Source of the DNA: Gammaproteobacteria bacterium
GTDB taxonomy: Bacteria; Pseudomonadota; Gammaproteobacteria; Eutrophobiales; Eutrophobiaceae
Assembly (NCBI GenBank): GCA_030835405.1
Contig: JAURPG010000106.1
Coordinates: forward strand, 6,067 to 70,066
Reading direction: 5' to 3'
DNA length: 64,000 nt
Below the pieces are notes generated by a model. It saw only the letters and a list, made by a program, of their open reading frames with translations, was not told the DNA's origin and did no database searches. Below are positions 1-64,000 of the stretch, one piece after another. How positions within the stretch are numbered: position 1 is the stretch's first letter; the number at the start of each line of letters is the position of its first letter. A program made the position numbers and the translations under genes.

Positions 1-2
1 AT

Positions 3-1241
3 GAACCGGCCGAATCCACCAATATCCCGGTAGGGCCCGATGGCAAAAAGATCGGCCTGTTCTTTCTTCATGGTGGGTCCGGCGATTTCAAATCCATGCA
101 CAAACAGGCCGGGTTGATTGCCGGAAAGCTGGGTTACAAGGTAGTGAGTATGAGTTATCCAGGGCGTCATGCATTTCATACCCCCGGCAGAGACTGGCCA
201 GGCCGTAATGTGACAGCCTATGATTATCATAAGTATTCTCTCGAAGTTCGTACCCCTATCTGGTTGCGTGGAGAACATATTACGCCGGACCAGTATGATG
301 TCATTAAGGATCACAGCCAGCGCCCGCGTTATGGCATTCGTACGCTCGCCCGCGCTAAACCTGGTACGACTTTCTACTATCGCATGGCCGGCTGGCCCAT
401 GGCCTTTGAGAAGGCGGGCATCACTGCCATGTTGAAGCACTTTCCCGAAGATGAGTACACCATATATGTTCATGGCCATTCTACCGGCGGCCCCTTCGTC
501 AATATACTCTCGCAAAGGGTGCCAAACGTCGCTGGCATACTCGCACTCGAGAGTTCCCCATTCGGATATATCTCTCGTGCTCGTTCAGCCTGGGGTGGTC
601 AGTTGGGAAAAATTGACGGCTTTAGCCAGGTTACCGACGAAGAGATACGTCTTGAATCCAGGGCGGACCCATTTGATGAACTCTATTTGCGCAGCTGGCG
701 TGATAGCGCACGTTACGCTGGCCCGGAATTACTGGGGCAGGAAGGCCCGGCAGCGCTAATGCGTCTACCCATGATTATGGAAGATATTCTGGATAACTGG
801 GGTGATGTGCAGAAGCGTGCCTCATTCAAGGCCGAATATATAATACATCATGGAATCCAGGACTCACTTACCGATGCCGCCATGGTAACTGCAAAACGGC
901 TGGAGCTTAACAAGGTCGATACCGCCAAACTGGTCGAGCATTACATCGGTTTGACCCGTGAACTTTCTGGGGCTGGTGTGAAGCCAGTACCACCTGTCAT
1001 GTTTCAGATCTCAGCACATAGCCGGGACCATAGTCGTGACGTGTATGAGGAGGTAATTGTGCCCATGTATAAGGCGATGGAGCCAGCACCCAGAACCTCT
1101 CTCACGCAGTTTCATGTGGGTACCCATGGATATATGAATGGGGAGGTAGTTGAGGGCTATAATGTTGGCTTCGGACCAGCCGTATTCCAGCAGTGGCATG
1201 ATGCTATTATGGGTGGCTGGTTTGAGTTTGACTCAAATTAG
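3..1241 (+). CDS. alpha/beta-fold hydrolase, 5' end lies outside the window
   Basis: The reading frame is open from nt 3 (EPAESTNIPVGPDGKKIGLFFLHGGSGDF...), upstream of the ATG the ORF track picked at 96. It has the HGG oxyanion motif and a GHSTGG nucleophile elbow (GxSxG). It ends with TAG at 1239-1241. Confidence 0.6.
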   Translation, partial: EPAESTNIPVGPDGKKIGLFFLHGGSGDFKSMHKQAGLIAGKLGYKVVSMSYPGRHAFHTPGRDWPGRNVTAYDYHKYSLEVRTPIWLRGEHITPDQYDVIKDHSQRPRYGIRTLARAKPGTTFYYRMAGWPMAFEKAGITAMLKHFPEDEYTIYVHGHSTGGPFVNILSQRVPNVAGILALESSPFGYISRARSAWGGQLGKIDGFSQVTDEEIRLESRADPFDELYLRSWRDSARYAGPELLGQEGPAALMRLPMIMEDILDNWGDVQKRASFKAEYIIHHGIQDSLTDAAMVTAKRLELNKVDTAKLVEHYIGLTRELSGAGVKPVPPVMFQISAHSRDHSRDVYEEVIVPMYKAMEPAPRTSLTQFHVGTHGYMNGEVVEGYNVGFGPAVFQQWHDAIMGGWFEFDSN

Positions 1242-1336
1242 GCTGGTTCAGACATGAACCCAGGGTAGATTATTCCCCCGCCTGGAAACCCTACGGCCAC
1301 CGCCAGACATCGTGCCCACGGTGGAGCAGAAGAAGG

Positions 1337-1990
1337 TTACTGAACAGGGACAGGATGAACCAGATTCTCTCCCTGGTGACGAGGATTGTTCACCTGGGTG
1401 CTGACAGGCCATGCTTCTATCTCACCTGCGTAAGGTTTTAGGAATCTATCACCACCATCGGTTAACCAGGCGTCATAATCATCAGGCGAAATAATCACAG
1501 GCATACGGCCATGGATGTCTGCGGTGGCCGGGGTGGACTCGGTGGTGATGATGGCGCAGCTTTGCAGCGTCCCGTTCGGATTGTCCCAGGCATCCCATAT
1601 CCCGGCAAAGGAAAACAGTTCCTGGTCCTTGAGTTTTATAAAATAGGGTTGCTTGTGATTGTTCACCTTTTTCCATTCATAGTAACCATTCGCCGGGATC
1701 AGACAGCGGCGTTTTTTTATTGAGTCACGAAAGAAGGGCTTTTTGAATATGCTGTCTGCCCGGGCGTTGATAGGTTTTAATTTGGTGTCCCTGGCCCAGT
1801 AGGGGACCAGACCCCAGTGCAGGTTGGCCAGTTCGCGATTCTGTCCCTGTCGGATCGCCGGTATTTCATTTGAAGGGGTGATGTTATAACTGGTTTTAAA
1901 ATCCGGGGCGTCTTCCAGGGCATAGTGCGCCAGGACCTTGTTCTTGTCGTTCCAGAAGGCAAAACGTCCACACATATCATAATCATACAA
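1337..1990 (-). CDS. yedK: SOS response-associated peptidase (SRAP/YedK family), an abasic-site DNA-protein crosslinking protein
   Basis: The N-terminus is MCGRFA, with the catalytic Cys2 directly after Met. Its 217 aa length is typical of SRAP domain proteins. Confidence 0.75.
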   Translation of the reverse strand: MYDYDMCGRFAFWNDKNKVLAHYALEDAPDFKTSYNITPSNEIPAIRQGQNRELANLHWGLVPYWARDTKLKPINARADSIFKKPFFRDSIKKRRCLIPANGYYEWKKVNNHKQPYFIKLKDQELFSFAGIWDAWDNPNGTLQSCAIITTESTPATADIHGRMPVIISPDDYDAWLTDGGDRFLKPYAGEIEAWPVSTQVNNPRHQGENLVHPVPVQ

Positions 1991-2010
1991 CGTACAATTT
2001 AAATGTCATT

Positions 2011-2154
2011 ATGGAAGCGTCTAATAAGCATACTATTCGTATTGTATCCGGTGGTCAGACGGGGGTTGATCGCGCTGCGCTGGATGCGTTGGACCGATAT
2101 ATGCCAATACATGAGCTTTTAAAAAAGGCGGGTAATTCTGGAATTCCGATCTGA
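2011..2154 (+). pseudogene. Truncated N-terminal remnant (47 codons) of a SLOG/YpsA-like (putative molybdenum-carrier, PF12694-like) gene at the left edge of the AT-rich island
   Basis: It translates as MEASNKHTIRIVSGGQTGVDRAALDALDRYMPIHELLKKAGNSGIPI*. The I-SGGQTGVDRAALDA signature normally opens a protein of about 150-180 aa, and here it stops after 47 codons where the base composition drops sharply. Confidence 0.4.
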
Positions 2155-2321
2155 TATACGAGATCATACTAAACAGACTAAATCCATATATAAATCTATT
2201 TCGAATCCTGAATGAATCCTTGTCCGAAATATATATACCAGGTGTCCGTATGATTATTAATTGAAGATCAAACATCACATGAATTTCTGGTAGATAATAC
2301 AGTTTCAATATTTTCAGTTTT

Positions 2322-3107
2322 ATGAAAATTCGTCCTCAATATGTTAAACAGTCAAATCCGTTACAGTTATCTGTAATACAATTTACTGATACACATATAC
2401 ATTCTGGTTCAAAGACACTTTTGCATGGTATAGATAGTTCAGAAACCCTCAAGTCGATAGTTAGACATATCAATGAACTTGAGACGCCGGACGTAATCTT
2501 GCTTACTGGTGACCTTGTGGAAATACCGGATGAAGAATCATACCTTAAGTTGAGGGCAATACTTACAGAACTCAAAGCCCCGGTCTTTTGTTTACCAGGA
2601 AACCATGATTGCCCTGCGCTTATGTATAGATTGATGAATTATGAAAATATCAAAACTGATAAATTAATAAGGGGGGAGGACTGGCAACTAATACTCCTTA
2701 ATTCAATGATGCCCGGAGAAATGTATGGGTACTTGGATAAAGCAGAAACAGTATTTCTTGAAAAAGCAATTCAGGATTTCAATGATGGGTATTCGTTAGT
2801 TGCATTACATCATCATCCTGTAAAAGTTAACAGTCCCTGGATGGATACTATGGTTCTTGAGAACGCAGATAATTTTTTTCAGATACTTGAGTCAGGCCAT
2901 AATGTAAAAATAGTAATATGTGGACATATCCATAATGAATTGGAACTGTGCATAAATGATATCCTGATACTGGGAACACCTTCGACGAATGTTCAATATA
3001 TACTCGATTCGCAACAACCCGGGTACAATACTAAACTCCCGGCATACAGGAAGATAACACTTGGCGCATCAGGATTAATTGATTCAAACATTACCTGGAT
3101 TGGTTGA
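2322..3107 (+). CDS. Calcineurin-like metallophosphoesterase (CpdA/Icc class III phosphodiesterase-like)
   Basis: The metallophosphoesterase motifs are present in order: DTH, GDLVE, GNHD, HHHP and GHIHN. Confidence 0.7.
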   Translation: MKIRPQYVKQSNPLQLSVIQFTDTHIHSGSKTLLHGIDSSETLKSIVRHINELETPDVILLTGDLVEIPDEESYLKLRAILTELKAPVFCLPGNHDCPALMYRLMNYENIKTDKLIRGEDWQLILLNSMMPGEMYGYLDKAETVFLEKAIQDFNDGYSLVALHHHPVKVNSPWMDTMVLENADNFFQILESGHNVKIVICGHIHNELELCINDILILGTPSTNVQYILDSQQPGYNTKLPAYRKITLGASGLIDSNITWIG

Positions 3108-3124
3108 TTCATTTATTAATAGTT

Positions 3125-3825
3125 TTAAATATTGTAGTTATATTTATTTACTGCATCTCTTAACTCACTATACAGCGCATTGTCTTGCAAGTTTTTCCAA
3201 GTCACGCTGTCATCCCCGCTTTTGTCGCCATGTGTATTAAAGTCCTTTGGATGTTGCGCGAGTGCAGAATCTATTTTGGCCCAGGAAGCTTTAAATCCGA
3301 CTATATCAAGTATATTGGCAAGTAGATTACGGTCCAGGTCCTCAATTCTGTAGCGAAAGTAGTTTAGATGTTTCTGACGTTCTGCCTGCTCTGTAATAAG
3401 GTTCCAGTAAATCCAGTATTTTATTGATTTCTCAAACGGTGACCCGGGATTGATATCAGGGCAGTGTTGTAAAGCAAATGCGAGTGTGCGGACTACCCGC
3501 TCACGTTCAAAAAACCTGATTCTGAGCTTTGACCGGACGACTTCTAATGGATCACGTATCTGGTGAAAAACTATCGTCCCGGGGGGAACATATGGGAGAT
3601 ATGGTGCAGCTAACCATGATGATTCCCCCAATTTTGAAATACAGGAATACGCTCCGGGTATACAATTTCCTTTGCCTTTAGGAAAGTTGTTAATGTGTCA
3701 TCCGTTTTCAGGTTCCTTAAATTATAAAAACTTTCTTCGCCACAGGTGCATCCAAGTAAACCTAACAACGTAGCCATATACTGGGTTCCCGATCTACCAC
3801 AACCAGTAATGATAAATTGTTTCAA
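3125..3825 (-). pseudogene. Sulfotransferase split by a frameshift into two ORFs (3610-3825 N-terminal part, 3125-3631 C-terminal part)
   Basis: The N-terminal piece carries the PAPS 5'-phosphosulfate-binding loop (ITGCGRSGTQY). The C-terminal piece carries the 3'-phosphate-binding RDP-x5-S region (IRDPLEVVRSKL). The two pieces are in different frames and overlap at a C5/G5 homopolymer (3625-3629). Confidence 0.55.
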
Positions 3826-4976
3826 TTGGGCCTTCCTGTAACAATTGAATTTATGGCTAATATGAATCTTTCAGCAATTAGATCAAAACTCAGATTTCTA
3901 TCATAATAATCACGAATGGCATGGGAGTATTCTCCGTATTTTTCAGTGGGGATATCCAGTACCCTCTGTGATAATTCATCTGAATTACTAATATCAAATA
4001 ATGTACCAAACTGATTATTGCCAGTCAGGTACTGGAACGAAGGTATTTTTGTAACAACAGGTATAACCCCACATGCCATTGCTTCCACAAGGGAGTTTCC
4101 ACCATATTCAGTATGACTCGCCTGTAAAAAGAAATCTGCGCTGTTATAAAAATTTTCCATTTCATCAAAATCCATGGGGCCCAGTAAGTGCACGGCATTT
4201 CCAAGCTTGTCAGATTTCTGTAAAAAATCATTGACGGTATCAATCAGTTCATTGGTTTGATGGACCCAGTACAGTCGTGCACCAGGTCTCATCTGTAAAA
4301 TATTTTCAAATCCCATGAGTAAGGTTAAAGGATCTTTGACCGGATGAAGCCGGCTTGTAGCCACGCATATGGGATCCCCGGACATTCCGGTTCTGGCCCG
4401 CGCTTCTGCACGATCCAATCTACTGAAGAAACTTGATGTTTCCGGGCAAATTGATACACGAGTTGTTGGTGAAATTAAATTTGCCTCTTCCCATATTGCT
4501 TTTCTTTCAGGTGCATTGATAAGCAATACCGATATTTTTTCCATAGCCTGTTTTTGCAGGCTGCGATAATCATAGTCAGCTGCGGGGTTACTTCCATGAA
4601 AAGAAGCAGATAATATTATTGATCTTGAATTACAAACTTCGGCTACTGTTAATATATCGGCGGGTAATATACCAAAAATATGAATTATGTCAGGATTGAA
4701 TTCATTAATGACCCTGGTTAATGATTCAGGACTGATATGTTTTGACATTAAATTTTCAATGCCACCCGTAAATGGCCTGGATTCAATCGTACGAAGATGG
4801 CCAGAAGTAAAACTGAAAACCTTCTCACTGGAGTAACCCTGGACCCAGATTGCCTCATTTGATTTTTTTACCAAGGCTTTGGTGAATTCTCTGGGATGAA
4901 AATATTGTTTTACCAGGACATCCAGGGAACCAAAATTCCCATCAAAAATCGGGTTCAAAAGGATTATTTTCAACAT
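3822..4976 (-). CDS. Glycosyltransferase family 4 (GT-B fold, group 1)
   Basis: The C-terminal region has the GT4 sugar-donor-binding motif EYGGNSLVEAMACGVIPVVT (E-x7-E). Size is 384 aa. Confidence 0.75.
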   Translation of the reverse strand: MLKIILLNPIFDGNFGSLDVLVKQYFHPREFTKALVKKSNEAIWVQGYSSEKVFSFTSGHLRTIESRPFTGGIENLMSKHISPESLTRVINEFNPDIIHIFGILPADILTVAEVCNSRSIILSASFHGSNPAADYDYRSLQKQAMEKISVLLINAPERKAIWEEANLISPTTRVSICPETSSFFSRLDRAEARARTGMSGDPICVATSRLHPVKDPLTLLMGFENILQMRPGARLYWVHQTNELIDTVNDFLQKSDKLGNAVHLLGPMDFDEMENFYNSADFFLQASHTEYGGNSLVEAMACGVIPVVTKIPSFQYLTGNNQFGTLFDISNSDELSQRVLDIPTEKYGEYSHAIRDYYDRNLSFDLIAERFILAINSIVTGRPN

Positions 4977-5164
4977 ATTAATATTATATAAATTATATGC
5001 CAGTTAATTAACTTACGGCGAACATTTCGGTTAACCGGGAAACGCATACACTACATTCGATAATAATAACATCTTATACTAAGGCAATTATGAAATTCCG
5101 TTACTGTCCCGGATAAACTGTTGCCCTATGGGGCCGTTTTTCAAGGATTGCTTAATTGTGCCTT

Positions 5165-5947
5165 TTAATCAACACATCCATTTTCAATAGATGACAGGCA
5201 TTTGTTATATGTTGCCACCGCTTCATTCAACAGGTGTGACGGAATATCAATTTTAACGCGGTCCTCTACCTTGAGAATTTTTCCTGATTTAATCCTGTTC
5301 GATGGGTCTCCACGATAACCGGTATATCTATATAATTTGTACGTAGTCGATAATGAATGTTTCAGGTTGAGAAATTTCTGCAATCTTTCGAGTGTGACGG
5401 AAGATTCTTCAATCAAGTCCTCGTATTTTATTAATATGGAATTATCTGGAAGAGAAACGCCTTTAGCAATTTGTTCAATATTATTTATTCGACTAATATA
5501 GTATCGTGTTCCGCGTTCAACCGGCCAATTACCATATATAGGTTCAAACGTATTGACTATGCTGGATATTGTTTCTTCGGGTCTTCTCAGCAGAAATATT
5601 CTTTTTAATCCCGGATAATTTAGCACGTCGATATTCGGTGTCATTTTTTCATGATTGATCTGGTCAATAATTATTTTTCCATGGCTGAGAATTATTCTTT
5701 GCTGTTTGCAAATATCCAGGGCCAGGGTATTAAGATCCTCGATATCGTGGTAAGTTTTATTTCTTTCGCCACCTGCAATTATTTCTGGATGACTTGCCAG
5801 TAAATGCAGTAATAAAGTAGAACCAGAGCGCATGTGCCCAAGGATAAATGCGTACTTTTCCTGGCATTGCAGCCGGTTAATATACACGACCAGTTGCTTC
5901 TGGAAATCTGAATACCATTTTATTAATCTCGATTCTTCTCTGTCCAT
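5165..5947 (-). CDS. PAPS-dependent sulfotransferase
   Basis: It has the ILGHMRSGSTLL P-loop-like 5'-PSB motif near the N-terminus and is 260 aa. Confidence 0.65.
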   Translation of the reverse strand: MDREESRLIKWYSDFQKQLVVYINRLQCQEKYAFILGHMRSGSTLLLHLLASHPEIIAGGERNKTYHDIEDLNTLALDICKQQRIILSHGKIIIDQINHEKMTPNIDVLNYPGLKRIFLLRRPEETISSIVNTFEPIYGNWPVERGTRYYISRINNIEQIAKGVSLPDNSILIKYEDLIEESSVTLERLQKFLNLKHSLSTTYKLYRYTGYRGDPSNRIKSGKILKVEDRVKIDIPSHLLNEAVATYNKCLSSIENGCVD

Positions 5948-6092
5948 GTTGTTATTCCGATGCAGGCTATTACCTCTATAAAAAAGAACCAGTTAGAATT
6001 ATTGCTGTAAACTCAATCATAAACAAATAATCAATTTATGTTGAATTATTCAATTGCTGTGACACCATAATTTTAGAAACTGAATATCAAAT

Positions 6093-7271
6093 ATGTCACT
6101 GGTTATAAAAAATGTAATGTTACCAGATTGTGATCTGGCGAATGCTTTCTGTTTATCAACGAATTCTAATTCAGTCTGTTTCCGGAGCGCTGACAGTTTC
6201 GGGAAAAATGATGATGTTCTTGATCTTGATGAAGGCATGATCGCATTTCCGGGTATTATTAATTCTCATGATCACCTTGATTTTAATGATTTCCCATTGC
6301 TTCAGACCAGGATTTACGATGACTATATCGACTGGGCAAAAGACATTCATGAAAATGATAATTTCAAATATCAGATCGCCAGTTCAAAAAAAATTCCTTA
6401 TGAGAATAAAATGTTAACTGGATTAATCAAAAATCTCGTTTGCGGGATTACAACAGTAGTCAATCATGGAATAAAATCCAATACCAGGTATGAAGGAATA
6501 GAAATCCACGATCACTGTAGAATTTTACACTCAGATAAATATGAAACATGGCTGCCGATTAAAATTAATATCCCGTTTAATACCGCACCGGTAACAATAC
6601 ATATAGGTGAAGGCAAGACGGGCAGAGTAAGGCAGGAGATTGGCAGGGTACTGAAGTATAATCTGTTAAATAAAAAAATTATCGGAATACATGGAATAAC
6701 AATGGACTGTGGACAGGCAAAAAAAATCACTGCGCTGGTATGGTGTCCAGAATCGAATATTCAGCTGTATGGAAGGACAGCTTCGGTCGGGGAACTTGGC
6801 AGGTATACATCAATACTATTTGGAACGGATTCGACACTTACAGCTGACTGGAATATATGGAAACACATCAGGACCGCGAGAAATCTGGCGTATTTAGGCG
6901 ACGAGGAATTATTTTATACCTTGAACAGTAACCCGGCCAGGATATGGGGTAAATCATCAGCAGAATGCTTGACTGGTATGCAGGTGCCTGATGTGGTGTT
7001 TGCAAGGCGTAGAAAAAAGGATTACTGGGACAGTTTTTACATGACAGATCCCGAAGTAATTATGCTTGTATTTAAAAATGGCAAACCGGTTTTAATTGAT
7101 CAATCCATTTTCAAAATTTTGCAAAAAAAAATGCCAGAGTATGCAAAGTGGGGAATGATCAGGGTCCAGGATTCAATAAAATATATTCCATCCAGCCTGC
7201 TCAGGCAGTTTCAAAATGGTTATATATTCAAACAGATGCCGGTCGAAATTTTAAACACAAGTATTAACTAA
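6093..7271 (+). CDS. Metal-dependent amidohydrolase (chlorohydrolase/cytosine-deaminase-like superfamily)
   Basis: GIINSHDHLDFN carries the HxH metal-binding motif at the first beta-strand, with further His and Asp residues downstream. Size is 392 aa. Confidence 0.6.
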   Translation: MSLVIKNVMLPDCDLANAFCLSTNSNSVCFRSADSFGKNDDVLDLDEGMIAFPGIINSHDHLDFNDFPLLQTRIYDDYIDWAKDIHENDNFKYQIASSKKIPYENKMLTGLIKNLVCGITTVVNHGIKSNTRYEGIEIHDHCRILHSDKYETWLPIKINIPFNTAPVTIHIGEGKTGRVRQEIGRVLKYNLLNKKIIGIHGITMDCGQAKKITALVWCPESNIQLYGRTASVGELGRYTSILFGTDSTLTADWNIWKHIRTARNLAYLGDEELFYTLNSNPARIWGKSSAECLTGMQVPDVVFARRRKKDYWDSFYMTDPEVIMLVFKNGKPVLIDQSIFKILQKKMPEYAKWGMIRVQDSIKYIPSSLLRQFQNGYIFKQMPVEILNTSIN

Positions 7272-7325
7272 CACGATATATTATTAGTCCACGCCTCATT
7301 ACAAAAAACAGGGACAGAAATCAGC

Positions 7326-8321
7326 ATGCCGGCAAATATGACAGCAGAAGATATTCTTGGATATCAGGGGAACCTGGATCATGAGAGAATTTACCCACTC
7401 CTGGGAGTGACTGTTAAAATTCGAAGTAACGATGTAAAGATAATTAAAAATGCCGATATTGCCCTGGGACACTGGAATAACGCTGGTAATGATTTCGATG
7501 TAGACAATTCAAACTTGTGTCTGGACATCATTTTACAGGAAGAAGCGGAAATTAATTCATCAGGGGAAGAACATTTATTTATTCACAGGTATCGCGATGA
7601 TATATACCTAGCAAATTGTGATAAAAATATACTCGTGGCATTTAGAAATGCAGGCAAGGGACTGGCTTATGTAACTGAAGGTTTGGTTAATGATATTCAG
7701 GGGTTTAACTGGTTTGTCGTTGAGGCATTGTCATTATTTCTCGTGACATATCGACGTCGTGTACCCGTTCATGCGTCAGCTGTAACGAATGGTAAACTGG
7801 CTGTTGCTTTTATGGGGAAAAGCGGTGCTGGTAAATCAAGTTTGGCCTATGTTTTTATGAAGCATGGGTTCGACCTTCTTGCTGAAGATGTGATCTATTT
7901 TGGGATGGAAGACGATTTTAGAATATGGGGAAACTCCACAAAAATCCATTTACTACCAGATGCAATAAAGCTGTTTCCAGAATTATCAAACTGTGTCCCT
8001 GTAAAAAGGCCAAACGGAAAAATTAAAATACAAGTACCGGTAAATGACGTCGGTAAGATAAAACCAGTTCATTGTGTAAAAAATATTGATATCTGCCTGC
8101 TAAAACCGGACCGTAACAGCAGGGACAGCCGGATTGAACCTATTACACCAGATTACCTCAGGGACTATCTATTGTCCTCATTGGAACCGGGTTTTAATAT
8201 TGAACTGGATAGTTTAATGATATCCATGGAAAAGTTACTAAAGCAAAGACTGTACCTTTTAACGGTAGGAAGCGATATTGATGCGGTTCCTGATCTTGTT
8301 TCGGAAATCCAGGATATATAA
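7326..8321 (+). CDS. HPr kinase (HprK) C-terminal-domain-like P-loop protein, the type of predicted peptide/small-molecule kinase found in RiPP and lasso-peptide clusters
   Basis: HASAVTNGKLAVAFMGKSGAGKSSLAYVFMKHGFDLLAEDVIYF contains a Walker A (GxSGxGKS) followed by the L-x-x-DD element typical of the HprK C-terminal domain. The N-terminal half is unrelated to HprK. Confidence 0.6.
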   Translation: MPANMTAEDILGYQGNLDHERIYPLLGVTVKIRSNDVKIIKNADIALGHWNNAGNDFDVDNSNLCLDIILQEEAEINSSGEEHLFIHRYRDDIYLANCDKNILVAFRNAGKGLAYVTEGLVNDIQGFNWFVVEALSLFLVTYRRRVPVHASAVTNGKLAVAFMGKSGAGKSSLAYVFMKHGFDLLAEDVIYFGMEDDFRIWGNSTKIHLLPDAIKLFPELSNCVPVKRPNGKIKIQVPVNDVGKIKPVHCVKNIDICLLKPDRNSRDSRIEPITPDYLRDYLLSSLEPGFNIELDSLMISMEKLLKQRLYLLTVGSDIDAVPDLVSEIQDI

Positions 8322-8420
8322 TACGATAAGCATGTAACTGTTTTATCAAAAAAAGATGAATGAAACATAAAAGTCACGTTTACGAGATGAGTTCTATAAA
8401 TATGAATATGGAGATTTTCA

Positions 8421-9854
8421 GTGGTTGACATACTCCTCGCCCATGCTTTTTATATTACCAATGATACTAAACAGCGTGAAGAAAAGTTTCGCCCATATCC
8501 GCCGCTAGCAACCTTGTATGCTGCAAGTATTTTGAGAGACTCCGGGTATGAAGTCGCACTGTATGATGCGACTCTTGAGCAAAATGAGGATTCATTTCAG
8601 GAAATTTTCAATGATGTTAACCCTCGTTTATTGATTATCTATGAGGACAATTTCAATTTTTTGAGCAAGATGTGCCTGACACATGTAAGGGAAGCCACGT
8701 TACGAATGGCAAAGACCGGAAAAGATGCAGGTACCTCGGTAATTGTATGTAGTTCAGATGCCAGTGATGACCCATCAACCTACCTGGCTTGTGGAGTAGA
8801 TTATGTCATCCTTGGAGAGGGTGATGTAACAGTTAAGGAACTATCAGATAATTTATTGCAACAGTCTTCAATGGACATTGGCACGATTCCCGGTATCGCT
8901 TATATCAATGGAGACAGGGACATTTCCCAGTCACCCAGGCGTATGAACCTTAGAGACCTTGACAGCATTCCTTTTCCTGCCAGAGACCTGGTTGATATTG
9001 AGAATTATAGAGACGCATGGGAAAGCGTACATGGTTATTTTAGCATGAGTATGGTTACCACCCGGGGATGTCCATATGCCTGTACCTGGTGTGCCAAACC
9101 TATCTGGGGAAAAAGCTATGCAGTCAGGTCACCCGAAAATGTTGCCGAAGAACAGGCGTTGTTGAAACAGCATTGTTCACCTGATCATATTTGGTTCATG
9201 GACGATATATTTGGACTTAAACCAGGCTGGATTGAAAGGTATTCACTGGAGGTAAATGCAAGGGAAGCAAATATCCCGTTTATGATACAGACGCGGGCAG
9301 ATTTAATGAATCCCGAAGTCGTTAAAAGCCTTGCCGATGCCAATTGTGAAGAAGTGTGGCTCGGGGCTGAAAGCGGTAGTCAATCGGTCCTTGATTCAAT
9401 GAAAAAGGGTATAACCGTAGAGCAGATTCATGAAGCCCGGCGGTTACTGGGTAATGAGGGTATCAGGACATGTTTTTTTATCCAGTTCGGTTATCCTGGG
9501 GAGACGCTGGAGGACATCAGCTTAACCGTGGACCTGGTACGATCCGCTTTACCAGACAACATAGGCGTCAGCGTAAGTTACCCCCTGCCGGGTACCGAAT
9601 TCCATGAACTTGTTATGAATGAGATTAATGAAAAAACCCACTGGAATGAAAGCAATGATCTTGAAATTATGTTTGAAGGCGCATATGATTCGAGCTATTA
9701 CCGTAAGCTTGGAAAATTCCTGCACCGTGATCTAGATGCCCGCCTGGGTATAAGCAATGAAGATTTGAATGTTTTGCAGTGTGAATGGGAACAGCTTGTT
9801 GATTCAGCACGGAATTATGAAGCCACTGCTTCAGAAACCAGTAATACTGTTTAA
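8421..9854 (+). CDS. B12-binding domain radical SAM enzyme (class B rSAM; probable methyltransferase or other carbon-centred modifier)
   Basis: The N-terminus is a Rossmann-like cobalamin-binding region (ILLAHAF...PPLATLYAASILRDSGYEVALYDA). The rSAM cluster is RGCPYACTWC (CxxxCxxC). The annotated start is GTG. The gene sits in an operon-like array with the next four genes. Confidence 0.8.
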   Translation: MVDILLAHAFYITNDTKQREEKFRPYPPLATLYAASILRDSGYEVALYDATLEQNEDSFQEIFNDVNPRLLIIYEDNFNFLSKMCLTHVREATLRMAKTGKDAGTSVIVCSSDASDDPSTYLACGVDYVILGEGDVTVKELSDNLLQQSSMDIGTIPGIAYINGDRDISQSPRRMNLRDLDSIPFPARDLVDIENYRDAWESVHGYFSMSMVTTRGCPYACTWCAKPIWGKSYAVRSPENVAEEQALLKQHCSPDHIWFMDDIFGLKPGWIERYSLEVNAREANIPFMIQTRADLMNPEVVKSLADANCEEVWLGAESGSQSVLDSMKKGITVEQIHEARRLLGNEGIRTCFFIQFGYPGETLEDISLTVDLVRSALPDNIGVSVSYPLPGTEFHELVMNEINEKTHWNESNDLEIMFEGAYDSSYYRKLGKFLHRDLDARLGISNEDLNVLQCEWEQLVDSARNYEATASETSNTV

Positions 9855-9870
9855 ACACGAGTGAGTATTC

Positions 9871-11277
9871 ATGCCTGACTTAATCCTGACACACGGTTAT
9901 TTCCTGTGTGAAGACCCAAAAGAACAGGAAATTATGAAACCATATGCCCCTCTGGGCCTGATGTATTTGTCTGCATATCTAAAGGGCAAAGGATTTAATG
10001 TCGAAATTTTTGATTCGATGTTTTCAAATCGAGAAACGCTGGAAGAATTTCTCAGAAATAATGCCAATGGTGTCCTTGGCATATATACAAATTTAATTAC
10101 CCGGTCGAGCGTACTCAATATTATTTCAATGGCAAAAAAACATGGATTTCAAGTCATTCTTGGCGGCCCTGAATCTGCAAACTATCCGCAAGAATATCTG
10201 AATCATGGTGCCGACGTGATTGTCCTGGGAGAAGGAGAACAGACCCTGGAAAAACTATTACCTGCCATTCAGAATCCCGGTTCGGCAGGCCTTCAGGCTG
10301 TTGATGGTATCGTTTTTAAAGATAAATCTGGTAACCTGATCACTACTAATCCGAGAATATCACCCAATGATCTTGCTATTTACCCCTGGCCCGACAGGGA
10401 ATCCATAGATATAAGGAAATATCTGCAGGTCTGGCGTGATCATCATGGGCTTGGCAGTATCAGTATGATTACTGCAAGGGGCTGTCCCTATCGTTGCACA
10501 TGGTGTTCCCATGCAGTTTACGGCTACAGCCATCGACGGCGTAAGCCGGCCGATTGTGCCAGTGAGCTTGACTACATCATGAATGAATATTCTCCGGATC
10601 AGATATGGTATGCGGACGATGTATTTACCATAAGCCATCCATGGTTATATGAGTATTCAGCCCAGTTAAAAAACAGGGGATTGAAAGTGCCGTTTGAAAC
10701 AATTTCCCGCGCAGACAGGCTAATGAAACCGGAAGTTTTGGACACGCTTGTAGAGATGGGTTGTGATCGAATCTGGATTGGCTCGGAGAGCGGCAGTCAA
10801 AAAATACTCGATGCAATGCAACGTGATGTGACAGTGGAGCAGATTCAGTGGGCCTCACATGAGCTGAAAAAAAGGGGGATAAAAGTCGGTATGTTTCTTA
10901 TGTGGGGTTACGGGAATGAAACACTTGAGGATATTGAAAAAACAGTGGAACACGTAAAAATTTCTGACCCGGATGTTTTTTTTACTACAATTGCCTATCC
11001 TATTAAAAATACGCCTTTTTATAACGAGTTCAGTGACAGCATAACAATGTCCGGAGATTGGGCTTCGGGTACGGATAGGGATTATAAAATATCAAATCAA
11101 CGGGGCCCTGAATATTATAAGGCTGCTGACATTCTGCTGTTTAATTCTGTTGAGGCTTCCCGTAATCAATATAGCGACCACAAAGAAAGTTTAATACATA
11201 AAAAACTTGCAGATGATGCAAGGTTATACTTACAGGAATATGAACGAAAGCACATCATCAATAAGACAGGTATTTAA
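9871..11277 (+). CDS. B12-binding domain radical SAM enzyme, a tandem paralogue of the upstream gene
   Basis: The architecture is the same: PYAPLGLMYLSAYLKGKGFNVEIFD followed by RGCPYRCTWC (CxxxCxxC). Blocks such as SPDQIWYADDVF match SPDHIWFMDDIF in the upstream paralogue. The gap to the upstream gene is 16 nt. Confidence 0.8.
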   Translation: MPDLILTHGYFLCEDPKEQEIMKPYAPLGLMYLSAYLKGKGFNVEIFDSMFSNRETLEEFLRNNANGVLGIYTNLITRSSVLNIISMAKKHGFQVILGGPESANYPQEYLNHGADVIVLGEGEQTLEKLLPAIQNPGSAGLQAVDGIVFKDKSGNLITTNPRISPNDLAIYPWPDRESIDIRKYLQVWRDHHGLGSISMITARGCPYRCTWCSHAVYGYSHRRRKPADCASELDYIMNEYSPDQIWYADDVFTISHPWLYEYSAQLKNRGLKVPFETISRADRLMKPEVLDTLVEMGCDRIWIGSESGSQKILDAMQRDVTVEQIQWASHELKKRGIKVGMFLMWGYGNETLEDIEKTVEHVKISDPDVFFTTIAYPIKNTPFYNEFSDSITMSGDWASGTDRDYKISNQRGPEYYKAADILLFNSVEASRNQYSDHKESLIHKKLADDARLYLQEYERKHIINKTGI

Positions 11278-12034
11278 TCAGCTTGCTGCACATTACGATA
11301 CGATATTTACAAATACCGATATTGGCAGGATGCTTCGACAACGTACACATGACCTGCTTAATGGAATGTTTACTCCGGGGCAAACAGTTCTTGTTCTAAA
11401 TTGTGGCACCGGTGAAGATGTTATTCACCTGGCCAGGCAGGGCATAAATGTTTTAGCATCGGATAACTCGGAAGAAATGATCAAGTTTGCAAAAATTAAA
11501 GTGAATCAAGCCGGTTTAAATCATATGGTTGAATTCAGGCAGATAAATTTTGATAAACTTGATTACAGCCTTTCCTCTGGAGAAACGTTTGACGGGATAA
11601 TATCTAATTTTGGTGGAATAAATTGCTCCTCAGACATATCGCAGGTAGTAAAAAATATTGCAGATTATCTGCGGCCGGGTGGCAAGCTCTACCTTTGTAT
11701 AATGGGGCAGTTCGTACCATGGGAGTGGTTATACCTGGGGGTAAGAGGGAAGTATAAGAGGATTTATCATAGATTCAGAGGTAGCTGTATATGGAGAGGA
11801 CAGGAAATAAAGTATTATTCCCCGGCTGAAATCGAGACGTATTTGTCGATACATTATCGATCTACTCAATGTAGTGGGCTTGGGTTTCTCATTCCTCCCA
11901 GTTATGCAGGAAAATTGTTCTCAAAATTCCCCCGTGTTTTTTATTTTTTGAACTGGGTTGAGAAACATTTAGAAACTTTTTTCCCAATTCCTTTGCTTAG
12001 TGATCACTTTGTTTTTAAATCAATAAGAAAGTGA
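11240..12034 (+). CDS. Class I SAM-dependent methyltransferase
   Basis: SAM motif I is VLVLNCGTGEDV, and a post-I acidic residue is present. The ORF is open from 11207, but the Met at 11240 avoids most of the overlap with the upstream gene. The stop overlaps the next start (ATGA). Confidence 0.7.
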   Translation: MNESTSSIRQVFNQLAAHYDTIFTNTDIGRMLRQRTHDLLNGMFTPGQTVLVLNCGTGEDVIHLARQGINVLASDNSEEMIKFAKIKVNQAGLNHMVEFRQINFDKLDYSLSSGETFDGIISNFGGINCSSDISQVVKNIADYLRPGGKLYLCIMGQFVPWEWLYLGVRGKYKRIYHRFRGSCIWRGQEIKYYSPAEIETYLSIHYRSTQCSGLGFLIPPSYAGKLFSKFPRVFYFLNWVEKHLETFFPIPLLSDHFVFKSIRK

Positions 12035-12954
12035 AACATTCCCGCGATTGGCAAGGAATATGTCCTGTCTGTAAATCAGAAATAGGAACCCTGACATGGC
12101 CGGGAAAGAATATTGATTGTGGTGATTGTCTGGAATCATTTAAATCAATAGAGGGGATTTATCAGCTTATACAACCAGGGCGTCTCAATGCCTATAAGCA
12201 GTTTCTGGACGATTATACCAGCATAAGAATTGCAGAAGGCCGGGGTGATCATGGCCATGATTACTATTGCCGACTGCCAGAGCCCACTGTGTCGGACCCA
12301 TTATCATGGCAATGGAAAATCAGAAGTAAGAGCTTCAAAACCCTGGTATCTGTACTGGATCTGGAATCTACCAGGCAACGCAGAATCCTTGATCTGGGTG
12401 CCGGAGTGGGGTGGTTGTGTCATCGTGTGGCATCATTGGGGCATTACCCCATAGCAATTGATATCAACATGGATGAAATGGATGGACTCAGGGCAGGAAG
12501 GTTTTATGACAGGAGCTGGCCCTGCATACAGGCTGAATTCGATAACTTGCCCATCCAGAATGAACAGGCAGATTTGGCCATATTCAATGCGAGCTTACAC
12601 TACAGCACAGACTATTACGGTACTCTGAAAGAAGCACTAAGGGTCCTGAGGGGGGATGGGCAGTTAGTGATAATCGATTCACCAATATACAGACGGCCCG
12701 ACAGTGGTATCAATATGAAGTTACAACGACACGAATTTTTTAATAAGGTATACGGTTTTAGATCTGACAGTATTGACAGTATTGAATTCCTGACCTGGGG
12801 AATGCTTGAAGAGTTGGAGAAAAAACTCGAAGTAAAATGGAGGATAATCAGGCCATGGTATGGATTACGATGGGCTATGCGCCCGCTGACATATGCAGTT
12901 AAAGAATCGCGCGAAGCATCAACATTTGCAATTTTAATGGGAACCCGGGCCTGA
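12031..12954 (+). CDS. Methyltransferase with an N-terminal 4-Cys zinc-ribbon (Trm112-like) domain
   Basis: The N-terminus has CPVC...CGDC. Downstream lies SAM motif I, ILDLGAGVGW. The gene is translationally coupled on both sides. Confidence 0.6.
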   Translation: MKHSRDWQGICPVCKSEIGTLTWPGKNIDCGDCLESFKSIEGIYQLIQPGRLNAYKQFLDDYTSIRIAEGRGDHGHDYYCRLPEPTVSDPLSWQWKIRSKSFKTLVSVLDLESTRQRRILDLGAGVGWLCHRVASLGHYPIAIDINMDEMDGLRAGRFYDRSWPCIQAEFDNLPIQNEQADLAIFNASLHYSTDYYGTLKEALRVLRGDGQLVIIDSPIYRRPDSGINMKLQRHEFFNKVYGFRSDSIDSIEFLTWGMLEELEKKLEVKWRIIRPWYGLRWAMRPLTYAVKESREASTFAILMGTRA

Positions 12955-13961
12955 TGAATAAATTGACATCCTTGCCTGCAAACGACGATATGGTTAAACA
13001 ACTACCAATCATGGTTTTAATGCTTAAATCAGATTGCAACTGTCGCTGCACGATGTGTGATATCTGGAAAGGAAATTCCAGCGAGTCACTGGAATATGAT
13101 GGTGTTAAGGATCTGGTGAAGCAACTTCAATCTCTAGATACACATGAGATTGTACTCAGTGGCGGCGAGCCATTGATGCACAGGGAAATCGAGTCGGTTT
13201 GCAGGTTATTGTCGACAATGAATTTCAGAGTCACCCTGATTACTACAGGATTGTTACTCAAACGTCATGCGCAATGGATTAGTAAATATATCGATCAAAT
13301 ATACATCAGTCTTGATGGACCAGAAAAAGTACATAATTCTATCAGGAACATTCCAGGTGCTTATGTAAAAATTAAAAAAGGTGTGGAAGCAGTCCGGCAT
13401 TACAGACCGGACATTAATATTGGAGCACGTTGTACCATACAAAAACAAAATTACAGGTATATCGGTGATACTGTCGATGCAGCCAGGGAGTTGGGTATGA
13501 ACACCATCAGTTTCCTGGCAGCAGATGTCAAGGCTGAAGTTTTTGGCAGGACCAGTGACTGGAAAGATAACGGGATTGCCCTGACCGGTACAGAGCTTTC
13601 TGAGCTTGAAGATATTCTTCAGCAATTTTTCATAAATTATAAAAATGATTTTGATTCAGGATTTATAGTTGAAGATAGAAATAAATTACAGACAAAACTA
13701 CTAGATTATTATCACGCCCTCAGTACGGACAGGAATTTCCCCGGGGTGGATTGTAACGCACCATGGGTTTCAGCAGTCGTAGAAACAAACGGAAAAGTAA
13801 GGCCCTGTTTTTTTCATAAACCCTATGATGAAGCTCTGGATAATAAATCCGTCAATGAGATCATTAATTCTGATACGGCAAAAAAATGGAGAAAAGAACT
13901 GGACGTCAAAACCAACGATATCTGTCGAAGCTGTGTTTGTTCGCTTTCGTATGGCGTATGA
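12954..13961 (+). CDS. Radical SAM enzyme with a C-terminal SPASM/twitch-like Cys cluster
   Basis: The rSAM cluster is CNCRCTMC (C-x3-C-x2-C). The C-terminal region has additional cysteines (C...C...CRSCVC) compatible with auxiliary Fe-S cluster ligation. Confidence 0.7.
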   Translation: MNKLTSLPANDDMVKQLPIMVLMLKSDCNCRCTMCDIWKGNSSESLEYDGVKDLVKQLQSLDTHEIVLSGGEPLMHREIESVCRLLSTMNFRVTLITTGLLLKRHAQWISKYIDQIYISLDGPEKVHNSIRNIPGAYVKIKKGVEAVRHYRPDINIGARCTIQKQNYRYIGDTVDAARELGMNTISFLAADVKAEVFGRTSDWKDNGIALTGTELSELEDILQQFFINYKNDFDSGFIVEDRNKLQTKLLDYYHALSTDRNFPGVDCNAPWVSAVVETNGKVRPCFFHKPYDEALDNKSVNEIINSDTAKKWRKELDVKTNDICRSCVCSLSYGV

Positions 13962-14039
13962 GCACACAAAATATTGTGCGGTTATTCGTCTGTAGAACGT
14001 GTCCGATAATTATAGCCTGCAACGATCAGTATTAAGTAT

Positions 14040-15230
14040 TTGTATTATTATTCATTAATCATATTGAGTCAGTTAGATTTGAGTCCGTCACTGAACATCG
14101 TTTTTATCACCCCGGGAGGTGTGGACAGGAGTGGCCGTGAAAGGGTCATACCACACTTTTTATGGCTGCTTGAAAAGCTCTCGTTAAATCATAATGTAAA
14201 AGTGATAAGTTTATTTCAGTATGATTCTGCCTGTGAATATTCACTTAACGGCATACAGATTTCTGTTCCCGGGAAGATACGGCAAGACTGGAAAACTGAT
14301 AAGGAACCCGGGACAGTATTGAATGATTTGTACGAAGCATGTATCGCATACCTGGATCCTGCTGAACCGGTTGACATTGTCCATGGCTTGTGGGGATTTC
14401 AGGCCGGTTGGATTGCCACCAGAATTGCATCTTCGTTAAAGATTCCTTCTGTAGTGAGTTTGATGGGAGCCGAGTTTGTATCTTTTCCGGACATCAAATA
14501 TGGTGGGCAGTACTGGGAACATCAACGGTTGACATTAAATGATACTTTAAAAAATGCCACTGCATTAACTGTTGCAAGTCACTTTATGCAAGATATGGCT
14601 TCCGCATACAGTATAGAAACTGATTACATACCTTTTGGCGTACATGAGTCCTGCTTTCAGGACAACGGGGCACTGGATATTCCAACCTGGCGACTCCTGA
14701 CTGTTGCGAGTATAAATAGAATAAAGGATTTTTTTACCTTGATTGAGGCCTTCAGGATAGTTGTTGATGAAATCAATGATGTTCAACTGGATATTATTGG
14801 TGAAGATGTCATGGATGAGGAAATACAGGCGTTATCTGACAGATTATGTCTGACTAATCATGTTAACTTTCATGGATTCCTGCCAAATGACGAGATACGG
14901 AAATATTTCCAGAGGGCACATCTGTATGTGGTTACCTCGATAAACGAAACCGGACCAATAGCCATGCTGGAAGCTGCGGCTTGTAAAGTAGCAACTGTGG
15001 GAACCAAAGTTGGATATGTATCTGACTGGGACGGTAAACGCTCACTGGCTGTGGAGTCCCAGAGCCCTGGTAAGCTTGCAGTGCAGATAATCTATCTGAT
15101 AAAGCACGAACCAGTCCGAAAAAATCTCGGTATGGCCGCATATAAATGGGTTCGGGAGTATGATGTAAACTGGACTTCTAACAGACTAACTAAACTTTAT
15201 CTTGACCTGATAAATAATCATATGGATTAA
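14040..15230 (+). CDS. Glycosyltransferase family 4 (group 1); the true start is probably downstream of the annotated ATG
   Basis: The C-terminal region has ETGPIAMLEAAACKVATVGT, the E-x7-E GT4 signature. The first 15 or so codons (MYYYSLIILSQLDL...) look non-coding. A TTG near IVFITPGG is a plausible alternative start. Confidence 0.65.
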   Translation: MYYYSLIILSQLDLSPSLNIVFITPGGVDRSGRERVIPHFLWLLEKLSLNHNVKVISLFQYDSACEYSLNGIQISVPGKIRQDWKTDKEPGTVLNDLYEACIAYLDPAEPVDIVHGLWGFQAGWIATRIASSLKIPSVVSLMGAEFVSFPDIKYGGQYWEHQRLTLNDTLKNATALTVASHFMQDMASAYSIETDYIPFGVHESCFQDNGALDIPTWRLLTVASINRIKDFFTLIEAFRIVVDEINDVQLDIIGEDVMDEEIQALSDRLCLTNHVNFHGFLPNDEIRKYFQRAHLYVVTSINETGPIAMLEAAACKVATVGTKVGYVSDWDGKRSLAVESQSPGKLAVQIIYLIKHEPVRKNLGMAAYKWVREYDVNWTSNRLTKLYLDLINNHMD

Positions 15231-15313
15231 ACTGGGTGTCACATAGTATTCAAGCAGTGGTAACAGTTCATTACCTTATTTTTCACAAATATATTTAAAA
15301 CGTTTAATCAGGC

Positions 15314-15338
15314 AGGGAGAATGGGACCCTCTCCCTTT
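15314..15338 (+). terminator. Candidate intrinsic terminator hairpin downstream of the GT4 gene
   Basis: A 7-bp stem agggaga/tctccct with a 9-nt loop is followed by TTTAT. Confidence 0.3.
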
Positions 15339-15526
15339 ATGTGAACCCGGAATTGCTTTGCATTTTAGATAGCACTTACTCGTAACAGGGACTAAAAGCA
15401 AGATGGAAAAACTGATTTTTAGAGGTCTTTAGCGGGATAATCCCTGTCTGTTTCAATGGTAATTAACTATATCTATGATATACAATGATTTACACTCAAT
15501 TGGCATTATGAATCGGGATAGCTAAT

Positions 15527-16462
15527 TTGAAAACACATAATATTCTTGTCCTTTTGACTGCTTGTGCAATATTGTCCTTGTTCTTGCCAGATGTCGCCTA
15601 TGCCCAGGCAACGCAGAATCAGGCAGGCACATATATCGGCACCCAGGTTTGTTCGTCCTGCCACAATGACCTTTCAGATCACTGGTCCCATACAGTGCAT
15701 TCAAAGATTTTCATGAATAACCCGGGAAATGAAATTGAGCGCCGGGGCTGTGAATCATGCCATGGCCCCGGCTCAGAGCATATAATAGATCCAACGGCGG
15801 TGGATAAAATAATCAGGTTTTCCCAAAATGCACCAAGCCCAACCGGGGAACAGAATCGATCATGTCTCCAGTGTCATGCCGGCGGAAATCGAATCCACTG
15901 GTCAAGCTCAATACACGAAAGTAATGATTTGGCCTGCGCTGATTGTCATAACCCGATGGCAAACTTCTCCTCTGTTAATCTACTGGTGCAAAACAATATT
16001 AATGAGACCTGTTTCATGTGTCACAAGGAACAACGTAGCCAGTTTAACAGGCGATCACATATGCCGTTGAATGAAGGTAAAATGTCATGCACTGACTGCC
16101 ATAACCCCCATGGCAGTAATACGGATAGCCTGCTGAAAACTGATAATGTGAATCAGACCTGTTTTCAATGCCATGCGGAAAAAAGAGGTCCTTTCCTCTT
16201 TGAACATGCCCCGGTAACCGATAATTGCCTGAACTGCCATGAACCCCATGGTTCGAACCATGAAAAATTACTGCTTACAGCCCGCCCAATGTTATGTCAG
16301 CAGTGCCACACATCCATCGGGCATATGAATGACCTGTTTACATCAGGAAATCTTGCAACGGGTAGTCGCCCGGACATACGCCTAATTGGGAGAAGTTGCC
16401 AGAATTGTCATACGCAGATCCATGGATCCAACCATCCGGCAGGATCAAAATTCCAACGGTAG
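15527..16462 (+). CDS. Periplasmic decaheme c-type cytochrome of the MtrA/MtoA/PioA family
   Basis: Ten CxxCH haem-binding motifs are spread over 311 aa (CSSCH, CESCH, CLQCH, CADCH, CFMCH, CTDCH, CFQCH, CLNCH, CQQCH, CQNCH). A signal peptide is present. The apparent start codon is TTG. Confidence 0.8.
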   Translation: MKTHNILVLLTACAILSLFLPDVAYAQATQNQAGTYIGTQVCSSCHNDLSDHWSHTVHSKIFMNNPGNEIERRGCESCHGPGSEHIIDPTAVDKIIRFSQNAPSPTGEQNRSCLQCHAGGNRIHWSSSIHESNDLACADCHNPMANFSSVNLLVQNNINETCFMCHKEQRSQFNRRSHMPLNEGKMSCTDCHNPHGSNTDSLLKTDNVNQTCFQCHAEKRGPFLFEHAPVTDNCLNCHEPHGSNHEKLLLTARPMLCQQCHTSIGHMNDLFTSGNLATGSRPDIRLIGRSCQNCHTQIHGSNHPAGSKFQR

Positions 16463-16483
16463 TATCCATATCAAATTCATCAG

Positions 16484-18973
16484 ATGAAAATTAACGTCCA
16501 TATATGTAAATTTCCCATTCATGCATTGATATGTATTATTTTAACACCCGGGTTACTTCAATCTGCTGAGTTACCGGAAAGATCAAATCATCTCAATTCC
16601 GGGGTATCTTCGAAAGGGAGCCTGGTGGCAAAGAGTGACTTTAACAAGTTCCAGGAAAGATTAAGAACTCCCGGTGGTTTTCTGATACCCGATGCCCCTG
16701 AACAGCAGTCCTTAAAATCTGTCTCTGACAGTGAGTGGTTATATTCACTATCTATTAATGCCGGGTACATTAATGCTTCCGGTAATGAAAATTCTGCCCA
16801 GTTTAAAGAATACGGGGACTGGGATAATGGACTCGTTTTGAAACGATTTTCAGGTGTACTTGAAAATCCCGGGACTGCCCACTACTTCAAGTTAGGCGGT
16901 GGGAGTTTGGGCAGAAACGATCAGTTTTTGAATTTTTCTTCCGGTAAATATGGAAAATATAATTTTTCCCTGGCGTTTGATGCTACGCCTCATGATTTTG
17001 CAAATAATGCCCAGGTGCTTTGGGATGGCGCAGGAAGCAATATCCTTACATTGCCAGACGGCCTCGTCCCCGGAAACAGTACGGCAGCAGATGTCACTAT
17101 GGCGCTTCAGGTGATTGATGGTTCTGATATAAAACTTGAAAGGGACAAGCTCAGTGTTGCTTTTGACGTCGATTATCTACCAACTCTGAATTTCCATGCT
17201 GAGGGTTCTGTCGAATGGCGGGATGGTGGCAGGCCTATTGGTGGAGGATTTTCCTATCCTGGTTCCGGCCAGGTCACTGAAATAATTGAGGCGATAGATT
17301 ACACGACCTATGAAATCAATTTAGGTCTCGCATACAGCGGTACAGGCAGGCAGCTGAATTTTTCGTATACGGGATCCCTGTTCGTAAATAATTACAGCGC
17401 CCTGACGTGGGAAAATCCAGGCGTTTCACCGTTTACGGCATATGCACCGCGAAGGGGCCGTTATGCGCTTGCACCTGACAACGAGTTTCATAATTTTAGA
17501 GGTGATTTTGTAACCAAATTACCATTCTGGAATAGTAGGTTAACTGTAGTGTCATCGTATTCTATTTCAAGCCAGAATGATCTATTGATTCCTCCAACAA
17601 TCAGCTCTGGAACGATTACAAGCGGGCCCAGTACCATTAATCTCAATCTTTGGAATACGGTTGAGGCACTTTCCACAGACAGGGCCAATGCAGAAATAAG
17701 AAATTTGAATTTACAGTCAAGAATTATTTTAAACCCTGTCAGGAAAATAAGGTTAAGGGGCGAAGTAAAATATACTGATAGGGACAACAGGACAGATTAT
17801 ACAGCATTAAATCCACTTACCGGGGAGTATGGATATATTGTAATGGATGGTGGCCTGGATGCATTAGCACCATCCCTGACAGGTATTTATAATCCTTTAC
17901 GTCCGGGAAGCCGGGTCAGGTTTAAAAATATTCCTTTTGACAAAGACACATTCCTGATTACTGCAGGGGTGGATTACCTGGTGACCAATAAACTGAAGAT
18001 GGGTTTGAGATATTATCGGGACCATCAGGATTATCGTCACAGGGAAGTGGATAAACTAATCGAGGACAGAATTAAGCTTAACCTTGTTTATCGGGACCGT
18101 AAAATAGGCACGCTCAGGACGTCATATGAATACCGTGACAGGGATAGTGATGGTTATAATTTTAACCCGTACGAGGAATTCTATACTTCGTCGTTACCTG
18201 CTTATATACCTCGCCTTGCAGATGGCGATGATCCTCATACGTTGAGTGATTTGCGGAAGTATGACGTCGCAAGCAGAAAGAAACATACATTAAAAGGCAA
18301 ATACAATTCTATCATTGTTGAAAATCTTGATCTTACACTAACCGGTCAATATTCAGATGAAAATTTTGATGCACAGTATGGATTAAGGGAAAAAGATTCA
18401 TTATCTGCAAACCTGGATTTGAACGTATATATGGGTTTAAATAAAAGTATATATGCTTATTACTCATTTCAATCCAGCAAAAGTTATTATGCAAATATAA
18501 ATAATGCAGGCGGGGCATTTTCTGATCCATTTGCCGGTGGACCCCGGTATCCTCTGGATCGTGCGTGGACTGGAAGTGCGAGGGAAAAAAACAATAGCAT
18601 TGGGGCAGGGATTAATTTTGGTGTTGACGATGTATTAATTAATCTGAGTTATACGTACATCAGGTCCAGGTCCAGGTTTCAATATAATTTTAATTCAACT
18701 GCAGCTTTTAATAATACATTAACCGAACAGGAAGTTGGCACCGGGTTTCCCGACCAGATATTCAGCAATCATCACCTGCAATCAAACATAACGTGGTCGG
18801 TTCGAGAAAATACAAAACTGAATTTTCTCTACAGGTATGAGACTGAAAAAGTAAGTGATTTTCATTACCAGGGGATAACAAATTCTATTGTTGATGACTC
18901 AATTCTGTTGCTTGCCTTGCCGGAAAATTTTAATAGTCATGTGGTAGGGTTATTTATTGAGAACAATTTTTGA
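16484..18973 (+). CDS. Outer-membrane beta-barrel porin of the MtrB/MtoB/PioB family, sheath for the decaheme cytochrome
   Basis: It is 829 aa and lies 21 nt downstream of the decaheme gene. It has a signal peptide, the alternating hydrophobic/aromatic composition of beta-barrels rich in Y/N/G/S/T, and a C-terminal ...IENNF ending in an aromatic residue as outer-membrane proteins typically do. Confidence 0.65.
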   Translation: MKINVHICKFPIHALICIILTPGLLQSAELPERSNHLNSGVSSKGSLVAKSDFNKFQERLRTPGGFLIPDAPEQQSLKSVSDSEWLYSLSINAGYINASGNENSAQFKEYGDWDNGLVLKRFSGVLENPGTAHYFKLGGGSLGRNDQFLNFSSGKYGKYNFSLAFDATPHDFANNAQVLWDGAGSNILTLPDGLVPGNSTAADVTMALQVIDGSDIKLERDKLSVAFDVDYLPTLNFHAEGSVEWRDGGRPIGGGFSYPGSGQVTEIIEAIDYTTYEINLGLAYSGTGRQLNFSYTGSLFVNNYSALTWENPGVSPFTAYAPRRGRYALAPDNEFHNFRGDFVTKLPFWNSRLTVVSSYSISSQNDLLIPPTISSGTITSGPSTINLNLWNTVEALSTDRANAEIRNLNLQSRIILNPVRKIRLRGEVKYTDRDNRTDYTALNPLTGEYGYIVMDGGLDALAPSLTGIYNPLRPGSRVRFKNIPFDKDTFLITAGVDYLVTNKLKMGLRYYRDHQDYRHREVDKLIEDRIKLNLVYRDRKIGTLRTSYEYRDRDSDGYNFNPYEEFYTSSLPAYIPRLADGDDPHTLSDLRKYDVASRKKHTLKGKYNSIIVENLDLTLTGQYSDENFDAQYGLREKDSLSANLDLNVYMGLNKSIYAYYSFQSSKSYYANINNAGGAFSDPFAGGPRYPLDRAWTGSAREKNNSIGAGINFGVDDVLINLSYTYIRSRSRFQYNFNSTAAFNNTLTEQEVGTGFPDQIFSNHHLQSNITWSVRENTKLNFLYRYETEKVSDFHYQGITNSIVDDSILLLALPENFNSHVVGLFIENNF

Positions 18974-18997
18974 ACTAATTTGAAATTATTATAATAA

Positions 18998-19927
18998 ATG
19001 GGCAAGAAAAATTTTTTATCCGTAATCGTTATATGTTACAACATGATCCGGGAGGCCCCTCGAACGGTCTATTCATTATCGAAAAAATATCAGAAAAGAA
19101 TAAGACTGGAAGATTATGAAATTATCGTCATAGATAATAACTCTAGCGAACTGCTTAACAAGGAAGAAATAGAAGGAATTGGTCCCAATATTACCTATTA
19201 TTACCATGAATCCGGATCTGCCTCGCCCGTGAGTTCAATTAATTTTGGTATAGGGAAGTCCAAAGGTGAATATGTCGGCATCTTGATCGACGGGGCCCGT
19301 ATCGTAAGTCCAATGGTCCTTAACTGGGCGTTATATTCGCTGTAGACTCTTTATAATCCGTTTGTATCAACATTGAGCTGGTATTTGGGTGAAGATCAAT
19401 AGTTTATATCTGTTCCAAAAGGCTATTCCAGGGAATATGAAGATCAACTACTGGATGAAATTGACTGGAGATCCAATGGTTACAAGTTATTCTCCATATC
19501 AACATTTGCAGGCTCATCGAAGCCGGGTTTTTTTTAGTCAATTTCAGAAAGCAATGGTGTATTTTTAAGTAAAAATTTATATGAACGTGTTGGTAGATAT
19601 GATCCCGAATTTGATCTGCCAGGCGGCGGTCTATGCAACCTGGATTTTTATAAACGGGCCGTCGAATTCCCGGAAGTGACTCATGTAATATTATTGGGAG
19701 AAGGGACATTTCACCAGCACCACTATGGTATCACCATGAGCAGTCGTTCAATTGATGTCATAAACTTGCTCGACAAGTACCATGATCAATATAAGGAAAT
19801 AAGGAAAAGTGAATTTACCAGCCCAAAAACTAATCCGGTTTTTGTTGGAAATATTCCAGATAGTGTATTGCCATTTATTCAGGAATCTATTGTCAATGCT
19901 ACCGATAACAATCCTACTTGTGAATAA
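18998..19927 (+). pseudogene. Family 2 glycosyltransferase: one continuous 310-codon frame interrupted by three in-frame TAG codons (19343-19345, 19400-19402, 19535-19537)
   Basis: The N-terminus (SVIVICYNMIREAP...EIIVIDNNSS) and C-terminus (LYERVGRYDPEFDLPGGGLCNLDFYKRA) are GT2-like. ORFs 18998-19345 and 19676-19927 are in the same frame. The stretches between them translate cleanly with no frameshift, and the only interruptions are three TAG codons. Confidence 0.6.
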
Positions 19928-19957
19928 AGTTTTAGTTAGTCGAGATATTTTATTCTG

Positions 19958-21181
19958 ATGAATGATAATACATATGCAAGCAATAATGGTGAACTTGTTC
20001 TACTTTCTACCCGCCAACATATGGGCCGGGAAACGGCGGAAAAAATCAGTCTGTTATTTAAAACAGAACTGGACTGGAAAAAAATAGTTTCAATTGCAAA
20101 AAGAAACAAAGTCGTTCACCTGGTAGATAAAACCATGACCGAACACTTTGACGGCATGGTTGATTCAGAAGATTTGCAGGCACTTACTGATGAATCGCAG
20201 GTGCATTTTAAAAGTAATGAGGATAGTCTTGATTTGTTATTGGATATCAAGACACTGTTGTTGTCTGAAAGCATCCCCGTCATTTTCTTTAAGGGTATTA
20301 TCTTTGCCCATGTGTATAACAAGGACTATAAATTTCGAACACAGGGCGATATTGACATACTGGTCAGACCGGAAGATTTCCTGAAAGCAAGGGATATACT
20401 AGTAAGAAATGGTTTTGAGTCTGTTTATTTCGGTCATGCTGAAGTGTCAACTGTCCAGGCACAACTGGGCAGGAGCGACAGGCGAGCCAGCGTTGACTTG
20501 CACTATGGGGTCACCCCCCAGTACCAGCAGACCAATATGGATGAGGCATTAAGCGGAAGTAAATTTGACAAAAAATACCGTAATAAAATCGTCAAAAACC
20601 GTACCTACTGGTTTTGTCAATTTCAAACTGAAGAAATCTGGAAACGCAAAATCCAGATTGAGATAGAAGGCGAAACCATTACCACGCTGTCCCACGAAGA
20701 TACGCTCCTGGTGGCTGTCATTCATGCGGCAAAAGAAAACTGGAGATCGATGAGCAGAATAAGTGATATCACTGCGATTATAGAAACAAGCGGAAACCTG
20801 AACTGGGAAATTATCTATGAAACGGTAAGTGGATTGGGCTTTTTAAAAAAGTTTTATCTCGGTATCAGGTTAGCAAACGAGATGTATGATGTTGAATTGC
20901 CTGTAAATGTAATCAGGATGATGAATAAACATGGTTCAAAGTATCTCGCCAGACAGATTATCTTTAGACTGACCCTGGATAACTTTACTGTTGATATGGA
21001 AGAATTCAGGCGAATCGTTGCAATTATGACGATGGATTCAATCACAGATTTTTTCAGGTACCTGCAATATGTATTCAATACTCCGGCGGGTCCAACCGGC
21101 AAGGAGATAACCCAGGGAAATTTCCTGGGCTTTTTAAAGGTATTATCCGGTCAATATATACGGAAATTTCTATCCCGCTAA
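19958..21181 (+). CDS. Nucleotidyltransferase-family protein (uncharacterised NTP_transf_5-like type), as found beside HprK-like kinases and sulfotransferases in RiPP clusters
   Basis: It has the QGDIDILVRPEDF acidic motif characteristic of this nucleotidyltransferase fold. Size is 407 aa. Confidence 0.5.
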   Translation: MNDNTYASNNGELVLLSTRQHMGRETAEKISLLFKTELDWKKIVSIAKRNKVVHLVDKTMTEHFDGMVDSEDLQALTDESQVHFKSNEDSLDLLLDIKTLLLSESIPVIFFKGIIFAHVYNKDYKFRTQGDIDILVRPEDFLKARDILVRNGFESVYFGHAEVSTVQAQLGRSDRRASVDLHYGVTPQYQQTNMDEALSGSKFDKKYRNKIVKNRTYWFCQFQTEEIWKRKIQIEIEGETITTLSHEDTLLVAVIHAAKENWRSMSRISDITAIIETSGNLNWEIIYETVSGLGFLKKFYLGIRLANEMYDVELPVNVIRMMNKHGSKYLARQIIFRLTLDNFTVDMEEFRRIVAIMTMDSITDFFRYLQYVFNTPAGPTGKEITQGNFLGFLKVLSGQYIRKFLSR

Positions 21182-21333
21182 CCCCATCTATCTGGCAATA
21201 ATACCTTCAATACGACAAAAAGTTATGTAACTAACTGATTTCAATATAATTTGCCGGATTATGCATAAGGTTTTATACTCGGGTATATATGGTGCAGCTG
21301 TCACTATCAGGAAATCCAGGAGACACTTATCCA

Positions 21334-23760
21334 ATGCAAATGGTCATTCGGTTATTTATTTTATTTTTTCTCACATTTAGCGTTGTATGTAATTCACAAG
21401 ACAGAAATAGTGATCAGGCTGGAGATTTCGTAAGGTATGAAACCCTCGTCAGCCAGTATTGCGTAACCTGTCATAACGATACCTTACGCACAGCAGGGTT
21501 TTCACTTCAGCAGGCAGATCTCACCAATATGGGTGAATATGCCGAGACCTGGGAAAAAGTCCTGCGTAAGGTCAAGGTCAAGACCATGCCTCCATCAGGT
21601 ATGCCGCGGCCAGATGATGCTACTTATAAGGCCTTTGCTGATTTTCTCACCACCAGCCTTGATAGGCATGCTTTAGATAATCCAAGGCCAGGTGTTGCGG
21701 CAATTCGTCGCCTGAACCGTACCGAGTACTTCAACGCAATTCGTGACCTGCTGGCGGTTGAAATCAATGACAGTACTATCCTGCCCGCCGATGACACCAT
21801 GTACGGGTTTGACAATGTGGGAGCGGTTCTAACTTTATCACCCATGTTGACGGAGCAGTATATAACCGCAGCACGGAAAATCCGTTACCAGGCCCTGGGC
21901 CATCCGGATATGCCACCGGAGTTTTTTACCTACAATGCCCCAAGGTATTTAATGCAGGAAGACTGGGTCAGTGATGACCTGCCGTTTGGTTCACGGGGTG
22001 GGATGTCAATACAACATCATTTTCCCATGGATGGGGAATATGTCCTGCAGATCCGGTTACAAAAAAATTCCAGGGATTATATTCGTGGGTTGGTGCATAT
22101 TCCTCATGAAATAGATATCCGCCTGGATGACAAGCAAATCGCAAGGCTTTCAGTCGGTGGCGAAAAGTTTGGAAAATCATCGGGGATGTTTTCCTCCAGT
22201 GCCCAGGGGCACCCTGATCAGGAACAATATGAAAGATACAGTGATGAAGCATTGGAAGTTCGTTTCAATGCAAAGGCCGGCACAAGAAAAGTCTCCGTTG
22301 CATTTCTGAAGAAACTGGCCTTGCCTGAAGAGCCTTCATACAGCCAGATGTCTATCATTGATTATGCCCAGCTCAAGGCCGGAGTCCCCGGTATAGGCAC
22401 CATCAGGATAGGTGGTCCTTATAATTCCACGGTCTCAACGGAATCTGAGACGCATAAGAAGATATATGTCTGTACCCCCAGAAATGACAGGGACACAAAC
22501 TGCGCAGAAAAGATTATCTCCAACCTCGGCAGACTGGCTTATCGCCGGACGTTAACCCGTCTGGAGCTGGATGGGCTCATGGAATTTTTTCAGCAGGGCC
22601 AAAGGGCCGGCGGGTTTGACGAGGGCATTGGTCTTGCCATGGAAAGGATCCTGGCCGGGCCAAAATTCCTGTTTATCATCGAGCAGGCACCCGAAGAGGT
22701 CAATGAAGGTGATATCTTTGCTATCTCTGACCTGGAACTGGCGACCCGGTTGTCCTTGTTCCTGTGGAGCACCATGCCGGATGATGAATTGCTGAGCGTG
22801 GCGGAGTCCGGGCAACTGCGTAAATCACAAGTCCTCAAACAGCAAATTCTGCGCATGCTTGGCGACCCCCGTTCACGGACCTTGGTAAATAACTTCGCAG
22901 CGCAATGGCTGACGCTTGGCAGGCTGAATGCCTCTGCACCTAATGGCGAGATATTCCCTTATTTTGACGATAATCTGAGGCAGGCCTACCGTACGGAAAC
23001 GGAGATGTTTTTTGATTACGTATTTCGAAACGACAGGCCACTACTGGAATTGCTTGATGCAGATTACACCTTTGTAAACGAAAGGTTGGCAAAGCATTAT
23101 GGTATTCCTGATGTGTTTGGCAATCATTTTAGAATGGTGGAGTTAACAGATGGTACCCGTGGGGGCTTGCTGGGACAGGGCAGTATCCTGACGGTGACGT
23201 CCTATGGGAATCGAACCGCACCTACCATACGCGGTAAATGGATCCTGGAAAACATACTGGGGGCACCACCGCCACCGCCACCAGCCAATGTCCCGGGGCT
23301 GCTGGATAAGAATGACGAAGGGAAGGTGCTGAATATGCGCCAGCAAATGGAACAGCACCGGGCAAATCCCGTGTGTGCCAGTTGCCACAAGGTCATGGAT
23401 CCCCTGGGTTTTGCGCTGGAAAATTACGATGCCATTGGTAAATGGCGTACCATAGATGCCGCTTCCAAAGAACCGATTGATGCCTCCGGGGCGTTGCCCG
23501 ATGGCACGCCATTTATTGGCTTGGCAGGCCTTAAGGAAGTATTAATGGAGAAGCGCCAGTATGATTTTATCATGACCGCCATTGAAAGAATGCTAACTTA
23601 CTCGCTTGGAAGGGGAATAGATCACCGGGATGCCCCCGCCATGCGCGAAATTATGAGACAGGCAGAACCGGACAATTATCGATTATCTTCTATAATTATG
23701 GCAATCATTGAGAGTATGCCATTTCAGATGAGGAGGGCACCTAGCCATGATGATATTTAA
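21334..23760 (+). CDS. Large secreted DUF1592/DUF1595/DUF1587/DUF1588-type protein with an N-terminal c-type haem (PSCyt-like) domain
   Basis: There is a signal peptide (MQMVIRLFILFFLTFSVVC), then CVTCHND (CxxCH) and a second CASCH. The roughly 800 aa length and the immediately following DUF1552 partner fit this Planctomycete-type pair. Confidence 0.6.
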   Translation: MQMVIRLFILFFLTFSVVCNSQDRNSDQAGDFVRYETLVSQYCVTCHNDTLRTAGFSLQQADLTNMGEYAETWEKVLRKVKVKTMPPSGMPRPDDATYKAFADFLTTSLDRHALDNPRPGVAAIRRLNRTEYFNAIRDLLAVEINDSTILPADDTMYGFDNVGAVLTLSPMLTEQYITAARKIRYQALGHPDMPPEFFTYNAPRYLMQEDWVSDDLPFGSRGGMSIQHHFPMDGEYVLQIRLQKNSRDYIRGLVHIPHEIDIRLDDKQIARLSVGGEKFGKSSGMFSSSAQGHPDQEQYERYSDEALEVRFNAKAGTRKVSVAFLKKLALPEEPSYSQMSIIDYAQLKAGVPGIGTIRIGGPYNSTVSTESETHKKIYVCTPRNDRDTNCAEKIISNLGRLAYRRTLTRLELDGLMEFFQQGQRAGGFDEGIGLAMERILAGPKFLFIIEQAPEEVNEGDIFAISDLELATRLSLFLWSTMPDDELLSVAESGQLRKSQVLKQQILRMLGDPRSRTLVNNFAAQWLTLGRLNASAPNGEIFPYFDDNLRQAYRTETEMFFDYVFRNDRPLLELLDADYTFVNERLAKHYGIPDVFGNHFRMVELTDGTRGGLLGQGSILTVTSYGNRTAPTIRGKWILENILGAPPPPPPANVPGLLDKNDEGKVLNMRQQMEQHRANPVCASCHKVMDPLGFALENYDAIGKWRTIDAASKEPIDASGALPDGTPFIGLAGLKEVLMEKRQYDFIMTAIERMLTYSLGRGIDHRDAPAMREIMRQAEPDNYRLSSIIMAIIESMPFQMRRAPSHDDI

Positions 23761-25090
23761 AAAATCCATTCCACGCAGAACGTTCCTACGCGGGGCCGGC
23801 GCAAGCATTGCCTTGCCAGTACTTGACGCCATGTTTCCGGCACTGGCTTCAACAAAGGCAGCAATGGAGGTCCCCAGACGGTTTTCCATTGTTTATATCC
23901 CCAATGGGGTCAACATGGCCCATTGGACGCCAAAGCAAACCGGTAAATCATTCGAGATCACACGTGCTATCAAACCATTGGCCAGTTACCAGGACAAGAT
24001 GCTGATGTTGACTGGTCTCAGTAATACACCAGGTGATGCATTACCAGGTGAAGGTGAAACCGCACCCCATGAACGGGCGGGCGGGGTTTTTCTTACCGGA
24101 GTCCATCCCTTAAATGAAGGTCGCACAGGCGTATCTATTGACCAGATCATTGCCCGGGAACTGGGCAAAAAGACCCAGTTGGCCTCCCTGGAAATGGGGC
24201 TGCATACCAAGGATGTGATTGGAAATTGTGAAAAAGGCTGGAGCTGCGCCTATTTGAGTACGCTTTCCTGGCGAACGCCAACCACCCCGATGCCTATGGA
24301 ATACCGTCCCCGTGCTGTTTTCGAACGGCTTTTTGGTGGCAGTAGTAGTACTGACAGGGGCGCACGCATGGAGCGCATAAACAAGGAAAAAAGTATCCTT
24401 GATGATATTACCCGTGAGGCCCGGCAAATGATGAATTCATATGGGCCAAACGACAAGGCCAGATTAACTGAATACCTGGACGGGATGCGTGACGTTGAAC
24501 GACGGATTCAATTGGCAGAACAACAATCTTCCCGTGAATTGCCAACGATGGAACGTCCATCAGGGGTACCTAATGATTTTGTCGATCACCTGAAATTGAT
24601 GTTTGACCTTCAGGTCCTGGCATTCCAGACAGACATGACCCGCATGATTACCTTCATGACGGCACCGGAACAGAATAACCGCACTTATGGGCAGATCGGC
24701 GTGCCCGATGTACACCATTCTGTTTCCCATCACCGGGATGATCCCTCTAACCTGGAAAAATTAGCCAGGATCGATGAGTACCATTCCCAACTGTTCAGCT
24801 ATTACCTGGACAAGTTGCATAATACCCAAGATGTTGACGGATCTTTACTGGACAATATGATCGTTATGTATGGCGCGGGAATGAGTGATGGTAATCAACA
24901 CCTGCTACATAATCTGCCTATCATGCTGGTAGGGGGTGGTTCCGGACAACTTAAAGGCGGCCGGCACATCAAGTACAAGTTAGATACACCCATGTCGAAT
25001 TTATATCTTTCCATTCTGGACAAGCTGGATATCCCGCTTGAGAAGTTTGGAGACTCCACGGGTAAATTAAATCTTGCGGCAACGGCATAA
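23747..25090 (+). CDS. DUF1552 family protein with a Tat signal
   Basis: The N-terminus is IPRRTFLRGAGASIALPVLDAMFP, the canonical DUF1552 start with a twin-arginine motif. It overlaps the upstream gene by 14 nt. Confidence 0.7.
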   Translation: MMIFKKSIPRRTFLRGAGASIALPVLDAMFPALASTKAAMEVPRRFSIVYIPNGVNMAHWTPKQTGKSFEITRAIKPLASYQDKMLMLTGLSNTPGDALPGEGETAPHERAGGVFLTGVHPLNEGRTGVSIDQIIARELGKKTQLASLEMGLHTKDVIGNCEKGWSCAYLSTLSWRTPTTPMPMEYRPRAVFERLFGGSSSTDRGARMERINKEKSILDDITREARQMMNSYGPNDKARLTEYLDGMRDVERRIQLAEQQSSRELPTMERPSGVPNDFVDHLKLMFDLQVLAFQTDMTRMITFMTAPEQNNRTYGQIGVPDVHHSVSHHRDDPSNLEKLARIDEYHSQLFSYYLDKLHNTQDVDGSLLDNMIVMYGAGMSDGNQHLLHNLPIMLVGGGSGQLKGGRHIKYKLDTPMSNLYLSILDKLDIPLEKFGDSTGKLNLAATA

Positions 25091-25117
25091 CTGGGCTGCA
25101 TAGTTAAGGAGTTTGCA

Positions 25118-26677
25118 TTGAAACAGGAATTTATTAATGGGTTATTTAGACTCGTTCTTATTTCACTTCTGGTATTTTCAAGCCATGTATCAGCAGGCAC
25201 GTCGCTGGTCGAGTCTGCCAAACTCAATGACCTGGCAAGTGTAAAGGCCTTACTGACAAACGGTGTGGATGCAAACTCGAGCAATGCTGATGGTTCGACG
25301 GCGCTGCATTGGGCGGTATTACGTAATAACGACGAGATGGTCGATAGCCTGATTTCGGCCGGGGCCAATCCGAACCCAGCCAACGAATACGGCGCTACAC
25401 CGCTCTGGCTGGCCTGCAACAATAAAAGTGATGAAATGATCCAGCGGTTACTGGATGCCGGTGCCGATCCCAATGCATCCATGTGGTCTGGCGAATCACC
25501 GTTAATGAAATGTTCCCTGACAGGTGCAACCAATGCGGTCGCGGCACTACTGAAGGCAGGTGCCTATGTTGATGCAGTCGAATCCGTCCAGGGGCAGTCC
25601 GCATTGATGTGGGCGGCAGCTAAAGGACATTCGGATGTTGTCAGATTACTGATTGATAATGGTGCAGATATCTCTGTAAAAACCATTGCGACAGCCGACA
25701 AGCTGCCGCATTCCTGTAATACGTGTGAATGGAAAAAATCCAGTGGTGGATTTACGCCATTACTATTTGCTGCAAGGTCTGGGGATATTGCAACCATCCG
25801 TTTATTCATGGAGGCCGGTGCCGATCCCAATGAATCAACGCTTGAACATGGTAATTCTCTGGTTATTGCGGCGGCAGGCGGGCATTACGATTTAGCCCTG
25901 TTCCTGTTACAAATGGGGGCCGACCCTGATTCAAGTGACGATACCGGGTTGACAGCACTGCATCATGCCGTGGGCGGTGGACTGGCATTATTAAATGGTG
26001 TCATATATGACGGTGTGTACCGGATCCAACCAGAAAATGATCTGGAGCTTGCCAGGGCATTGCTTGATGCTGGTGCCAACGTCAATGCACAAATCAGGCA
26101 GGATCATTTACTGGGGCCGGACGGGACGCCTTTCAGCATGACAGGGGCAACACCCTTACTTCTGGCCGCGACATCGGCTGATGTTGATATGATTGGTTTA
26201 CTGAAAAAATATGGCGCAGACCCGAGTTTGAGTGCCAAAGGCAATGTGACACCGCTGATGGCCTCTGCCCAGGCCGCCTGTACCGGTACCTGCGCCTACC
26301 AGGAGGGTGGTAATGTCGCCAATACGGAGGCGGTGCAACAAGCATACCGTGCGACAAAGGCTATTTATGAAATGGGTGGTATAGATATTGATGCCACCAA
26401 TAATACAGGTAGAACGGCGTTGCATATCGCGGCTTTTACCGGTTCGGACATCGTCGTCCAGTATCTGGCTGAGAAGGGTGCCGATGTAAACCGCAAAGAT
26501 AATCGTGGTGAAACGCCCTGGACCATGGCATCAGGAATGACAACCAATATTGGTAGCCGGGGGTTATATGGCCACCATGACAGTACTGCAGAGTTACTAT
26601 TAAAGCTTGGCGCCAAGGTCATTACCATGGAGCAACTGGAAGAAGACACCCCGCCATATGCTGGTGCCGGCCTTTAA
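25118..26677 (+). CDS. Secreted ankyrin-repeat protein
   Basis: A signal peptide is followed by multiple ANK repeats (GSTALHWAVLRNNDEMVDSLISAGANPN, GATPLWLACNN..., GQSALMWAAAKGHSDVVRLLIDNGADI, and others). Confidence 0.8.
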   Translation: MKQEFINGLFRLVLISLLVFSSHVSAGTSLVESAKLNDLASVKALLTNGVDANSSNADGSTALHWAVLRNNDEMVDSLISAGANPNPANEYGATPLWLACNNKSDEMIQRLLDAGADPNASMWSGESPLMKCSLTGATNAVAALLKAGAYVDAVESVQGQSALMWAAAKGHSDVVRLLIDNGADISVKTIATADKLPHSCNTCEWKKSSGGFTPLLFAARSGDIATIRLFMEAGADPNESTLEHGNSLVIAAAGGHYDLALFLLQMGADPDSSDDTGLTALHHAVGGGLALLNGVIYDGVYRIQPENDLELARALLDAGANVNAQIRQDHLLGPDGTPFSMTGATPLLLAATSADVDMIGLLKKYGADPSLSAKGNVTPLMASAQAACTGTCAYQEGGNVANTEAVQQAYRATKAIYEMGGIDIDATNNTGRTALHIAAFTGSDIVVQYLAEKGADVNRKDNRGETPWTMASGMTTNIGSRGLYGHHDSTAELLLKLGAKVITMEQLEEDTPPYAGAGL

Positions 26678-26942
26678 AATTAATTTACTTTTTTTTCTTC
26701 TACTGTCTACTGCGGTCATTCCGGTTGCCAGCCAGATAACTGATAACGCCCAGCAGGCCAAAGTCAAATCCAGACAGCTTGCTCCCGCCCAGTATGAGGT
26801 CACCTGTTTTGAATCTGCTGAATATTGTGCTGAGGAATTCAAACGCTTATGTCCAGGTGGACACAGGGTTGGTGGCTATTTCAGGAATCAGTTTGACCAT
26901 GGCCAGATTACAGCGGTGATTACCTGTCAGGAAAACAATTGA
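26658..26942 (+). CDS. Small secreted four-cysteine protein
   Basis: The frame is open from 26607. A Sec-type signal peptide runs from the Met at 26658 (MLVPAFKINLLFFLLLSTAVIPVASQ). The mature region of about 69 aa has four Cys (C-x6-C-x7-C-x28-C). Confidence 0.45.
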   Translation: MLVPAFKINLLFFLLLSTAVIPVASQITDNAQQAKVKSRQLAPAQYEVTCFESAEYCAEEFKRLCPGGHRVGGYFRNQFDHGQITAVITCQENN

Positions 26943-27031
26943 TTACATTAAATGCAGTTTTTTATCTGGTAATAATCACTTCACAAACCCCGGTGAAAGT
27001 TGTTAACTGTACTCAATAATTAATTGTCCTT

Positions 27032-28072
27032 TTGATCATGGAACATCAAATCAATAAAAATCCAGGTATACAGGTGCTCAATGCCATTGCCGCATTTATT
27101 ATTGTCGTGGCGGGGATGAAGGCTGCCTCTTCAATTGTCGTGCCATTTTTGCTTGCCATCTTCATTTCCATTCTTGCAGCATCCCCCATGTTATGGTTGC
27201 AGAACAGGGGTTGGCCACTTTGGGCAGCGTTAACCACGATCATCACGGCAGTCATAGCAATAATGACTTTGTTGGTCTTGTTGCTGGGTACTACGCTGGA
27301 TGATTTTACCCGCGAACTTCCCAACTACCAGTCCCGGTTACGGGAGATAGTTGCGGGTGTTGTCGATTGGGCAGAGGGTCGCGGCCTGGACGTTTCAGCA
27401 GAACGGGTCAGGGAAGTTTTTGACCCGGCACGGGCAATTGGTATCGTTAATAATATCCTCGGCGGGGTGACCAACCTGTTGGGGAATGCGTTTCTTATTC
27501 TGTTTACGATTATTTTTATGTTGGTAGAGGCCGCCAGTTTCCCGCGTAAAATTGTCAGGATTACCGGGGGTAAAATCTCAAGCACCTACAATGAAATTTT
27601 ATTGAAAATACGTAAATACATTGCTGTTAAGACCCTGATCAGCGCGGCTACTGGCCTATGTATCGGCATCCTCACCTACCTGATGGGTGTAGATTTTCCA
27701 ATACTGTGGGGAATTATTGGATTTCTTCTCAACTATGTTCCTACTATTGGTTCAATCATTGCATCGGTGCCGGCCTGCCTGATCGCATTGGTACAACTGG
27801 GTATCTGGCCAACACTGTTTACTGCCATGGGATATTTTGCAATCAATACCGTATTTGGAAACCTGATTGAGCCAAAGGTCATGGGTAAGGCCATGGGACT
27901 TTCAACCCTGGTGGTGTTTTTATCGTTGGTATTCTGGGGTTGGGTGCTGGGTCCCATAGGTATGTTACTGTCAGTCCCATTAACAATGGTGGCGAAGATT
28001 GCCCTGGAACAGAACCCACAGACCATGCCCATTGCTATTCTGCTCGATGCTGATAAACCAGTGGATAATTAA
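27032..28072 (+). CDS. AI-2E family transporter (PerM/UPF0118-like permease)
   Basis: It is a polytopic membrane protein of 346 aa with the conserved LVVFLSLVFWGWVLGPIGMLLSVPLT block typical of AI-2E proteins. Confidence 0.7.
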   Translation: MIMEHQINKNPGIQVLNAIAAFIIVVAGMKAASSIVVPFLLAIFISILAASPMLWLQNRGWPLWAALTTIITAVIAIMTLLVLLLGTTLDDFTRELPNYQSRLREIVAGVVDWAEGRGLDVSAERVREVFDPARAIGIVNNILGGVTNLLGNAFLILFTIIFMLVEAASFPRKIVRITGGKISSTYNEILLKIRKYIAVKTLISAATGLCIGILTYLMGVDFPILWGIIGFLLNYVPTIGSIIASVPACLIALVQLGIWPTLFTAMGYFAINTVFGNLIEPKVMGKAMGLSTLVVFLSLVFWGWVLGPIGMLLSVPLTMVAKIALEQNPQTMPIAILLDADKPVDN

Positions 28073-28133
28073 TAGTCACTATGTAACAAAAATAAATTTC
28101 CATAGAATCAAGTAAAAAGCATGTGGGAAATTA

Positions 28134-28454
28134 ATGAGTGGAAATTTAACTGCCTGGATTGGTATTTTGGTCGGTTGGCCATTTGTGATTGTTGGGATGA
28201 TCCTGTCAATCCTTGCAATTATTAAAACCGCGCCACGGACATTTTTTTTAGCCGCCATTTTCTTTTTGCCGATGAGTTTTTATCTGTCGGGTTCCAATTC
28301 CTGGATGGGAAAATCTGCAATGCTGATATTGCCAGTGACCTTGTTATGCTGGTACACGTTAAACAAGGGTTTTATTAAAACCACCATCATGCTTATTTCA
28401 TCAATACTTATCTATTATTCCTATATCGGTTATGTAGTTGTATTGTCCTCTTAA
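28134..28454 (+). CDS. Small hypothetical membrane protein
   Basis: It is 106 aa with three predicted TM segments and nothing else recognisable. Confidence 0.4.
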   Translation: MSGNLTAWIGILVGWPFVIVGMILSILAIIKTAPRTFFLAAIFFLPMSFYLSGSNSWMGKSAMLILPVTLLCWYTLNKGFIKTTIMLISSILIYYSYIGYVVVLSS

Positions 28455-28478
28455 AATACAACAATACTTTGTTGTATT
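28455..28478 (+). terminator. Perfect 10-bp palindrome (aatacaacaa-tact-ttgttgtatt) overlapping the stop of the small membrane-protein gene
   Basis: This is a direct reverse-complement match. It could be a terminator or an operator. Confidence 0.3.
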
Positions 28479-28590
28479 CGTAGCATTTCTAACAAATTCT
28501 CCTCTCATTGGATGTTATGACTAATAAAAATCAGTAAATTTGTTTATCATGGATTAAATACATAGAGTACATTTCCAGGGGAGGTCTGTT

Positions 28591-30120
28591 ATGAGTGTCG
28601 GTCGTCGTGACTTTTTAAAGTTGGTGGCCGGAGTAGGTGCCACGCAATCAATTTCATTAGTATCAACTCCCAGTTTATTTGCCCAGTCATTGCCCGCTGA
28701 GATTACCGCCATGACTGCTTCACAGTTATCTATTGCGATTAGATCCAGGCAGGTGAGTTGTGTGGAAGTTATGCAAGCCTATCTCGATAGAATTCATAAA
28801 ATAAACCCTGTCTATAATGTTATTGTCAGCATGGTAGAAGATGATTTGCTCATCGAGCAGGCGAGATTTGCAGACCAGGCGTTGAGTAAGGAAGAATACT
28901 GGGGCTGGATGCATGGTATGCCCCATGCGGTGAAAGACCTGGCCAATGCCCGGGGGCTTGAGACCAGTTATGGATCACCTTTATTTGCCGGCACGATTGC
29001 AGAAAATGATGATATTCATGTCTCGCGCATCCGTGGTCAGGGGGCCATCTTTATTGGTAAGACCAATGTCCCGGAATTCGGGCTGGGGTCTCAGTCCTAT
29101 AATACTGTTCATGGAACAACAAAAAATGCCTATAACCCTGCACTGACCTCCGGTGGAAGCAGTGGTGGTGCTGCATCTGGCATGGCATTACAGGTACTAC
29201 CCACCGCAGATGGAAGTGACATGATGGGTTCCCTTAGAAATCCAGCAGGATTTAATAATGTGGTGGGTTTCAGACCCAGCCAGGGTCGAGTACCAGCAAC
29301 ACCCAGTGATCTCTTTTATCATCAATTATCAGTCAATGGCCCCATGGGCCGGAATGTGGAAGATACCATCCGGTTGTTAAATACCATTGCCGGTTTCGAT
29401 GCAAGATCGCCATTAAGTCTCAAGGATACTATTCCGGATTATGAATCCTTCAGAAAGTCACATTTTCTTGATTATCGAATTGGCTGGATGGGTAATTATG
29501 AAGGATACCTGGCAACTGAACCTGGTGTGATTGATATATGTGAACGGGCATTAGCGCGACTGGATCAGTTTGGAGTCATTGTAGAAAATTGTCAGCCGGA
29601 ATATGACATGGCCAGGCTCTGGCAGACATGGCTCACTTTCAGGCACTGGTCACAGACAGGACGGCAGGCGCAGTACCATGATCCACAAATAAAAAGGCAG
29701 TTTAAACCGGAACTGGTCTGGGAGATTGAAGGGAGTTTTGATATTTCAGGTGAGCGACTTTCCAGGGCCGCGGTAGACCGTGCTGACTGGTATCGGGCAT
29801 TGCATAAATTGTTCCAGAAATACGATATCCTGGCACTACCCAGTGCACAGGTCTTTCCATTCGATGCAGATATTCATTGGCCGAAAGCCATTAATGGCAG
29901 GACCATGGACACTTACCATCGTTGGATGGAGGTGGTGATTGGAGGTACATTGGCCGGATTGCCAGTGGTCAGCTTGCCAGCTGGTTTTAATAACGAAGGC
30001 AAGCCAATGGGGATCCAGTTTATCGGCAGGATGGGCAAGGACCAAGAGGTCCTGGAGTTTGCCATGGCCTATGATGTAGTAACTGATTACTTACAGGTAC
30101 GGCCTGATATTCAGGCCTAA
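28591..30120 (+). CDS. Amidase-signature family amidase with a Tat signal peptide
   Basis: The twin-arginine motif is MSVGRRDFLKLVAGVGA. The amidase signature GGSSGGAAS is present, as is the catalytic Ser/Lys context. Size is 509 aa. Confidence 0.8.
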   Translation: MSVGRRDFLKLVAGVGATQSISLVSTPSLFAQSLPAEITAMTASQLSIAIRSRQVSCVEVMQAYLDRIHKINPVYNVIVSMVEDDLLIEQARFADQALSKEEYWGWMHGMPHAVKDLANARGLETSYGSPLFAGTIAENDDIHVSRIRGQGAIFIGKTNVPEFGLGSQSYNTVHGTTKNAYNPALTSGGSSGGAASGMALQVLPTADGSDMMGSLRNPAGFNNVVGFRPSQGRVPATPSDLFYHQLSVNGPMGRNVEDTIRLLNTIAGFDARSPLSLKDTIPDYESFRKSHFLDYRIGWMGNYEGYLATEPGVIDICERALARLDQFGVIVENCQPEYDMARLWQTWLTFRHWSQTGRQAQYHDPQIKRQFKPELVWEIEGSFDISGERLSRAAVDRADWYRALHKLFQKYDILALPSAQVFPFDADIHWPKAINGRTMDTYHRWMEVVIGGTLAGLPVVSLPAGFNNEGKPMGIQFIGRMGKDQEVLEFAMAYDVVTDYLQVRPDIQA

Positions 30121-30150
30121 AGAATTATACTCAGGATATGAATAGTCAGA

Positions 30151-31044
30151 ATGGGTGAGCATATCCCTCAACTTCCTGTTCTGGGTATTGGGGCCAGTCT
30201 GAGCTTATCGGCAAAGCCGGACCCGGTATCCCTTGTCAACAAAAAACACGGTCCCAGTTTTGTTGAGTATGCAGGATTGGCCGATGTTGATCAGGTGATC
30301 GATGAAGTCACCCGCATTAGGAAAACTGGCAAGCCGGTACTTTTTCATCCGTCATATATTAATTTTTGTGGTTCCTACCCAAATTCTGAGCACTGGCTCA
30401 AGGCAACTGCCCGGCATATCGAACAGGTGGGGTCACCCTGGTTTGCCCAGGACTGTGCCTATTGTTTCTGGGAAGAGGGTCATGGATATTCCAGTCAGTT
30501 TGGCTATTTTATTCCACCCATTCTGAACAAAGCCTCACTCGCCCGGGCCATTGACCGGGTCAAGGAGGTGCAGGACCTGGTGCCGGTAACCGTGGCAATA
30601 GAGCCGCCGCCAGTTTCATTCGTGTTGGGTTCAATCCCGGTATTTTCATTTTTTGGCGAGATTGCAGATGCTGCAGACTGCGCATTATTGCTGGATATGG
30701 GGCACCTGGTTTCCTATGAGATGGCAAGCGGAATAGCCGTAACGGATTCACTTTCAGAGCTGCCAGTAGAGAGGGTAATAGAAGTCCACGTAGCCGGTGG
30801 TCGAATCAAACAGGGTGAATCCGGCCCCATCTATGTGGATGCCCATGAATGTCAGATCCAGCAGGTAACCTGGGAGATGCTGGACAGGATGCTTCCTCAC
30901 CTGCCTAATGTGAAAGCAGTATGTTTTGAGTGTGAAGGGGTGGATGAAAAAACAGTCATGTCCACTTTGAAACGCATCCGCAACCAGGTCAGGGCCAGTA
31001 GTAGTAATGCGGCATTAATATCCATACTGGATCAAATGCAATGA
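30151..31044 (+). CDS. DUF692 / multinuclear non-haem iron-dependent oxidative enzyme (MNIO; MbnB/HvfB/BufB family)
   Basis: It has a TIM-barrel-like pattern with blocks that align to UPF0276/DUF692 proteins I recall: WFAQDCAYCF, VTVAIEPPPVSF, CALLLDMGHL, EVHVAGG...YVDAHE and CFECEGVDE. Size is 297 aa. Confidence 0.7.
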   Translation: MGEHIPQLPVLGIGASLSLSAKPDPVSLVNKKHGPSFVEYAGLADVDQVIDEVTRIRKTGKPVLFHPSYINFCGSYPNSEHWLKATARHIEQVGSPWFAQDCAYCFWEEGHGYSSQFGYFIPPILNKASLARAIDRVKEVQDLVPVTVAIEPPPVSFVLGSIPVFSFFGEIADAADCALLLDMGHLVSYEMASGIAVTDSLSELPVERVIEVHVAGGRIKQGESGPIYVDAHECQIQQVTWEMLDRMLPHLPNVKAVCFECEGVDEKTVMSTLKRIRNQVRASSSNAALISILDQMQ

Positions 31045-31958
31045 GTTTTGCTGAACAGGAAAGGGCGTTATTTGATCTGTTATTCGATGGGCGCGTCAGG
31101 GACAGGTTTTCTCAGGATTCAAATGCAGCCCTTGCTGAATATGACCTTGATGAAGATGAACGACAGGATTTTTCAGTATTGCGTCAAGATGCGCTTGAAG
31201 TTGATGCCTGTATCCGGGTTAACCTGGTGATGTCCCAATTGTGTCGTTCATATCCTATTAGTTTCAGTATCCTGTCATCAATAAACAATGGTATTGAACT
31301 GTTAAAAAGTCTAGTCGATGTGACCACCATGCGTTCACCTCATGTCGATAGGCCTGTGGTTTATGGTAAACGCCTGGGTAATGAGTTGGTGCAGTGTGCA
31401 TTTAATTCAAATAAAGAAAAACAATTATTATCAGCTATATTACAACTGGAACTGGGTATGGCATGGACCGCATCCAGTTTAAAACGAGTCGTGATTGAAA
31501 GGGGTGAGCAAGCAGATACGGACTCCGGCTTAGTGGATGACTGGGCAGACAGGCCGGTTACCCTGGCGGAATTTGTGACCGCCGGGTTGTTGCCATTGTC
31601 TTATAAAAAGATCAAACGGCGTCTTTGCCCGGTATCTGATAATGAATTATGGCGGTCCCTGACACGTACACCTACATCTTCATCAACATTAAAATCACTG
31701 CTTTCAAGAGATGATCCAAGGTTGTTGGTCTCAAGGGCAAAGATTGAGCATATGTCATTCTGCGAGCCCACCGTATCCCATCAGACGACCGAATTAAGTG
31801 AAGGTTTTGCCCCACTGTTCCAGCATGTCAATGGCAAAGTGAGCGTGAATGCATTGCTGGCTAATTTAAAACAGTCAGGTGCAGACGATAGTCTGCTCAA
31901 AAGTGTTAAATCCGGATTCGAGCAGCTATTAACCAATGGTATGTTACTGACTACTTGA
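31041..31958 (+). CDS. DUF2063-like partner protein (HvfC/BufC-like), translationally coupled to the MNIO gene
   Basis: ATGA overlaps the MNIO stop. The N-terminus MSFAEQERALFDLLFD... matches the pattern of DUF2063 partners of DUF692. Size is 305 aa. Confidence 0.5.
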   Translation: MSFAEQERALFDLLFDGRVRDRFSQDSNAALAEYDLDEDERQDFSVLRQDALEVDACIRVNLVMSQLCRSYPISFSILSSINNGIELLKSLVDVTTMRSPHVDRPVVYGKRLGNELVQCAFNSNKEKQLLSAILQLELGMAWTASSLKRVVIERGEQADTDSGLVDDWADRPVTLAEFVTAGLLPLSYKKIKRRLCPVSDNELWRSLTRTPTSSSTLKSLLSRDDPRLLVSRAKIEHMSFCEPTVSHQTTELSEGFAPLFQHVNGKVSVNALLANLKQSGADDSLLKSVKSGFEQLLTNGMLLTT

Positions 31959-31969
31959 TGATATAAATA

Positions 31970-32056
31970 TGGTGCCGGGAAAGGGAATCGAACCCCCACT
32001 CAGTTGCCTGAACCGGATTTTGAATCCGGCGCGTCTACCAGTTCCGCCACCCCGGC
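31970..32056 (-). tRNA. leuX: tRNA-Leu(CAA), class II tRNA with a long variable arm
   Basis: The reverse complement reads GCCGGGGTGGCGGAACTGGTAGACGCGCCGGATTCAAAATCCGGTTCAGGCAACTGAGTGGGGGTTCGATTCCCTTTCCCGGCACCA. The anticodon stem-loop is CCGGA-TTCAAAA-TCCGG with anticodon CAA. GTTCGATTC is the T-loop, and there is a 3' CCA. Confidence 0.9.
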
Positions 32057-32153
32057 AATGTAACAGGATGAAAGCCCGCCAAGTATAAGAAAAGTCGAGC
32101 CAGTATTAAACCTTTATCCGTACCCTTGTTTTAGAATCTGATAAGATTTTGTC

Positions 32154-33173
32154 ATGAAACGCAGTGAATTTTACTTTGATCTACCCCAGGAGTTGATTGC
32201 CCAGCATCCCCTGGAACGTCGCGAGGACAGCCGGTTATTGTATATTTCCCGGAAATCTAACGAACTGAAGGACAGTCAATTCCGACAACTAGCTGATTTA
32301 CTGGAACCTGGTGATTTACTGGTATTTAATGATAGTAAGGTAATTCCGGCACGGCTATATGGTCATAAGGACAGTGGTGGAAAGGTGGAAATCCTTATTG
32401 AACGTATCCTTGACAATAAATCTGTATTGGCCCAGGTCAGGGCCAGTAAGTCACCAGGTAAAGGGACAAGCATATACCTGGATAATAAAAATAATTTTGT
32501 TGTCACGGGTAGATCTGGAGAATTCTTTCAACTTCAGGTCGAGGAAGGCAGTGATATTATTTCGCTACTGGAAAAGTTTGGCCATATCCCCCTGCCTCCT
32601 TATATTAAACGTGAAGATGCCTCAGAGGATAAAGATCGTTATCAGACAATATATGCCAGCAATCCCGGTGCCGTGGCGGCACCAACGGCCGGTCTGCACT
32701 TTTCCAGGGAGATATTTCAGCAATTAAAAAAAAATAATATCAACACAGGATATATAACACTGCATGTAGGGGCGGGGACATTTCAGCCTGTCAGATGTGA
32801 TGATATAAAAGACCACAAAATGCACAGGGAGTGGTTTTCAGTCAGTGATGAATTAGTCCAACTTGTTGAAGACACCCGGCAGCAGGGCGGCAGGGTCATT
32901 GCTGTGGGAACCACTGTGGTCAGAACCCTGGAGTCTGCCGCTCGTGATGGAAAGTTGATTCCAGGGACAGGAGACACAGATATCTTTATATACCCGGGAT
33001 ATAGTTTTCAATTAATCGATGGACTGGTGACAAATTTTCATCTTCCAGAATCGACCTTACTCATGTTGATCAGTGCCTTTGCAGGTAAAAACATGATAAT
33101 GAAAGCCTATGAGCATGCCATTTTCGAGAAATATCGATTTTTTAGTTATGGGGATGCGATGTTAATACTGTGA
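32154..33173 (+). CDS. queA: S-adenosylmethionine:tRNA ribosyltransferase-isomerase
   Basis: The N-terminus is MKRSEFYFDLPQELIAQHPLERREDSRLL. Its length and its position upstream of tgt fit queA. Confidence 0.9.
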   Translation: MKRSEFYFDLPQELIAQHPLERREDSRLLYISRKSNELKDSQFRQLADLLEPGDLLVFNDSKVIPARLYGHKDSGGKVEILIERILDNKSVLAQVRASKSPGKGTSIYLDNKNNFVVTGRSGEFFQLQVEEGSDIISLLEKFGHIPLPPYIKREDASEDKDRYQTIYASNPGAVAAPTAGLHFSREIFQQLKKNNINTGYITLHVGAGTFQPVRCDDIKDHKMHREWFSVSDELVQLVEDTRQQGGRVIAVGTTVVRTLESAARDGKLIPGTGDTDIFIYPGYSFQLIDGLVTNFHLPESTLLMLISAFAGKNMIMKAYEHAIFEKYRFFSYGDAMLIL

Positions 33174-33225
33174 GGGGTGAAAAGTAAGGAGTACAATTTA
33201 ATCCATAAAACCATGTTAGGAGTAG

Positions 33226-34347
<1,122 letters not shown>

Positions 34348-34512
34348 TGGTGATTTTTCTACTCCACTGAGAGAGTCCGTCCGTAACTGGCCGGATTTTC
34401 ATGAATCGTGGCAAAAAAGTCATTATTTTAAGGTGTAAGGTCCTTAAAAGTAGGCACAAAATCATTAGTCTATGGCATAATGCCGGGTTTTATAGCCAAG
34501 AGAAGGTCTTGA

Positions 34513-34845
34513 ATGGTCGATTTTTTTATTACCAATGCCTATGCACAGGCAGCGTCCCCGCAGCAAGGTGGTGGGTCATTTTTAGTCATGATGGTCATTT
34601 TTTTTGTGATCTTCTATTTTATGTTGATGCGTCCGCAAATGAAGCAGGCCAAGGAGCATAAAAAGCTAATTGACAATTTAAGCAAGGGTGATGAGGTTGT
34701 AATCAGTGGCGGTTTGCTGGGGAGAATCACTCTGATCGATGAAAATTTTATTGTTCTTGAAATTGCATCACAAACGGAAGTGAAGATACAGAAACAGTCA
34801 GTTACTTCTTTGTTGCCCAAAGGGACAATAAAAGAAATTAAATAA
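34513..34845 (+). CDS. yajC: Preprotein translocase subunit YajC
   Basis: The central block LMRPQMKQAKEHKKLIDNLSKGDEVVISGGLLGRI resembles E. coli YajC. It lies upstream of secDF. Confidence 0.85.
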   Translation: MVDFFITNAYAQAASPQQGGGSFLVMMVIFFVIFYFMLMRPQMKQAKEHKKLIDNLSKGDEVVISGGLLGRITLIDENFIVLEIASQTEVKIQKQSVTSLLPKGTIKEIK

Positions 34846-34867
34846 TGCAGTAAAGGGTTTCTTTGAA

Positions 34868-36721
34868 ATGAATCGTTATCCACTCTGGAAATATATCTTA
34901 ATCTCTATTATTACAGGTTTGGCGGTACTATATGCCTTGCCTAACATTTACGGAAAGGATCCTGCCGTACAAATTTCCTCGTCTCGAGGCCAGGTGACAG
35001 AGCTCACTCAATTTGAAGTGGAGGCTGCACTTGAAGATGCAGGAATTGAGTATGCTGAAATTGAATATGGCCTGAACACCATGATCATCCGGTTCAGTGA
35101 TGAAGACGTACAGCTGAGGGCAAGGGATGCCATACGAGCTGCGTTGAATAATACTTATGTGGTTGCGTTGAATCTGGCGGCGGCTACCCCGGATTGGTTG
35201 GATTCGCTGGGTGGCGAGCCAATGTTTCTTGGTCTGGATCTTAGAGGTGGAGTCAATTTTCTGCTTGAAGTGGACATGGATGCCGCGATTACAAAAGCAC
35301 AAGAGCGCTATGTCTCTGATCTTCGAACCCTACTCAGAGACGAAGGTATTAGGTATAGAACGATCAATCTTAATGATGATGGTGTGTTAATCAGGTTTCG
35401 TGATACCGAATCCAGAACACAGGCAATCCCGATAATTGAAAATAATTACCTGGAACTCAGTGTCTCGGAAATAAATAACAATTCGGAAGATTTTGCCTTA
35501 CTGGTATCTATTAGCGATGCCTCAGTTAGTGAAACCCGGGTTAATGCCTTACAGCAGAATATTATTACTTTGAGAAAACGCGTTAATGAGTTGGGTGTAG
35601 CCGAACCTGTCATTCAGCAACAGGGGCAGGACAGGATCGTTGTACAACTTCCGGGTGTACAGGATACGGCGCGTGCCAAGGAAATCCTCGGGGCAACGGC
35701 AACACTGGAATTCCGTATGGTGGATATGGAAAATGATGTGCAGGCAGCATTAGAGGGACGTGTTCCGCCTTCTTCCAGACTTTACTATACGCGTGATGGC
35801 ATACCATTATTAATCAAAAGGCAAATCATGCTGACCGGTGAATATATCATCGGGGCAGCCTCAGGGATTGATGCATTATCCGGCGGTCCGAATGTCTCCA
35901 TAACACTTGATGGTCGTGGTGAACGTATATTTCGCCAGGCTACTGCAGATGAAGTCGGTAAGAATATGGCTATTATTTTTATCGAAAACAAGACTGAAAC
36001 AGTAGAAGAAAATGGTGAACTGGTCAGGAAAACCGAAGTCGTTGAAGAGGTAATCAGTAATGCCACGATTCTTGAACAACTGGGTAAACGGTTTCAGATC
36101 ACTGGTCTGGATTCACCCCAGGAAGCCCGCAACCTGGCGTTATTATTGCGTGCCGGTGCGCTGGCCGCCCCGGTTCAGATCGTAGAAGAGCGCACGGTTG
36201 GGCCCAGCCTGGGGCAGGAAAACATCAACCAGGGATTTCAATCAGTAATGATTGGATTTTTGCTGGTTTTGGTATTTATGTTCGTTTATTACAAGGTATT
36301 TGGTATAGCCGCGAATATAGCATTGACATTGAACCTGGTGTTGATTGTCTCCTTGCTGTCCCTTTTGCAGGCCACTCTGACATTACCTGGTATTGCAGGT
36401 ATCGTATTAACTGTGGGTATGGCAGTGGATGCGAATGTGCTTATTTATGAAAGGATACGCGAGGAACTGAGAAACGGTAATTCACCCCATGCCAGTATCC
36501 ATGCCGGTTATGAAAAGGCCTTCTCAACCATCGCAGACGCAAACATTACCACCTTTATTGCCGCCCTGGTTTTATTTAGCTTCGGGACTGGCCCGATAAA
36601 AGGTTTTGCCGTTACCCTGTGTTTGGGAATTGCATGTTCAATGTTTACTGCCATCATGGTAACCAGGGCGATTGTTAACCTGATTTACGGTGGTAAACGA
36701 CTTAAATCACTGGCGATATAA
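34868..36721 (+). CDS. secD: Protein translocase subunit SecD
   Basis: It is 617 aa with a large periplasmic domain and C-terminal TM bundle motifs, followed directly by secF. Confidence 0.9.
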   Translation: MNRYPLWKYILISIITGLAVLYALPNIYGKDPAVQISSSRGQVTELTQFEVEAALEDAGIEYAEIEYGLNTMIIRFSDEDVQLRARDAIRAALNNTYVVALNLAAATPDWLDSLGGEPMFLGLDLRGGVNFLLEVDMDAAITKAQERYVSDLRTLLRDEGIRYRTINLNDDGVLIRFRDTESRTQAIPIIENNYLELSVSEINNNSEDFALLVSISDASVSETRVNALQQNIITLRKRVNELGVAEPVIQQQGQDRIVVQLPGVQDTARAKEILGATATLEFRMVDMENDVQAALEGRVPPSSRLYYTRDGIPLLIKRQIMLTGEYIIGAASGIDALSGGPNVSITLDGRGERIFRQATADEVGKNMAIIFIENKTETVEENGELVRKTEVVEEVISNATILEQLGKRFQITGLDSPQEARNLALLLRAGALAAPVQIVEERTVGPSLGQENINQGFQSVMIGFLLVLVFMFVYYKVFGIAANIALTLNLVLIVSLLSLLQATLTLPGIAGIVLTVGMAVDANVLIYERIREELRNGNSPHASIHAGYEKAFSTIADANITTFIAALVLFSFGTGPIKGFAVTLCLGIACSMFTAIMVTRAIVNLIYGGKRLKSLAI

Positions 36722-36723
36722 CT

Positions 36724-37659
36724 ATGGATTTATTTAATAAAGAATCACACATTAACTTCCTTGGTCATCAAAAAATTGCGGCGATTTTTTCCGCGGTATT
36801 GATATTGACTTCCATAGCGATAACTTTCATTAACGGACTTAATTTTGGTGTGGACTTTACCGGGGGAACCATCGTCGAGCTCAGGTACGAAAACCCCGTC
36901 AATCTGCAGGAGGTCAGGAGTGTCCTGAATAATTCCGAATTTGCAGGTGCCATCGTGCAAAACTATGGCTCAGCAAATGAGGTTTTAATCAGATTGGCCC
37001 CGATTGATGAATTGAACAGTTCACAGATCAGTACCGAGGTAACCAGGTTACTCAGTCAATCTGGGAGCAATGTGGAACTCAGACGGGTTGAATTTGTAGG
37101 TGCGCAGGTAGGTGAAGAATTGACTGAAAGTGGTGGTCTCGCCATGTTGTTTGCCCTGTTTGGTATCCTGGTGTATGTTGCAATTCGTTTCCAGACCCGG
37201 TTTTCGCTTGGAGCAATTGCTGCCCTAGTTCATGATATTATTATCACTATAGGATTTTTTGCCATCACACAGGTAGATTTCGACTTAAGCGTATTGGCCG
37301 CAATCCTCGCCGTGATAGGTTACTCACTAAACGATACTATTGTTGTGTTTGACCGTATCAGGGAAAACTTTAAGCGCCTTAGAAATTCAACGCCATTTGA
37401 GGTATGTAATACTTCCATAAATCAGACTATGAGCCGCACCATAATCACCGGCTTGACGACTCTGCTGGTTCTCTTTGCATTATTTTTCCTCGGCGGGGAA
37501 ACCATCCATGGATTTGCTATAGCGCTGATTGTGGGTGTCATTGTGGGCACTTACTCATCTATCTATGTGGCCAGTCCCGTTACCCTGGCATTGGGTATTT
37601 CCAGGCAGGACCTGATGCCGGTGGAGAAAGAAGGTGAGGAATTACCCGAACGCCCCTGA
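36724..37659 (+). CDS. secF: Protein translocase subunit SecF
   Basis: It is 311 aa with the SecF TM pattern and lies 2 nt after secD. Confidence 0.9.
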   Translation: MDLFNKESHINFLGHQKIAAIFSAVLILTSIAITFINGLNFGVDFTGGTIVELRYENPVNLQEVRSVLNNSEFAGAIVQNYGSANEVLIRLAPIDELNSSQISTEVTRLLSQSGSNVELRRVEFVGAQVGEELTESGGLAMLFALFGILVYVAIRFQTRFSLGAIAALVHDIIITIGFFAITQVDFDLSVLAAILAVIGYSLNDTIVVFDRIRENFKRLRNSTPFEVCNTSINQTMSRTIITGLTTLLVLFALFFLGGETIHGFAIALIVGVIVGTYSSIYVASPVTLALGISRQDLMPVEKEGEELPERP

Positions 37660-37724
37660 TAAGACGGTTTTAGCTATAACCAGGAATATTCCAGCCAACA
37701 TCACTGCACGCGAGGCCGACTGTC

Positions 37725-38888
37725 ATGCGTATTGTGGCGGATGATGCCATACCTTTTATCTCCCGGGTATTTGATCCTGCCCATCAACTGACACTTCTCA
37801 ATCACCGCGAGATCACAAGGGAAAGCCTTAAACATACCGATATACTCATCGTTCGTTCAGTGACACGTGTGGATGAGGCACTTTTGGATGGGACAGATGT
37901 GAAGATCGTTGCCACAGCAACCAGTGGCATTGATCATGTTGAGCAAACCTATCTACAGTCTGCAGGTATCACTTTAATCAATACCCCCGGTTGTAATGCA
38001 CGTTCAGTGGCGGAGTATGTATTAAGTAGTATTTACGTATTAGGGAGAAAAAATATAATCGATCCTACTGATATTACAGTGGGAATTATCGGTTGTGGCC
38101 ATGTCGGGACTTGTGTTGCTTCGCTGCTGGCTGCCACTGGTTGTAGATACATGCTTTACGATCCACCACTTCAAGCCGCCGGAGATGACCGTGAATATGC
38201 ATCATTAGAAGAGATCCAGGCCGCAGATATAATCACTTTACATGTTCCATTGGATATGGAAGGTCCGCATCCTACTTACCGTTTAGTTGATGAACATTTT
38301 TTATCAGCAGTGAAGACAAATGCTGTCATTATTAATTCATCCAGGGGTGGTGTCATTGATGAACTTGCCCTGCTTGATCATCTTAATACAGACAAACTTG
38401 CTAGTGTGGTACTGGATGTTTGGGAAAACGAACCCCAAATCAATCAGGCCCTGTTATCGAAAACTATCATTTCCACCCCGCATATTGCCGGATATAGTCT
38501 TGATGCAAAGTACCAGGGTGTCAGGCAAGTATCCGAAAAAATTTATAAACTGTATCCGGCGGATAATACCATTCCGTCCCCTGATATTGCCCTGCCTATG
38601 GCGGATCGCTACCTTACTGTGACAGACGCCATGGATGATAATGAAGTGATACAATTCGCTGTATTATCTGGTTATGATGTCAGTAAAGATTCTGATAGAT
38701 TTAAACAGGTAAGTAACGGTCAGGAAGATTATTCTGGTAAAAAATTTGCTGACTTCAGAAAGAATTATCCGGTGCGAAGGGAATTTACCAACTTTACTGT
38801 ATGCCTGCCACCGTCCAGAAAAATGTGTAGACTTCAACTTGAAGGCCTTGGGTTCAAGGTCACGCTGCAGGAAAATAATATTTCATGA
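37725..38888 (+). CDS. pdxB: Erythronate-4-phosphate dehydrogenase
   Basis: It resembles E. coli PdxB along its length (VVLDVWENEP, HIAGYSLDAK, FADFRKNYPVRREF). It belongs to the D-2-hydroxyacid dehydrogenase family with a PdxB-specific C-terminal domain. Confidence 0.75.
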   Translation: MRIVADDAIPFISRVFDPAHQLTLLNHREITRESLKHTDILIVRSVTRVDEALLDGTDVKIVATATSGIDHVEQTYLQSAGITLINTPGCNARSVAEYVLSSIYVLGRKNIIDPTDITVGIIGCGHVGTCVASLLAATGCRYMLYDPPLQAAGDDREYASLEEIQAADIITLHVPLDMEGPHPTYRLVDEHFLSAVKTNAVIINSSRGGVIDELALLDHLNTDKLASVVLDVWENEPQINQALLSKTIISTPHIAGYSLDAKYQGVRQVSEKIYKLYPADNTIPSPDIALPMADRYLTVTDAMDDNEVIQFAVLSGYDVSKDSDRFKQVSNGQEDYSGKKFADFRKNYPVRREFTNFTVCLPPSRKMCRLQLEGLGFKVTLQENNIS

Positions 38889-39502
38889 CAAAGATGAAAC
38901 TAGGTTTTCTCGCCTCACATAGAGGATCAAATATGCAAAGTATCATCGATGCCTGTAATGCCGGGAAGATCGATGCAATACCTGCGGTTGTAATCAGTAA
39001 TAATGGTGATTCAGGGGCATTGGACAGGGCAACGACTGAACAAATTCCTGCTTATCATCTAAGTAGTAAACAATATCCCGATCCTGAAGATCTGGACCGA
39101 TCTATTCGTGATGCCTTATTAAAGCATGGTGTTGATATCGTGGTGTTGGCGGGGTATATGAAGAAAATTGGCAAACAAACAATCAAGTCATTTGAGGGTC
39201 GAATTCTGAATATTCATCCTGCCCTGTTACCCAAATATGGTGGGCAGGGTATGTATGGTAATAATGTCCATAATGCTGTACTTGAATCCGGCGATAAGGA
39301 AACCGGCGTAACGATTCATGTGGTGACAGATAATTATGATCAAGGGCCAATATTGGCACAACAAACTTTGCCGGTGATGGAGGGTGATACGGTTGAGTCA
39401 CTGGCGAGGAGAGTCCTGGTTGTCGAACACCAGTTATACGTAGATACAATCCATCGAATCGTTGAAGGTGATATCAAACTTACGGATTTACCAGGTAGAT
39501 AA
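38885..39502 (+). CDS. purN: Phosphoribosylglycinamide formyltransferase
   Basis: The protein begins KLGFLASHRGSNMQSIIDA and has the formyltransferase core NIHPALLPKYGG. Size is 205 aa. Confidence 0.85.
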   Translation: MTKMKLGFLASHRGSNMQSIIDACNAGKIDAIPAVVISNNGDSGALDRATTEQIPAYHLSSKQYPDPEDLDRSIRDALLKHGVDIVVLAGYMKKIGKQTIKSFEGRILNIHPALLPKYGGQGMYGNNVHNAVLESGDKETGVTIHVVTDNYDQGPILAQQTLPVMEGDTVESLARRVLVVEHQLYVDTIHRIVEGDIKLTDLPGR

Positions 39503-39506
39503 TTAT

Positions 39507-41984
39507 ATGTTTTCATTGGTTACAAAGTTGTATGACCGCCTTGTCCTAAAAAAACCAGGGTTTGTATTAGTCCTGGTGGCGATCATCAGTATTGGTGCCG
39601 GTTATTATACCCAGGACTTCAAGCTAGATGCCTCCGCGGATTCATTATTATTGGAAGGGGATGAAGGGTTACGTATCTTTCGCGAAACCAGTGAAACGTT
39701 TGGCACTCAGGATTTTCTCTTTGTCACTTTTGTCCCTGAGCAAGATATCTTTTCAGATGAATCCCTGGAAGTGATTAAAAAATTAAAAGCTGATTTTAGT
39801 AACTTGCCACTGGTTGATTCAGTTGTCTCCATTATTGATGTACCGCTGGTGCAAAATGCAGGGAGCAAACTTTCAGATGTGGCCAGTAATTATAAAACTC
39901 TGGTGGAAGATGATGTGGACAGGGATGCCGCGAGACAGGAACTTTTAGAGAGCCCTATATACAGTAATTTGATTATCAGTGACGATGCCAGGATGACTGC
40001 ATTGCAGTTAAACCTGAAAACAAATACCGGATATCTGGATGCCCAAAAACAAAGAAATAGTCTGCTTATTAAGCGCTCACAACAGGGTTTGACTACAGTT
40101 GAGCAACAGGAACTGGAGCAGGTATTGGAAAACTACGAGAATGCCAAGGCAGATTTTGATACCGCAAACCATGAAAACATAATCAAGATCAGGGAAATCA
40201 TGAAAGACTATCAACAGTATGGCGAAATTCATCTAGGTGGATTGACCATGATAGCTGATGACATGATCCGGTTTATAAAAAAGGATTTGATAGTTTTTGG
40301 AATTGGCGTATTCAGTTTTTTAATTATTATGTTGTCTATCATTTTCAGAGGTATCAGGTGGGTCGTTCTTCCACTGGCCAGCTGCATTATTGCCGGATTG
40401 ATTATGATTGGGCTGTTAGGTTTTATTGGTTGGCAGATAACAGTTATCTCGTCCAACTTTATCTCCCTGATGCTGATATTGACCATGTCTATGAATGTAC
40501 ATTTGATTGTACGTTACCGACAATTGAGTCGAGACAAACCTGGTCTCGGGCAGCATGAGCTGGTGTCTGAAACAACCCGGTGTATGGTATGGCCGTGTCT
40601 GTATACGGCCCTGACAACGATGATTGGGTTCGGTTCTCTGGTGGTGAGTGAAATAAAGCCTGTCATTGATTTTGGGTGGATGATGGTACTTGGGTTACTG
40701 GTCACTTTTCTAACATCATTTTTATTCTTACCCAGCGTACTGGTAATGCTGAAAAAGGCGAATATTCCTGATGGCGAGAAGGAACAAACGCCATATACCG
40801 CAATATTATCCAATTATACAGAGAAGCATGGGTTGTTGATTCTTGTTATTACACTTGTCCTGGCCATGGTCAGTATGGTTGGGATCACCCGGTTGAGGGT
40901 GGAGAATAGTTTTATAAATTATTTCAGCGACAGCACTGAAATATACCAGGGACTGGAGCAGATAGATCAACGTCTCGGTGGGACTACACCTCTGGACGTC
41001 ATTATTACCTTCGACCCTATTAAGGAATATGGTGAACAGACAGACGATGAATTTGATGAGTTTGATGATCTGTTTGGTGAATTTGAAGCCGACCCTGCCG
41101 ATGCCTGGTTTACCTCATATAAAATGGATCGAATCAAGGATATACATGACTATATGGACGGTCTATATGCAGTAGGGAAAGTGCTTTCCCTGGCATCGGT
41201 TGTAAGGCTGGCAGAAAGTCTCAATGAGGGAGAGGAGTTTGATGCCTTTGAGCTGGCGGTCATTTATAAAAGGATCAGTCCGGAATTAAAGCAGAGCATA
41301 ATCGATCCCTATATTTCCATAGATGATAACCAGGCGAGGATTTCTACCCGCATACAGGATTCCTTGCCGGACCTGAGACGAAATGACCTGATAAATCAGG
41401 TTAAAAATGACTTGCGTGGCCGATTTGGACTGGAAGATGATGAATTTGAATTAACCGGACTCCTGGTGTTATACAACAATATGTTGCAAAGCCTGTTTAA
41501 ATCACAAATCTTGACCCTTGGTGTGGTCATGGCCGGCATTGCACTCATGCTGTGCGTATTATTTCGGTCAGTTTCTCTAGCCATCATCGGGATTATTCCC
41601 AATATTCTGGCGGCTTCAATTATTTTGGGAATCATGGGGCTATTTAATATCCCTCTGGACATGATGACCATTACCATTGCAGCCATTACCATCGGAATTG
41701 CAGTAGATAACAGTATCCATTATATATACCGGTTCAGGGAAGAATTGCCAAAGCATGAAAATAACTATTTGGCGACTATGCATTATTGTCATGCAAATAT
41801 CGGTAAGGCGGTTTTTTATACCGCCACCACCATCATTGTAGGGTTCTCGATACTGATATTTTCTAATTTCATCCCGACCATATACTTCGGTCTACTGACC
41901 GCATTGGCGATGTTCATCGCGCTTTTGGCGGCCCTGACCTTACTACCCAGGTTAATAATATTATTCAGGCCTTTTAAAGAGTAA
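39507..41984 (+). CDS. MMPL/RND-superfamily exporter (HpnN-like lipid transporter architecture)
   Basis: It has two repeated halves. Each has one TM segment, a large periplasmic loop, then a 5-TM bundle (for example LIVFGIGVFSFLIIMLSIIFRGIRW... and LTLGVVMAGIALMLCVLFRSVSLAIIG...). About 825 aa from the Met at 39507. Confidence 0.65.
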   Translation: MFSLVTKLYDRLVLKKPGFVLVLVAIISIGAGYYTQDFKLDASADSLLLEGDEGLRIFRETSETFGTQDFLFVTFVPEQDIFSDESLEVIKKLKADFSNLPLVDSVVSIIDVPLVQNAGSKLSDVASNYKTLVEDDVDRDAARQELLESPIYSNLIISDDARMTALQLNLKTNTGYLDAQKQRNSLLIKRSQQGLTTVEQQELEQVLENYENAKADFDTANHENIIKIREIMKDYQQYGEIHLGGLTMIADDMIRFIKKDLIVFGIGVFSFLIIMLSIIFRGIRWVVLPLASCIIAGLIMIGLLGFIGWQITVISSNFISLMLILTMSMNVHLIVRYRQLSRDKPGLGQHELVSETTRCMVWPCLYTALTTMIGFGSLVVSEIKPVIDFGWMMVLGLLVTFLTSFLFLPSVLVMLKKANIPDGEKEQTPYTAILSNYTEKHGLLILVITLVLAMVSMVGITRLRVENSFINYFSDSTEIYQGLEQIDQRLGGTTPLDVIITFDPIKEYGEQTDDEFDEFDDLFGEFEADPADAWFTSYKMDRIKDIHDYMDGLYAVGKVLSLASVVRLAESLNEGEEFDAFELAVIYKRISPELKQSIIDPYISIDDNQARISTRIQDSLPDLRRNDLINQVKNDLRGRFGLEDDEFELTGLLVLYNNMLQSLFKSQILTLGVVMAGIALMLCVLFRSVSLAIIGIIPNILAASIILGIMGLFNIPLDMMTITIAAITIGIAVDNSIHYIYRFREELPKHENNYLATMHYCHANIGKAVFYTATTIIVGFSILIFSNFIPTIYFGLLTALAMFIALLAALTLLPRLIILFRPFKE

Positions 41985-42178
41985 TTTATCTTTTCCTTTC
42001 CAAATCAATAAGATATATTCTGCTTTTGAGTTTGATATACTGTCATTAAAACTTTTAGGAAATTTTAAACTCAGAAAAGTGTAACTGAATAGCCTATTCA
42101 GACGTTATATTTCAAAGTTGTGGTAACCCGCGGCGACATTTTTAAGAAATAATAATATAACAACTTACTAACCAGGAG

Positions 42179-42805
42179 ATGGTAATGAAACGCCATGTAG
42201 TAGTGTCATCAATTCTTGTCACTGCAATATTCTTTTTTTCACAACTTGTATACGGACAATCTGGGACAGCTGTGGATCTGGTGAAATCAACTACTATTGA
42301 GGTGGTTGACCGAATCAAAACTGATCGTGACAAAATTGAATCTGACCCGGACTATATTTTTCTATTGATGGACCAGCTTGTGGTACCGCATTTCGATTTT
42401 CAAACTATGTCAAGGGCGGTACTTGGTGCCGCATGGCGAAGTGCCTCATCTGAACAGCAAACTGCATTTTTAAATGAATTTAAGGAACTTTTGATTGGTA
42501 CCTATGCTACAAACCTGACAGAATATTCTGATAACCAGATTGTATTTCATCCAGATGAGACCAGACCTGATTCACGTTTTGTGCTGGTCAGAACTGAAGT
42601 TAAGGGGGCCGTAAATAATAATCCACTGCCTATTGATTATCGTATGCACCATGTTAATGGAAAGTGGATGGTTGTTGACGTTGCTGTAGATAAGGTCAGT
42701 CTGGTATCTACATACAGGGGGTCATTCAGGTCAGAAATAAATAATGATGGCCTGGATTCGTTGATTGCAAAACTGGCAGAAAAGAATAACAGAACCCCGT
42801 TGTAA
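42179..42805 (+). CDS. MlaC/Ttg2D-family periplasmic lipid-binding protein (HpnM-like)
   Basis: A signal peptide is present. The block PHFDFQTMSRAVLGAAWRSASSEQQTAFLNEFKELLIGTYATNLTEY matches the MlaC core. It sits immediately upstream of ibaG-murA, as mlaC does in enterobacteria and pseudomonads. Confidence 0.7.
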   Translation: MVMKRHVVVSSILVTAIFFFSQLVYGQSGTAVDLVKSTTIEVVDRIKTDRDKIESDPDYIFLLMDQLVVPHFDFQTMSRAVLGAAWRSASSEQQTAFLNEFKELLIGTYATNLTEYSDNQIVFHPDETRPDSRFVLVRTEVKGAVNNNPLPIDYRMHHVNGKWMVVDVAVDKVSLVSTYRGSFRSEINNDGLDSLIAKLAEKNNRTPL

Positions 42806-42936
42806 GAAATATTCAGTTTTTTCTGGTACTTTTCAGAATTTCCTTCATCTAGAAATTATCCGTCCGGCATTTTCCGGACAGAATCATTTGTCAATTAGGA
42901 GTATAATATTTCCGATAGTGTTACCAGGAGACCACG

Positions 42937-44462
<1,526 letters not shown>

Positions 44463-44499
44463 GTTTAAAATTTAAAGTTAATTGTAAGCAGGTGTAACC

Positions 44500-45126
44500 G
44501 TGTTGAATAGTTTAACAATCGCAATTTCAAAAGGACGGATTCTCGATGAGACATTACCGTTGCTTGAGAAAATTGGTATCGTCCCCGATGAAGACCCGGA
44601 TAAATCAAGAAAATTAATACTGGGCACCAATCAGTCAAATGTTAAGTTGATCATTATCAGGGCAACAGATGTACCAACTTATGTGGAATATGGTGGGGCG
44701 GATGTCGGGATCGCCGGCAAGGATGTATTGCTTGAACACGATAGTAGTGAATTATATGAACCATTGGATCTTGGAATTGCAAAGTGCCGATTAATGCTTG
44801 CAGAGCCGGTGCAAAAAAAGTCAGGTAACGGAAGATTAAGAATTGCTACTAAATACACAACCGCTGCAAGGCAATACTTTACGAATCAGGGTGTTCAGGT
44901 TGAGATTATCAAATTATACGGTTCTATGGAGCTTGCTCCGGTTTTAGGGTTGGCTGATAAGATCGTAGATCTGGTTGATACCGGGAATACCCTGAAGGCC
45001 AACGGGTTGAAGGCGACAGAGACAATTTATCATATTAGCTCCAGACTTGTGGTAAACAAAGCAGCCATGAAATTAAAACGTGAGCAAATAAAAAAATTAA
45101 TTACCGCTCTAGAGAAAGTAATTTAA
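44500..45126 (+). CDS. hisG: ATP phosphoribosyltransferase, short form
   Basis: It is 208 aa and lacks the C-terminal regulatory domain of long-form HisG. It lies upstream of hisD. Confidence 0.85.
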
Positions 45127-45128
45127 AA

Positions 45129-46433
45129 ATGATTTCAATTAGAAGAATTAGTGAATCAGATGCATGTTTCTCAGATTCGTTGAGGAAGATATCTACGGTA
45201 ATGGCTCAAAATGATCCAGAGCTGACGAAAACTGTTTTCGAAATTGTCTCAGACGTTAGGGATCGGGGAGATGATGCCCTGATTGAATATACCAACAGGT
45301 TTGACCACAGAAATATAACAATTGATGCCATCGAGGTTCCAAAGCAACTATGGGATGAAAGTAAAACGAAGGTGTCTGGAGAATTTGTTGATGCATTAGA
45401 GTATGCCGCATCGAGAATCACAAGCTATGCTGAGCATCAGAAAGCAGAGTCATGGATGTATCAGGATAGTGAAGGTATTGAATTGGGACAGCAGATTACA
45501 CCGGTTGAAAAGGCCGGTATCTACGTCCCGGGAGGTAAGGCCGCTTATCCATCTTCAGTATTAATGAACTGCATTCCTGCACGGGTTGCCGCGGTGGATG
45601 AGGTGATCATGGTTGTTCCTGCACCAGAAGATAATCTAAATCCGATTGTACTGGCAGCTGCATCTATTGCTGGTGTGGATAGGGTCTTCAGTATTGGTGG
45701 GGCCCAGGCAATTGCGGCACTGGCCTATGGAACCCAATCGGTTCCTCAGGTTGACAAAATCGTCGGTCCAGGCAATCGCTATGTCGCTGAAGCTAAACGA
45801 ATTGTCTATGGTACTGTTGGAATAGATATGATTGCCGGCCCCTCTGAAGTATTAATTGTTTCAGACGGCAGCTGTAATCCGGACTGGGTTGCAATGGATA
45901 TGTTTGCCCAGGCAGAACACGACGAAGATGCAAGATCCATACTGGTCAGTACCGATGAGAATTTTATAGATCAGGTGTACGAGAGTATAAATAAGTTACT
46001 GCCTGAAATGGAACGTAGGGACTTTATCCAGCGAGCACTGGAAAACCATGGGGCATTGATTTCGGTTTCATCTATAGAGTCGGCCGTGAGGATAATCAAT
46101 CAAATTGCCCCAGAGCATCTTGAACTTGCGCTGGAGCAGCCGGAATCAATATTGCCTCAAATTAGAAGCGCAGGTGCCATCTTTTTGGGCCCTTATACTT
46201 CAGAATCCCTTGGAGATTATTGTGCTGGACCAAACCATGTCCTGCCCACGGCCCGTTCCGCACGATTCTCATCACCATTGGGTGTGTATGATTTTCAAAA
46301 ACGCACTTCGATAATTAAGTGTACCCAGGAATCTGCCGGGCATCTGGCTAAGACAGCGTCAACGCTCGCACGTGGAGAAGGATTAACTGCCCATGCCAGA
46401 TCCGCTGAAATGCGGATATTGGATGAAAGCTGA
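45129..46433 (+). CDS. hisD: Histidinol dehydrogenase
   Basis: It is 434 aa with the conserved HisD blocks (GPGNRYVAEAKR, AQAEHDEDA). Confidence 0.9.
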   Translation: MISIRRISESDACFSDSLRKISTVMAQNDPELTKTVFEIVSDVRDRGDDALIEYTNRFDHRNITIDAIEVPKQLWDESKTKVSGEFVDALEYAASRITSYAEHQKAESWMYQDSEGIELGQQITPVEKAGIYVPGGKAAYPSSVLMNCIPARVAAVDEVIMVVPAPEDNLNPIVLAAASIAGVDRVFSIGGAQAIAALAYGTQSVPQVDKIVGPGNRYVAEAKRIVYGTVGIDMIAGPSEVLIVSDGSCNPDWVAMDMFAQAEHDEDARSILVSTDENFIDQVYESINKLLPEMERRDFIQRALENHGALISVSSIESAVRIINQIAPEHLELALEQPESILPQIRSAGAIFLGPYTSESLGDYCAGPNHVLPTARSARFSSPLGVYDFQKRTSIIKCTQESAGHLAKTASTLARGEGLTAHARSAEMRILDES

Positions 46434-46435
46434 TA

Positions 46436-47581
46436 TTAGCGAACAATTTTGGGTCTTTGTCTTACTTCTGCTGTTAGAAATATCCGGTCCCAGTCCCGTA
46501 TGATATCCAGGTTGATGATTTCTCCCGGTTTGTATACGGAAATTACCTGTACCGCCTGTTGAGAATCCACTAAAGCATTCCCATTGACTTCGATAATGAT
46601 GTCGCCCGGCATCACACCGGCATCTGCAGCAGGACTGCCATTAAATACTGCGGTAACAAATATACCTGAAGCATTCAGACCTAATGCCTCAGAGATGTCC
46701 GCCGGTACCGGTTGTGGAACGATTCCCAACCAGCCTCTTTCCACAAAGCCTTTGCTTAACAGTTGTTGCATTACGTCGATGGCCTGATCCATAGGGATGG
46801 CAAATCCAATACCCTGAGATCCCCCGGTATTTGAGACAATGGCGGTATTTATTCCCACCAGTTCACCCCTGGCGTTTATTAGTGCTCCCCCTGAATTACC
46901 GGGATTAATCGCGGCATCGGTCTGAATAAAGTCTTCTATCAGATTAATTCCTACGCTATTGCGACGGGTCGCACTGACGATCCCCTGGGTGACGGTCTGC
47001 CCAAAGTTATAGGGGTTGCCGATTGCCATGACAACATCACCTACTTTGAGCGCATCTGAATTACCAATTGGAGCGACGGGAAGGTTTTTTAGATCAATAT
47101 GTAGGACTGCAAGGTCTGTTTCAGAATCTATTCCAACAACTTTTGCTGTTGTCTGACGTCCATCATACAAAGTAACCTGAATATCATTTGCCTCAGTAAT
47201 AACATGGGCGTTGGTAAGCAGGTAGCCGGAGTCGTTTAGAATTACACCCGATCCCAGGTTGTTATTGATTTCCTGATCTTTAGGAATATCACCAAAAAAA
47301 CGTCTGAAAAGCGGGTCTTGAAATAATGGATTTGACTGCTCTGTTCTTAGCTGCCTGGCATAGACATTAACGACAGCGGGAGCAGCCAGGGAAATGGCAT
47401 CATGATATGAGAAAATTTCTACGGGATTTTTTTCCTCTATCGCGATATTATCTACATGTTTATCCGGAGATATGATGAATTTATCCGGGAAAGTAATAAG
47501 CAGAATAAATGCAATTGCCAGTCCGCAAATGCCAAACTGGGTCAGGAATTTTAATCCATCAATGAGCTGATTTGGTTTCAT
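46436..47581 (-). CDS. Membrane-anchored HtrA-family serine protease with one PDZ domain (AlgW/DegS type)
   Basis: It has an N-terminal TM anchor, a trypsin-like core (catalytic Ser in GNSGGAL) and a single C-terminal PDZ domain. Its position next to hisD matches algW in pseudomonads. Confidence 0.8.
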   Translation of the reverse strand: MKPNQLIDGLKFLTQFGICGLAIAFILLITFPDKFIISPDKHVDNIAIEEKNPVEIFSYHDAISLAAPAVVNVYARQLRTEQSNPLFQDPLFRRFFGDIPKDQEINNNLGSGVILNDSGYLLTNAHVITEANDIQVTLYDGRQTTAKVVGIDSETDLAVLHIDLKNLPVAPIGNSDALKVGDVVMAIGNPYNFGQTVTQGIVSATRRNSVGINLIEDFIQTDAAINPGNSGGALINARGELVGINTAIVSNTGGSQGIGFAIPMDQAIDVMQQLLSKGFVERGWLGIVPQPVPADISEALGLNASGIFVTAVFNGSPAADAGVMPGDIIIEVNGNALVDSQQAVQVISVYKPGEIINLDIIRDWDRIFLTAEVRQRPKIVR

Positions 47582-47744
47582 AGATTGGACAATTATCGCT
47601 CAATTTAGCCGGTGCTTGCCACTACACGATAAAATTGCAGTTGCGATGGGTAGATTTTGCCTTAGATGCTTATACATGCCCAGTAACGTGGTATAATTCC
47701 GATGATTATACCCACCAACCAAACTGTTTGGGGAAAACAAGAAA

Positions 47745-48347
47745 ATGAGTGCAGATGGTATAGATATTAATCGCAGACGGTTCCTGACTACGACGGCGTC
47801 TGTTGCTGGCGGTGCAGGCGCAGTTGCGACAAGTCTTCCTTTTATAGCCACCATGACGCCCAGTGCCAAAACCAGAGCAATTGGAGCGCCAGTTGAAGTT
47901 GAAATTGGAGATTTGCAACCGGGACAACTCAGGATTGCACAATGGCAGGGCAAGCCTGTTTGGATATTAAGACGGTCGGATTCGTCCCTGGGGACAATTG
48001 CCGAGCAGGATGATGTGGTTGCAGATCCTGAGTCAGAACGTGAGCAACAGCCTGATTACGCAAAAAATGAATATCGATCGATAAAACCTGAATATTTAAT
48101 CGTATTGGGTCTTTGTACCCATTTAGGTTGCTCCCCCACCTATGTTAGCCGGGACCAAGCTAGCAATCATAACCTGGGCAGTGAATGGAAGGGGGGCTTC
48201 TTCTGCCCGTGCCACGGGAGTCGATTTGACCTGGCGGGAAGGGTATACAGCGGTGTTCCTGCGCCAACAAACCTGGTTGTCCCACCACACATGTATCTAA
48301 GTGATACGAGGGTATTAATTGGTGACGATTCGGGAGTGGCCTCATGA
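47745..48347 (+). CDS. petA: Ubiquinol-cytochrome c reductase iron-sulfur (Rieske) subunit
   Basis: It has a Tat-like N-terminus (RRRFLTT) and the Rieske boxes CTHLGC and CPCHGS. Confidence 0.9.
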   Translation: MSADGIDINRRRFLTTTASVAGGAGAVATSLPFIATMTPSAKTRAIGAPVEVEIGDLQPGQLRIAQWQGKPVWILRRSDSSLGTIAEQDDVVADPESEREQQPDYAKNEYRSIKPEYLIVLGLCTHLGCSPTYVSRDQASNHNLGSEWKGGFFCPCHGSRFDLAGRVYSGVPAPTNLVVPPHMYLSDTRVLIGDDSGVAS

Positions 48348-49567
48348 TTAAATATATACTTGCACTGAGAGACTGGATCGATGCGAGGTTTCCGCTTATG
48401 GAGGAGTGGAATAAACATGTAGGTCAGTATTATGCCCCCAAAAACTTTAATTTCTGGTATTACTTTGGTGTACTGAGTATGCTTGTACTGGTCATTCAGA
48501 TAGTTACTGGTATCTGGCTGACCATGAATTATAAGCCCGCCGCAGACCTTGCATTTTCATCCGTGGAATACATTATGCGGGATGTTGAATGGGGTTGGTG
48601 GATACGATATATGCATTCCACCGGTGCCAGCGCATTTTTTATCGTTGTATACCTGCATATGTACCGGGCAATGCTATACGGTTCATATAAAAAACCCAGA
48701 GAATTAGTCTGGTTAATCGGGATGTTGATCTATTTTACCTTAATGGGCGAAGCGTTTTTTGGATACCTGCTTCCCTGGGGCCAGATGTCTTATTGGGGGG
48801 CACAGGTCATCATCTCTCTGTTTGGTGCCCTACCTATCATTGGTGATGATCTGTCGTTATGGATAAGGGGCGACTTTGTGGTCTCCGATGTGACTTTAAA
48901 CCGATTCTTTGCATTACATGTTATTGCCCTGCCTCTGGTACTTTGTGGCCTGGTAGTTGCCCATATACTTGCCTTGCATGAAGTTGGTTCAAATAATCCG
49001 GACGGAATTGAAATTAAGGAACATAAAGATGAAAACGGTATTCCGTTAGATGGTATCCCCTTTCACCCTTATTATACTGTTAAAGATACCGTCGGAGTTG
49101 TTATCTTTATGATTTTATTTGTCTCTGTAGTATTTTTCTGGCCAGAGATGAACGGCTATTTTCTGGAACATGCAAACTTTGTCCCTGCAGATCCATTAAA
49201 GACCCCTGAGCACATCGCACCAGTCTGGTACTTCACACCTTTTTATGCCATTTTGCGGGCGGTTCCTGACCAGCTAGGGGGAGTCATCGCCATGGGCCTA
49301 GCTACTGTATTGTTTTGTTTTTTGCCATGGTTAGACCGTAGCAAGGTAAAGTCAATCCGTTACCGCGGAACAAAGTACAAACTTGCATTGACAGCATTTA
49401 CCATCAGTTTTGTGGCTTTGGGTTGGCTAGGGATGCAGCCAGCGACCCCGTTTTTCACTATGCTGGCCAGGGGATTTTCAGTCATCTATTTTCTGTTTTT
49501 CCTTTTAATGCCTTTTTATACAAGTACTGATAACGATAAACCTGTGCCTGACAGGGTGAGAGTCTGA
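48344..49567 (+). CDS. petB: Cytochrome b of the bc1 complex
   Basis: It is 407 aa and polytopic with conserved haem-ligand His context. Its start overlaps the petA stop. Confidence 0.9.
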   Translation: MIKYILALRDWIDARFPLMEEWNKHVGQYYAPKNFNFWYYFGVLSMLVLVIQIVTGIWLTMNYKPAADLAFSSVEYIMRDVEWGWWIRYMHSTGASAFFIVVYLHMYRAMLYGSYKKPRELVWLIGMLIYFTLMGEAFFGYLLPWGQMSYWGAQVIISLFGALPIIGDDLSLWIRGDFVVSDVTLNRFFALHVIALPLVLCGLVVAHILALHEVGSNNPDGIEIKEHKDENGIPLDGIPFHPYYTVKDTVGVVIFMILFVSVVFFWPEMNGYFLEHANFVPADPLKTPEHIAPVWYFTPFYAILRAVPDQLGGVIAMGLATVLFCFLPWLDRSKVKSIRYRGTKYKLALTAFTISFVALGWLGMQPATPFFTMLARGFSVIYFLFFLLMPFYTSTDNDKPVPDRVRV

Positions 49568-49569
49568 CC

Positions 49570-50322
49570 ATGCGTATTTATATATTATTGACAGTCCTTT
49601 TATTTAATTCTGGTTGGTTGTTTGCAGCTGAAGGTGAGATGCTATATGAATTTTCACCGGATCTTACTGATCAGCAAGCATTGCAGCGAGGCGCCAGGAC
49701 GTTTGTTAATTATTGCCAGACCTGTCACTCTGCATCATATATGCGTTATAACCGCATGGGAGAGGATCTGGGAATCCCTGACGATGTATTGCTTGAAAAT
49801 TTTATGTTTGGTACGGATAAGGTCGGAGATACCATGGAAATTGCCATGTCTGCCGAGGACGGCGAGAAGTATTTTGGTATTGCACCACCCGACCTGTCTG
49901 TTACTGCAAGAGCGAGGGGGGCGGAGTGGCTTTATAATTACCTGATGACCTTTTATCTGGATCCTGCCAAACCGACCGGGGTAAATAACCTGGTGTTCAG
50001 GGATGTTGCTATGCCTCATGTCCTGTGGGAATTGCAGGGCTGGCAGTCAGCCGTCTACCATGAGGAAACAGGGGAGGATGGGGAGCTTGTCAGGACAATA
50101 GACCATCTCGAGATAACTTCAGAGCCAGCTAGTAAACCTCAAGCTTATCAGGGAGAAAGTTACGAGCAAACGGTAAGTGATCTTGTGAATTTTATGGTTT
50201 ACCTTGGAGAACCTATACAATTAAAACGTAAGTCGTATGGTGTCTGGGTTATTCTCTACCTGGTATTTTTACTGGTAATCGTCTACTTCCTTAAAAAGGA
50301 ATATTGGAAAGACGTATACTAG
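49570..50322 (+). CDS. petC: Cytochrome c1
   Basis: It has a signal peptide, one CQTCHS haem motif and a C-terminal TM anchor. Confidence 0.85.
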   Translation: MRIYILLTVLLFNSGWLFAAEGEMLYEFSPDLTDQQALQRGARTFVNYCQTCHSASYMRYNRMGEDLGIPDDVLLENFMFGTDKVGDTMEIAMSAEDGEKYFGIAPPDLSVTARARGAEWLYNYLMTFYLDPAKPTGVNNLVFRDVAMPHVLWELQGWQSAVYHEETGEDGELVRTIDHLEITSEPASKPQAYQGESYEQTVSDLVNFMVYLGEPIQLKRKSYGVWVILYLVFLLVIVYFLKKEYWKDVY

Positions 50323-50368
50323 TAACGATACCTTCATATAATAATTAAATCGTCTTAGGAGAATCATA

Positions 50369-50995
50369 ATGACGAGTGTGGCAAATAGACGCTCAGTCAT
50401 GGTCTTGTATTCTGATACTACTAGTCCAATCGGGCATGCAGTCAGGATCGTCCTGGCTGAAAAGGATATAAATGTAGAAATTAATTATGTCACTGGTAAT
50501 AATCTGCCGGAGGAAGTGTCAGAAATTAATCCATATAATACGGCATTAACATTGATAGACCGAGACCTGGTCCTTTATGATGGTCAGATCATGATGGAAT
50601 ATCTTGATGAAAGATTTCCTCACCCACCATTAATGCCGGTTGACCCGGTTGCTCGGGCCAGTAACCGTCAATTGCGATACCGCGTAATACAGGATCTATA
50701 TAGCTGCGTTGATGAATTAGATAGTGATAATGAGCTCACTGTTGCAAATGCAAAAAAGAACCTGAAAGATCATCTAACAGCAATATCTGCGGTATTCTCA
50801 CAGAAACCCTATTTTATGTCTGAGGAATATACCCTGGTTGATTGTTGTATGGCACCATTATTATGGAGGCTGGATAATTACGGCATCAAGCTACCTGCAT
50901 CTGCAAAACCCTTGATGAACTATGCAGATAGTTTGTTTGAACGTGAGCCGTTCAAACTAAGTTTATCCGAACATGAACAGGAAATAAGAACCTGA
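50369..50995 (+). CDS. sspA: Stringent starvation protein A (GST-like)
   Basis: ANRRSVMVLYSDTTSPIGHAVRIVLAEK matches the E. coli SspA N-terminus. Confidence 0.9.
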   Translation: MTSVANRRSVMVLYSDTTSPIGHAVRIVLAEKDINVEINYVTGNNLPEEVSEINPYNTALTLIDRDLVLYDGQIMMEYLDERFPHPPLMPVDPVARASNRQLRYRVIQDLYSCVDELDSDNELTVANAKKNLKDHLTAISAVFSQKPYFMSEEYTLVDCCMAPLLWRLDNYGIKLPASAKPLMNYADSLFEREPFKLSLSEHEQEIRT

Positions 50996-51003
50996 CAGTT
51001 GAT

Positions 51004-51384
51004 ATGAATTCAAACCGTCCATACCTGTTACGCGCGTTAAATGAATGGATCGTTGATAATGATATGACGCCGCATTTGTTAATTGATGCTGACTATCCTG
51101 GAACCAGTGTTCCACAAGAATTTATTCAAGATGGCAAGATTGTTTTAAATATTTCCCTGACAGCAGTAACAAACCTGTTGATTGATAATGAAAGCGTCTC
51201 TTTTTCTGCCCGTTTTGCCGGGGTATCGACTCATATCTATTTACCAGTTGGCGCCGTTACAGCGATATATGCTAAGGAAAATGGCCACGGCATGATATTT
51301 CCTGAAGACAACCAGGAAAGTATAGAGCAAGAGGTCAAGACACCACCTCCAGATAAAAGGCCTGAATTAAAAATAGTCAAATAG
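51004..51384 (+). CDS. sspB: ClpXP adaptor SspB
   Basis: The protein begins RPYLLRALNEWIVDNDMTPHLL and the gene lies downstream of sspA. Confidence 0.9.
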   Translation: MNSNRPYLLRALNEWIVDNDMTPHLLIDADYPGTSVPQEFIQDGKIVLNISLTAVTNLLIDNESVSFSARFAGVSTHIYLPVGAVTAIYAKENGHGMIFPEDNQESIEQEVKTPPPDKRPELKIVK

Positions 51385-51406
51385 ATTGCCTTTTCACTTC
51401 AGATAA

Positions 51407-51431
51407 CGTTAATTGAAACTTCTAATTAACG
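51407..51431. terminator. Hairpin between the convergent sspB and dolP genes, a putative bidirectional terminator
   Basis: The stem is cgttaatt / aattaacg (8 bp) with a 9-nt loop. Confidence 0.35.
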
Positions 51432-51440
51432 GTTAATATT

Positions 51441-52019
51441 TTAATCTGTGTATTGAAACAATCTGACAACTTTTTGTACCCCTCCGGTCGTTCGCGCAAT
51501 TTCAGTAGCTGCATCCGCCTTGGCACGGGAAAGTAACCCCATCAGGTAAACCACACCTTTTTCAGTTACGACCTTTGTATTTAGTGCAGAGGCTGCCTTG
51601 TCTGCCACCAGCTTTGCCTTTACCTTGGACGTAATGACTGAATCACTACTGCGTGACATAAATGAACTTGGCGCAGCAATGGTTATTTCATTATGTACGC
51701 TGGAAACTTTTTCAATGTTTCTGACAATATCAATGATTTTATCTCGCATGGCTTCTGTCGGTGCTTCGCCAGTTACCAGTACGACCGTATTAAAACTGGT
51801 GAAATTGACATGCGTACTTTGTCTGAGTTCCCTGTCTGAAAAAATGGCTTCAGAGGCTTTTAGTTCAATCGCTTGATCCTCAATAACAGTCCCTGTGGTC
51901 CTTTTATCTGAGGCAACGGATGCCCCGGCAGCAACACCTGTTACGGCAACGGCTGCACAACCATTTAGGAACACAATAGATAGGATAAGTATGTATGTCA
52001 TTACCCTGGATTTCAGCAT
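51441..52019 (-). CDS. dolP: Dual BON-domain outer-membrane lipoprotein (DolP/YraP)
   Basis: It has the lipobox LNGC and two BON-like repeats. Its conserved position is after diaA. Confidence 0.8.
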   Translation of the reverse strand: MLKSRVMTYILILSIVFLNGCAAVAVTGVAAGASVASDKRTTGTVIEDQAIELKASEAIFSDRELRQSTHVNFTSFNTVVLVTGEAPTEAMRDKIIDIVRNIEKVSSVHNEITIAAPSSFMSRSSDSVITSKVKAKLVADKAASALNTKVVTEKGVVYLMGLLSRAKADAATEIARTTGGVQKVVRLFQYTD

Positions 52020-52023
52020 AGAT

Positions 52024-52617
<594 letters not shown>

Positions 52618-52628
52618 TTATTTTCTAT

Positions 52629-53054
52629 TCAGTCTTCATTGAAGGCATTTTGATACCAGCCAATGTCAGGGTTATCCAGTAGTCCAGTGATAGTAATAAT
52701 ATCAAATCTATAAGAATCAACGTCAATTTTTGATTTTTGTATATAATACTTAGAACAATTAATGATTTTATTGACTTTTTTATGATCAATGGATTCCAAA
52801 GGTGTTAAAAATTTTTTGTTTTTTCTATACCTGACTTCCACAAACATAGTACATCGCTCGTCATGCATAATCAGATCGATCTCACCATATTTCGATCTGA
52901 AATTTCGTTTAATAAACCTTAAACCTTTATGGTTGAGAAATTTTATTGCGGTATCTTCTGCCGCAGCACCAACTGATGTGCTGCTTGCTACTTTCGTCAA
53001 GGTGTGGATCCGGACGTTAAGGGGACTGGTTTGCCATTTTCGAATCTTGCCCAA
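52629..53054 (-). CDS. yraN: YraN/UPF0102 family endonuclease-like protein
   Basis: GEIDLIM and FVEVRYR are characteristic blocks. The annotated start overlaps the lpoA 3' end, so the true start may lie further in. Confidence 0.75.
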   Translation of the reverse strand: MGKIRKWQTSPLNVRIHTLTKVASSTSVGAAAEDTAIKFLNHKGLRFIKRNFRSKYGEIDLIMHDERCTMFVEVRYRKNKKFLTPLESIDHKKVNKIINCSKYYIQKSKIDVDSYRFDIITITGLLDNPDIGWYQNAFNED

Positions 53055-54853
53055 TTGAGGTTGCGCCTGAGTTTACCGTCTTCAGACATAAAAAGCTCTC
53101 CGGTCTCCCCCTGGTACTTATTGTTGGCTTTTAACATTAAATCACCTATACGTGATACTAACCTGAAAGCATCAATACCAAAGGCATAATATCTTGGAAA
53201 TATTGAGCTATCTGAATTCCAGTTATATTGAATTTGAGAAGCCAGGCTTGTTTCATTTTCATTTTCATTTTCTTGTAATAGCCAGGGTATATCGACAAAT
53301 TCAACACCGTTTAAATCGTTATCTATTTGCGGGTTTGTATTGCCAGTGTAGACAGCAGATGTGGTAAAGATTGGAATTCCTTCCGCCCTGAAAAACCTCA
53401 AGTGAGGAACGATTTGTCTGGCAGTGAGATTGGTTGCCACGACGAAAATAAATTCGGCATCCTCTCTTAGCCTGTTATTAAAGAGGATATTTCTGCTTAG
53501 CTTTTGCCTTAAATTTTGAAAACGTTGTTCACTGCTGTCGATATTTAACAGCTGTTTAATAGGAGTTACGAAATCTGATGTTCCTGGATTATATTCAATT
53601 TTTTCCAGTACTTTCCCTCCCATATTTGTCCATTCCTCTTTAAACGCATTAAAAACTCTGGTCCCAAAATCATCATTTGACGTGACTACCAACGCCCTAT
53701 TAAATCCTTCAAAAATACCTCTTTGGGCAACCTGTCTGGCTTCGTCTTCAGGAGGCAAACCAAATTGAACCAGGTTATGTAATGGTACGATTTCGTCAGT
53801 CTTATGAGATGTTTCTGGTATTTCGACCTGATTTAGCGCAAGTGTTCTTACTGGAATGGATGACATCTCTGATAGTTTTCTAACTGCATTCTTGTCAAGC
53901 GGGCCGACGATAAAACCCGCACCATCAGAAACGGCCTGATTGTAAATATCTATAATGTCACTATTATCTGTATTATAAATTTTAACAACTGGTCTGTAGT
54001 TATTTTCATTGAACCAGGCAGTAAGGAATCCATCTCGAATCCTCTCAGAATACCTTTCATAAATTCCTGTCAAGGGCAATAACAATGCTATCTGACCAGG
54101 TCTGGAGTCTATATTTTCACTGATTTTGAGTAGTTCAGAAATTAATTCTGAATTTGCCGGGTGTGCCGGGTTTAATTGTGTCCATATATTTAAGGTTTGT
54201 TTAAATTCATTAGTCCGGGTGATTAATGATTTTGTAATATTGGTCAATTCAACCCAGGCAATGAGATGCTCTTCAGACATTTCCTCATCAGCACTAGTGT
54301 TTTCCAGGTTTTCGGTAATCAGATAGGTCCAGATCTTTTGTGTATGTTCAGCATTAAGGCCTGATTGCATCAAAGTATTATCAAGAATGATTAACTCTTT
54401 TGCGGCATTAAACTTTTGGTCTAATTTTTCATACGCGGCTGCCCGGGTCTCATAATATAGATTGATAAAATTGGGGGGAACTGCTTCCTGGTTAAGGCCC
54501 TGGGAAACCGATAAGGCAGTTTGAGGATTGCCAATTTCAATTTCAACTTTTGCCATCAATATTTTAAAGAGGATACTTTCATTTGAGGGAGATACCGTTG
54601 CCAGGGTCCTGGAGGCTTTATCGTAATCATGGGCATTGATGAATGAATGTGCAGCTTTTAACATGTATCTGGTTGAATCTTCAGGATAACGATTTGATAG
54701 TGTTAAATATTCCTGTCCTGCTAACTGGAATTGCCCAGACTGAAATAAAGTCATTGCCTTTTGATCGGGCGTAGCGGTGACCTCTGGTTGCACAGTAGTG
54801 GTTTCACAGCCATATATCATGGTTGTAAGCAGTATTATTATGAGGATTCGCAT
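52997..54853 (-). CDS. lpoA: Penicillin-binding protein activator LpoA
   Basis: It has a lipoprotein signal (MRILIIILLTTMIYGC), N-terminal TPR-like repeats and a C-terminal periplasmic-binding-protein-like domain. It is divergent from rsmI. Confidence 0.8.
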   Translation of the reverse strand: MRILIIILLTTMIYGCETTTVQPEVTATPDQKAMTLFQSGQFQLAGQEYLTLSNRYPEDSTRYMLKAAHSFINAHDYDKASRTLATVSPSNESILFKILMAKVEIEIGNPQTALSVSQGLNQEAVPPNFINLYYETRAAAYEKLDQKFNAAKELIILDNTLMQSGLNAEHTQKIWTYLITENLENTSADEEMSEEHLIAWVELTNITKSLITRTNEFKQTLNIWTQLNPAHPANSELISELLKISENIDSRPGQIALLLPLTGIYERYSERIRDGFLTAWFNENNYRPVVKIYNTDNSDIIDIYNQAVSDGAGFIVGPLDKNAVRKLSEMSSIPVRTLALNQVEIPETSHKTDEIVPLHNLVQFGLPPEDEARQVAQRGIFEGFNRALVVTSNDDFGTRVFNAFKEEWTNMGGKVLEKIEYNPGTSDFVTPIKQLLNIDSSEQRFQNLRQKLSRNILFNNRLREDAEFIFVVATNLTARQIVPHLRFFRAEGIPIFTTSAVYTGNTNPQIDNDLNGVEFVDIPWLLQENENENETSLASQIQYNWNSDSSIFPRYYAFGIDAFRLVSRIGDLMLKANNKYQGETGELFMSEDGKLRRNLNWARFENGKPVPLTSGSTP

Positions 54854-54913
54854 AACTGTATCTTGTCTATATACTGTTTTTTTCCTGACCAGACTAACCA
54901 TGTGGAGTAAGAC

Positions 54914-55765
54914 GTGTCAAATTCAGCAGGTATTTTATATATTATTGCTACACCAATAGGAAATCTTAATGACATCAGCTCCAGGGCATTAACTATCCTT
55001 AATGAGGTGAAGTATATTGCTGCAGAAGACACCAGGCAAAGTAAAAAATTACTTAACCATTATGGTATTAAAACCAGGTTAACTTCACACCATAAATATA
55101 ATGAGCGCAAAAGTGAGCAGACACTGTTTAAGTCTTTGCAATCGGGTAATGATATCGCATTAATCAGTGATGCCGGGACCCCGTTGGTGTGTGACCCAGG
55201 GGCAGGAATCGTGGGTTTATGCCATAAATCCGGGATTAAAGTAGTTCCAATACCTGGCCCTTCAGCATTAATAGCTGCATTATCCATCTCAGGCTTTGCA
55301 TCTGACAGGTTTATTTTTGAGGGTTTTTTACCTGAAAAAAAATCACTTCGTAGGAAATTGCTCATTAATTTGATTAATGAATCACGGACCATGGCTTTTT
55401 TTGAAACCCCCCATCGGATAATGGGTTCACTGGATGATGTGATTGATATTTTCTCTGTAGACAGGCAACTTTTTATTGCCAGGGAGTTGACAAAAAAATT
55501 CGAAACCACTTATAGCGGCTCAGCAGGCGATATCAGGTCCAGATTAAATGCAGATATTGACCAGCAAAAAGGTGAATTTGTTATCCTCATACAAGGCGTT
55601 GAAAAACCTAAACCAGCGGGTGAATTAAACCGTGATAAATTACTCGCGTCATTGTTGCGGGAATTGCCCTTGAATAAGGCCTCGGGTATCGTTGCCGAAG
55701 TCACCGGGGAAAGCAAAAACAGTCTGTATAAATTGGGTCTAGAGTTACAGAAAAAAAAACCATGA
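54914..55765 (+). CDS. rsmI: 16S rRNA (cytidine1402-2'-O)-methyltransferase
   Basis: The N-terminus is LYIIATPIGNLNDISSRALTIL, a tetrapyrrole-methylase fold. Size is 283 aa. Confidence 0.9.
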   Translation: MSNSAGILYIIATPIGNLNDISSRALTILNEVKYIAAEDTRQSKKLLNHYGIKTRLTSHHKYNERKSEQTLFKSLQSGNDIALISDAGTPLVCDPGAGIVGLCHKSGIKVVPIPGPSALIAALSISGFASDRFIFEGFLPEKKSLRRKLLINLINESRTMAFFETPHRIMGSLDDVIDIFSVDRQLFIARELTKKFETTYSGSAGDIRSRLNADIDQQKGEFVILIQGVEKPKPAGELNRDKLLASLLRELPLNKASGIVAEVTGESKNSLYKLGLELQKKKP

Positions 55766-55826
55766 ATCGTGATGTCTGATGAATAAAATAAGCTTGTATA
55801 AGAGGGATTTTTGCGATTACTATGCA

Positions 55827-56162
55827 GGGGAGTCAGCCAGGCAATCGCCCTTTTTATAGAGGGAGGAAAGTCCGGGCTCCACAGGGCAAGACGCCAGGTA
55901 ACTCCTGGGCGGCGTGAGCCGATGGAAAGTGCCACAGAAAATATACCGCCTGTTGAGGGTAAGGGTGAAATGGTGTGGTAAGAGCACACCGCGTATCTGG
56001 TAACAGATATGGCAGGGTAAACCCCGTCTGGAGCAAGGCCAAATAGGGGAACGTAGGTGCGCCCACACCGTTCCCGGGTAGGCCGCTGGAGGTGTACGGT
56101 GACGTACATCCAAGATAAATGATTGTCCAAGACAGAACCCGGCTTATCGGCTGACTCACTAT
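55827..56162 (+). ncRNA. rnpB: RNase P RNA, bacterial type A
   Basis: It has the universally conserved GGAGGAAAGTCCGGGCTCCACAGGGCA (P4/CR-I) and GGTAAGAGCGCACC-like block (GGTAAGAGCACACC). P1 pairs gagtcagcc (55830-55838) with ggctgactc (56149-56157). The 3' end is followed by a T-run (attttttgatattttt). Confidence 0.9.
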
Positions 56163-56376
56163 TTTTTGATATTTTTGGGGATTGACCAGCATTATTATGT
56201 CCCCAAAATGTCAGATTTGCCTAAAATTAGTGTATTACATTAATAAAGTTCTACAATTTATTGAAATAAAAGAACTTATTTTTATATTTTCCTTTCAAAT
56301 GGCGATATTTCCAAGTTTCGTCTCATAAGTATCTGTAAATAAAGGCAGATTTCCGTCAGAAAATAGCAAGATTCAC

Positions 56377-56440
56377 TTGACACAATCCTTGTTGACTCCC
56401 TATGATTTCTCATGGTGGGGAATAGTGGTGAAAAGTGGTT
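56377..56440 (+). promoter_or_regulatory. Putative mraZ promoter (TTGACA-N18-TATGAT) followed by three direct GTGG(G/T) repeats at exact 10-bp spacing (56415, 56425, 56435), an MraZ-box-like operator
   Basis: TTGACA lies at 56377-56382 and TATGAT at 56401-56406. The repeats are in the order GTGGGG, GTGGTG, GTGGTT, separated by GAATA or GAAAA. Confidence 0.45.
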
Positions 56441-56464
56441 TTTTATAAATAAAACAGGGGTTTT

Positions 56465-56926
56465 GTGGTGTTCAGAGGTTCCGGCACAGTCAGTATAGAT
56501 AATAAGGGCAGATTAGCCGTGCCAAGCCGTTTTCGAGAGCGGTTATCGGCAATTTCTGGCGGTTGTCTTGTGCAGACCTTAAACCCACTGGATCGTTCAT
56601 TGTGGCTTTACCCCCTTAATGAGTGGGAAATCATCGAAACTAAACTGGCCACTCTCTCTGATTTTGATAAGCAGAGCCGGCGTGCGAAACAAATGATGCG
56701 AGGCTATGCAACTGATTGCCAGCTGGATTCACAGGGACGAATCCTGCTGTCTGTAGAGCTTAGAGAATACGCGAGTATCAAAAAACATGCTGTCATTCTC
56801 GGGCAGGGTAATAAGTTTGAAGTTTGGGATCAGGCGGCATGGATTGAACAAAGAGATCAGTGGCTTGAACAAGTTGGGGATGAAAACAGTGAACCGTCTG
56901 ATGCACTTAAACCATTATCTCTTTAA
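56465..56926 (+). CDS. mraZ: Transcriptional regulator MraZ
   Basis: It has a GTG start. (M)VFRGSGTVSIDNKGRLAVPSRFRE matches the E. coli MraZ N-terminus. Confidence 0.9.
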   Translation: MVFRGSGTVSIDNKGRLAVPSRFRERLSAISGGCLVQTLNPLDRSLWLYPLNEWEIIETKLATLSDFDKQSRRAKQMMRGYATDCQLDSQGRILLSVELREYASIKKHAVILGQGNKFEVWDQAAWIEQRDQWLEQVGDENSEPSDALKPLSL

Positions 56927-56947
56927 GCATAGAAATATTTTATTAAC

Positions 56948-57892
56948 TTGATGAAGGCCGATGAATACGAACATGCACCTGTACTCGTCAATGAAGTTGA
57001 ACAAGGTCTTAATATTCAAGCTGATGGTATTTATGTTGATTGCACATTCGGCAGAGGCGGGCATAGTAAAGTCATTCTCAGGAACTTAAATGACAAGGGC
57101 AAATTATTTGTTTTTGATCGAGACCCGGAGGCAATTCAGGTTGCCAATCAGTTGGCGACCCATGATTCCAGGGTCAAGGCTTTTCATTCTGCGTTTTCAG
57201 GGATTTTCGAAAATCTCGAAAGTGAAAAAGTCGTTGGACTGGTTAATGGTATTTTATTTGATCTTGGCGTTTCATCCCCCCAAATTGATGACCCACAAAG
57301 GGGATTTAGTTTTTCGATATCGGGAGAGCTCGATATGAGAATGGACCCAACATCAGGCTTGTCTGCCAGAGATTGGCTCAATCAGTCTGAAGAATCAGAG
57401 ATTTCAAATGTCCTTAGACAGTTTGGCGAAGAGAAATTTTCAAGGCGAATTGCCAGAGCCATAGTAGAACATCGAAAAATTAAACCGATTTTAACAACTT
57501 TGGAGTTGGCAGAAATTATATCTGATGCAGTTCCCTATGTAGATAAACACAAACACCCTGCTACCAGAACATTTCAGGCAATACGGATTTTAATAAACGA
57601 TGAGCTTGAAGAATTAAAAGTTGGACTGAGTGAGGCATATAAGTTGCTGGCAGTTCATGGACGTCTTGCTGTCATCAGCTTCCATTCTCTGGAAGACAGG
57701 ATCGTAAAAAGGTTTATCAGACAGTTATCAAAAAATGATCCTTATCCTCAAGACTTGCCAGTAAAAGCAGACCAGATAAAGCCGGAATTGAAACAGATAG
57801 GTAAATTAATCAGGCCACCCGATCGCGAATGTGAAATTAATCCCAGAGCACGAAGTGCAAGACTGAGGATAGCTGAGAAAATGGCAACATGA
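56948..57892 (+). CDS. rsmH: 16S rRNA m4C1402 methyltransferase RsmH (MraW)
   Basis: It has HAPVLVNEV...DGIYVDCTFGRGGHS and is 314 aa. Confidence 0.9.
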   Translation: MMKADEYEHAPVLVNEVEQGLNIQADGIYVDCTFGRGGHSKVILRNLNDKGKLFVFDRDPEAIQVANQLATHDSRVKAFHSAFSGIFENLESEKVVGLVNGILFDLGVSSPQIDDPQRGFSFSISGELDMRMDPTSGLSARDWLNQSEESEISNVLRQFGEEKFSRRIARAIVEHRKIKPILTTLELAEIISDAVPYVDKHKHPATRTFQAIRILINDELEELKVGLSEAYKLLAVHGRLAVISFHSLEDRIVKRFIRQLSKNDPYPQDLPVKADQIKPELKQIGKLIRPPDRECEINPRARSARLRIAEKMAT

Positions 57893-58152
57893 AATTAGCA
57901 GTCCCAACAATTTTGTTTGTGCTTGTTTTTATATCAGCAATTTTGATCGTTATGACACAGCATAATTATCGTAAGACGTTTATGGAAATTCAGAAACTGG
58001 AGACAGTTAAAAATGACTTAAATGAAGAATGGGGAAAGTTACAACTGGAACAAAGCACCTGGGCAACCGATGACAGGATTGAAAGATTGGCCAGGGAAAA
58101 ACTTAATATGGAATCGCCGGCCATAGAATCAATTGTATTGATTGCAAAATGA
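57889..58152 (+). CDS. ftsL: Cell division protein FtsL
   Basis: It is an 87-aa bitopic protein with a leucine-zipper-like periplasmic part, located between rsmH and ftsI. Confidence 0.8.
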   Translation: MKLAVPTILFVLVFISAILIVMTQHNYRKTFMEIQKLETVKNDLNEEWGKLQLEQSTWATDDRIERLAREKLNMESPAIESIVLIAK

Positions 58153-59876
58153 AGAAGAAACAGAACAAGTCCGTTTACCCGTTTCGAAGAAAGTTCATAC
58201 TGCTTTCATTTGCGGCATTTTCTGCATTACTTGTTTGGCGTGCCGTATACTTGCATGTGATTAATAAAGACTTTCTTCAGGACCATGGTGATGCCAGATC
58301 GGTGCGCGTTGTTTCAATCCCTGCCCACCGTGGAATGATCACCGACAGGAATAATGAACCTTTAGCGATTAGTACCCCCGTGGATTCAATATGGGCGATC
58401 CCGAGACAGGTACTGGAGTACCCTGAACAATTACCCAAGCTGGCAAACCTGCTGGATATATCTTCAGACCAGTTATATGAGATGCTCAGTGATCGTATTG
58501 ACAGGGAGTTTGTTTATCTCAAGCGTCATATTTCTCCTAACCTGGCAAAACAGGTTTCTGATCTTGAGATCTATGGCATTAATCTGCAGCAGGAGTTCAA
58601 GCGCTATTATCCTTCGGGTGAAATTACTGCACACCTGGTCGGTTTTACCAATGTAGATGACACCGGTCAGGAAGGCCTGGAGTTGGCGTATGACCACTGG
58701 TTGCAGGGTAAAGCAGGTAAAAAAAGGGTTCTAAAAGACAGGCTTGGGAGGTCAGTCAGGGATATTGAGAGTATAGAGAAACCTTCTCCAGGAAAAGATC
58801 TGGTTCTGAGTATTGATAGGCGGGTCCAGTACCTTGCATACAGGGAGTTAGCTGCCGCCGTAGAGTTTTACCAGGCAAAAAGTGGTTCTTTGGTTGTAAT
58901 CGATCCTGTTAATGGAGAGGTAGTAGCACTGGTAGCTCAACCATCCTATAACCCAAATAATCGTGCAGGTTTAAAGAGTGAAAATTTTAGAAATCGAGCT
59001 ATCACAGACGTATTTGAACCAGGTTCGACACTTAAACCGTTTACTATCGCTGCTGGTTTGGAATCCGGTTTATATGAGAAAGATACTCTTATCCAAACCA
59101 GTCCTGGTTACTTGCGAATCAGCAATCATGTCATCAGTGACATGTCTAATTATGGCATCCTAGATCTAACAGGAATCATTCAAAAATCCAGTAATGTCGG
59201 TTCTGGAAAAATTGGCCTCGCCATTGGACCGGAGGCACTATGGGCAACCTTGCGGTCTGTCGGATTTGGTGAACAAACCGGGACTGGGTTCCCAGGAGAA
59301 TCGCATGGACTGTTGTCCAGTTATACAAACTGGACTGAACTTGACCTGGCTTCAATCGCCTTTGGGCATGGAATGGCAGTCACTACATTACAACTGGCAC
59401 AGGCATATAGTGTTATTGCATCCGATGGAATTTTGCGGCCATTGTCTTTTCTCAAGGTAGGAGACGAAGCGATACCTGGTCAACGGGTCATGTCATCGGA
59501 GATCGCAACAACTTTGCGTGGCATGCTGGAGACTGTCGTTCAACCCGGTGGTACAGGTCAACGTGCAAATATTCCATTTTACAGAGTGGCCGGAAAAACC
59601 GGTACAGCACATAAATCCTCCAGTGAGGGTTATGCAGAAGATAAATATTTATCATTGTTTACCGGGTTTGCACCAGCAACGAATCCCAGGCTGGTGATGG
59701 CAGTAATCATTGATGAGCCCCAAAGTGGCGAACACTATGGTGGGCAGGTTGCTGCACCGGTATTTTCCAAGGTGATTCAAGGGGCGCTTAGGATTCTGGA
59801 TATCCCGCCAGATGATTTGCCTGAACTGAATACCAACGATCAGTCTGTTTCAAAACAGGCAGGAACTACAGGATAG
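58149..59876 (+). CDS. ftsI: Peptidoglycan D,D-transpeptidase FtsI (PBP3)
   Basis: It is 575 aa with an N-terminal TM segment and the transpeptidase motifs STLKP, SSN and KTGT. Confidence 0.9.
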   Translation: MKKKQNKSVYPFRRKFILLSFAAFSALLVWRAVYLHVINKDFLQDHGDARSVRVVSIPAHRGMITDRNNEPLAISTPVDSIWAIPRQVLEYPEQLPKLANLLDISSDQLYEMLSDRIDREFVYLKRHISPNLAKQVSDLEIYGINLQQEFKRYYPSGEITAHLVGFTNVDDTGQEGLELAYDHWLQGKAGKKRVLKDRLGRSVRDIESIEKPSPGKDLVLSIDRRVQYLAYRELAAAVEFYQAKSGSLVVIDPVNGEVVALVAQPSYNPNNRAGLKSENFRNRAITDVFEPGSTLKPFTIAAGLESGLYEKDTLIQTSPGYLRISNHVISDMSNYGILDLTGIIQKSSNVGSGKIGLAIGPEALWATLRSVGFGEQTGTGFPGESHGLLSSYTNWTELDLASIAFGHGMAVTTLQLAQAYSVIASDGILRPLSFLKVGDEAIPGQRVMSSEIATTLRGMLETVVQPGGTGQRANIPFYRVAGKTGTAHKSSSEGYAEDKYLSLFTGFAPATNPRLVMAVIIDEPQSGEHYGGQVAAPVFSKVIQGALRILDIPPDDLPELNTNDQSVSKQAGTTG

Positions 59877-61399
59877 TGGAAATGATGGCTGCCTATTCGA
59901 CAACAGATAAGATGGAACTAAGAGATTTGCTCGATGGTATTTTACCGGCAGATGATATTGTCGATGCCTACATTACGACACTTGAGTTGGATAGTCGAAA
60001 GGTTAAATCCGGGAGCTTGTTTTTTGGAATAAATGGTTCAGTCGTCAATGGTCGGGATTATATCGATGATGCAATCGGTAAATGTGCTGAGGCAGTTATT
60101 TTTGAAGGCAATACTTATCAGTTTAAATTAATTAAAAATATTCCTGTATATGAAGTATCTGATGTTAGAGACGTTATAGGAAAAATTGCGGCCCGATTTT
60201 ACGGTCATCCTACAGCAAAAATAAATTTGACAGGTGTGACCGGGACAAATGGTAAGACATCAGTCGTTTATTTTTTGAATCAGGCGCTTTCTCAGCTTTC
60301 AAATAAATCGGTAGGCTCAATCGGTACATTAGGTAGCGGCACTGGGAAGATACTCAAGCCATTGGTAAATACAACCCCTGATATTCTGATGCTCAATGAA
60401 TTATTTTCTGAATTTTGTCACCAGGATATTGAACAGGTTGTAATGGAAGTTTCATCGCATGCACTGGATCAGGCCAGGGTGAATAATATTGAGTTTGATA
60501 CGGCTGTGTTCACCAACCTTAGCCATGACCATCTGGATTATCATCAGGACATTGATGCATATGGTGATGCTAAGCGGAAACTGTTTTTTCTCCCGTCAAT
60601 TAAAAATGCAGTCATAAATATAGGTGATAGTTTTGGCGCTGGTATTGTCACTGAGCTGCCCAAAAACATAAATATAATCAGATATAAAATTATTGAGACA
60701 GCATCAGAATTTTCTCCAAATGAGGTTGAGTTGGTTGCAATAATCACTCATAAAGATATTTATTCAGTCAGCATGGAGATATCCAGCATCTGGGGCAAAG
60801 GCCAACTAACGGTCAAGCTGGTCGGTGACTATAACGCCGCAAATATCTTGGCATGTATTGGGGTGTTATGCGCGATGAACTATCCGTTGTCAGATATTTT
60901 GTCCGTCCTTTCAGATGTAAAAGCGGTGCCGGGCAGAATGGAATTATTTTGTGCGCCCACATCTCCAAAAGTTTTTATCGATTATTCCCACACACCTGAT
61001 GCGCTTGAAAAGGCCCTTCAAACATTACGCAAGCTGGGAAACAAGAAGCTGGTGTGCATATTTGGTTGTGGCGGGAACCGTGATAGAGAGAAACGACCAT
61101 TAATGGGACAGGTTGCTGAAAAATATTGTAATGAAATTATTCTGACAAATGATAACCCCAGAAATGAGGCTGCAGAGAATATTATTTCAGACATTCAATC
61201 AGGGATGTCAGGAAGTGTCCCATGCCATGTTGAACTGGACAGGGCGGTTGCTATCCAGACAGCAATCGATGACTGCAATACCGATGATTTTATTCTGGTT
61301 GCAGGCAAGGGACATGAAACCTTTCAGGAAATTAAAGGTAAGAAGACCCCATTTAACGATCGACAATTGGTAATTAACTTACTGGAGTCGCTGTGGTGA
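59876..61399 (+). CDS. murE: UDP-N-acetylmuramoyl-L-alanyl-D-glutamate--2,6-diaminopimelate ligase
   Basis: It has the Mur ligase P-loop GVTGTNGKTS and is 507 aa. Confidence 0.9.
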   Translation: MEMMAAYSTTDKMELRDLLDGILPADDIVDAYITTLELDSRKVKSGSLFFGINGSVVNGRDYIDDAIGKCAEAVIFEGNTYQFKLIKNIPVYEVSDVRDVIGKIAARFYGHPTAKINLTGVTGTNGKTSVVYFLNQALSQLSNKSVGSIGTLGSGTGKILKPLVNTTPDILMLNELFSEFCHQDIEQVVMEVSSHALDQARVNNIEFDTAVFTNLSHDHLDYHQDIDAYGDAKRKLFFLPSIKNAVINIGDSFGAGIVTELPKNINIIRYKIIETASEFSPNEVELVAIITHKDIYSVSMEISSIWGKGQLTVKLVGDYNAANILACIGVLCAMNYPLSDILSVLSDVKAVPGRMELFCAPTSPKVFIDYSHTPDALEKALQTLRKLGNKKLVCIFGCGGNRDREKRPLMGQVAEKYCNEIILTNDNPRNEAAENIISDIQSGMSGSVPCHVELDRAVAIQTAIDDCNTDDFILVAGKGHETFQEIKGKKTPFNDRQLVINLLESLW

Positions 61400-62751
61400 T
61401 ATCCATGTCATTATCAACAGCAGCTAGTTTTATTGATGGGACCTTATCAGGTCTAGATACCACATTTAATGGTGTCAGTATTGACTCACGTTCAATACTT
61501 GGCAGTAACCTTTTCTTTGCAATTCAAGGCGATCGCTTTGATGGTCATACATTTATACCCTCTGTATATGACCAGGGAGCTGCCGGTGCGGTCGTGGAAA
61601 ACCGTTTCGAAAATATCTCAATACCGCAAATTGAAGTAAAAAATACGGTACAGGCAATGGCAGATCTGGCAGGTAAATGGAGAAGCCAGTTCGATATTCC
61701 AGTTATCGCCATTACTGGTAGTAATGGCAAAACTACCGTAAAAGAAATGGTTGGATCAATACTTGATATCAATGCCGGTGTGTTGGTGACAAGAGGTAAT
61801 TTGAATAATCATCTTGGTGTGCCACTGACATTATTTGAACTGGATGATGACCATAAATATGCAGTGATTGAAATGGGGGCCAACCATGCTGGTGATATAG
61901 CAGGTCTTTGTGATATCGCCCTGCCCACAGTTGCTGTGATTACCCAATGTGCCCCCGCGCACCTGGAAGGTTTTAAGACTGAACAGGGGGTTGCCCAGGC
62001 AAAATCCGAAATATTTTCCGGCTTAAGTTCAAATGGCACAGCGATCATTAATGCAGATGACAAGTATGCAAACTTGTGGACACAAACAGCCGCAGGATTA
62101 GAAAGACTGTATTTTGGAATTGAAAAACGTGCGGATATCAGCGCAACAAATATCCACTTTAGTAGTAAGACGGCTGAAACATCTTTTGATATTCAGTTTC
62201 CGGATGCTGTCATCTCCATAACATTTTCGATGATGGGCTCACATAATATCCTTAATTCTCTCGCTGCTGCAGCCTGTTGTTACGCTATGGGTATACCAGT
62301 TTCTCAAATTAAAAAAGGTCTGGAAAAAGTCGAGAGTATCCCGGGACGAATGGAACGGCTGACAGGTATTTGCGATTCAACAATATTCAATGATACCTAT
62401 AACGCAAATCCATCCTCAGTTGAAGCTGGTCTGAAGGTGCTTGCTGAAATTCACGGTCCCAGATGGATGATATTTGGCGATATGGGAGAGTTAGGTGAGC
62501 AAGCAGAAGAATTTCATAAACTGATGGGCAAACTTGCCAGGAAATACGGAATTGAGAGATTGTTTACGGTGGGTGAATTAAGTCAGTTTAGTCATGACGA
62601 ATTCGGAAATGGCGGTGAACATTTTGATTCAACCGGGGAGCTTCTCGAAAAGGTAATTAATGAGTTATCGGGTGATATAACCGTACTTGTTAAAGGATCT
62701 AGATTCATGAAGCTGGAGCAGATTGTGGCAGGCTTGAGGAAGGGAGACTAG
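61393..62751 (+). CDS. murF: UDP-N-acetylmuramoyl-tripeptide--D-alanyl-D-alanine ligase
   Basis: It has the P-loop ITGSNGKTT and is 452 aa. It overlaps murE by 7 nt. Confidence 0.9.
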
Positions 62752-62753
62752 TT

Positions 62754-63836
62754 ATGTTGCTTTGGCTATCAGAATATCTAGTCCAATATTACAGTGGGTT
62801 TAATGTCTTTTTATATATCACCTTACGTACCATACTCGGTGCATTAACGTCATTATTTATTGCTCTGGTTATTGGGCCGGTACTAATCCGATATCTCAGT
62901 CGCTACAAGGTTGAACAGACCGTGAGAGATGACGGCCCTAAAACTCACTTGTTGAAATCTGGCACGCCAACTATGGGCGGTCTTTTGATAATTATCTCGA
63001 TTGCATTTAGTACATTGTGTTGGGCCGATCTTTCAAATAGATATGTAGTGATAGTTTGTCTGGTAACGCTGGCATTTGCCCTGATTGGTTATATTGATGA
63101 TTATAAGAAAGTAGTTAGACAGGACCCCAAAGGACTGTCAGCAAAATGGAAATATATTTTTCAATCCATAACTGGTTTCGGCGCAGCCATAGTTTTGTAT
63201 AGCACAGCAGTCAACCCCGTTGAAACACAATTGATTCTGCCGTTTATAAAAATTATCACTATTGACATGGGCTGGATGTTCATCGTTTTTACCTATTTTG
63301 TCATTGTGGGGTCAAGTAATGCGGTAAACCTGACAGATGGATTAGATGGTCTGGCAATCCTTCCAACGGTAATGGTGGCATCTGGTCTGGCAATATTTGC
63401 TTATGCCTCAGGTAATGTTCAATTTTCTGATTATCTGGGTATCCCCTATGTGCCAGGTGTCGGTGAAGTCTGCGTCTTTTTGGGTGCCCTGGTGGGCGCG
63501 GGACTGGGCTTTTTATGGTTTAACACATATCCGGCACAGGTATTTATGGGAGACATTGGTGCCCTGGCGCTAGGGGCTGCATTGGGAATTGTGGCGGTGG
63601 TAGTCAGACAGGAGATTGTACTGTTTATCATGGGCGGTGTGTTTGTAATTGAAACCGTATCTGTAATCCTTCAAGTCACTTCCTTTAAGTTAACAGGTAA
63701 AAGAATATTCAGGATGGCGCCGCTACATCACCATTATGAATTGAAAGGATGGCCGGAACCCAGGGTAATAGTCAGATTCTGGATTATTACCTTTATCTTA
63801 GTCCTTGTTGGATTATCAAGTTTAAAAATCCGGTAA
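62754..63836 (+). CDS. mraY: Phospho-N-acetylmuramoyl-pentapeptide transferase
   Basis: It is a 360-aa polytopic protein with the conserved [13 protein letters not shown] block. Confidence 0.95.
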
Positions 63837-63841
63837 GGCAA

Positions 63842-64000
63842 ATGTTAAGTGCAATAAGTGTTTCAGATAGAGAACAGATGCAGAAAATTCAAAAACAATT
63901 TGATGCCATAGTTGTAGGACTGGGTATAACGGGGATGTCCTTAATCCGTCACCTTTCCAATAAGGTGACAAGATTGGCCGTTGTCGATACCAGGAATGAC
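63842..64000 (+). CDS. murD: UDP-N-acetylmuramoylalanine--D-glutamate ligase, N-terminal 53 codons only (truncated by the window end)
   Basis: It translates as MLSAISVSDREQMQKIQKQFDAIVVGLGITGMSLIRHL..., a Rossmann GLGxTG motif. It lies directly after mraY. Confidence 0.8.
   Translation, partial: MLSAISVSDREQMQKIQKQFDAIVVGLGITGMSLIRHLSNKVTRLAVVDTRND

Follow-up and report, generated by a model that had tools for sequence, protein, structure and literature searches.

The AT-rich tract at positions 2089-21250 of the window (the whole 64,000-nucleotide stretch of DNA analysed here) is best explained, with a joint probability of roughly 0.55, as an accessory block that has long resided at a recombination-prone site and whose product would serve the MtrAB conduit. 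The host belongs to the order UBA4486/Eutrophobiales and is an uncultured gammaproteobacterium of marine or estuarine origin. The interesting part of the locus is the linkage of MtrAB with B12-radical SAM genes, a pairing of which no description was found in the literature, and the sequence-only reading of this DNA rightly located the window's most unusual association of genes inside the island (Table 1).

Table 1. Features of the island, of its left end and of the adjoining GC-rich block.
Feature	Position	Strand	Evidence or remark
SLOG remnant (cpYpsA/SLOG)	2011..2154	+	47 aa; Pfam cpYpsA
Left-end module	2089..3825	.	Lineage-specific; located where relatives have the SLOG 3' part and Ald gene
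CpdA-like phosphodiesterase	2322-3107	+	NF008359, 187.6 bits, below 225 cut-off
Sulfotransferase pseudogene	3825 to 3125	-	One frameshift, at C5 run 3625-3629
GT4a glycosyltransferase (GT4)	3822..4976	-	Pfam Glycos_transf_1
Intact sulfotransferase	5165..5947	-	Pfam Sulfotransfer_3, Sulfotransfer_1
Amidohydrolase-superfamily protein, deaminase type	6093..7271	+	HxH motif SHDHLDF
HprK-related P-loop kinase-like protein	7326..8321	+	Pfam Hpr_kinase_C, 25.5 bits (below cut-off)
B12-radical SAM enzymes, two paralogues	8421-9854, 9871-11277	+	Pfam B12-binding, Radical_SAM
Class-I SAM methyltransferases, two	about 11240-12034, 12031-12954	+	Pfam Methyltransf_25/11/31
Radical SAM/SPASM enzyme	12954..13961	+	Pfam Radical_SAM, Fer4_12, SPASM
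GT4b glycosyltransferase (GT4)	14040..15230	+	Pfam Glycos_transf_1, 92.9 bits
MtrA/DmsE-family periplasmic decahaem c-type cytochrome	15527..16462	+	TIGR03508, 264.5 bits (cut-off 192.2)
MtrB/PioB-family outer-membrane beta-barrel	16484..18973	+	829 aa; TIGR03509, 257.7 bits (cut-off 240.05)
GT2 glycosyltransferase, interrupted	18998..19927	+	Three in-frame TAG
NTP_transf_5 (PF14907) nucleotidyltransferase-like protein	19958..21181	+	Pfam, 142 bits; last island gene
GC-rich block: DUF1592/PSD cytochrome, DUF1552, ankyrin protein, 111-aa ORF	21289..27020	+	In all three genomes

Judged by four flank genes, which make up the species tree used here in place of whole genomes, the window appears closer to Candidatus Eutrophobius brisbanensis, the closest relative found, than to the MAG L_MB228, with identities of 87 vs. 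74% for SRAP, 94 vs. 83% for AI-2E, 94 vs. 89% for DinB, and 91 vs. 80% for DcaP. E. brisbanensis presents an empty site made of a full SLOG gene, a remnant of the alanine dehydrogenase gene Ald (a 74-aa C-terminal piece) and the DUF1592 gene; in the more distant L_MB228 the entire island, with unchanged gene order, occupies this site and adjoins intact SLOG and Ald genes. The block is thus accessory, as had been proposed. The site is indel-rich in general. To the right of the island, the relationship seen in the outer flanks is reversed, the DUF1592, DUF1552, and ankyrin proteins being 84, 92, and 80% identical to those of L_MB228 and 69, 73, and 58% to those of E. brisbanensis, and these two relatives sharing 71, 74, and 56% with each other. 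Sliding nucleotide identity switches sharply at about 27020. This GC-rich block shares the discordant phylogeny of the island, and the segment disagreeing with its flanks reaches about 27.0 kb, beyond the right boundary previously set at 21.25 kb.

At the left end, DNA homology to both relatives ends at 2088, which is codon 26 of the SLOG stub: codons 1-26 (2011-2088) are homologous to the relatives' gene, whereas the final 21 codons are unrelated. The Pfam cpYpsA profile, 145 positions long, aligns through its positions 1-16 with residues 11-26 of the stub (26.0 bits vs. a cut-off of 26.2). The stub is identical in a second assembly, and a third contig, from the same population, covers it at 99.96% identity; two points of the left end (2238 and 3385) are where short-read contigs from that population break. 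The 47-codon gene remnant pointed out earlier is thus real, since a search for the full-length gene at an empty site recovered it in E. brisbanensis (161 aa; L003) and the L_MB228 orthologue has 165 aa (L004). The module that follows has no counterpart in L003 or L004, and its CpdA-like protein has a single close homologue (98% identity, presumably conspecific), the next best being 44% identical. As the island lies beside intact SLOG and Ald genes in L_MB228, it is not what truncated SLOG, and the suggested reading of the stub as an insertion scar of the island is not supported; a later change at the left end of the island would have truncated the gene.

The tract has sharp compositional borders and a native GC3. 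The GC content amounts to 51.3% at 1-2010, 40.4% at 2011-21250, 49.1% at 21251-27500, and 43.1% at 27501-64000. In 200-nt windows the value falls around 2100, from 0.48-0.50 to 0.30-0.40, and climbs around 21400, from 0.33-0.40 to about 0.49-0.52. The announced AT-rich tract is therefore present, with sharp steps at both ends rather than a uniform composition. Relative to the housekeeping part of the window, however, the GC content of the tract is lower by just 2.7 points, and the GC3 of island genes (0.387) is close to that of 28 housekeeping genes of the window (0.394, p = 0.58); the compositional outliers are the flank genes (0.46-0.58), not the island genes. Similarly, the raw tetranucleotide correlation with the core, defined as 32 kb of this window only, reaches 0.95 for the island vs. 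0.42 and 0.81 for the GC-rich flanks. The tetranucleotide z-score signature of the island is not identical to that of the core, the correlation being somewhat lower (0.32-0.57) than within the core (0.62-0.69). The island of L_MB228 is equally AT-rich (38% GC vs. 45-48% in its flank).

The island comprises 15 co-oriented plus-strand genes spanning 6093-21181 and a further two or three genes on the minus strand. It encodes no polytopic membrane protein; apart from MtrA and MtrB, its products are soluble cytoplasmic enzymes. Both B12-radical SAM sequences contain the CxxxCxxC motif and score far below the cut-off of every NCBIfam equivalog (e.g., HpnJ, 116 vs. 577.6 bits). The nearest solved structures to the pair are QCMT (9CCB) and AprD4 (6FD2), the protein methylase QCMT being the nearest, if remote (75 bits), relative of the first paralogue. 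The two methyltransferases accompany such a pair in 34/38 and 17/38 metagenome loci, and the radical SAM/SPASM enzyme has the sugar decarboxylase BlsE (7VOB) as its nearest solved structure. The amidohydrolase was assigned to the TRZ/ATZ, guanine, and MTA/SAH deaminase group, its five-orthologue profile matching PDB deaminases with E-values of 4e-10 to 2e-5, and it would remove by-products of radical SAM and SAM chemistry, probably 5'-deoxyadenosine and SAH. The HprK-like protein matches TIGR04355 and TIGR04352 weakly and, as a profile, the P-loop region of HprK (E = 4e-8). Orthologues of GT4a (60% identical, same place) and of the intact sulfotransferase (56%) occur in L_MB228 (L004), as does that of the NTP_transf_5 protein at the same place (L062), a related family being found in eight soil loci.

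The content foreseen by the sequence-only reading, i.e., biosynthetic, tailoring or electron-transfer hardware, stood for every gene but the CpdA-like phosphodiesterase, the sole item falling outside these categories. The two damaged genes that it reported, a frameshifted sulfotransferase and a GT2 gene with three in-frame stops, were both seen. GT2 is a single frame ending with a TAA at 19925, and its TAG codons at 19343, 19400, and 19535 each align to a Gln of the intact L_MB228 orthologue (L062; 305 aa, 70% identical). The sulfotransferase frames rejoin when one base is restored at the C5 run, and the frameshift may be a homopolymer sequencing error. The description of the cassette as partly decaying did not hold: island genes of the window and L_MB228 are 54-76% identical, with saturated synonymous sites (pS 0.70-0.89) and pN/pS of 0.16-0.38, only two genes are hit, one of them possibly through a sequencing artefact, and the intact genes compared are under purifying selection.

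Since the flank genes group the window with E. brisbanensis, an island shared by the window and L_MB228 is most simply ancestral. The block would already have been present in the common ancestor of these two organisms, and the E. brisbanensis lineage would then have lost it, the adjacent DUF1592-ankyrin block being replaced along with this loss. Later remodelling in the window lineage would have replaced the SLOG 3' part and Ald with DNA carrying the divergent cpdA-like gene and the sulfotransferase now reading as a pseudogene, leaving the 47-codon stub behind. The model proposed at first, that is, the recent integration into SLOG of a foreign AT-rich cassette that truncated the gene and is now decaying, accounts for the sharp GC steps, the empty site with intact SLOG in the closest relative, the two inactivated genes and the contig breaks at the left end. 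It is nevertheless largely refuted, and we consider it very improbable: L_MB228 has the island alongside undamaged SLOG and Ald genes, one of the supposedly decayed genes breaks at a homopolymer, and no integrase, transposase, flanking or end repeat, or adjoining tRNA (the nearest lies 10.7 kb away) was found at the island, nor any plasmid counterpart. Recent foreign import was rejected in view of the native GC3, the same-site, ordered island of L_MB228 and the saturated synonymous sites under low pN/pS. The DUF1592-ankyrin discordance could alternatively reflect import of the entire 2.1-27.0 kb segment by the window lineage. Such an allelic replacement, in which homologous recombination would have brought 2089 to about 27020 into this lineage from an island-bearing donor nearer L_MB228, the ancestor shared with E. 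brisbanensis having had no island, is conceivable but rather unlikely. The greater proximity of the three block proteins to L_MB228, the sharp switch near 27.0 kb and the indel-rich site would all agree with it; however, E. brisbanensis is about equally distant from both genomes in this block, which fits replacement of its own copy equally well, the diverged island genes with saturated pS imply a donor not close to L_MB228, and the Ald remnant of E. brisbanensis shows that a deletion occurred at its site.

In the conduit, the large porin MtrB forms a sheath around the cytochrome MtrA. MtrA has a signal peptide and ten CXXCH motifs and matches chain A of 6R2Q (E = 1e-65); MtrB matches Pfam MtrB_PioB (342 bits) and chain B of 6R2Q (E = 1e-18). 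No MtrC-like surface cytochrome was found in the island or among the neighboring genes of the loci examined, hence the assignment to a PioAB/MtoAB-style conduit, predicted to carry electrons across the outer membrane. B12-radical SAM genes lie within a few genes of mtrA in 7/7 loci of this MtrB clade (the window and six other contexts, MtrB identity 42-64%), directly adjoining it in five, and most of these loci also carry methyltransferase, HprK-like, SPASM, glycosyltransferase or sulfotransferase partners, with varying gene order and orientation and a GC content of 40-58%. Pairwise identities of MtrB and of the first B12-radical SAM enzyme co-vary (r = 0.78), and mtrB, GT2, and NTP_transf_5 follow each other on one strand with gaps of 24-30 nt. 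None of 38 long soil loci carrying the B12-radical SAM and methyltransferase core encodes MtrAB; as the core is widespread without the conduit, it has a role for which no conduit is required.

From gene context, the soluble enzymes would build or tailor a sugar-containing molecule through glycosylation, C- and O/N-methylation, radical sugar rearrangement, phosphorylation or nucleotidylation, and sulfation, with export and assembly encoded outside the island. This glycoconjugate would work with the MtrAB conduit, either as an anionic surface or periplasmic component conditioning metal or mineral contact or as a redox-active partner. AprD4 and BlsE, two radical SAM enzymes that modify sugars, are among the nearest solved relatives, which supports carbohydrate chemistry; the first B12-radical SAM enzyme is nearest to a protein methylase, so that its substrate may not be a sugar. 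That relationship, together with the B12-radical SAM gene directly next to mtrA in most loci of the clade, could instead suggest that the cassette matures MtrA, MtrB or another exported protein, by QCMT-like methylation, HprK-like Ser phosphorylation, and transfer by NTP_transf_5 and the glycosyltransferases. HprK-like kinases and nucleotidyltransferases indeed form pairs that tailor peptides in some lasso-peptide clusters. We give this scheme little credence, as the same cassette occurs without MtrAB in all the long soil loci, neither a precursor peptide nor a PqqD/RRE gene was found, and the similarity to QCMT is remote. It is also improbable that the two gene sets are functionally independent, mtrAB being simply carried along with a glyco-tailoring cluster by its location in a variable region of envelope genes. 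Clustering is usual among accessory envelope genes, the cassette is often found without the conduit, and part of the linkage among the other MtrAB loci could be inherited synteny, but this linkage persists despite rearranged genes, diverse GC content and MtrB identity down to about 41%, and mtrAB sits inside a single-strand array, 21-30 nt from its neighbors. A tailored product serving the conduit thus remains our preferred reading.

The locus combines traits of several known systems. Like classical tRNA-linked, integrase-borne islands, it is sporadic among relatives and has sharp compositional borders, whereas it lacks an integrase and direct repeats, its nearest tRNA is distant and its synonymous-site composition is native. 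Hypervariable surface-glycan loci (O-antigen or capsule type) resemble it in their lower GC than the flanks, fixed chromosomal site between conserved genes, presence or absence among relatives, proteins diverging faster than those of the flanks, occasional pseudogenes, absence of mobility genes and signs of recombination in the flanks; unlike them, the island has no flippase, polymerase, ABC transporter, initiating phosphoglycosyl transferase, nucleotide-sugar synthesis genes or any polytopic membrane protein, while an electron conduit and three radical SAM enzymes are present. Radical SAM pathways that modify sugars (hopanoid headgroup chemistry by HpnI/J/K, AprD4, BlsE, aminoglycoside C-methylases) resemble it by B12-radical SAM and SPASM genes adjoining glycosyltransferases, and the best NCBIfam matches include HpnJ, but scores are far below family cut-offs, hopanoid and aminoglycoside genes are missing, and a protein methylase is the nearest structure. 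Finally, as in PioAB/MtoAB conduits, the two-component relatives of Shewanella MtrCAB, a decahaem MtrA/DmsE cytochrome adjoins a large MtrB/PioB porin, both above NCBIfam cut-offs and matching the solved MtrCAB complex, without an MtrC-like cytochrome in the island or among the neighboring genes called in the other loci examined. The host lineage has small genomes, is planktonic and is reported to be facultatively methylotrophic (PMC8371827). Unlike in PioAB/MtoAB systems, the host is not a known iron oxidizer or reducer, no CymA- or MtoD-type partner adjoins mtrAB, and the pair is embedded among co-oriented glycosyltransferases, sulfotransferases, and B12-radical SAM enzymes.

The main interest of the AT-rich island is the linkage of an MtrAB electron conduit with a cassette of B12-radical SAM genes, a linkage that is open to experiment; it was indeed within this tract that the sequence-only reading had placed any novel system of the window. 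MtrA carries a signal peptide and ten CXXCH motifs, matches TIGR03508 at 264.5 bits (cut-off 192.2) and, in the MtrCAB structure 6R2Q, aligns with chain A (E 1e-65), and the 829-residue MtrB matches TIGR03509 at 257.7 bits (cut-off 240.05) and chain B of the same complex (E 1e-18). On these matches, the island encodes both a periplasmic decahaem cytochrome of the MtrA/DmsE type and an adjoining MtrB/PioB outer-membrane barrel, the two components of MtrAB/PioAB/MtoAB systems, and electron transfer across the outer membrane is predicted. The two genes are separated by 21 nt, and gaps of 21–30 nt around mtrB place it in a co-oriented array with tailoring enzymes. No MtrC-like protein was found in the island or among the neighbour genes called in the other loci, and the pair is of the PioAB/MtoAB type.

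Only 12 homologues of MtrB with at least 42% identity were present among 5.8 billion proteins, and contexts were available for six of them, which together with the window gives seven loci. B12-radical SAM genes lie within a few genes of mtrA in all seven and directly adjoin it in five, and most of these loci also harbor orthologues of the methyltransferase, HprK-like, SPASM, amidohydrolase, GT4/GT2 and sulfotransferase genes. The seven differ in how their genes are ordered and oriented and in GC content (40–58%). Pairwise identities of MtrB and of B12-radical SAM protein 1 co-vary (r = 0.78, six loci), with a p-value that is nominal because the pairs are non-independent. MtrB homologues at 30–34% identity are located on contigs of 5 kb, too short to judge linkage; the gene after one of these homologues (P0014) has weak matches to cytochrome c.

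The cassette itself is common. A metagenome scan with an alignment query recovered more than 514 relatives of B12-radical SAM protein 1, mostly from soil. Among 38 loci of at least 9 kb, the second paralogue was present in all, methyltransferase 1 in 34, methyltransferase 2 in 17 and the SPASM enzyme in 14, several loci also encoding relatives of NTP_transf_5, HprK-like and amidohydrolase proteins, and none of the 38 encoded MtrAB. Being common without the conduit, the cassette has a general function, and one MtrAB clade has become attached to the cassette. The linkage to MtrAB is a first functional handle on a gene set frequent in soil metagenomes.

In one soil lineage (L113, L116, L125, L128, L145), the cassette adjoins a CarboxypepD_reg protein, a dihaem cytochrome c and a protein of about 450 residues with an N-terminal CXXCH that matches no Pfam or NCBIfam family. 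The latter might be a fused cytochrome-porin, a suggestive idea along the lines of Cyc2, and coupling to outer-membrane redox proteins would then have arisen twice.

Both B12-radical SAM paralogues combine an N-terminal B12-binding domain (PF02310) with a radical SAM core (PF04055) and carry CxxxCxxC motifs (CPYACTWC and CPYRCTWC), and are by domain and motif class B (B12-dependent) radical SAM enzymes. They fall short of the named equivalogs (HpnJ, BchE, PhpK, QCMT/MJ_0865, ladderane type), with best scores of 117–131 bits vs NCBIfam cut-offs of 360–600. Their nearest solved relatives are QCMT (9CCB), a protein glutamine C-methylase (PMC12931638), and the sugar enzyme AprD4; for the SPASM enzyme, the closest solved structure belongs to BlsE, a sugar decarboxylase. 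A profile built for the amidohydrolase matches deaminases of the guanine, TRZ/ATZ and MTA/SAH type, and the enzyme would dispose of 5'-deoxyadenosine and SAH; the match of the HprK-like protein is confined to the P-loop region of HprK. The first 71 nt of the longest methyltransferase 1 ORF lie within the B12-radical SAM gene before it; as the orthologue aligns from residue 12, the start is probably a downstream ATG. No polytopic membrane protein is predicted in 2–21 kb, and all island products other than the conduit are soluble enzymes. No flippase, ABC exporter, polymerase or initiating transferase was matched in the island by Pfam or NCBIfam, so that the block alone cannot make and export a polymer.

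Two further readings of the enzymes were considered and rejected. For the synthesis of a RiPP, the intergenic gaps hold no plausible small precursor ORF, there is no PqqD/RRE match (Pfam, NCBIfam), and a 46-residue ORF beside the HprK-like gene of one related locus (L067) is not conserved. For a defence island, PADLOC returned only generic similarity to the radical SAM core (pVip, 59 bits over the core).

We propose that the enzymes would tailor a sugar-containing molecule partly made elsewhere, by glycosylation, radical C-methylation or rearrangement, SAM-dependent methylation, phosphorylation or nucleotidylation, and sulfation, and that the product would work with the conduit, for example as a redox partner or as an anionic component of the envelope where it contacts metal or mineral. 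A bolder reading, to which we give a probability of roughly one in four, would make this distinct MtrAB clade the obligate partner of a widespread, uncharacterised cassette (B12-radical SAM, methyltransferase, SPASM, HprK-like kinase, NTP_transf_5). Extracellular electron transfer would then require, or redox-cycle, a heavily tailored molecule (methylated, sulfated, phosphorylated or glycosylated), and conduit and cassette would form a system not recognised before. The cassette could also perform the post-translational maturation of MtrA or MtrB, which is less likely since it is common in loci encoding neither protein. Finally, mtrAB could merely hitch-hike with the cassette, an explanation that is disfavoured by a linkage persisting in all seven loci despite rearrangement.

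Coordinates of the features discussed, in the window unless another sequence is named
Feature	Sequence	Position	Strand	Remark
hyp498	window	96-1241		extends past left edge
SRAP gene	window	1337-1990		ATG at 1975
SLOG (cpYpsA) remnant	window	2011-2154		homology to relatives ends at 2088
Swapped segment	window	2089-3825		cpdA-like gene, sulfotransferase pseudogene
Sulfotransferase pseudogene	window	3825 to 3125	-	C5 run at 3625-3629
Methyltransferase 1, overlap with preceding gene	window	11207-11277		TTG at 11207, probable start ATG at 11240
mtrA	window	15527-16462	+	
mtrB	window	16484-18973	+	
GT2 gene	window	18998-19927		TAG at 19343, 19400, 19535
DUF1592/DUF1552 pair	window	21289-25090		
tRNA-Leu(caa)	window	31970-32056		10.7 kb from right border
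ORF of 206 aa	window	55510-56130	-	spurious, overlaps RNase P RNA
RNase P RNA	window	55829-56162	+	Rfam, 334 bits
Phasin gene	L001, same strain	4484-4921		
MoCoBD/Fer2 pair	L001, same strain	6585-9238		
Ald remnant	L003, E. brisbanensis	9210-9434	-	last 74 codons
Example of soil cassette neighbours	L128	17907-20071	-	

Species-representative genomes were scanned with the SRAP protein and yielded two informative loci, one in Candidatus Eutrophobius brisbanensis (SRAP 87% identical) and one in the MAG L_MB228 (74%), from which a further locus (L062) also derives, being 100% identical to the first (L004) over 3594 nt. In E. brisbanensis the site is empty: hyp498, SRAP, a full SLOG gene of 161 aa and a 74-aa C-terminal remnant of the alanine dehydrogenase gene (Ald) are followed directly by DUF1592, and then by DUF1552, the ankyrin protein, the AI-2E transporter, an amidase and DUF692. 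The Ald remnant, flanked by DUF1592 and by the SLOG gene, which is intact, marks a past deletion at this "empty" site. In L_MB228, hyp498, an extra sulfotransferase-like gene, SRAP, a full SLOG gene (165 aa) and a full Ald gene (369 aa) precede the whole island, which keeps the order of the window (GT4, sulfotransferase, amidohydrolase, HprK-like, two B12-radical SAM, two methyltransferases, radical SAM/SPASM, GT4, MtrA, MtrB, GT2, NTP_transf_5) and is followed by DUF1592, DUF1552, the ankyrin protein and AI-2E. The island is thus polymorphic among the relatives: L_MB228 has it and E. brisbanensis lacks it. The full-length SLOG gene expected at an empty site by the sequence-only reading was recovered in E. 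brisbanensis, and island and truncated gene are not fixed together among relatives, SLOG being intact in both.

The left end was remodelled separately. The 47-codon SLOG-like fragment described earlier is a genuine remnant, its residues 11–26 matching positions 1–16 of the 145 of Pfam cpYpsA (SLOG family; 26.0 bits vs a cut-off of 26.2), and the domain is incomplete. At the DNA level, the window is homologous to the two relatives only up to codon 26 of SLOG; since SLOG and Ald stand intact beside the island in L_MB228, island and truncation are separate events. The truncation is part of a lineage-specific swap, in which the 3' part of SLOG and Ald were replaced by a cpdA-like gene and a sulfotransferase pseudogene. 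The cpdA-like gene has one copy at 98% identity, presumably from the same species, its best match otherwise being at 44% among 5.8 billion proteins. The sulfotransferase, for which no orthologue occurs in any locus fetched, is split over two frames, as had been noticed, at a run of five C, and one added base rejoins them; its real decay is uncertain, a homopolymer sequencing error being possible. Contigs assembled from short reads of this population break off at 2238 and 3385, which is compatible with strain-level heterogeneity and proves nothing.

Several observations concern the flanks. The left neighbourhood, seen in a longer sequence of the same strain, is indel-rich as well: a phasin gene is missing from E. 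brisbanensis, and a MoCoBD/Fer2 pair (xanthine-dehydrogenase-like) from both relatives. The hyp498 protein (498 aa at full length, no family, 52% GC) is 97–99% identical in three genomes whose SRAP is 74–87% identical, with nucleotide identities of 94–96% vs about 74%, which reflects either extreme constraint or recent exchange between lineages. In the longest ORF of the SRAP gene, a TTG start lies five codons ahead of "MCGRF"; the product that matches records starts at an ATG, and the SRAP family needs Cys2 as N-terminal nucleophile, which fits the ATG start. To the right, all three genomes pair a DUF1592/PSD-type cytochrome c protein (823 aa, with two CXXCH motifs) with a DUF1552 protein (HXXSHH) beside the island site; the pair is GC-rich, independent of the island, and typical of Planctomycetota and Verrucomicrobiota.

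GC content is 51.3% in 1–2010, 40.4% in 2011–21250, 49.1% in 21251–27500 and 43.1% in 27501–64000, and in 200-nt windows it falls at about 2100 and rises at about 21400, so that the abrupt drop and the AT-rich tract reported from the sequence are present as described. The right half of the window (32–64 kb) is made of gammaproteobacterial housekeeping genes (queA, tgt, secDF, murA, hisGD, petABC, sspAB, RNase P RNA, the mraZ-mraY cell-division cluster). The nearest species-level genome is the MAG of E. brisbanensis, order UBA4486/Eutrophobiales, an uncultured estuarine and marine lineage (PMC11758582, PMC8371827) that is planktonic and reported as facultatively methylotrophic (PMC8371827). GC3 of the island genes (0.387 ± 0.040) equals that of 28 housekeeping genes (0.394 ± 0.041; Mann-Whitney p = 0.58), the gap in total GC (0.406 vs 0.429) being due to codon positions 1 and 2, whereas the GC-rich neighbour genes are outliers (GC3 0.46–0.58). 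With 32 kb of the window as the only core, raw tetranucleotide correlation is 0.95 for the island, 0.81 for 21.25–31 kb and 0.42 for 1–2010, and z-score correlations between island and core (0.32–0.57) are slightly below those within the core (0.62–0.69). The composition of the island is thus not foreign relative to the housekeeping genes, and the drop is a step from atypically GC-rich flanks to genome-typical composition; the case illustrates how misleading a sharp GC step can be. The island is AT-rich in L_MB228 too (38% vs 45–48% GC in its flank).

Protein identity to L_MB228 is 54–76% in the island, 80–92% in the right flank, 74% for SRAP and 97% for hyp498. Synonymous divergence is saturated in the island (pS 0.70–0.89) and in the flanks (0.67–0.75), so that dating gives "not recent" only; together with a pN/pS of 0.16–0.38 in every island gene compared, it indicates that the block has long been under purifying selection. 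By four flank genes outside the block, the closer relative of the window is E. brisbanensis, not L_MB228 (SRAP 87 vs 74%, AI-2E 94 vs 83%, DinB 94 vs 89%, DcaP 91 vs 80%), and the reverse holds for DUF1592 (69 vs 84%), DUF1552 (73 vs 92%) and the ankyrin protein (58 vs 80%). In a three-way sliding alignment the relationship reverses at about 27020, where the AI-2E gene begins, and the discordant unit is therefore about 2089–27020, comprising both the AT-rich island and the GC-rich block. The import of this whole segment into the lineage of the window from an island-bearing relative would be one explanation, which we hold to be rather improbable. We favour an island already present in the ancestor, which the E. 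brisbanensis lineage then lost and in which lineage the block to the right was replaced, because E. brisbanensis bears the Ald scar and its DUF1592-ankyrin block is an outlier equally far from the window and from L_MB228. The relatives thus separate three events that looked like one: the residence of the island, the remodelling of its left end and the replacement of the block to its right.

The GT2 gene is a single frame ended by TAA and, as first noticed, holds three stop codons, all of them TAG, with no indel. All three align to Gln (CAG, CAA, CAA) in the intact 305-aa orthologue of L_MB228, and the middle one falls at a Gln that 117 of 120 homologues share. With 70% identity to its orthologue, the frame is the second best conserved gene of the island (pN/pS 0.21), and the lesions must be recent since it has long been under purifying selection. 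CAG-to-TAG transitions fit the lesions, the chance of all three nonsense hits falling on CAG being about 0.04 on a rough estimate. Amber read-through as Gln may be an alternative to plain decay; the window encodes no suppressor tRNA. Independent support for the TAG codons and the frameshift was sought without success: no record contains an identical MtrB product, the Gln-restored GT2 protein has no match above 71%, exact DUF1552 matches occur on contigs below 3 kb only, and the other assemblies of the population stop at 2238 and 3385.

Signs of mobility were searched for as well. No integrase, recombinase or transposase was found among the ORFs of 1–32 kb scanned with Pfam and NCBIfam, direct (att) and terminal inverted repeats were short, at chance level and never paired the two borders, and a search for a plasmid counterpart gave none. 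The sole tRNA lies far from the island, which no tRNA or tmRNA adjoins, and a mobile element was thus rejected. Rfam detects no riboswitch or other RNA in the island, only tRNA-Leu and RNase P RNA elsewhere in the window, and promoter and terminator scans gave counts no higher than in shuffled sequence. The description as a horizontally acquired, partly decaying cassette stands for the accessory block, the gene remnant and the two lesioned genes, but native GC3, the lack of mobility genes and the pN/pS values argue against recent acquisition and decay of the block. The locus is best filed as a long-resident variable block shaped by recombination.

Compared with classical mobile genomic islands, the block shares only the presence/absence polymorphism among the traits tested, and its composition is not foreign. 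O-antigen, capsule and exopolysaccharide loci include export and polymerisation genes that have no counterpart here, although some related loci do have ABC transporters. In the literature, we found no description of MtrAB or MtoAB with radical SAM enzymes, nor of a set combining HPr kinase, nucleotidyltransferase, B12 and SPASM proteins, and a single, unrelated mention of PF14907. MtrAB-type conduits are the best understood electron route over the outer membrane and are usually treated with cytochrome partners only; a clade that in the seven loci always accompanies glyco-tailoring and B12-radical SAM genes, in a planktonic marine lineage reported as facultatively methylotrophic, suggests an unstudied requirement or product that is accessory to extracellular electron transfer.

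Follow-up and report, generated by a model that had tools for sequence, protein, structure and literature searches.

Aminoglycoside pathways combine B12-binding radical SAM (rSAM) C-methyltransferases with N-methyltransferases and kinases (GenK, GenD1, GenN, GenP); GenK and GenD1 are cobalamin-dependent rSAM sugar C-methyltransferases of these pathways, and AprD4 is an rSAM diol dehydratase. Among SPASM-related rSAM enzymes, BlsE (cytosylglucuronate decarboxylase) acts on a sugar nucleoside. Proteins are also modified by B12-rSAM enzymes, as by QCMT (PDB 9CCB, identified as such from PMC12931638), the glutamine C-methyltransferase of methyl-coenzyme M reductase (MCR). Lasso peptide clusters are known to carry accessory genes for HPr-kinase homologs, a nucleotidyltransferase and a sulfotransferase; the kinase phosphorylates a hydroxyl, and the nucleotidyltransferase then places a hexose on the phosphate (PMC8498205).

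Here, we compare these systems with a gene module of an uncultured gammaproteobacterium, situated in a 64-kb window (the whole stretch of DNA that was analysed). We consider that the module probably supplies the tailoring functions of a cell-surface glycan island that is low in GC and horizontally mobile.

Enzymes of the module

ORF calls returned seven plus-strand genes between 6093 and 13961, at the positions given in a preliminary description (Table 1); the last five follow one another with a 16 nt gap and afterwards with overlaps, in keeping with the single operon proposed there.

Table 1. Features of the island (positions counted from the first nucleotide of the window)
Position	Strand	Assignment	Basis or remark
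3125..3825	-	Split ORF, 71 aa + 168 aa	Single frameshift near 3610-3631
3822..4976	-	GT4 glycosyltransferase	Glycos_transf_1 60.6 bits; divergent from module
5165..5947	-	Sulfotransferase	Sulfotransfer_3 54.4 bits
6093..7271	+	Deaminase-type (cog0402-like) amidohydrolase-superfamily enzyme	PF01979 of homologs, motifs, model
7326..8321	+	HprK/PEPCK-fold P-loop kinase-like protein	Hpr_kinase_C 25.5 bits, below 33.3 cut-off
8421..9854	+	B12-binding rSAM enzyme 1	B12-binding and Radical_SAM above Pfam cut-offs; CxxxCxxC
9871..11277	+	B12-binding rSAM enzyme 2	B12-binding and Radical_SAM above Pfam cut-offs; CxxxCxxC
11207..12034	+	Class I SAM methyltransferase	Methyltransf_25/31/11 matches; ORF opens at TTG 11207
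12031..12954	+	Class I SAM methyltransferase, N-terminal four-Cys zinc ribbon	Pfam, Cys pattern
12954..13961	+	Short SPASM/twitch rSAM	Radical_SAM, Fer4_12 and SPASM above cut-off
14040..15230	+	GT4 glycosyltransferase	Glycos_transf_1 92.9 bits; adjoins 3' end of module, same strand
15527..16462	+	Periplasmic DmsE/MtrA/MtoA-family decaheme c-type cytochrome	TIGR03508 264.5 bits, cut-off 192
16484..18973	+	MtrB/PioB-family outer-membrane porin, decaheme partner	PF11854 342 bits; TIGR03509 257.7, cut-off 240
18998..19927	+	GT2 glycosyltransferase gene	One frame with in-frame TAG at 19343, 19400 and 19535
19958..21181	+	NTP_transf_5 (PF14907) nucleotidyltransferase-fold protein	142 bits

The CxxxCxxC motifs of both B12-rSAMs and of the SPASM enzyme proved to be correctly read. 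The B12-rSAMs had been presented as twins; they are indeed two members of one class, but at 31.5% identity they are paralogs rather than twins. Like GenK, GenD1 and AprD4 they combine an N-terminal B12-binding-type Rossmann domain with a CxxxCxxC rSAM core, and the pathways of those enzymes share SAM methyltransferases, a kinase and glycosyltransferases with the module. The likeness, however, is at the superfamily level only (NF033070, 87 bits versus a cut-off of 500), and the context differs: a pseudo-oligosaccharide antibiotic cluster there, polysaccharide assembly here. B12-rSAM 1 is the best conserved module component over distant cross-phylum loci (41-65% identity in loci of several phyla). 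Its closest solved and curated relative is QCMT (PDB match E 2.6e-20; TIGR04014 117 bits, under the 360 cut-off), followed by the sugar-modifying AprD4 (E 2.5e-19). That this best relative modifies a protein counts against a glycan substrate, as does the fact that matches to named NCBIfam equivalogs all lie far under cut-off; in contrast to the QCMT setting, however, the bacteria carrying the module lack MCR and the neighbours are glycan genes.

The class I and zinc-ribbon methyltransferases were likewise recovered (both as class I enzymes by Pfam, the zinc ribbon by N-terminal Cys conservation). Cys 11, 14, 30 and 33 of the latter are kept in 10-11 of 14 homologs, and the protein is 37-66% identical in related loci. 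For the former, the start of an ortholog lies 38 nt inside the gene before it, equivalent to ATG 11240 in the window, and this codon (or 11216, as in the L004 gene call) is the likely true start. The SPASM-type assignment also stands, with a qualification: only five C-terminal Cys are conserved (267, 285, 324, 327, 329), which makes for a truncated or twitch-like SPASM motif. As its CxxxCxxC occupies residues 28-35, the enzyme has no N-terminal RRE or other peptide-recognition extension. The best PDB match, BlsE (E 1.7e-10), is similarly short, devoid of a peptide-recognition domain and reduced in its auxiliary-cluster Cys motif, although TIGR04466 scores 51 bits under a cut-off of 400 and the alignment spans the rSAM core only.

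The amidohydrolase gave no Pfam match itself; PF01979 is carried by more than 2000 of its homologs, H59xH61, H170-x-G-E173, H200 and D246 are invariant, and the best profile-versus-PDB match is TM0936 (E 3e-9). Its AF2 model (pLDDT 89) forms an amidohydrolase barrel, with MTA, adenosine, guanine and isocytosine deaminases as top Foldseek matches (TM 0.6-0.69). Thus, the superfamily named in the preliminary description holds, while the generic hydrolase gives way to an enzyme that resembles deaminases of nucleosides or nucleobases. It shares the HxH, HxGE, H and D metal/catalytic motifs with TM0936, PA3170 and DadD (MTA/SAH/5'-deoxyadenosine deaminases, of which DadD serves 5'-deoxyadenosine recycling in M. 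jannaschii), a likeness of motifs and fold at 12-15% identity and TM of about 0.6-0.69. Since the nearest structures are MTA/SAH/adenosine deaminases, the enzyme may dispose of 5'-deoxyadenosine or SAH, which would make sense next to five enzymes that consume SAM; alternatively, its substrate may be an intermediate of the pathway, to be deaminated or hydrolysed.

The HprK-like assignment was borne out despite its low Pfam score and sub-threshold matches to TIGR04355 and TIGR04352: the GxxGxGKS P-loop is invariant (as are G167, K170, S171, H149 and D188), the best profile-versus-PDB match is HprK/P (E 1.5e-6), and the model (pLDDT 86) has PEPCK as top Foldseek match. Where relatives of the kinase have been characterised, their phosphorylation targets are proteins or peptides, which speaks against a glycan target, and many distant homologs carry the ScmC domain (PF27840), which we take to belong to a putative peptide-maturation cassette. 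Together with the sulfotransferase and the NTP_transf_5 protein, it reproduces the three protein types of the lasso tailoring trio (paeninodin kinase, pseudomycoidin PsmN, sulfotransferase), and by analogy the kinase/nucleotidyltransferase chemistry of lasso peptides could plausibly serve as a model for phospho-linked decoration in the island. The island differs from that system in having no lasso cyclase, protease, RRE or precursor, in the partners being polysaccharide genes, and in an HprK-like protein that scores under the HprK-related equivalog cut-offs.

The island and its porin-cytochrome pair

The island (about 2-22 kb) has a GC content of 38-44%, compared with ~50% in the flanks, and its genes are 54-68% identical to those of the L001/L127 lineage, compared with 73% (SRAP) and 82% (DUF1592) for flanking genes; such higher divergence and low GC are typical of surface-glycan loci. 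Pfam retrieved the two GT4 genes and the nucleotidyltransferase previously noted as flanks. Of the sulfotransferases, the one at 5165 was confirmed (L001 ortholog 56% identical), whereas the second is the frameshifted ORF at 3125, which has a GCGRSGT P-loop-like motif at its N-terminus and no Pfam match in its joined sequence. It is split in a second assembly (L004) too, is possibly a degraded sulfotransferase, and belongs to the island set only uncertainly. The L001 ortholog of the upstream GT4 is 60% identical. Orthologs of the downstream GT4 come directly after the module in L001 and L007, and a similar GT4 lies directly upstream of the HprK-like gene in L015. The NTP_transf_5 family adjoins HprK-like genes in 15 distant loci. 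The GT2 gene, whose TAG trio recurs identically in a second assembly (L141), is either a pseudogene or a read-through gene.

Two further observations weigh against the glycan reading: two island genes are disrupted (the GT2 gene and the 3125-3825 ORF), and flippase, polymerase, chain-length and export genes were not detectable in the 64-kb window. Bac_transf gave no match among the window ORFs scanned, in a general scan rather than one aimed at initiating transferases.

The most unusual neighbour of the module is the porin-cytochrome pair. The cytochrome has 10 CXXCH motifs and a signal peptide, and both proteins pass the curated cut-offs of the families to which the MtoAB/PioAB/MtrAB conduits belong. 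No MtrC, CymA, MtoD or PioC partners were seen near the pair, which, as distinct from those conduits, is embedded in a glycan island, a setting for which we found no description in the literature. The preliminary description mentioned neither the cytochrome, nor the porin, nor the TAG-interrupted GT2 gene.

Recurrence in polysaccharide loci

We collected 54 non-redundant loci from a GTDB scan that used the HprK-like protein as seed (and supplied the distant loci) and from related loci fetched earlier. At least two module families were present in 20 of them (identities: B12-rSAM 41-57%, zinc-ribbon methyltransferase 37-48%, SPASM 37-43%, amidohydrolase 24-30%), and 16 of these 20 had glycosyltransferase or export/polymerase families within 20 kb; given crude ORF calling in high-GC loci, such counts are approximate. 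The module had been regarded as an orphan without a core scaffold enzyme or a nameable pathway class. It recurs, however, in at least 20 loci from at least seven phyla, the glycosyltransferases of the same island are scaffold enzymes, related loci hold full Wzy- or ABC-type machinery, and this context assigns the module to surface-glycan tailoring.

Orthologous modules were located in polysaccharide assembly loci of Acidobacteriota, Bacteroidota, Ignavibacteria, Chloroflexota, Gemmatimonadota, Actinobacteriota and Gammaproteobacteria. There they are surrounded by GT4/GT2/GT9/GT87, Wzy, Wzz, Wza, Wzi, flippase, ABC, Bac_transf and often NTP_transf_5 genes, the recurrent Pfam neighbours being NTP_transf_5, Wzz/GNVR, Poly_export+SLBB (Wza), Wzi, Wzy_C, GT4, GT87 and GT1. 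Downstream of close whole-operon orthologs (41-68% identity) comes a GT4 gene, joined in L007 by a Bac_transf initiating transferase, and upstream of the L001 copy lies an NDP-sugar epimerase/dehydratase. In Pedobacter (L142), another Bacteroidota genome (L143) and Ignavibacteria (L144), the amidohydrolase homologs adjoin B12-rSAM and methyltransferase genes (in L142 and L143 also a SPASM rSAM), amid GT4, DUF1972, Wzy_C, ABC, Bac_transf, GT9, GT87 and flippase genes. We found no published description of the module.

As previously reported, precursor peptide, lasso, YcaO, Lan, PKS and NRPS genes are absent from the window. The search for short ORFs near other copies of the enzymes, suggested at the time, yielded no conserved small ORF among related loci, and neither PqqD nor a precursor family in a set of 91 small ORFs taken from 19 module loci; a precursor peptide, PqqD/RRE, protease and cyclase were found neither in the window nor in these 19 loci. 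Together with the polysaccharide-locus context, this favours a glycan over a RiPP product, two options that had both been left open.

Alternative products and proposed role

An unlikely alternative is a diffusible or membrane-bound small molecule instead of a polymer, be it an aminoglycoside-like pseudo-oligosaccharide, a glycolipid or methylated lipid, or a phosphonate/phosphinate. The lack of polymerase, flippase and exporter genes in the window would agree with it, as would an enzyme mix that parallels aminoglycoside pathways and NCBIfam matches to PhpK-type P-methyltransferases, HpnJ/HpnR, ladderane lipid rSAM and AprD4 families. These matches, however, are all 3- to 8-fold under cut-off, the window has no PEP mutase, 2-deoxy-scyllo-inosose synthase, squalene-hopene cyclase or similar scaffold gene, and polymer machinery is present in related loci.

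We give still less credence to a protein-maturation role, in which the decaheme cytochrome or the MtrB-like porin would be the substrate that the module methylates, phosphorylates or glycosylates. The module adjoins this pair in several loci (the window, L001/L127, L009, L059, L061, L066/L067 and L036) in differing orientations. In the decaheme tree all six informative members of one clade have it, and module and decaheme also meet in two unrelated loci, one of them acidobacterial. The protein substrates of QCMT and of HprK relatives, and SPASM enzymes that mature proteins (e.g., anSME), would fit such a role. Against it, 14 of the 20 module-positive loci, as well as L142-L144, have no cytochrome nearby, the module is absent from 16 decaheme loci with sufficient flanking sequence, and the glycosyltransferase/export context accounts for the module with no protein target needed. 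Least probable by our estimate is a RiPP pathway with its precursor gene elsewhere, the kinase, NTP_transf_5 protein, sulfotransferase and methylating or cross-linking B12-rSAM and SPASM enzymes acting on a peptide: the lasso-like accessory genes, the ScmC domains, the frequency of B12-rSAM and SPASM enzymes in RiPP clusters and the (sub-threshold) NCBIfam matches to ApyD, PapB and SCIFF maturase are set against a window that also lacks a transporter, the failed precursor searches, the SPASM enzyme without RRE, and the location inside Wzy/Wza/ABC polysaccharide loci.

Returning to the surface-glycan reading, we infer the chemical steps and the nature of the acceptor from the observed domain identities, catalytic motifs and recurrent polysaccharide-locus embedding. 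The operon (6093-15230) would decorate a glycoconjugate assembled by the adjoining GT4 and GT2 enzymes, acting on one of its sugar residues or on a substituent borne by a sugar. The two B12-rSAMs would modify unactivated carbons (most likely by C-methylation, alternatively by AprD4-like dehydration), the two class I methyltransferases would perform O- or N-methylation, and the short SPASM/twitch enzyme would catalyse radical oxidation, decarboxylation or epimerisation of a sugar. The kinase would phosphorylate a hydroxyl, the NTP_transf_5 protein may extend this phosphate, and the sulfotransferase would add sulfate. The amidohydrolase would relieve the SAM-consuming enzymes of inhibitory 5'-deoxyadenosine and SAH, or deaminate a nucleobase-bearing intermediate.

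In this lineage, the module has as its neighbour an outer-membrane electron conduit that consists of a porin together with a ten-heme cytochrome. Across genomes, its gene neighbourhoods indicate a widespread add-on of bacterial surface-polysaccharide gene clusters.

The gene block and its surroundings

The plus-strand ORFs that the preliminary description had placed between positions 6093 and 13961 (hereafter the module, from the amidohydrolase through the SPASM-type radical SAM enzyme) are all present and closely spaced, and with the GT4 glycosyltransferase gene that follows they make up a co-oriented, compactly arranged block (6093-15230), presumably a single operon. Pfam and NCBIfam searches recovered the two B12-binding radical SAM (rSAM) proteins, the two class I SAM methyltransferases and the single Radical_SAM/SPASM protein that had been proposed, together with the flanking GT4 genes and the nucleotidyltransferase. 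The description had also spoken of sulfotransferases in the plural, of which one holds; the second candidate is a split ORF (interrupted likewise in a second assembly, locus L004) whose N-terminus bears a GCGRSGT motif recalling sulfotransferase PAPS loops, and its identity as a sulfotransferase gained no support from Pfam, even when its two fragments were fused.

The island (about 2 to 22 kb) has a GC content of 38-44%, against about 50% in its flanks, and the remainder of the window carries housekeeping genes (secD, murA, hisD, cytochrome bc1, RNase P RNA, ftsI, murE and murF). An Rfam search of the window gave no riboswitch or other RNA within the island, its sole matches being the RNase P RNA and one tRNA outside it, and promoter and terminator scans were uninformative, returning the same counts as in shuffled sequence.

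Features of the window, in order of position
Feature	Coordinates	Strand	Evidence or remark
Split ORF	3125-3825	-	one frameshift near a G5 run, about 3610-3631; fragments 71 and 168 aa long
GT4 glycosyltransferase	3822-4976		Pfam
Sulfotransferase	5165-5947		confirmed
Amidohydrolase	6093-7271	+	module
HprK-like kinase	7326-8321	+	module
B12-rSAM 1	8421-9854	+	module
B12-rSAM 2	9871-11277	+	module
Methyltransferase 1	11207-12034	+	module
Zinc-ribbon methyltransferase	12031-12954	+	module
SPASM rSAM	12954-13961	+	module
GT4 glycosyltransferase	14040-15230	+	Pfam
DmsE/MtrA/MtoA-family decaheme cytochrome	15527-16462	+	TIGR03508, 264.5 vs 192.2; ten CXXCH motifs
MtrB/PioB porin	16484-18973	+	TIGR03509, 257.7 vs 240.05
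GT2 gene	18998-19927	+	between porin and NTP_transf_5; three in-frame TAG codons
NTP_transf_5 nucleotidyltransferase	19958-21181		confirmed
DUF1592/DUF1588/PSCyt-domain protein (823 aa) and DUF1552 (HXXSHH) protein	21289-25090	+	downstream border of the island
Ankyrin-repeat protein (519 aa)	25118-26677	+	gammaproteobacterial chromosome
tRNA-Leu(CAA)	31970-32056	-	Rfam; ordinary housekeeping RNA
RNase P RNA, bacterial class A	55829-56162	+	Rfam, 334 bits

The GT2 gene stays in a single frame, with no frameshift, up to its true stop (TAA), and its amber codons (at 19343, 19400 and 19535) align with Gln codons (CAG, CAA and CAA, respectively) of an intact ortholog (L127:13467-14384; 70% identity over 305 aa). 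The same three TAGs recur in a second MAG assembly (L141, with 2 mismatches in 930 aligned bases), TAG serves other genes of the window as a normal stop, and no suppressor tRNA was found within the window. Either three amber codons have recently turned the gene into a pseudogene, or amber read-through inserts Gln. The DUF1592 protein that borders the island downstream has 82% identity in the L127 lineage (exceeding the conservation of every island gene), and the ankyrin-repeat protein beyond it gave sub-threshold matches to Legionella Ank effectors and MzaA.

Enzyme families of the module

Both cobalamin-dependent enzymes have the N-terminal B12-binding domain (PF02310 at 32.8 and 56.9 bits; cut-off 32.1) and the CxxxCxxC core (PF04055 at 79 and 73 bits; motifs CPYACTWC and CPYRCTWC) that mark class B rSAM enzymes, a class that also covers non-methylating members (e.g., OxsB, BchE and AprD4-like enzymes). 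They had been called twins, and while they do belong to one class, their identity of 31.5% makes them paralogs rather than twins. Among solved structures, the protein Gln C-methyltransferase QCMT (PDB 9CCB; PMC12931638) and the aminoglycoside sugar dehydratase AprD4 are about equally near to B12-rSAM 1. The zinc-ribbon designation of the second methyltransferase is borne out by four zinc-ribbon Cys kept in its homologs. The SPASM rSAM has its CxxxCxxC motif at residues 28-35 and matches PF13186 (33.9 bits, above the 21.5 cut-off), but it retains five conserved C-terminal Cys (267, 285, 324, 327 and 329, the protein ending at residue 335) against seven in a full SPASM domain, so that the domain appears truncated or twitch-like; its closest solved relative is BlsE, a sugar-nucleoside enzyme. 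An exact match to the SPASM rSAM sequence is present in a cluster look-up, and a contig look-up gave none. As the likenesses to QCMT, AprD4 and BlsE are mixed, enzyme similarities leave the substrate class unsettled and the genomic context weighs most.

The HprK-like assignment of the kinase stands on its P-loop (GxxGxGKS, invariant among relatives) and its fold, since HprK/P ranks first when the kinase profile is compared with the PDB and PEPCK is the top Foldseek match of the structural model (pLDDT 86); PEPCK and the HprK/P kinase domain have a common fold. It does not extend to the curated families, all of which score below their cut-offs (PF07475, 25.5 against 33.3; TIGR04355, 26 against 200; TIGR04352, 23.7 against 200; TIGR00679, 21.7 against 240). 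Each of the proteins belongs to a known superfamily as a new, sub-threshold member, and no NCBIfam equivalog or PADLOC model covering the module was found.

The amidohydrolase has no Pfam match of its own, yet more than 2000 homologs with PF01979 and a confident barrel model (pLDDT 89) uphold the assignment. Its invariant residues in the family alignment (H59xH61, H170-x-G-E173, H200 and D246) make up the metal site and HxxE signature typical of the deaminase (cog0402-like) branch. Although phmmer gave zero PDB matches (for this protein as for NTP_transf_5), its profile found TM0936, a SAH/MTA deaminase, as the best PDB match, and Foldseek placed MTA/adenosine deaminases on top (4gbd, 4dzh, 4f0r and 4dyk), followed by isocytosine, guanine and aminofutalosine deaminases (TM 0.6-0.69, 12-15% identity). 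In all contexts examined the gene adjoins rSAM or methyltransferase genes. We infer that the enzyme may deaminate 5'-deoxyadenosine, SAH or MTA, by-products with which the five SAM-consuming enzymes would be inhibited, as DadD of M. jannaschii does with such compounds; a nucleobase-bearing intermediate is equally allowed as the substrate, and a role as sugar N-deacetylase is less likely. The amidohydrolase may be an in-cluster by-product scavenger and, if so, would be handy for in vitro work with SAM-consuming enzymes.

Distribution of the module and its likely substrate

The gene set had been taken for an orphan, a view that is refuted by the recovery of the same operon on other metagenomic and MAG contigs, where relatives of the kinase (33-56% identity) stand in a shared gene order: kinase, one or two B12-rSAMs, methyltransferase, zinc-ribbon methyltransferase and SPASM rSAM, commonly with a GT4 gene next. 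At one such locus (L007) the operon is followed by GT4 and a Bac_transf initiating transferase, and at another (L001) an NDP-sugar epimerase/dehydratase lies upstream of the amidohydrolase. When the kinase alignment was used to search GTDB genomes, 48 loci came back, the majority in Acidobacteriota and others in Chloroflexota, Gemmatimonadota and Acidimicrobiia. In many of these, with the window proteins as tblastn queries, identities next to the kinase were 41-57% for B12-rSAM, 37-48% for the zinc-ribbon methyltransferase, 37-43% for the SPASM rSAM, 26-36% for methyltransferase 1 and 24-30% for the amidohydrolase.

Crude ORF clustering found at least two module families in 20 of 54 non-redundant loci; among these 20, glycosyltransferase or export/polymerase families occur in 16 and NTP_transf_5 in 13. 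The recurrent neighbour families (Pfam) are NTP_transf_5, Wzz/GNVR, Poly_export with SLBB (Wza-like), Wzi, Wzy_C, GT4, GT87 and GT1. Homologs of the amidohydrolase were also located in two Bacteroidota genomes, Pedobacter sp. LMG 31464 (L142) and one other (L143), where they neighbour B12-rSAM, methyltransferase and SPASM genes amid GT4, DUF1972-GT4, Wzy_C, ABC exporter and Bac_transf genes, with the kinase gene absent at both loci; in an Ignavibacteria MAG (L144) the homolog adjoins a B12-rSAM and a methyltransferase, with GT87, GT9 and a Polysacc_synt flippase around. The loci therefore define the core module as amidohydrolase, B12-rSAM and methyltransferase, usually with the SPASM rSAM, while the kinase and NTP_transf_5 are a frequent accessory pair. 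The module resides in surface-polysaccharide loci of at least seven phyla, the sample comprising about 140 loci.

Additional B12-rSAM and methyltransferase pairs adjoin the main module at L009:5293-9025 and L059:4792-6902, and this recurring pairing may reflect functional couples. The first of these loci also has a flavin reductase with the extra pairs, a PhyH dioxygenase at the distal end of its main module, and two HprK-like paralogs with a TetR regulator in between.

The preliminary description had left the choice between a RiPP cluster and a heavily tailored glycan, and it is the glycan half that is favoured, the module being embedded in polysaccharide loci, while the RiPP half fails on each defining feature that could be tested. 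The RiPP idea deserved the test because lasso peptide clusters carry homologs of HPr kinase, nucleotidyltransferases and sulfotransferases as accessory genes, the kinase phosphorylating a C-terminal Ser and the nucleotidyltransferase placing a hexose on the phosphate (PMC8498205). We could uphold the reported absence of a precursor peptide: no small ORF is conserved between the window and related loci, those of the intergenic gaps included, and the conserved candidates were artefacts (opposite-strand ORFs and a split-ORF fragment). Among 91 small ORFs taken from 19 module loci, none matched a PqqD/RRE or precursor family, the SPASM rSAM has no N-terminal extension (its core starts at residue 28), and the N-termini of the B12-rSAMs are occupied by B12-binding domains. 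Likewise, as had been claimed, the lasso genes (an Asn-synthase-like cyclase and a transglutaminase-like B protease) are absent among the larger ORFs of 1-30 kb (Pfam/NCBIfam), and Pfam scans of the window ORFs gave no transporter gene. An anti-phage defence system was dismissed, PADLOC giving just generic domain-level matches (rSAM core to pVip, methyltransferase domain to mad2).

Hence, we consider it fairly probable, if well short of assured, that the module tailors a surface glycan. The B12-rSAMs would carry out C-methylation or a different radical chemistry, the two methyltransferases O- or N-methylation, and the SPASM rSAM a radical oxidation, decarboxylation or epimerisation; the kinase would phosphorylate and NTP_transf_5 then extend the phosphate, with the sulfotransferase adding sulfate and the amidohydrolase clearing by-products. 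The glycan genes of the window comprise the two GT4 genes, the interrupted GT2, one sulfotransferase and NTP_transf_5, and nothing further of a polysaccharide locus: flippase, polymerase and exporter (including Wzz, Wza, Wzy and Wzi homologs), present in related module loci, are missing from the 64-kb window, and no initiating transferase was matched among its scanned ORFs. Possible acceptors in this organism are LPS, a glycolipid, a protein and a capsule whose genes lie elsewhere. Cobalamin-dependent and SPASM rSAMs are familiar from antibiotics, cofactors, lipids and peptides. Our literature searches (SynChlorMet, MtoA/MtoB with rSAM, B12-rSAM with polysaccharide, and rSAM/Wzy/amidohydrolase) found no published description of the module, and in the text of a 2026 review of B12-rSAMs the words polysaccharide, glycan and sugar are absent.

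The porin-cytochrome conduit

Sugar-tailoring cassettes in glycan loci are known; what is unexpected is the lineage-restricted tie to a porin-cytochrome conduit. The decaheme cytochrome gene lies directly 3' of the second GT4 gene and is followed by the porin gene (a pair that the preliminary description did not mention), and by their profile matches the two constitute a module of the MtrAB/MtoAB/PioAB type, with no MtrC, CymA, MtoD or PioC-type partner among the neighbouring genes.

The module and the decaheme/MtrB pair occur together in the window, L001/L127, L009 and L059 (on either side and either strand), and at L061 a decaheme gene adjoins the module at the edge of the contig. Two loci of a separate lineage (L066 and L067; decaheme identity 62-63%) also have the pair beside module genes. 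Reciprocally, we retrieved 79 metagenome loci with the decaheme and built a neighbour-joining tree of the decahemes, in which module genes accompany all six members of one clade with informative flanks; outside that clade there are two further positives (L061 and L036) and 16 negative loci with adequate flanks. The second of these positives, an Acidobacteriaceae MAG with a full rSAM module, encodes two proteins (5388-8470, minus strand), a 344-aa multiheme cytochrome and one of 682 aa that bears no annotation, flanked by Wza/Wzz/GT9 and by GT4/kinase/NTP_transf_5/Bac_transf/module genes. For the 682-aa protein, possibly a divergent porin, Pfam gave no match and BLASTP aligned a single weak segment with MtrB (E 8e-4).

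Taken together, the clade, the two extra positives and the 16 negatives indicate a linkage that is non-random yet partial; the majority of module loci have no cytochrome and the majority of decaheme loci no module. This pattern is compatible with a surface glycan that is adapted to extracellular electron exchange, and modification of the conduit proteins by the module is less likely. That the rSAM module and the conduit form one functional unit, with the glycan (or conduit-protein modification) serving extracellular electron exchange, we regard as improbable, albeit worth stating. A methylated, sulfated and possibly phosphorylated glycan could then keep iron minerals off the conduit, position them, or serve to anchor the cytochrome and shield it; in another version, the module would act on the conduit proteins themselves. 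We found no published account of a conduit within a glycan island, and pangenome papers on Gallionellaceae and Zetaproteobacteria do not mention rSAM/methyltransferase genes beside iron-oxidation genes.

If a functional unit of this kind exists, it would represent an undescribed class B rSAM chemistry on polysaccharide, tied to metal respiration/oxidation, and would have originated in Gammaproteobacteria as well as in Acidobacteriota. The recurrent linkage to the conduit suggests a genetic handle on the surface adaptation of metal-respiring or metal-oxidising bacteria. More broadly, the occurrence of the module in at least seven phyla and the more than 2000 amidohydrolase homologs point to a radical modification that is widespread on the surface sugars of bacteria yet has escaped study, and which cultured carriers (e.g., Pedobacter and Acidipila) open to testing.

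Follow-up and report, generated by a model that had tools for sequence, protein, structure and literature searches.

In clusters for phosphorylated lasso peptides, among them those of paeninodin (pade) and pseudomycoidin (psm), HprK-type kinases phosphorylate the C-terminal serine of the lasso precursor, an NTP transferase of the psmN type attaches a hexose to that phosphate, and sulfotransferase genes flank some of the clusters (PMC8498205, PMC6993621). These clusters offer a plausible chemical logic, in which a hydroxyl is phosphorylated and a group is then added to the phosphate. The stretch of DNA analysed here (the window, 64 kb) likewise encodes an HprK-family kinase, a counterpart of the "uncharacterised NTP transferase" of those clusters, and a sulfotransferase. 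An earlier, sequence-only reading described the lasso precedent correctly and took these genes for an orphan RiPP or lasso tailoring trio. In contrast to the pade and psm clusters, however, no precursor, lasso cyclase, B1/B2 protein or ABC exporter was detected in the window, the kinase is no more than a distant relative of HPrK (25 bits), and it is accompanied by radical SAM enzymes, methyltransferases, glycosyltransferases and MtrAB.

HPrK-superfamily P-loop kinases are also found in the HprK-related kinase A and B systems (TIGR04352, TIGR04355), which are defined by gene neighbourhood. The window kinase scored 23.7 and 26 bits against these two NCBIfam models, versus cut-offs of 200, and the partner genes of those systems are not seen here. 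In glycan loci, a transporter, a kinase and a nucleotidyltransferase provide an NDP-activated unit for a transferase, as in LicA/LicC (phosphocholine), AmgK/MurU, Fkp and HddA/HddC. None of these enzyme families is related to the kinase or nucleotidyltransferase of the window, which also lacks a transporter, and activity of the present pair on sugars is putative; the layout of such modules is matched by an acidobacterial operon encoding a kinase, an outer-membrane barrel and an NTP_transf_5::MFS fusion. Among solved proteins, those closest to the SPASM and B12-binding radical SAM enzymes belong to aminoglycoside and nucleoside antibiotic sugar tailoring (AprD4, BlsE, OxsB, GenK-type methylases), in pathways that also combine GT4 glycosyltransferases, kinases and methyltransferases. 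This likeness is at superfamily level only (E 1e-10 to 1e-13), and, unlike the antibiotic clusters, the window has no aminotransferases or cyclitol synthases and its context is chromosomal and surface-associated.

With the MtrAB, PioAB and MtoAB conduits of extracellular electron transfer, the window shares an adjacent, co-directional pair of genes for a DmsE-family decahaem cytochrome and an MtrB_PioB porin. Unlike the known pairs, this one is embedded between glycosyltransferase genes within an enzyme operon, and neither MtrC/OmcA nor CymA nor PioC is encoded in the island around it. Other MtrAB loci lack the cassette of tailoring enzymes; in Nitrosococcus halophilus, for example, none is found within 10 kb. 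No description of a tailoring cassette coupled to MtrAB was found in the literature that could be searched. The array is conserved, undescribed and built around the outer-membrane electron-transfer channel MtrAB.

Composition and borders of the island

One low-GC island, about 19 kb long and covering roughly 2.0-21.2 kb of the window, contains the genes for the kinase, nucleotidyltransferase and sulfotransferase. Its GC content is 0.38-0.44, whereas the sequence directly on either side has about 0.50. Proteins of the island share 54-81% identity with those of a relative, versus 85-92% for the flanking genes (89% for SecD), and this step in identity places both borders of the island within the window. 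Any lasso cluster hidden immediately before position 1 would thus be unlikely to form part of the unit. The window itself is 97-100% identical to a second assembly (L001). The island is fast-evolving, and some of its accessory genes are decaying: the GT2 gene has acquired amber codons, a sulfotransferase-like gene is split, and in relative L088 the kinase gene is split. Together, the low GC content, the drop in identity and the decaying accessory genes make the island resemble surface-polysaccharide loci in its behaviour.

The core array, on one strand, encodes a deaminase-like amidohydrolase, an HprK/PEPCK-fold kinase, two B12-binding radical SAM enzymes, two SAM methyltransferases, a SPASM radical SAM enzyme, a group-1 glycosyltransferase (GT1), MtrA, MtrB, a family-2 glycosyltransferase (GT2; inactivated here) and an NTP_transf_5 nucleotidyltransferase. 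To its left, and divergent from it, lie a sulfotransferase gene (5165..5947, - strand; Pfam Sulfotransfer_3, 54.4 bits, also Sulfotransfer_1; 56% identity in L005) and a second gene for a GT4-type GT1 (3822..4976, - strand; Glycos_transf_1, 60.6 bits; 60% identical to its L005 orthologue). A sulfotransferase-like gene (3125..3825, - strand) is split by a frameshift into ORFs 3610-3825 and 3125-3631, which overlap and are read in different frames, and the same split is present in L001. Its translations contain a GCGRSGT loop (5'-PSB-like) and an IRDPLEVVRS stretch (3'-PB-like); the fused protein had no match in Pfam or the PDB. Thus, of the two PAPS sulfotransferases claimed earlier for positions 7326-21181, one is supported by an HMM and the other is a frameshifted pair recognised by motifs only, and both lie outside that interval. 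At the left edge of the island lies a metallophosphoesterase gene (2322..3107, + strand; Metallophos, 66 bits), whose membership of the unit is uncertain because the syntenic relative L005 has other genes at this place.

All genes of the core array are on the + strand. The amidohydrolase (6093..7271) was assigned to the ATZ/TRZ and MTA/SAH-deaminase group from its invariant residues (H59-x-H61, H146, H170-x-x-E173, H200 and D246 in 14 homologues) and from profile matches (4dyk/4gbd, E 2e-21; MTA/SAH deaminase 4f0r, 1e-14; TM0936, 6e-14). The adjacent P-loop kinase (7326..8321; 331 aa) carries the motifs GKSGAGKSS and LLAEDVIYF. Though it scored only 25.5 bits against Pfam Hpr_kinase_C, under the cut-off of 33.3, its family profile matched HPrK structures (1jb1, E 4.6e-7), its AF2 model (pLDDT 88) matched the PEPCK and HprK/P folds, and 21 homologues all retain H149, the P-loop residues G167, K170 and S171, and D188; its earlier designation as HprK-like holds. 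The radical SAM enzymes noticed earlier are encoded by three genes. B12-binding enzyme 1 (8421..9854; Radical_SAM, 79 bits, plus B12-binding) reached the cut-off of no NCBIfam model, its best, sub-cut-off score being against the MCR glutamine C-methyltransferase model. Enzyme 2 (9871..11277; identified by Pfam) has CysS, AprD4 and OxsB as PDB relatives, and further hits of the B12-binding enzymes, to the HpnJ, HpnR, ladderane-lipid and BchE models, fall far under the cut-offs. The first class I methyltransferase (11207..12034; Methyltransf_25/31/11) probably starts near 11240, where the alignment with its L087 orthologue begins; the second (12031..12954; Methyltransf_11) has an N-terminal CxxC...CxxC segment resembling a zinc ribbon. 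The SPASM enzyme (12954..13961; Radical_SAM, Fer4_12 and SPASM; CxxxCxxC at residues 28-35) is closest in the PDB to the cytosylglucuronate decarboxylase BlsE (E 1.7e-10), and also matches PapB, anSME and CteB-type maturases.

The core GT4-type GT1 (14040..15230; Glycos_transf_1, 92.9 bits) has as PDB relatives the group-1 glycosyltransferases 2jjm, 3mbo and 3c4q/3c48, and TarM, and is conserved in L005, L008, L037 and L058. It is followed by the periplasmic cytochrome MtrA (15527..16462; Paired_CXXCH_1, 122.7 bits), which has ten CxxCH motifs and homologues bearing the DmsE family name, and by the MtrB/PioB-type outer-membrane porin (16484..18973; MtrB_PioB, 342 bits). The GT2 gene (18998..19927; Glycos_transf_2 on the first 115 aa) is interrupted by in-frame TAG codons at 19343, 19400 and 19535, each aligned to a glutamine of the intact L087 protein (304 aa), to which the gene is 70% identical in a single frame. 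The array ends with the nucleotidyltransferase (19958..21181; GDIDILV motif), whose earlier assignment is clear (PF14907, 142 bits versus a cut-off of 31.2). None of the cassette enzymes reached the cut-off of any curated equivalog model in NCBIfam, so that all activities are assigned at superfamily level.

Recurrence of the cassette and neighbourhoods of the kinase

The kinase cassette with an adjacent decahaem cytochrome, in shuffled gene order, was found in eight independent lineages, the window included. Kinase identity to the window (100%) is 56% in L005/L087, 46% in L008/L061, 43% in L011, 41% in L055, 45% in L057, 33% in L058 and 25% in L037, an Acidobacteriaceae locus that extends the recurrence to Acidobacteriota. 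An MtrB-family porin was also seen in six of the eight; the L057 sequence ends at the cytochrome gene, and L037 has a 683-aa protein outside the MtrB family in place of the porin. In L087/L088 the entire array lies on one strand, and MtrB, GT2 and NTP_transf_5 are separated by 34-38 bp. In a Nitrospirillum isolate (L086) the cassette lies 2-10 kb away from MtrAB, and no kinase is present within the stretch examined. The linkage spans eight or nine lineages and three major taxa, with kinase identity down to 25-33%. MtrA and MtrB, which lie between the kinase and nucleotidyltransferase and had earlier been treated as irrelevant, show the most consistent linkage to this kinase clade of all its partners. 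Since the linkage of cassette and porin-cytochrome pair recurs, rearranged, in several phyla, we conclude that the array is a selected functional unit and not a lasso locus.

Wider neighbourhoods were surveyed in 43 genome loci retrieved by kinase similarity alone. NTP_transf_5 lies within 10 kb of the kinase in 30 of them, so the pairing is beyond chance, and it is at most two genes away in at least 19 (17 plus L042 and L045). It adjoins MtrB or GT2 in L011, L061 and L087, and in L037, as in many further loci, its neighbour is the kinase. GT1 is present in 25 of the 43, and 21 contain neighbour families with representatives matching Wza, Wzz, Wzi, Wzy or flippase models; the more distant kinase/nucleotidyltransferase pairs are located in Wza/Wzz/Wzy polysaccharide loci. 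Further recurrent partners are glycosyltransferases, an epimerase (NAD-epimerase in L005) and a priming sugar-phosphate transferase (Bac_transf immediately 3' of GT1 in L008).

Candidate products of the array

Our tentative reading is that the array may be a surface glycoconjugate tailoring pathway, of putative substrate, genetically coupled to the porin-cytochrome conduit; the product is most likely a modified sugar polymer of the cell surface and not a peptide. The enzymes would build and decorate a product based on sugar, which could be a nucleotide-activated sugar, a lipid-linked glycan or a surface glycan. After the kinase has phosphorylated a hydroxyl, the NTP_transf_5 enzyme would use this phosphate to form a nucleotidyl or glycosyl phosphodiester, in the way that PsmK and PsmN act on the lasso serine. 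C- and O-methyl groups would come from the B12-binding radical SAM enzymes and methyltransferases, the SPASM enzyme might rearrange or decarboxylate the sugar by radical chemistry, GT1 and GT2 would transfer the unit, and the sulfotransferase would sulfate it. The amidohydrolase may clear SAH or 5'-deoxyadenosine made by the SAM enzymes. The product would work at the cell surface with MtrAB, for example as a matrix that would anchor the conduit, insulate it or keep it mineral-free. Such a pathway is supported by the two GT1s, GT2, sulfotransferase, NAD-epimerase and Bac_transf in the island or its relatives, and suggested by the nearest solved relatives, which act on sugars, nucleosides and other small molecules (BlsE; CysS/AprD4/OxsB; TarM; PEPCK fold). 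Against it, the window island has no flippase, polymerase, transporter or exporter.

Other objections to a glycan favour maturation of a protein or peptide in the cytoplasm before export, which we consider rather unlikely. The target could be MtrA or MtrB, an accessory redox protein or a small, unrecognised precursor whose gene lies elsewhere; phospho-glycosylation of a serine by the kinase and nucleotidyltransferase would follow the example of pseudomycoidin, and the radical SAM enzymes would methylate or cross-link side chains. Anaerobic sulfatase maturases, which act on exported proteins, provide a model, and the set of B12-binding radical SAM, SPASM and methyltransferase enzymes is also a classic one of RiPP pathways. 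PrmA-like methyltransferases, of a family best known for protein methylation, occur in cassette loci L011, L057 and L086. All characterised HprK-family kinases target serines of proteins or peptides (HPr, lasso precursors), and the sole biochemical precedents for the kinase/nucleotidyltransferase pair are on peptides (PMC8498205, PMC6993621). The best score of B12-binding enzyme 1 and the maturase matches of the SPASM enzyme point the same way, and the persistent adjacency to cytochrome and porin genes would be just as compatible with the conduit proteins, or a cofactor for them, being the substrate. In the picocyanobacterial loci L051 and L052, distantly related versions of the trio have an Asn_synthase-family gene and an ABC exporter gene as neighbours, a lasso-like context. 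However, no conserved small or precursor ORF or intergenic coding segment was found across 9-21 cassette loci, nor was a leader protease or dedicated exporter. The 54 window ORFs scanned (all those of at least 250 aa included, seven of 150-210 aa in the housekeeping part left out) contain no Asn_synthase, transglutaminase-like protease or PqqD/RRE, and the SPASM enzyme is without an N-terminal RRE extension. MtrA (...KFQR) and MtrB (...ENNF) do not have the C-terminal serine used by lasso kinases, and glycosyltransferases, epimerase, Bac_transf and sulfotransferases are hard to fit into a pre-export protein pathway. The sequence-only reading is thus confirmed in part as to observation, including the absence of lasso B/C enzymes and precursor, and supported in part as to interpretation: a RiPP set with its scaffold missing or elsewhere is not supported, since the trio sits in a conserved MtrAB-linked array with glycan genes as recurrent partners, while recruitment to a different scaffold, the option it also offered, is favoured.

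It is also unlikely that the product is a small molecule or lipid, such as a methylated, possibly GTP- or nucleoside-derived redox cofactor or shuttle for MtrAB, or a modified outer-membrane lipid or glycolipid, with an intermediate activated by the kinase and nucleotidyltransferase in LicA/LicC or F420-type logic. GTP cyclohydrolase II, PhyH dioxygenase and UDPGT-type glycosyltransferase in acidobacterial cassettes, and a flavin reductase in L011, would agree with this, but the cyclohydrolase, PhyH and flavin reductase are missing from the window and most MtrAB-linked loci and are thus not core. Other points for it are the purine/adenosine deaminase type of the amidohydrolase, the fold that the kinase shares with PEPCK, a small-molecule kinase, and the scores of the B12-binding enzymes against the HpnJ, HpnR, ladderane-lipid and BchE models, although every NCBIfam score is far under cut-off. 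NTP_transf_5::MFS fusions imply a small transported substrate, yet a transporter is missing from the window island, the core includes at least one GT1, and the distant relatives are surrounded by polysaccharide export genes.

Very improbable, finally, is the lack of any common function, with the trio as unrelated passengers of a variable island and MtrAB merely in the same hot spot. The low GC content, the decaying genes and the left-edge content that varies between relatives would fit this, as would the 11.6 kb between kinase and nucleotidyltransferase in the window and the MtrAB of N. halophilus with no cassette within 10 kb. The linkage nevertheless survives several rearrangements across its full range of lineages and kinase identities, the kinase and nucleotidyltransferase are paired in most of the loci surveyed, and the stop and start codons of the acidobacterial operons overlap.

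Cassette genes and their linkage to MtrAB

A gene map was compiled from an ORF listing and Pfam scans of the window. The GC content is 0.38-0.44 at 2-22 kb, versus about 0.50 on either side. Beyond an SRAP peptidase gene (1337-1990, minus strand), this low-GC island contains a metallophosphoesterase gene (2322-3107, plus strand) and, on the minus strand, a split sulfotransferase-like gene identified by motifs only (3125-3825), a group-1 glycosyltransferase (GT1) gene (3822-4976), and a sulfotransferase gene (5165-5947). The genes that follow are all on the plus strand and code for an amidohydrolase-like protein (6093-7271), an HprK-like kinase (7326-8321), B12-binding radical SAM enzymes 1 (8421-9854) and 2 (9871-11277), two SAM methyltransferases (11207-12034 and 12031-12954), a radical SAM/SPASM enzyme (12954-13961), a second GT1 (14040-15230), an MtrA-type decahaem cytochrome with ten CxxCH motifs (15527-16462; Paired_CXXCH_1, 122.7 bits), an MtrB/PioB porin (16484-18973; MtrB_PioB, 342 bits), an interrupted family-2 glycosyltransferase (GT2; 18998-19927), and an NTP_transf_5 protein (19958-21181). 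A DUF1592/DUF1552 pair (21289-25090) and an ankyrin-repeat protein (25118-26677), also on the plus strand, come next. The remaining part of the window is gammaproteobacterial housekeeping sequence (queA-tgt, secDF, pdxB, hisD, the bc1 complex, and rsmH-ftsI-murE-murF-mraY). Promoter and terminator scans were uninformative, with sites no more numerous than in shuffled sequence.

The cytochrome and the porin form a pair of the MtrAB/PioAB type: a decahaem DmsE/MtrA-type cytochrome gene stands beside an MtrB_PioB porin gene, with 21 bp between them. The nearest kinase homologues had the same neighbours every time. The L005 locus of a syntenic sister lineage (56% identity) carries genes for GT1, sulfotransferase, epimerase, amidohydrolase, kinase, two B12-binding radical SAM enzymes, two methyltransferases, the SPASM enzyme, GT1, MtrA, and MtrB. 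Loci L087 and L088 of the same lineage extend further, from MtrB through an intact 304-aa GT2 and NTP_transf_5 to the DUF1592, DUF1552, and ankyrin-repeat genes, as in the window; all are on a single strand, with gaps of 34-38 bp around GT2. In the further lineages L011, L055, L057 (a contig-end fragment), and L058, a decahaem cytochrome gene also neighbours the cassette, with gene order and orientation varied, and in L061 the NTP_transf_5, MtrB, and MtrA genes lie upstream of a cassette of the type seen in its relative L008. An Acidobacteriaceae locus, L037, has genes for a decahaem cytochrome and a 683-aa protein beside those for GT1, kinase, NTP_transf_5, SPASM enzyme, amidohydrolase, methyltransferases, and B12-binding radical SAM enzymes. 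The 683-aa protein carries a signal peptide and ends in an aromatic residue; it was ruled out as an MtrB-family member by HMM analysis and, judging by these sequence features, is probably another outer-membrane barrel. Converse sampling, starting from MtrA, covered two named genomes. Within 10 kb of MtrAB, Nitrospirillum sp. BR 11163 (L086) has genes for the amidohydrolase (36% identity), the SPASM enzyme (42% identity), B12-binding radical SAM, and methyltransferase; cassette genes were not found within 10 kb of MtrAB in Nitrosococcus halophilus. Another named carrier, Acidipila sp. EB88 (L040), has the kinase together with part of the cassette.

Since the kinases of MtrAB-linked loci are only 23-56% mutually identical, these loci represent independent lineages. 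MtrB-family porins are rare, and their linkage to the cassette, within a few kb, has been kept through much divergence and rearrangement; the linkage is therefore not due to chance. The tight kinase clade is itself rare: in a search of 1.84 billion proteins, scores above 300 bits were limited to about five 50%-identity representatives, and 271 had E ≤ 1e-30. The B12-binding radical SAM enzyme had no close homologue in a plasmid collection. We conclude with high confidence that the island contains a conserved, MtrAB-linked enzyme cassette and is not a lasso-peptide locus. The support for this conclusion far exceeds that for any statement about the substrate.

Kinase, nucleotidyltransferase, and sulfotransferases, and the search for lasso-peptide genes

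The sequence-only reading had identified an HprK-like kinase, a nucleotidyltransferase, and two PAPS-type sulfotransferases in the island, and had noted that such a trio typically decorates lasso peptides. The kinase does carry the GKSGAGKSS and LLAEDVIYF motifs ascribed to it, and GKSGAGKS, H149, and D188 are invariant among 21 homologues. A profile of these homologues matched the HPrK structure 1jb1 (E 4.6e-7) over a region spanning the His, the P-loop, and the Asp. Foldseek searches with an AlphaFold model (pLDDT 88) retrieved whole PEPCK structures (E 1e-8) and the HprK/P catalytic domain (1kkl). With a GxSGxGKS Walker A motif, an upstream His, a downstream Asp, and the HPrK/PEPCK fold, the protein belongs to the HPrK superfamily (PF07475). 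Taken alone, its sequence scored below the Pfam Hpr_kinase_C gathering threshold (25.5 versus 33.3 bits), far below the HPrK/P equivalog TIGR00679 (21.7 versus 240 bits), and below the HprK-related kinase A and B models TIGR04352 and TIGR04355 (23.7 and 26.0 versus 200 bits). The protein is thus a distant branch of the HprK/PEPCK fold and not HPrK/P itself. Because of the profile match, the invariant residues, and the confident AlphaFold match, it is taken to be a real, and probably active, kinase of this fold.

The nucleotidyltransferase is unambiguously an NTP_transf_5 protein (PF14907, 142 versus 31.2 bits, profile positions 2-248 of 249). Its profile had no relative in the PDB, and a single-sequence AlphaFold model was unusable (pLDDT 34.5). 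HprK-like::NTP_transf_5 fusion proteins suspected in loci L016, L042, and L045 were not confirmed, the ORFs being separate and overlapping. As to the sulfotransferases, the 5165-5947 product scores as a PAPS enzyme by both HMM (54.4 bits versus a threshold of 27) and motifs (PF13469/PF00685), but its gene lies outside the interval in which it had been placed, and the 3125-3825 gene qualifies at the motif level only: its fused ORFs show PSB- and PB-like motifs and have no Pfam or PDB match. A frameshift splits this minus-strand gene into 71-aa and 168-aa ORFs. The same split recurs in a second, near-identical assembly, L001, so it is probably genuine as opposed to an assembly artefact.

The scan for lasso genes covered 54 window ORFs, including every ORF of at least 250 aa but not seven housekeeping-region ORFs of 150-210 aa. 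No Asn-synthetase-like lasso cyclase (PF00733) was found among the 54, and no Asn_synthase gene is among the recurrent neighbours of the MtrAB-linked clade. Neither the transglutaminase-like protease (B/B2) nor the PqqD-like RRE (B1) had a Pfam match in the scanned ORFs or in the Pfam tables of related loci. The absence of lasso genes, which had been noted without database searches, is thereby borne out. A precursor was sought by clustering small ORFs outside large genes and by intergenic tblastx, tests that could overlook peptides that are very short or evolve fast. Of the small ORFs (18-130 aa), none was conserved across the 21 cassette loci clustered beyond near-identical or closely related ones, and in nine MtrAB-linked loci no intergenic coding segment was conserved beyond close relatives, except for one methyltransferase gene initially missed. 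A lasso locus is rejected: these scans of the window and of related MtrAB-linked loci turned up neither cyclase, protease, nor RRE, and no conserved precursor.

The literature on paeninodin and pseudomycoidin agrees with the statement, in the sequence-only reading, that such enzymes decorate lasso peptides. That role holds for part of the family, but lasso clusters are only one of several homes of the kinase/nucleotidyltransferase pair. Among 43 genome loci collected solely by kinase similarity, NTP_transf_5 lies within 10 kb of the kinase in 30, and within two genes of it in at least 19; GT1 is present in 25 of the 43 and a B12-binding radical SAM enzyme in 17. Neighbour families whose representatives match Wza-like Poly_export/SLBB, Wzz/GNVR, Wzi, Wzy_C, or Polysacc_synt_3 occur in 21 of the 43, and L008 carries a priming Bac_transf. 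Acidobacterial cassettes sometimes include GTP cyclohydrolase II, a PhyH dioxygenase, and a UDPGT-type transferase, and several Acidobacteria have an operon that combines the kinase with a TonB-dependent-type outer-membrane barrel and an NTP_transf_5::MFS fusion, the stop codon of one gene overlapping the start codon of the next. In three such loci (L020, 9695-16595; L025, 6303-13391; L028, 9965-16679), the barrel has 1070-1190 aa and the fusion ca. 815 aa; in L020 and L028 the barrel gene stands between the kinase and fusion genes, in L025 it precedes the kinase gene, and stop and start codons overlap or abut.

The NTP_transf_5, kinase, and Sulfotransfer_1 genes are contiguous in two picocyanobacterial genomes, and a 512-aa Asn_synthase-family protein is encoded near both trios; one locus, L051, further encodes a GT2 and an ABC exporter. 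These loci (L051, 2045-11721; L052, 8226-19954) come from marine Synechococcus and Prochlorococcaceae MAGs and may be B-less lasso-like clusters, a type mentioned for Stanieria in PMC6993621.

Candidate substrates and relation to the conduit

The nearest solved relatives of the cassette enzymes are BlsE for the SPASM enzyme, CysS, AprD4, and OxsB for B12-binding radical SAM enzyme 2, and group-1 glycosyltransferases and TarM for GT1. The substrates of these relatives are sugars, nucleosides, or other small molecules. The amidohydrolase has kept every residue of the HxH / H / HxxE / H / D signature of deaminase-type enzymes, and as a profile it is closest to deaminases of adenosine, MTA/SAH, and guanine (E 2e-21 to 1e-12); it would clear SAH and 5'-deoxyadenosine produced by the five SAM-consuming enzymes. 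The reading that we tentatively prefer is a pathway for a tailored surface glycoconjugate working with MtrAB. In such a pathway, the kinase and NTP_transf_5 would attach a phosphodiester-linked unit or activate it, the B12-binding radical SAM enzymes and methyltransferases would methylate it, the SPASM enzyme would carry out a radical sugar conversion, GT1 and GT2 would transfer the unit, and the sulfotransferase would sulfate it. The product would act at the outer membrane alongside MtrAB. There is a precedent for a surface glycan in this role: Geobacter anchors cytochromes via an extracellular polysaccharide, which it needs.

Against a surface glycan stands the lack, in the island, of a flippase, a polymerase, a chain-length regulator, and an outer-membrane exporter. 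Maturation of a protein or peptide, possibly of the conduit itself, would accord with the fact that every characterised HprK-family kinase targets protein or peptide serines; the radical SAM and methyltransferase set is also typical of RiPPs, and some loci have PrmA-like methyltransferases. An RRE, a leader protease, and an exporter were not found in the cassette, and the SPASM enzyme has no room for a fused RRE, since its CxxxCxxC motif already begins at residue 28. We consider protein or peptide maturation unlikely, and assign a similarly low likelihood to a small-molecule cofactor, shuttle, or lipid. Mere co-location of the genes is improbable given a linkage kept across independent lineages.

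MtrAB, PioAB, and MtoAB conduits are the best-understood bacterial electron route to minerals and electrodes, and porin-cytochrome conduits are usually regarded as self-sufficient two- or three-protein modules. A large cassette that stays linked to such a conduit across phyla suggests that the function or survival of the conduit at the cell surface is influenced by an accessory product, probably a tailored surface glycan. It is a rather doubtful proposition that the cassette is a dedicated MtrAB accessory system on which extracellular electron transfer depends. Were it true, the system would mature the cytochrome or porin, or supply a bound glycan or cofactor required by the conduit, and would be a previously unrecognised porin-cytochrome component common to Gamma- and Alphaproteobacteria and Acidobacteriota. 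The Nitrospirillum isolate, with its cassette beside MtrAB, makes genetic testing possible.

None of the component families is new; lasso peptides provide a precedent for the kinase/nucleotidyltransferase chemistry, and MtrAB has been studied extensively. The feature that appears new, on absence of evidence only, is the genetic coupling of a radical-SAM, methyltransferase, kinase, and glycosyltransferase cassette to a porin-cytochrome conduit. Searches of a limited literature library found no description of MtrAB, or MtoA and MtoB, with radical SAM, or of a porin-cytochrome with radical SAM and a glycosyltransferase; 'NTP_transf_5' returned nothing, and PF14907 turned up only in a survey of phosphonates, in an unrelated context. 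To our knowledge, the HprK-like kinase/NTP_transf_5 pair has been biochemically documented only in lasso peptides. Its known range is widened here, mainly to polysaccharide-type loci, which suggests a more general phospho-decoration module, with lasso peptides as one of its specialised uses.

Island divergence, gene decay, and neighbouring loci

The island proteins are 54-81% identical to those of the L005/L087 relative (MtrA, 81%; MtrB, 64%), while SecD is 89% and the flanking genes are 85-92% identical in the same relative. Such allelic divergence is typical of surface-antigen loci. With its low GC content, divergent proteins, and decaying accessory genes, the island behaves like a surface-polysaccharide locus. 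The DUF1592 protein, which has a cytochrome-c-like N-terminus, its DUF1552 partner, and the 519-aa ankyrin-repeat protein follow the island at 21289-26677; since they are 85-92% conserved in the relative, they are core genes and not part of the island.

The GT2 gene (18998-19927) is a single frame without indels, and its product is 70% identical to the 304-aa L087 orthologue. In-frame TAG codons occur at 19343, 19400, and 19535; the orthologue has a Gln in each of these positions (CAG to TAG), and TAG interrupts none of the other window genes. Either the gene was knocked out very recently by three amber mutations, or suppression allows it to be read through. In L088 (1462-2473), the kinase is split into 208 aa and 48 aa; it is an intact 336 aa in L087. 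At 2011-2154, beside the SRAP gene, a 47-aa remnant of a cpYpsA-family protein, intact at 165 aa in L005, indicates where the variable island joins its left flank. The content of the left edge differs as well, with the metallophosphoesterase and split sulfotransferase-like genes here and alanine dehydrogenase and epimerase genes in L005.

Elsewhere in the window, the segment 28134-31958 contains an MbnB/TglH/ChrH-family (DUF692) gene at 30151-31044 (83.9 bits), which has a 4-bp overlap with a gene for a 305-aa protein without a family match. Upstream are an amidase gene (28591-30120), whose product has a Tat-signal-like N-terminal RRDFLK motif, and a 106-aa hydrophobic ORF. No precursor was identified in this segment, which may be a separate peptide-modification system. 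In L011, two paralogous HprK-like kinases that are 48% identical are encoded at 10001-12814, with a TetR-family regulator between them, and this locus also carries flavin reductase, sulfotransferase, and PhyH dioxygenase genes.
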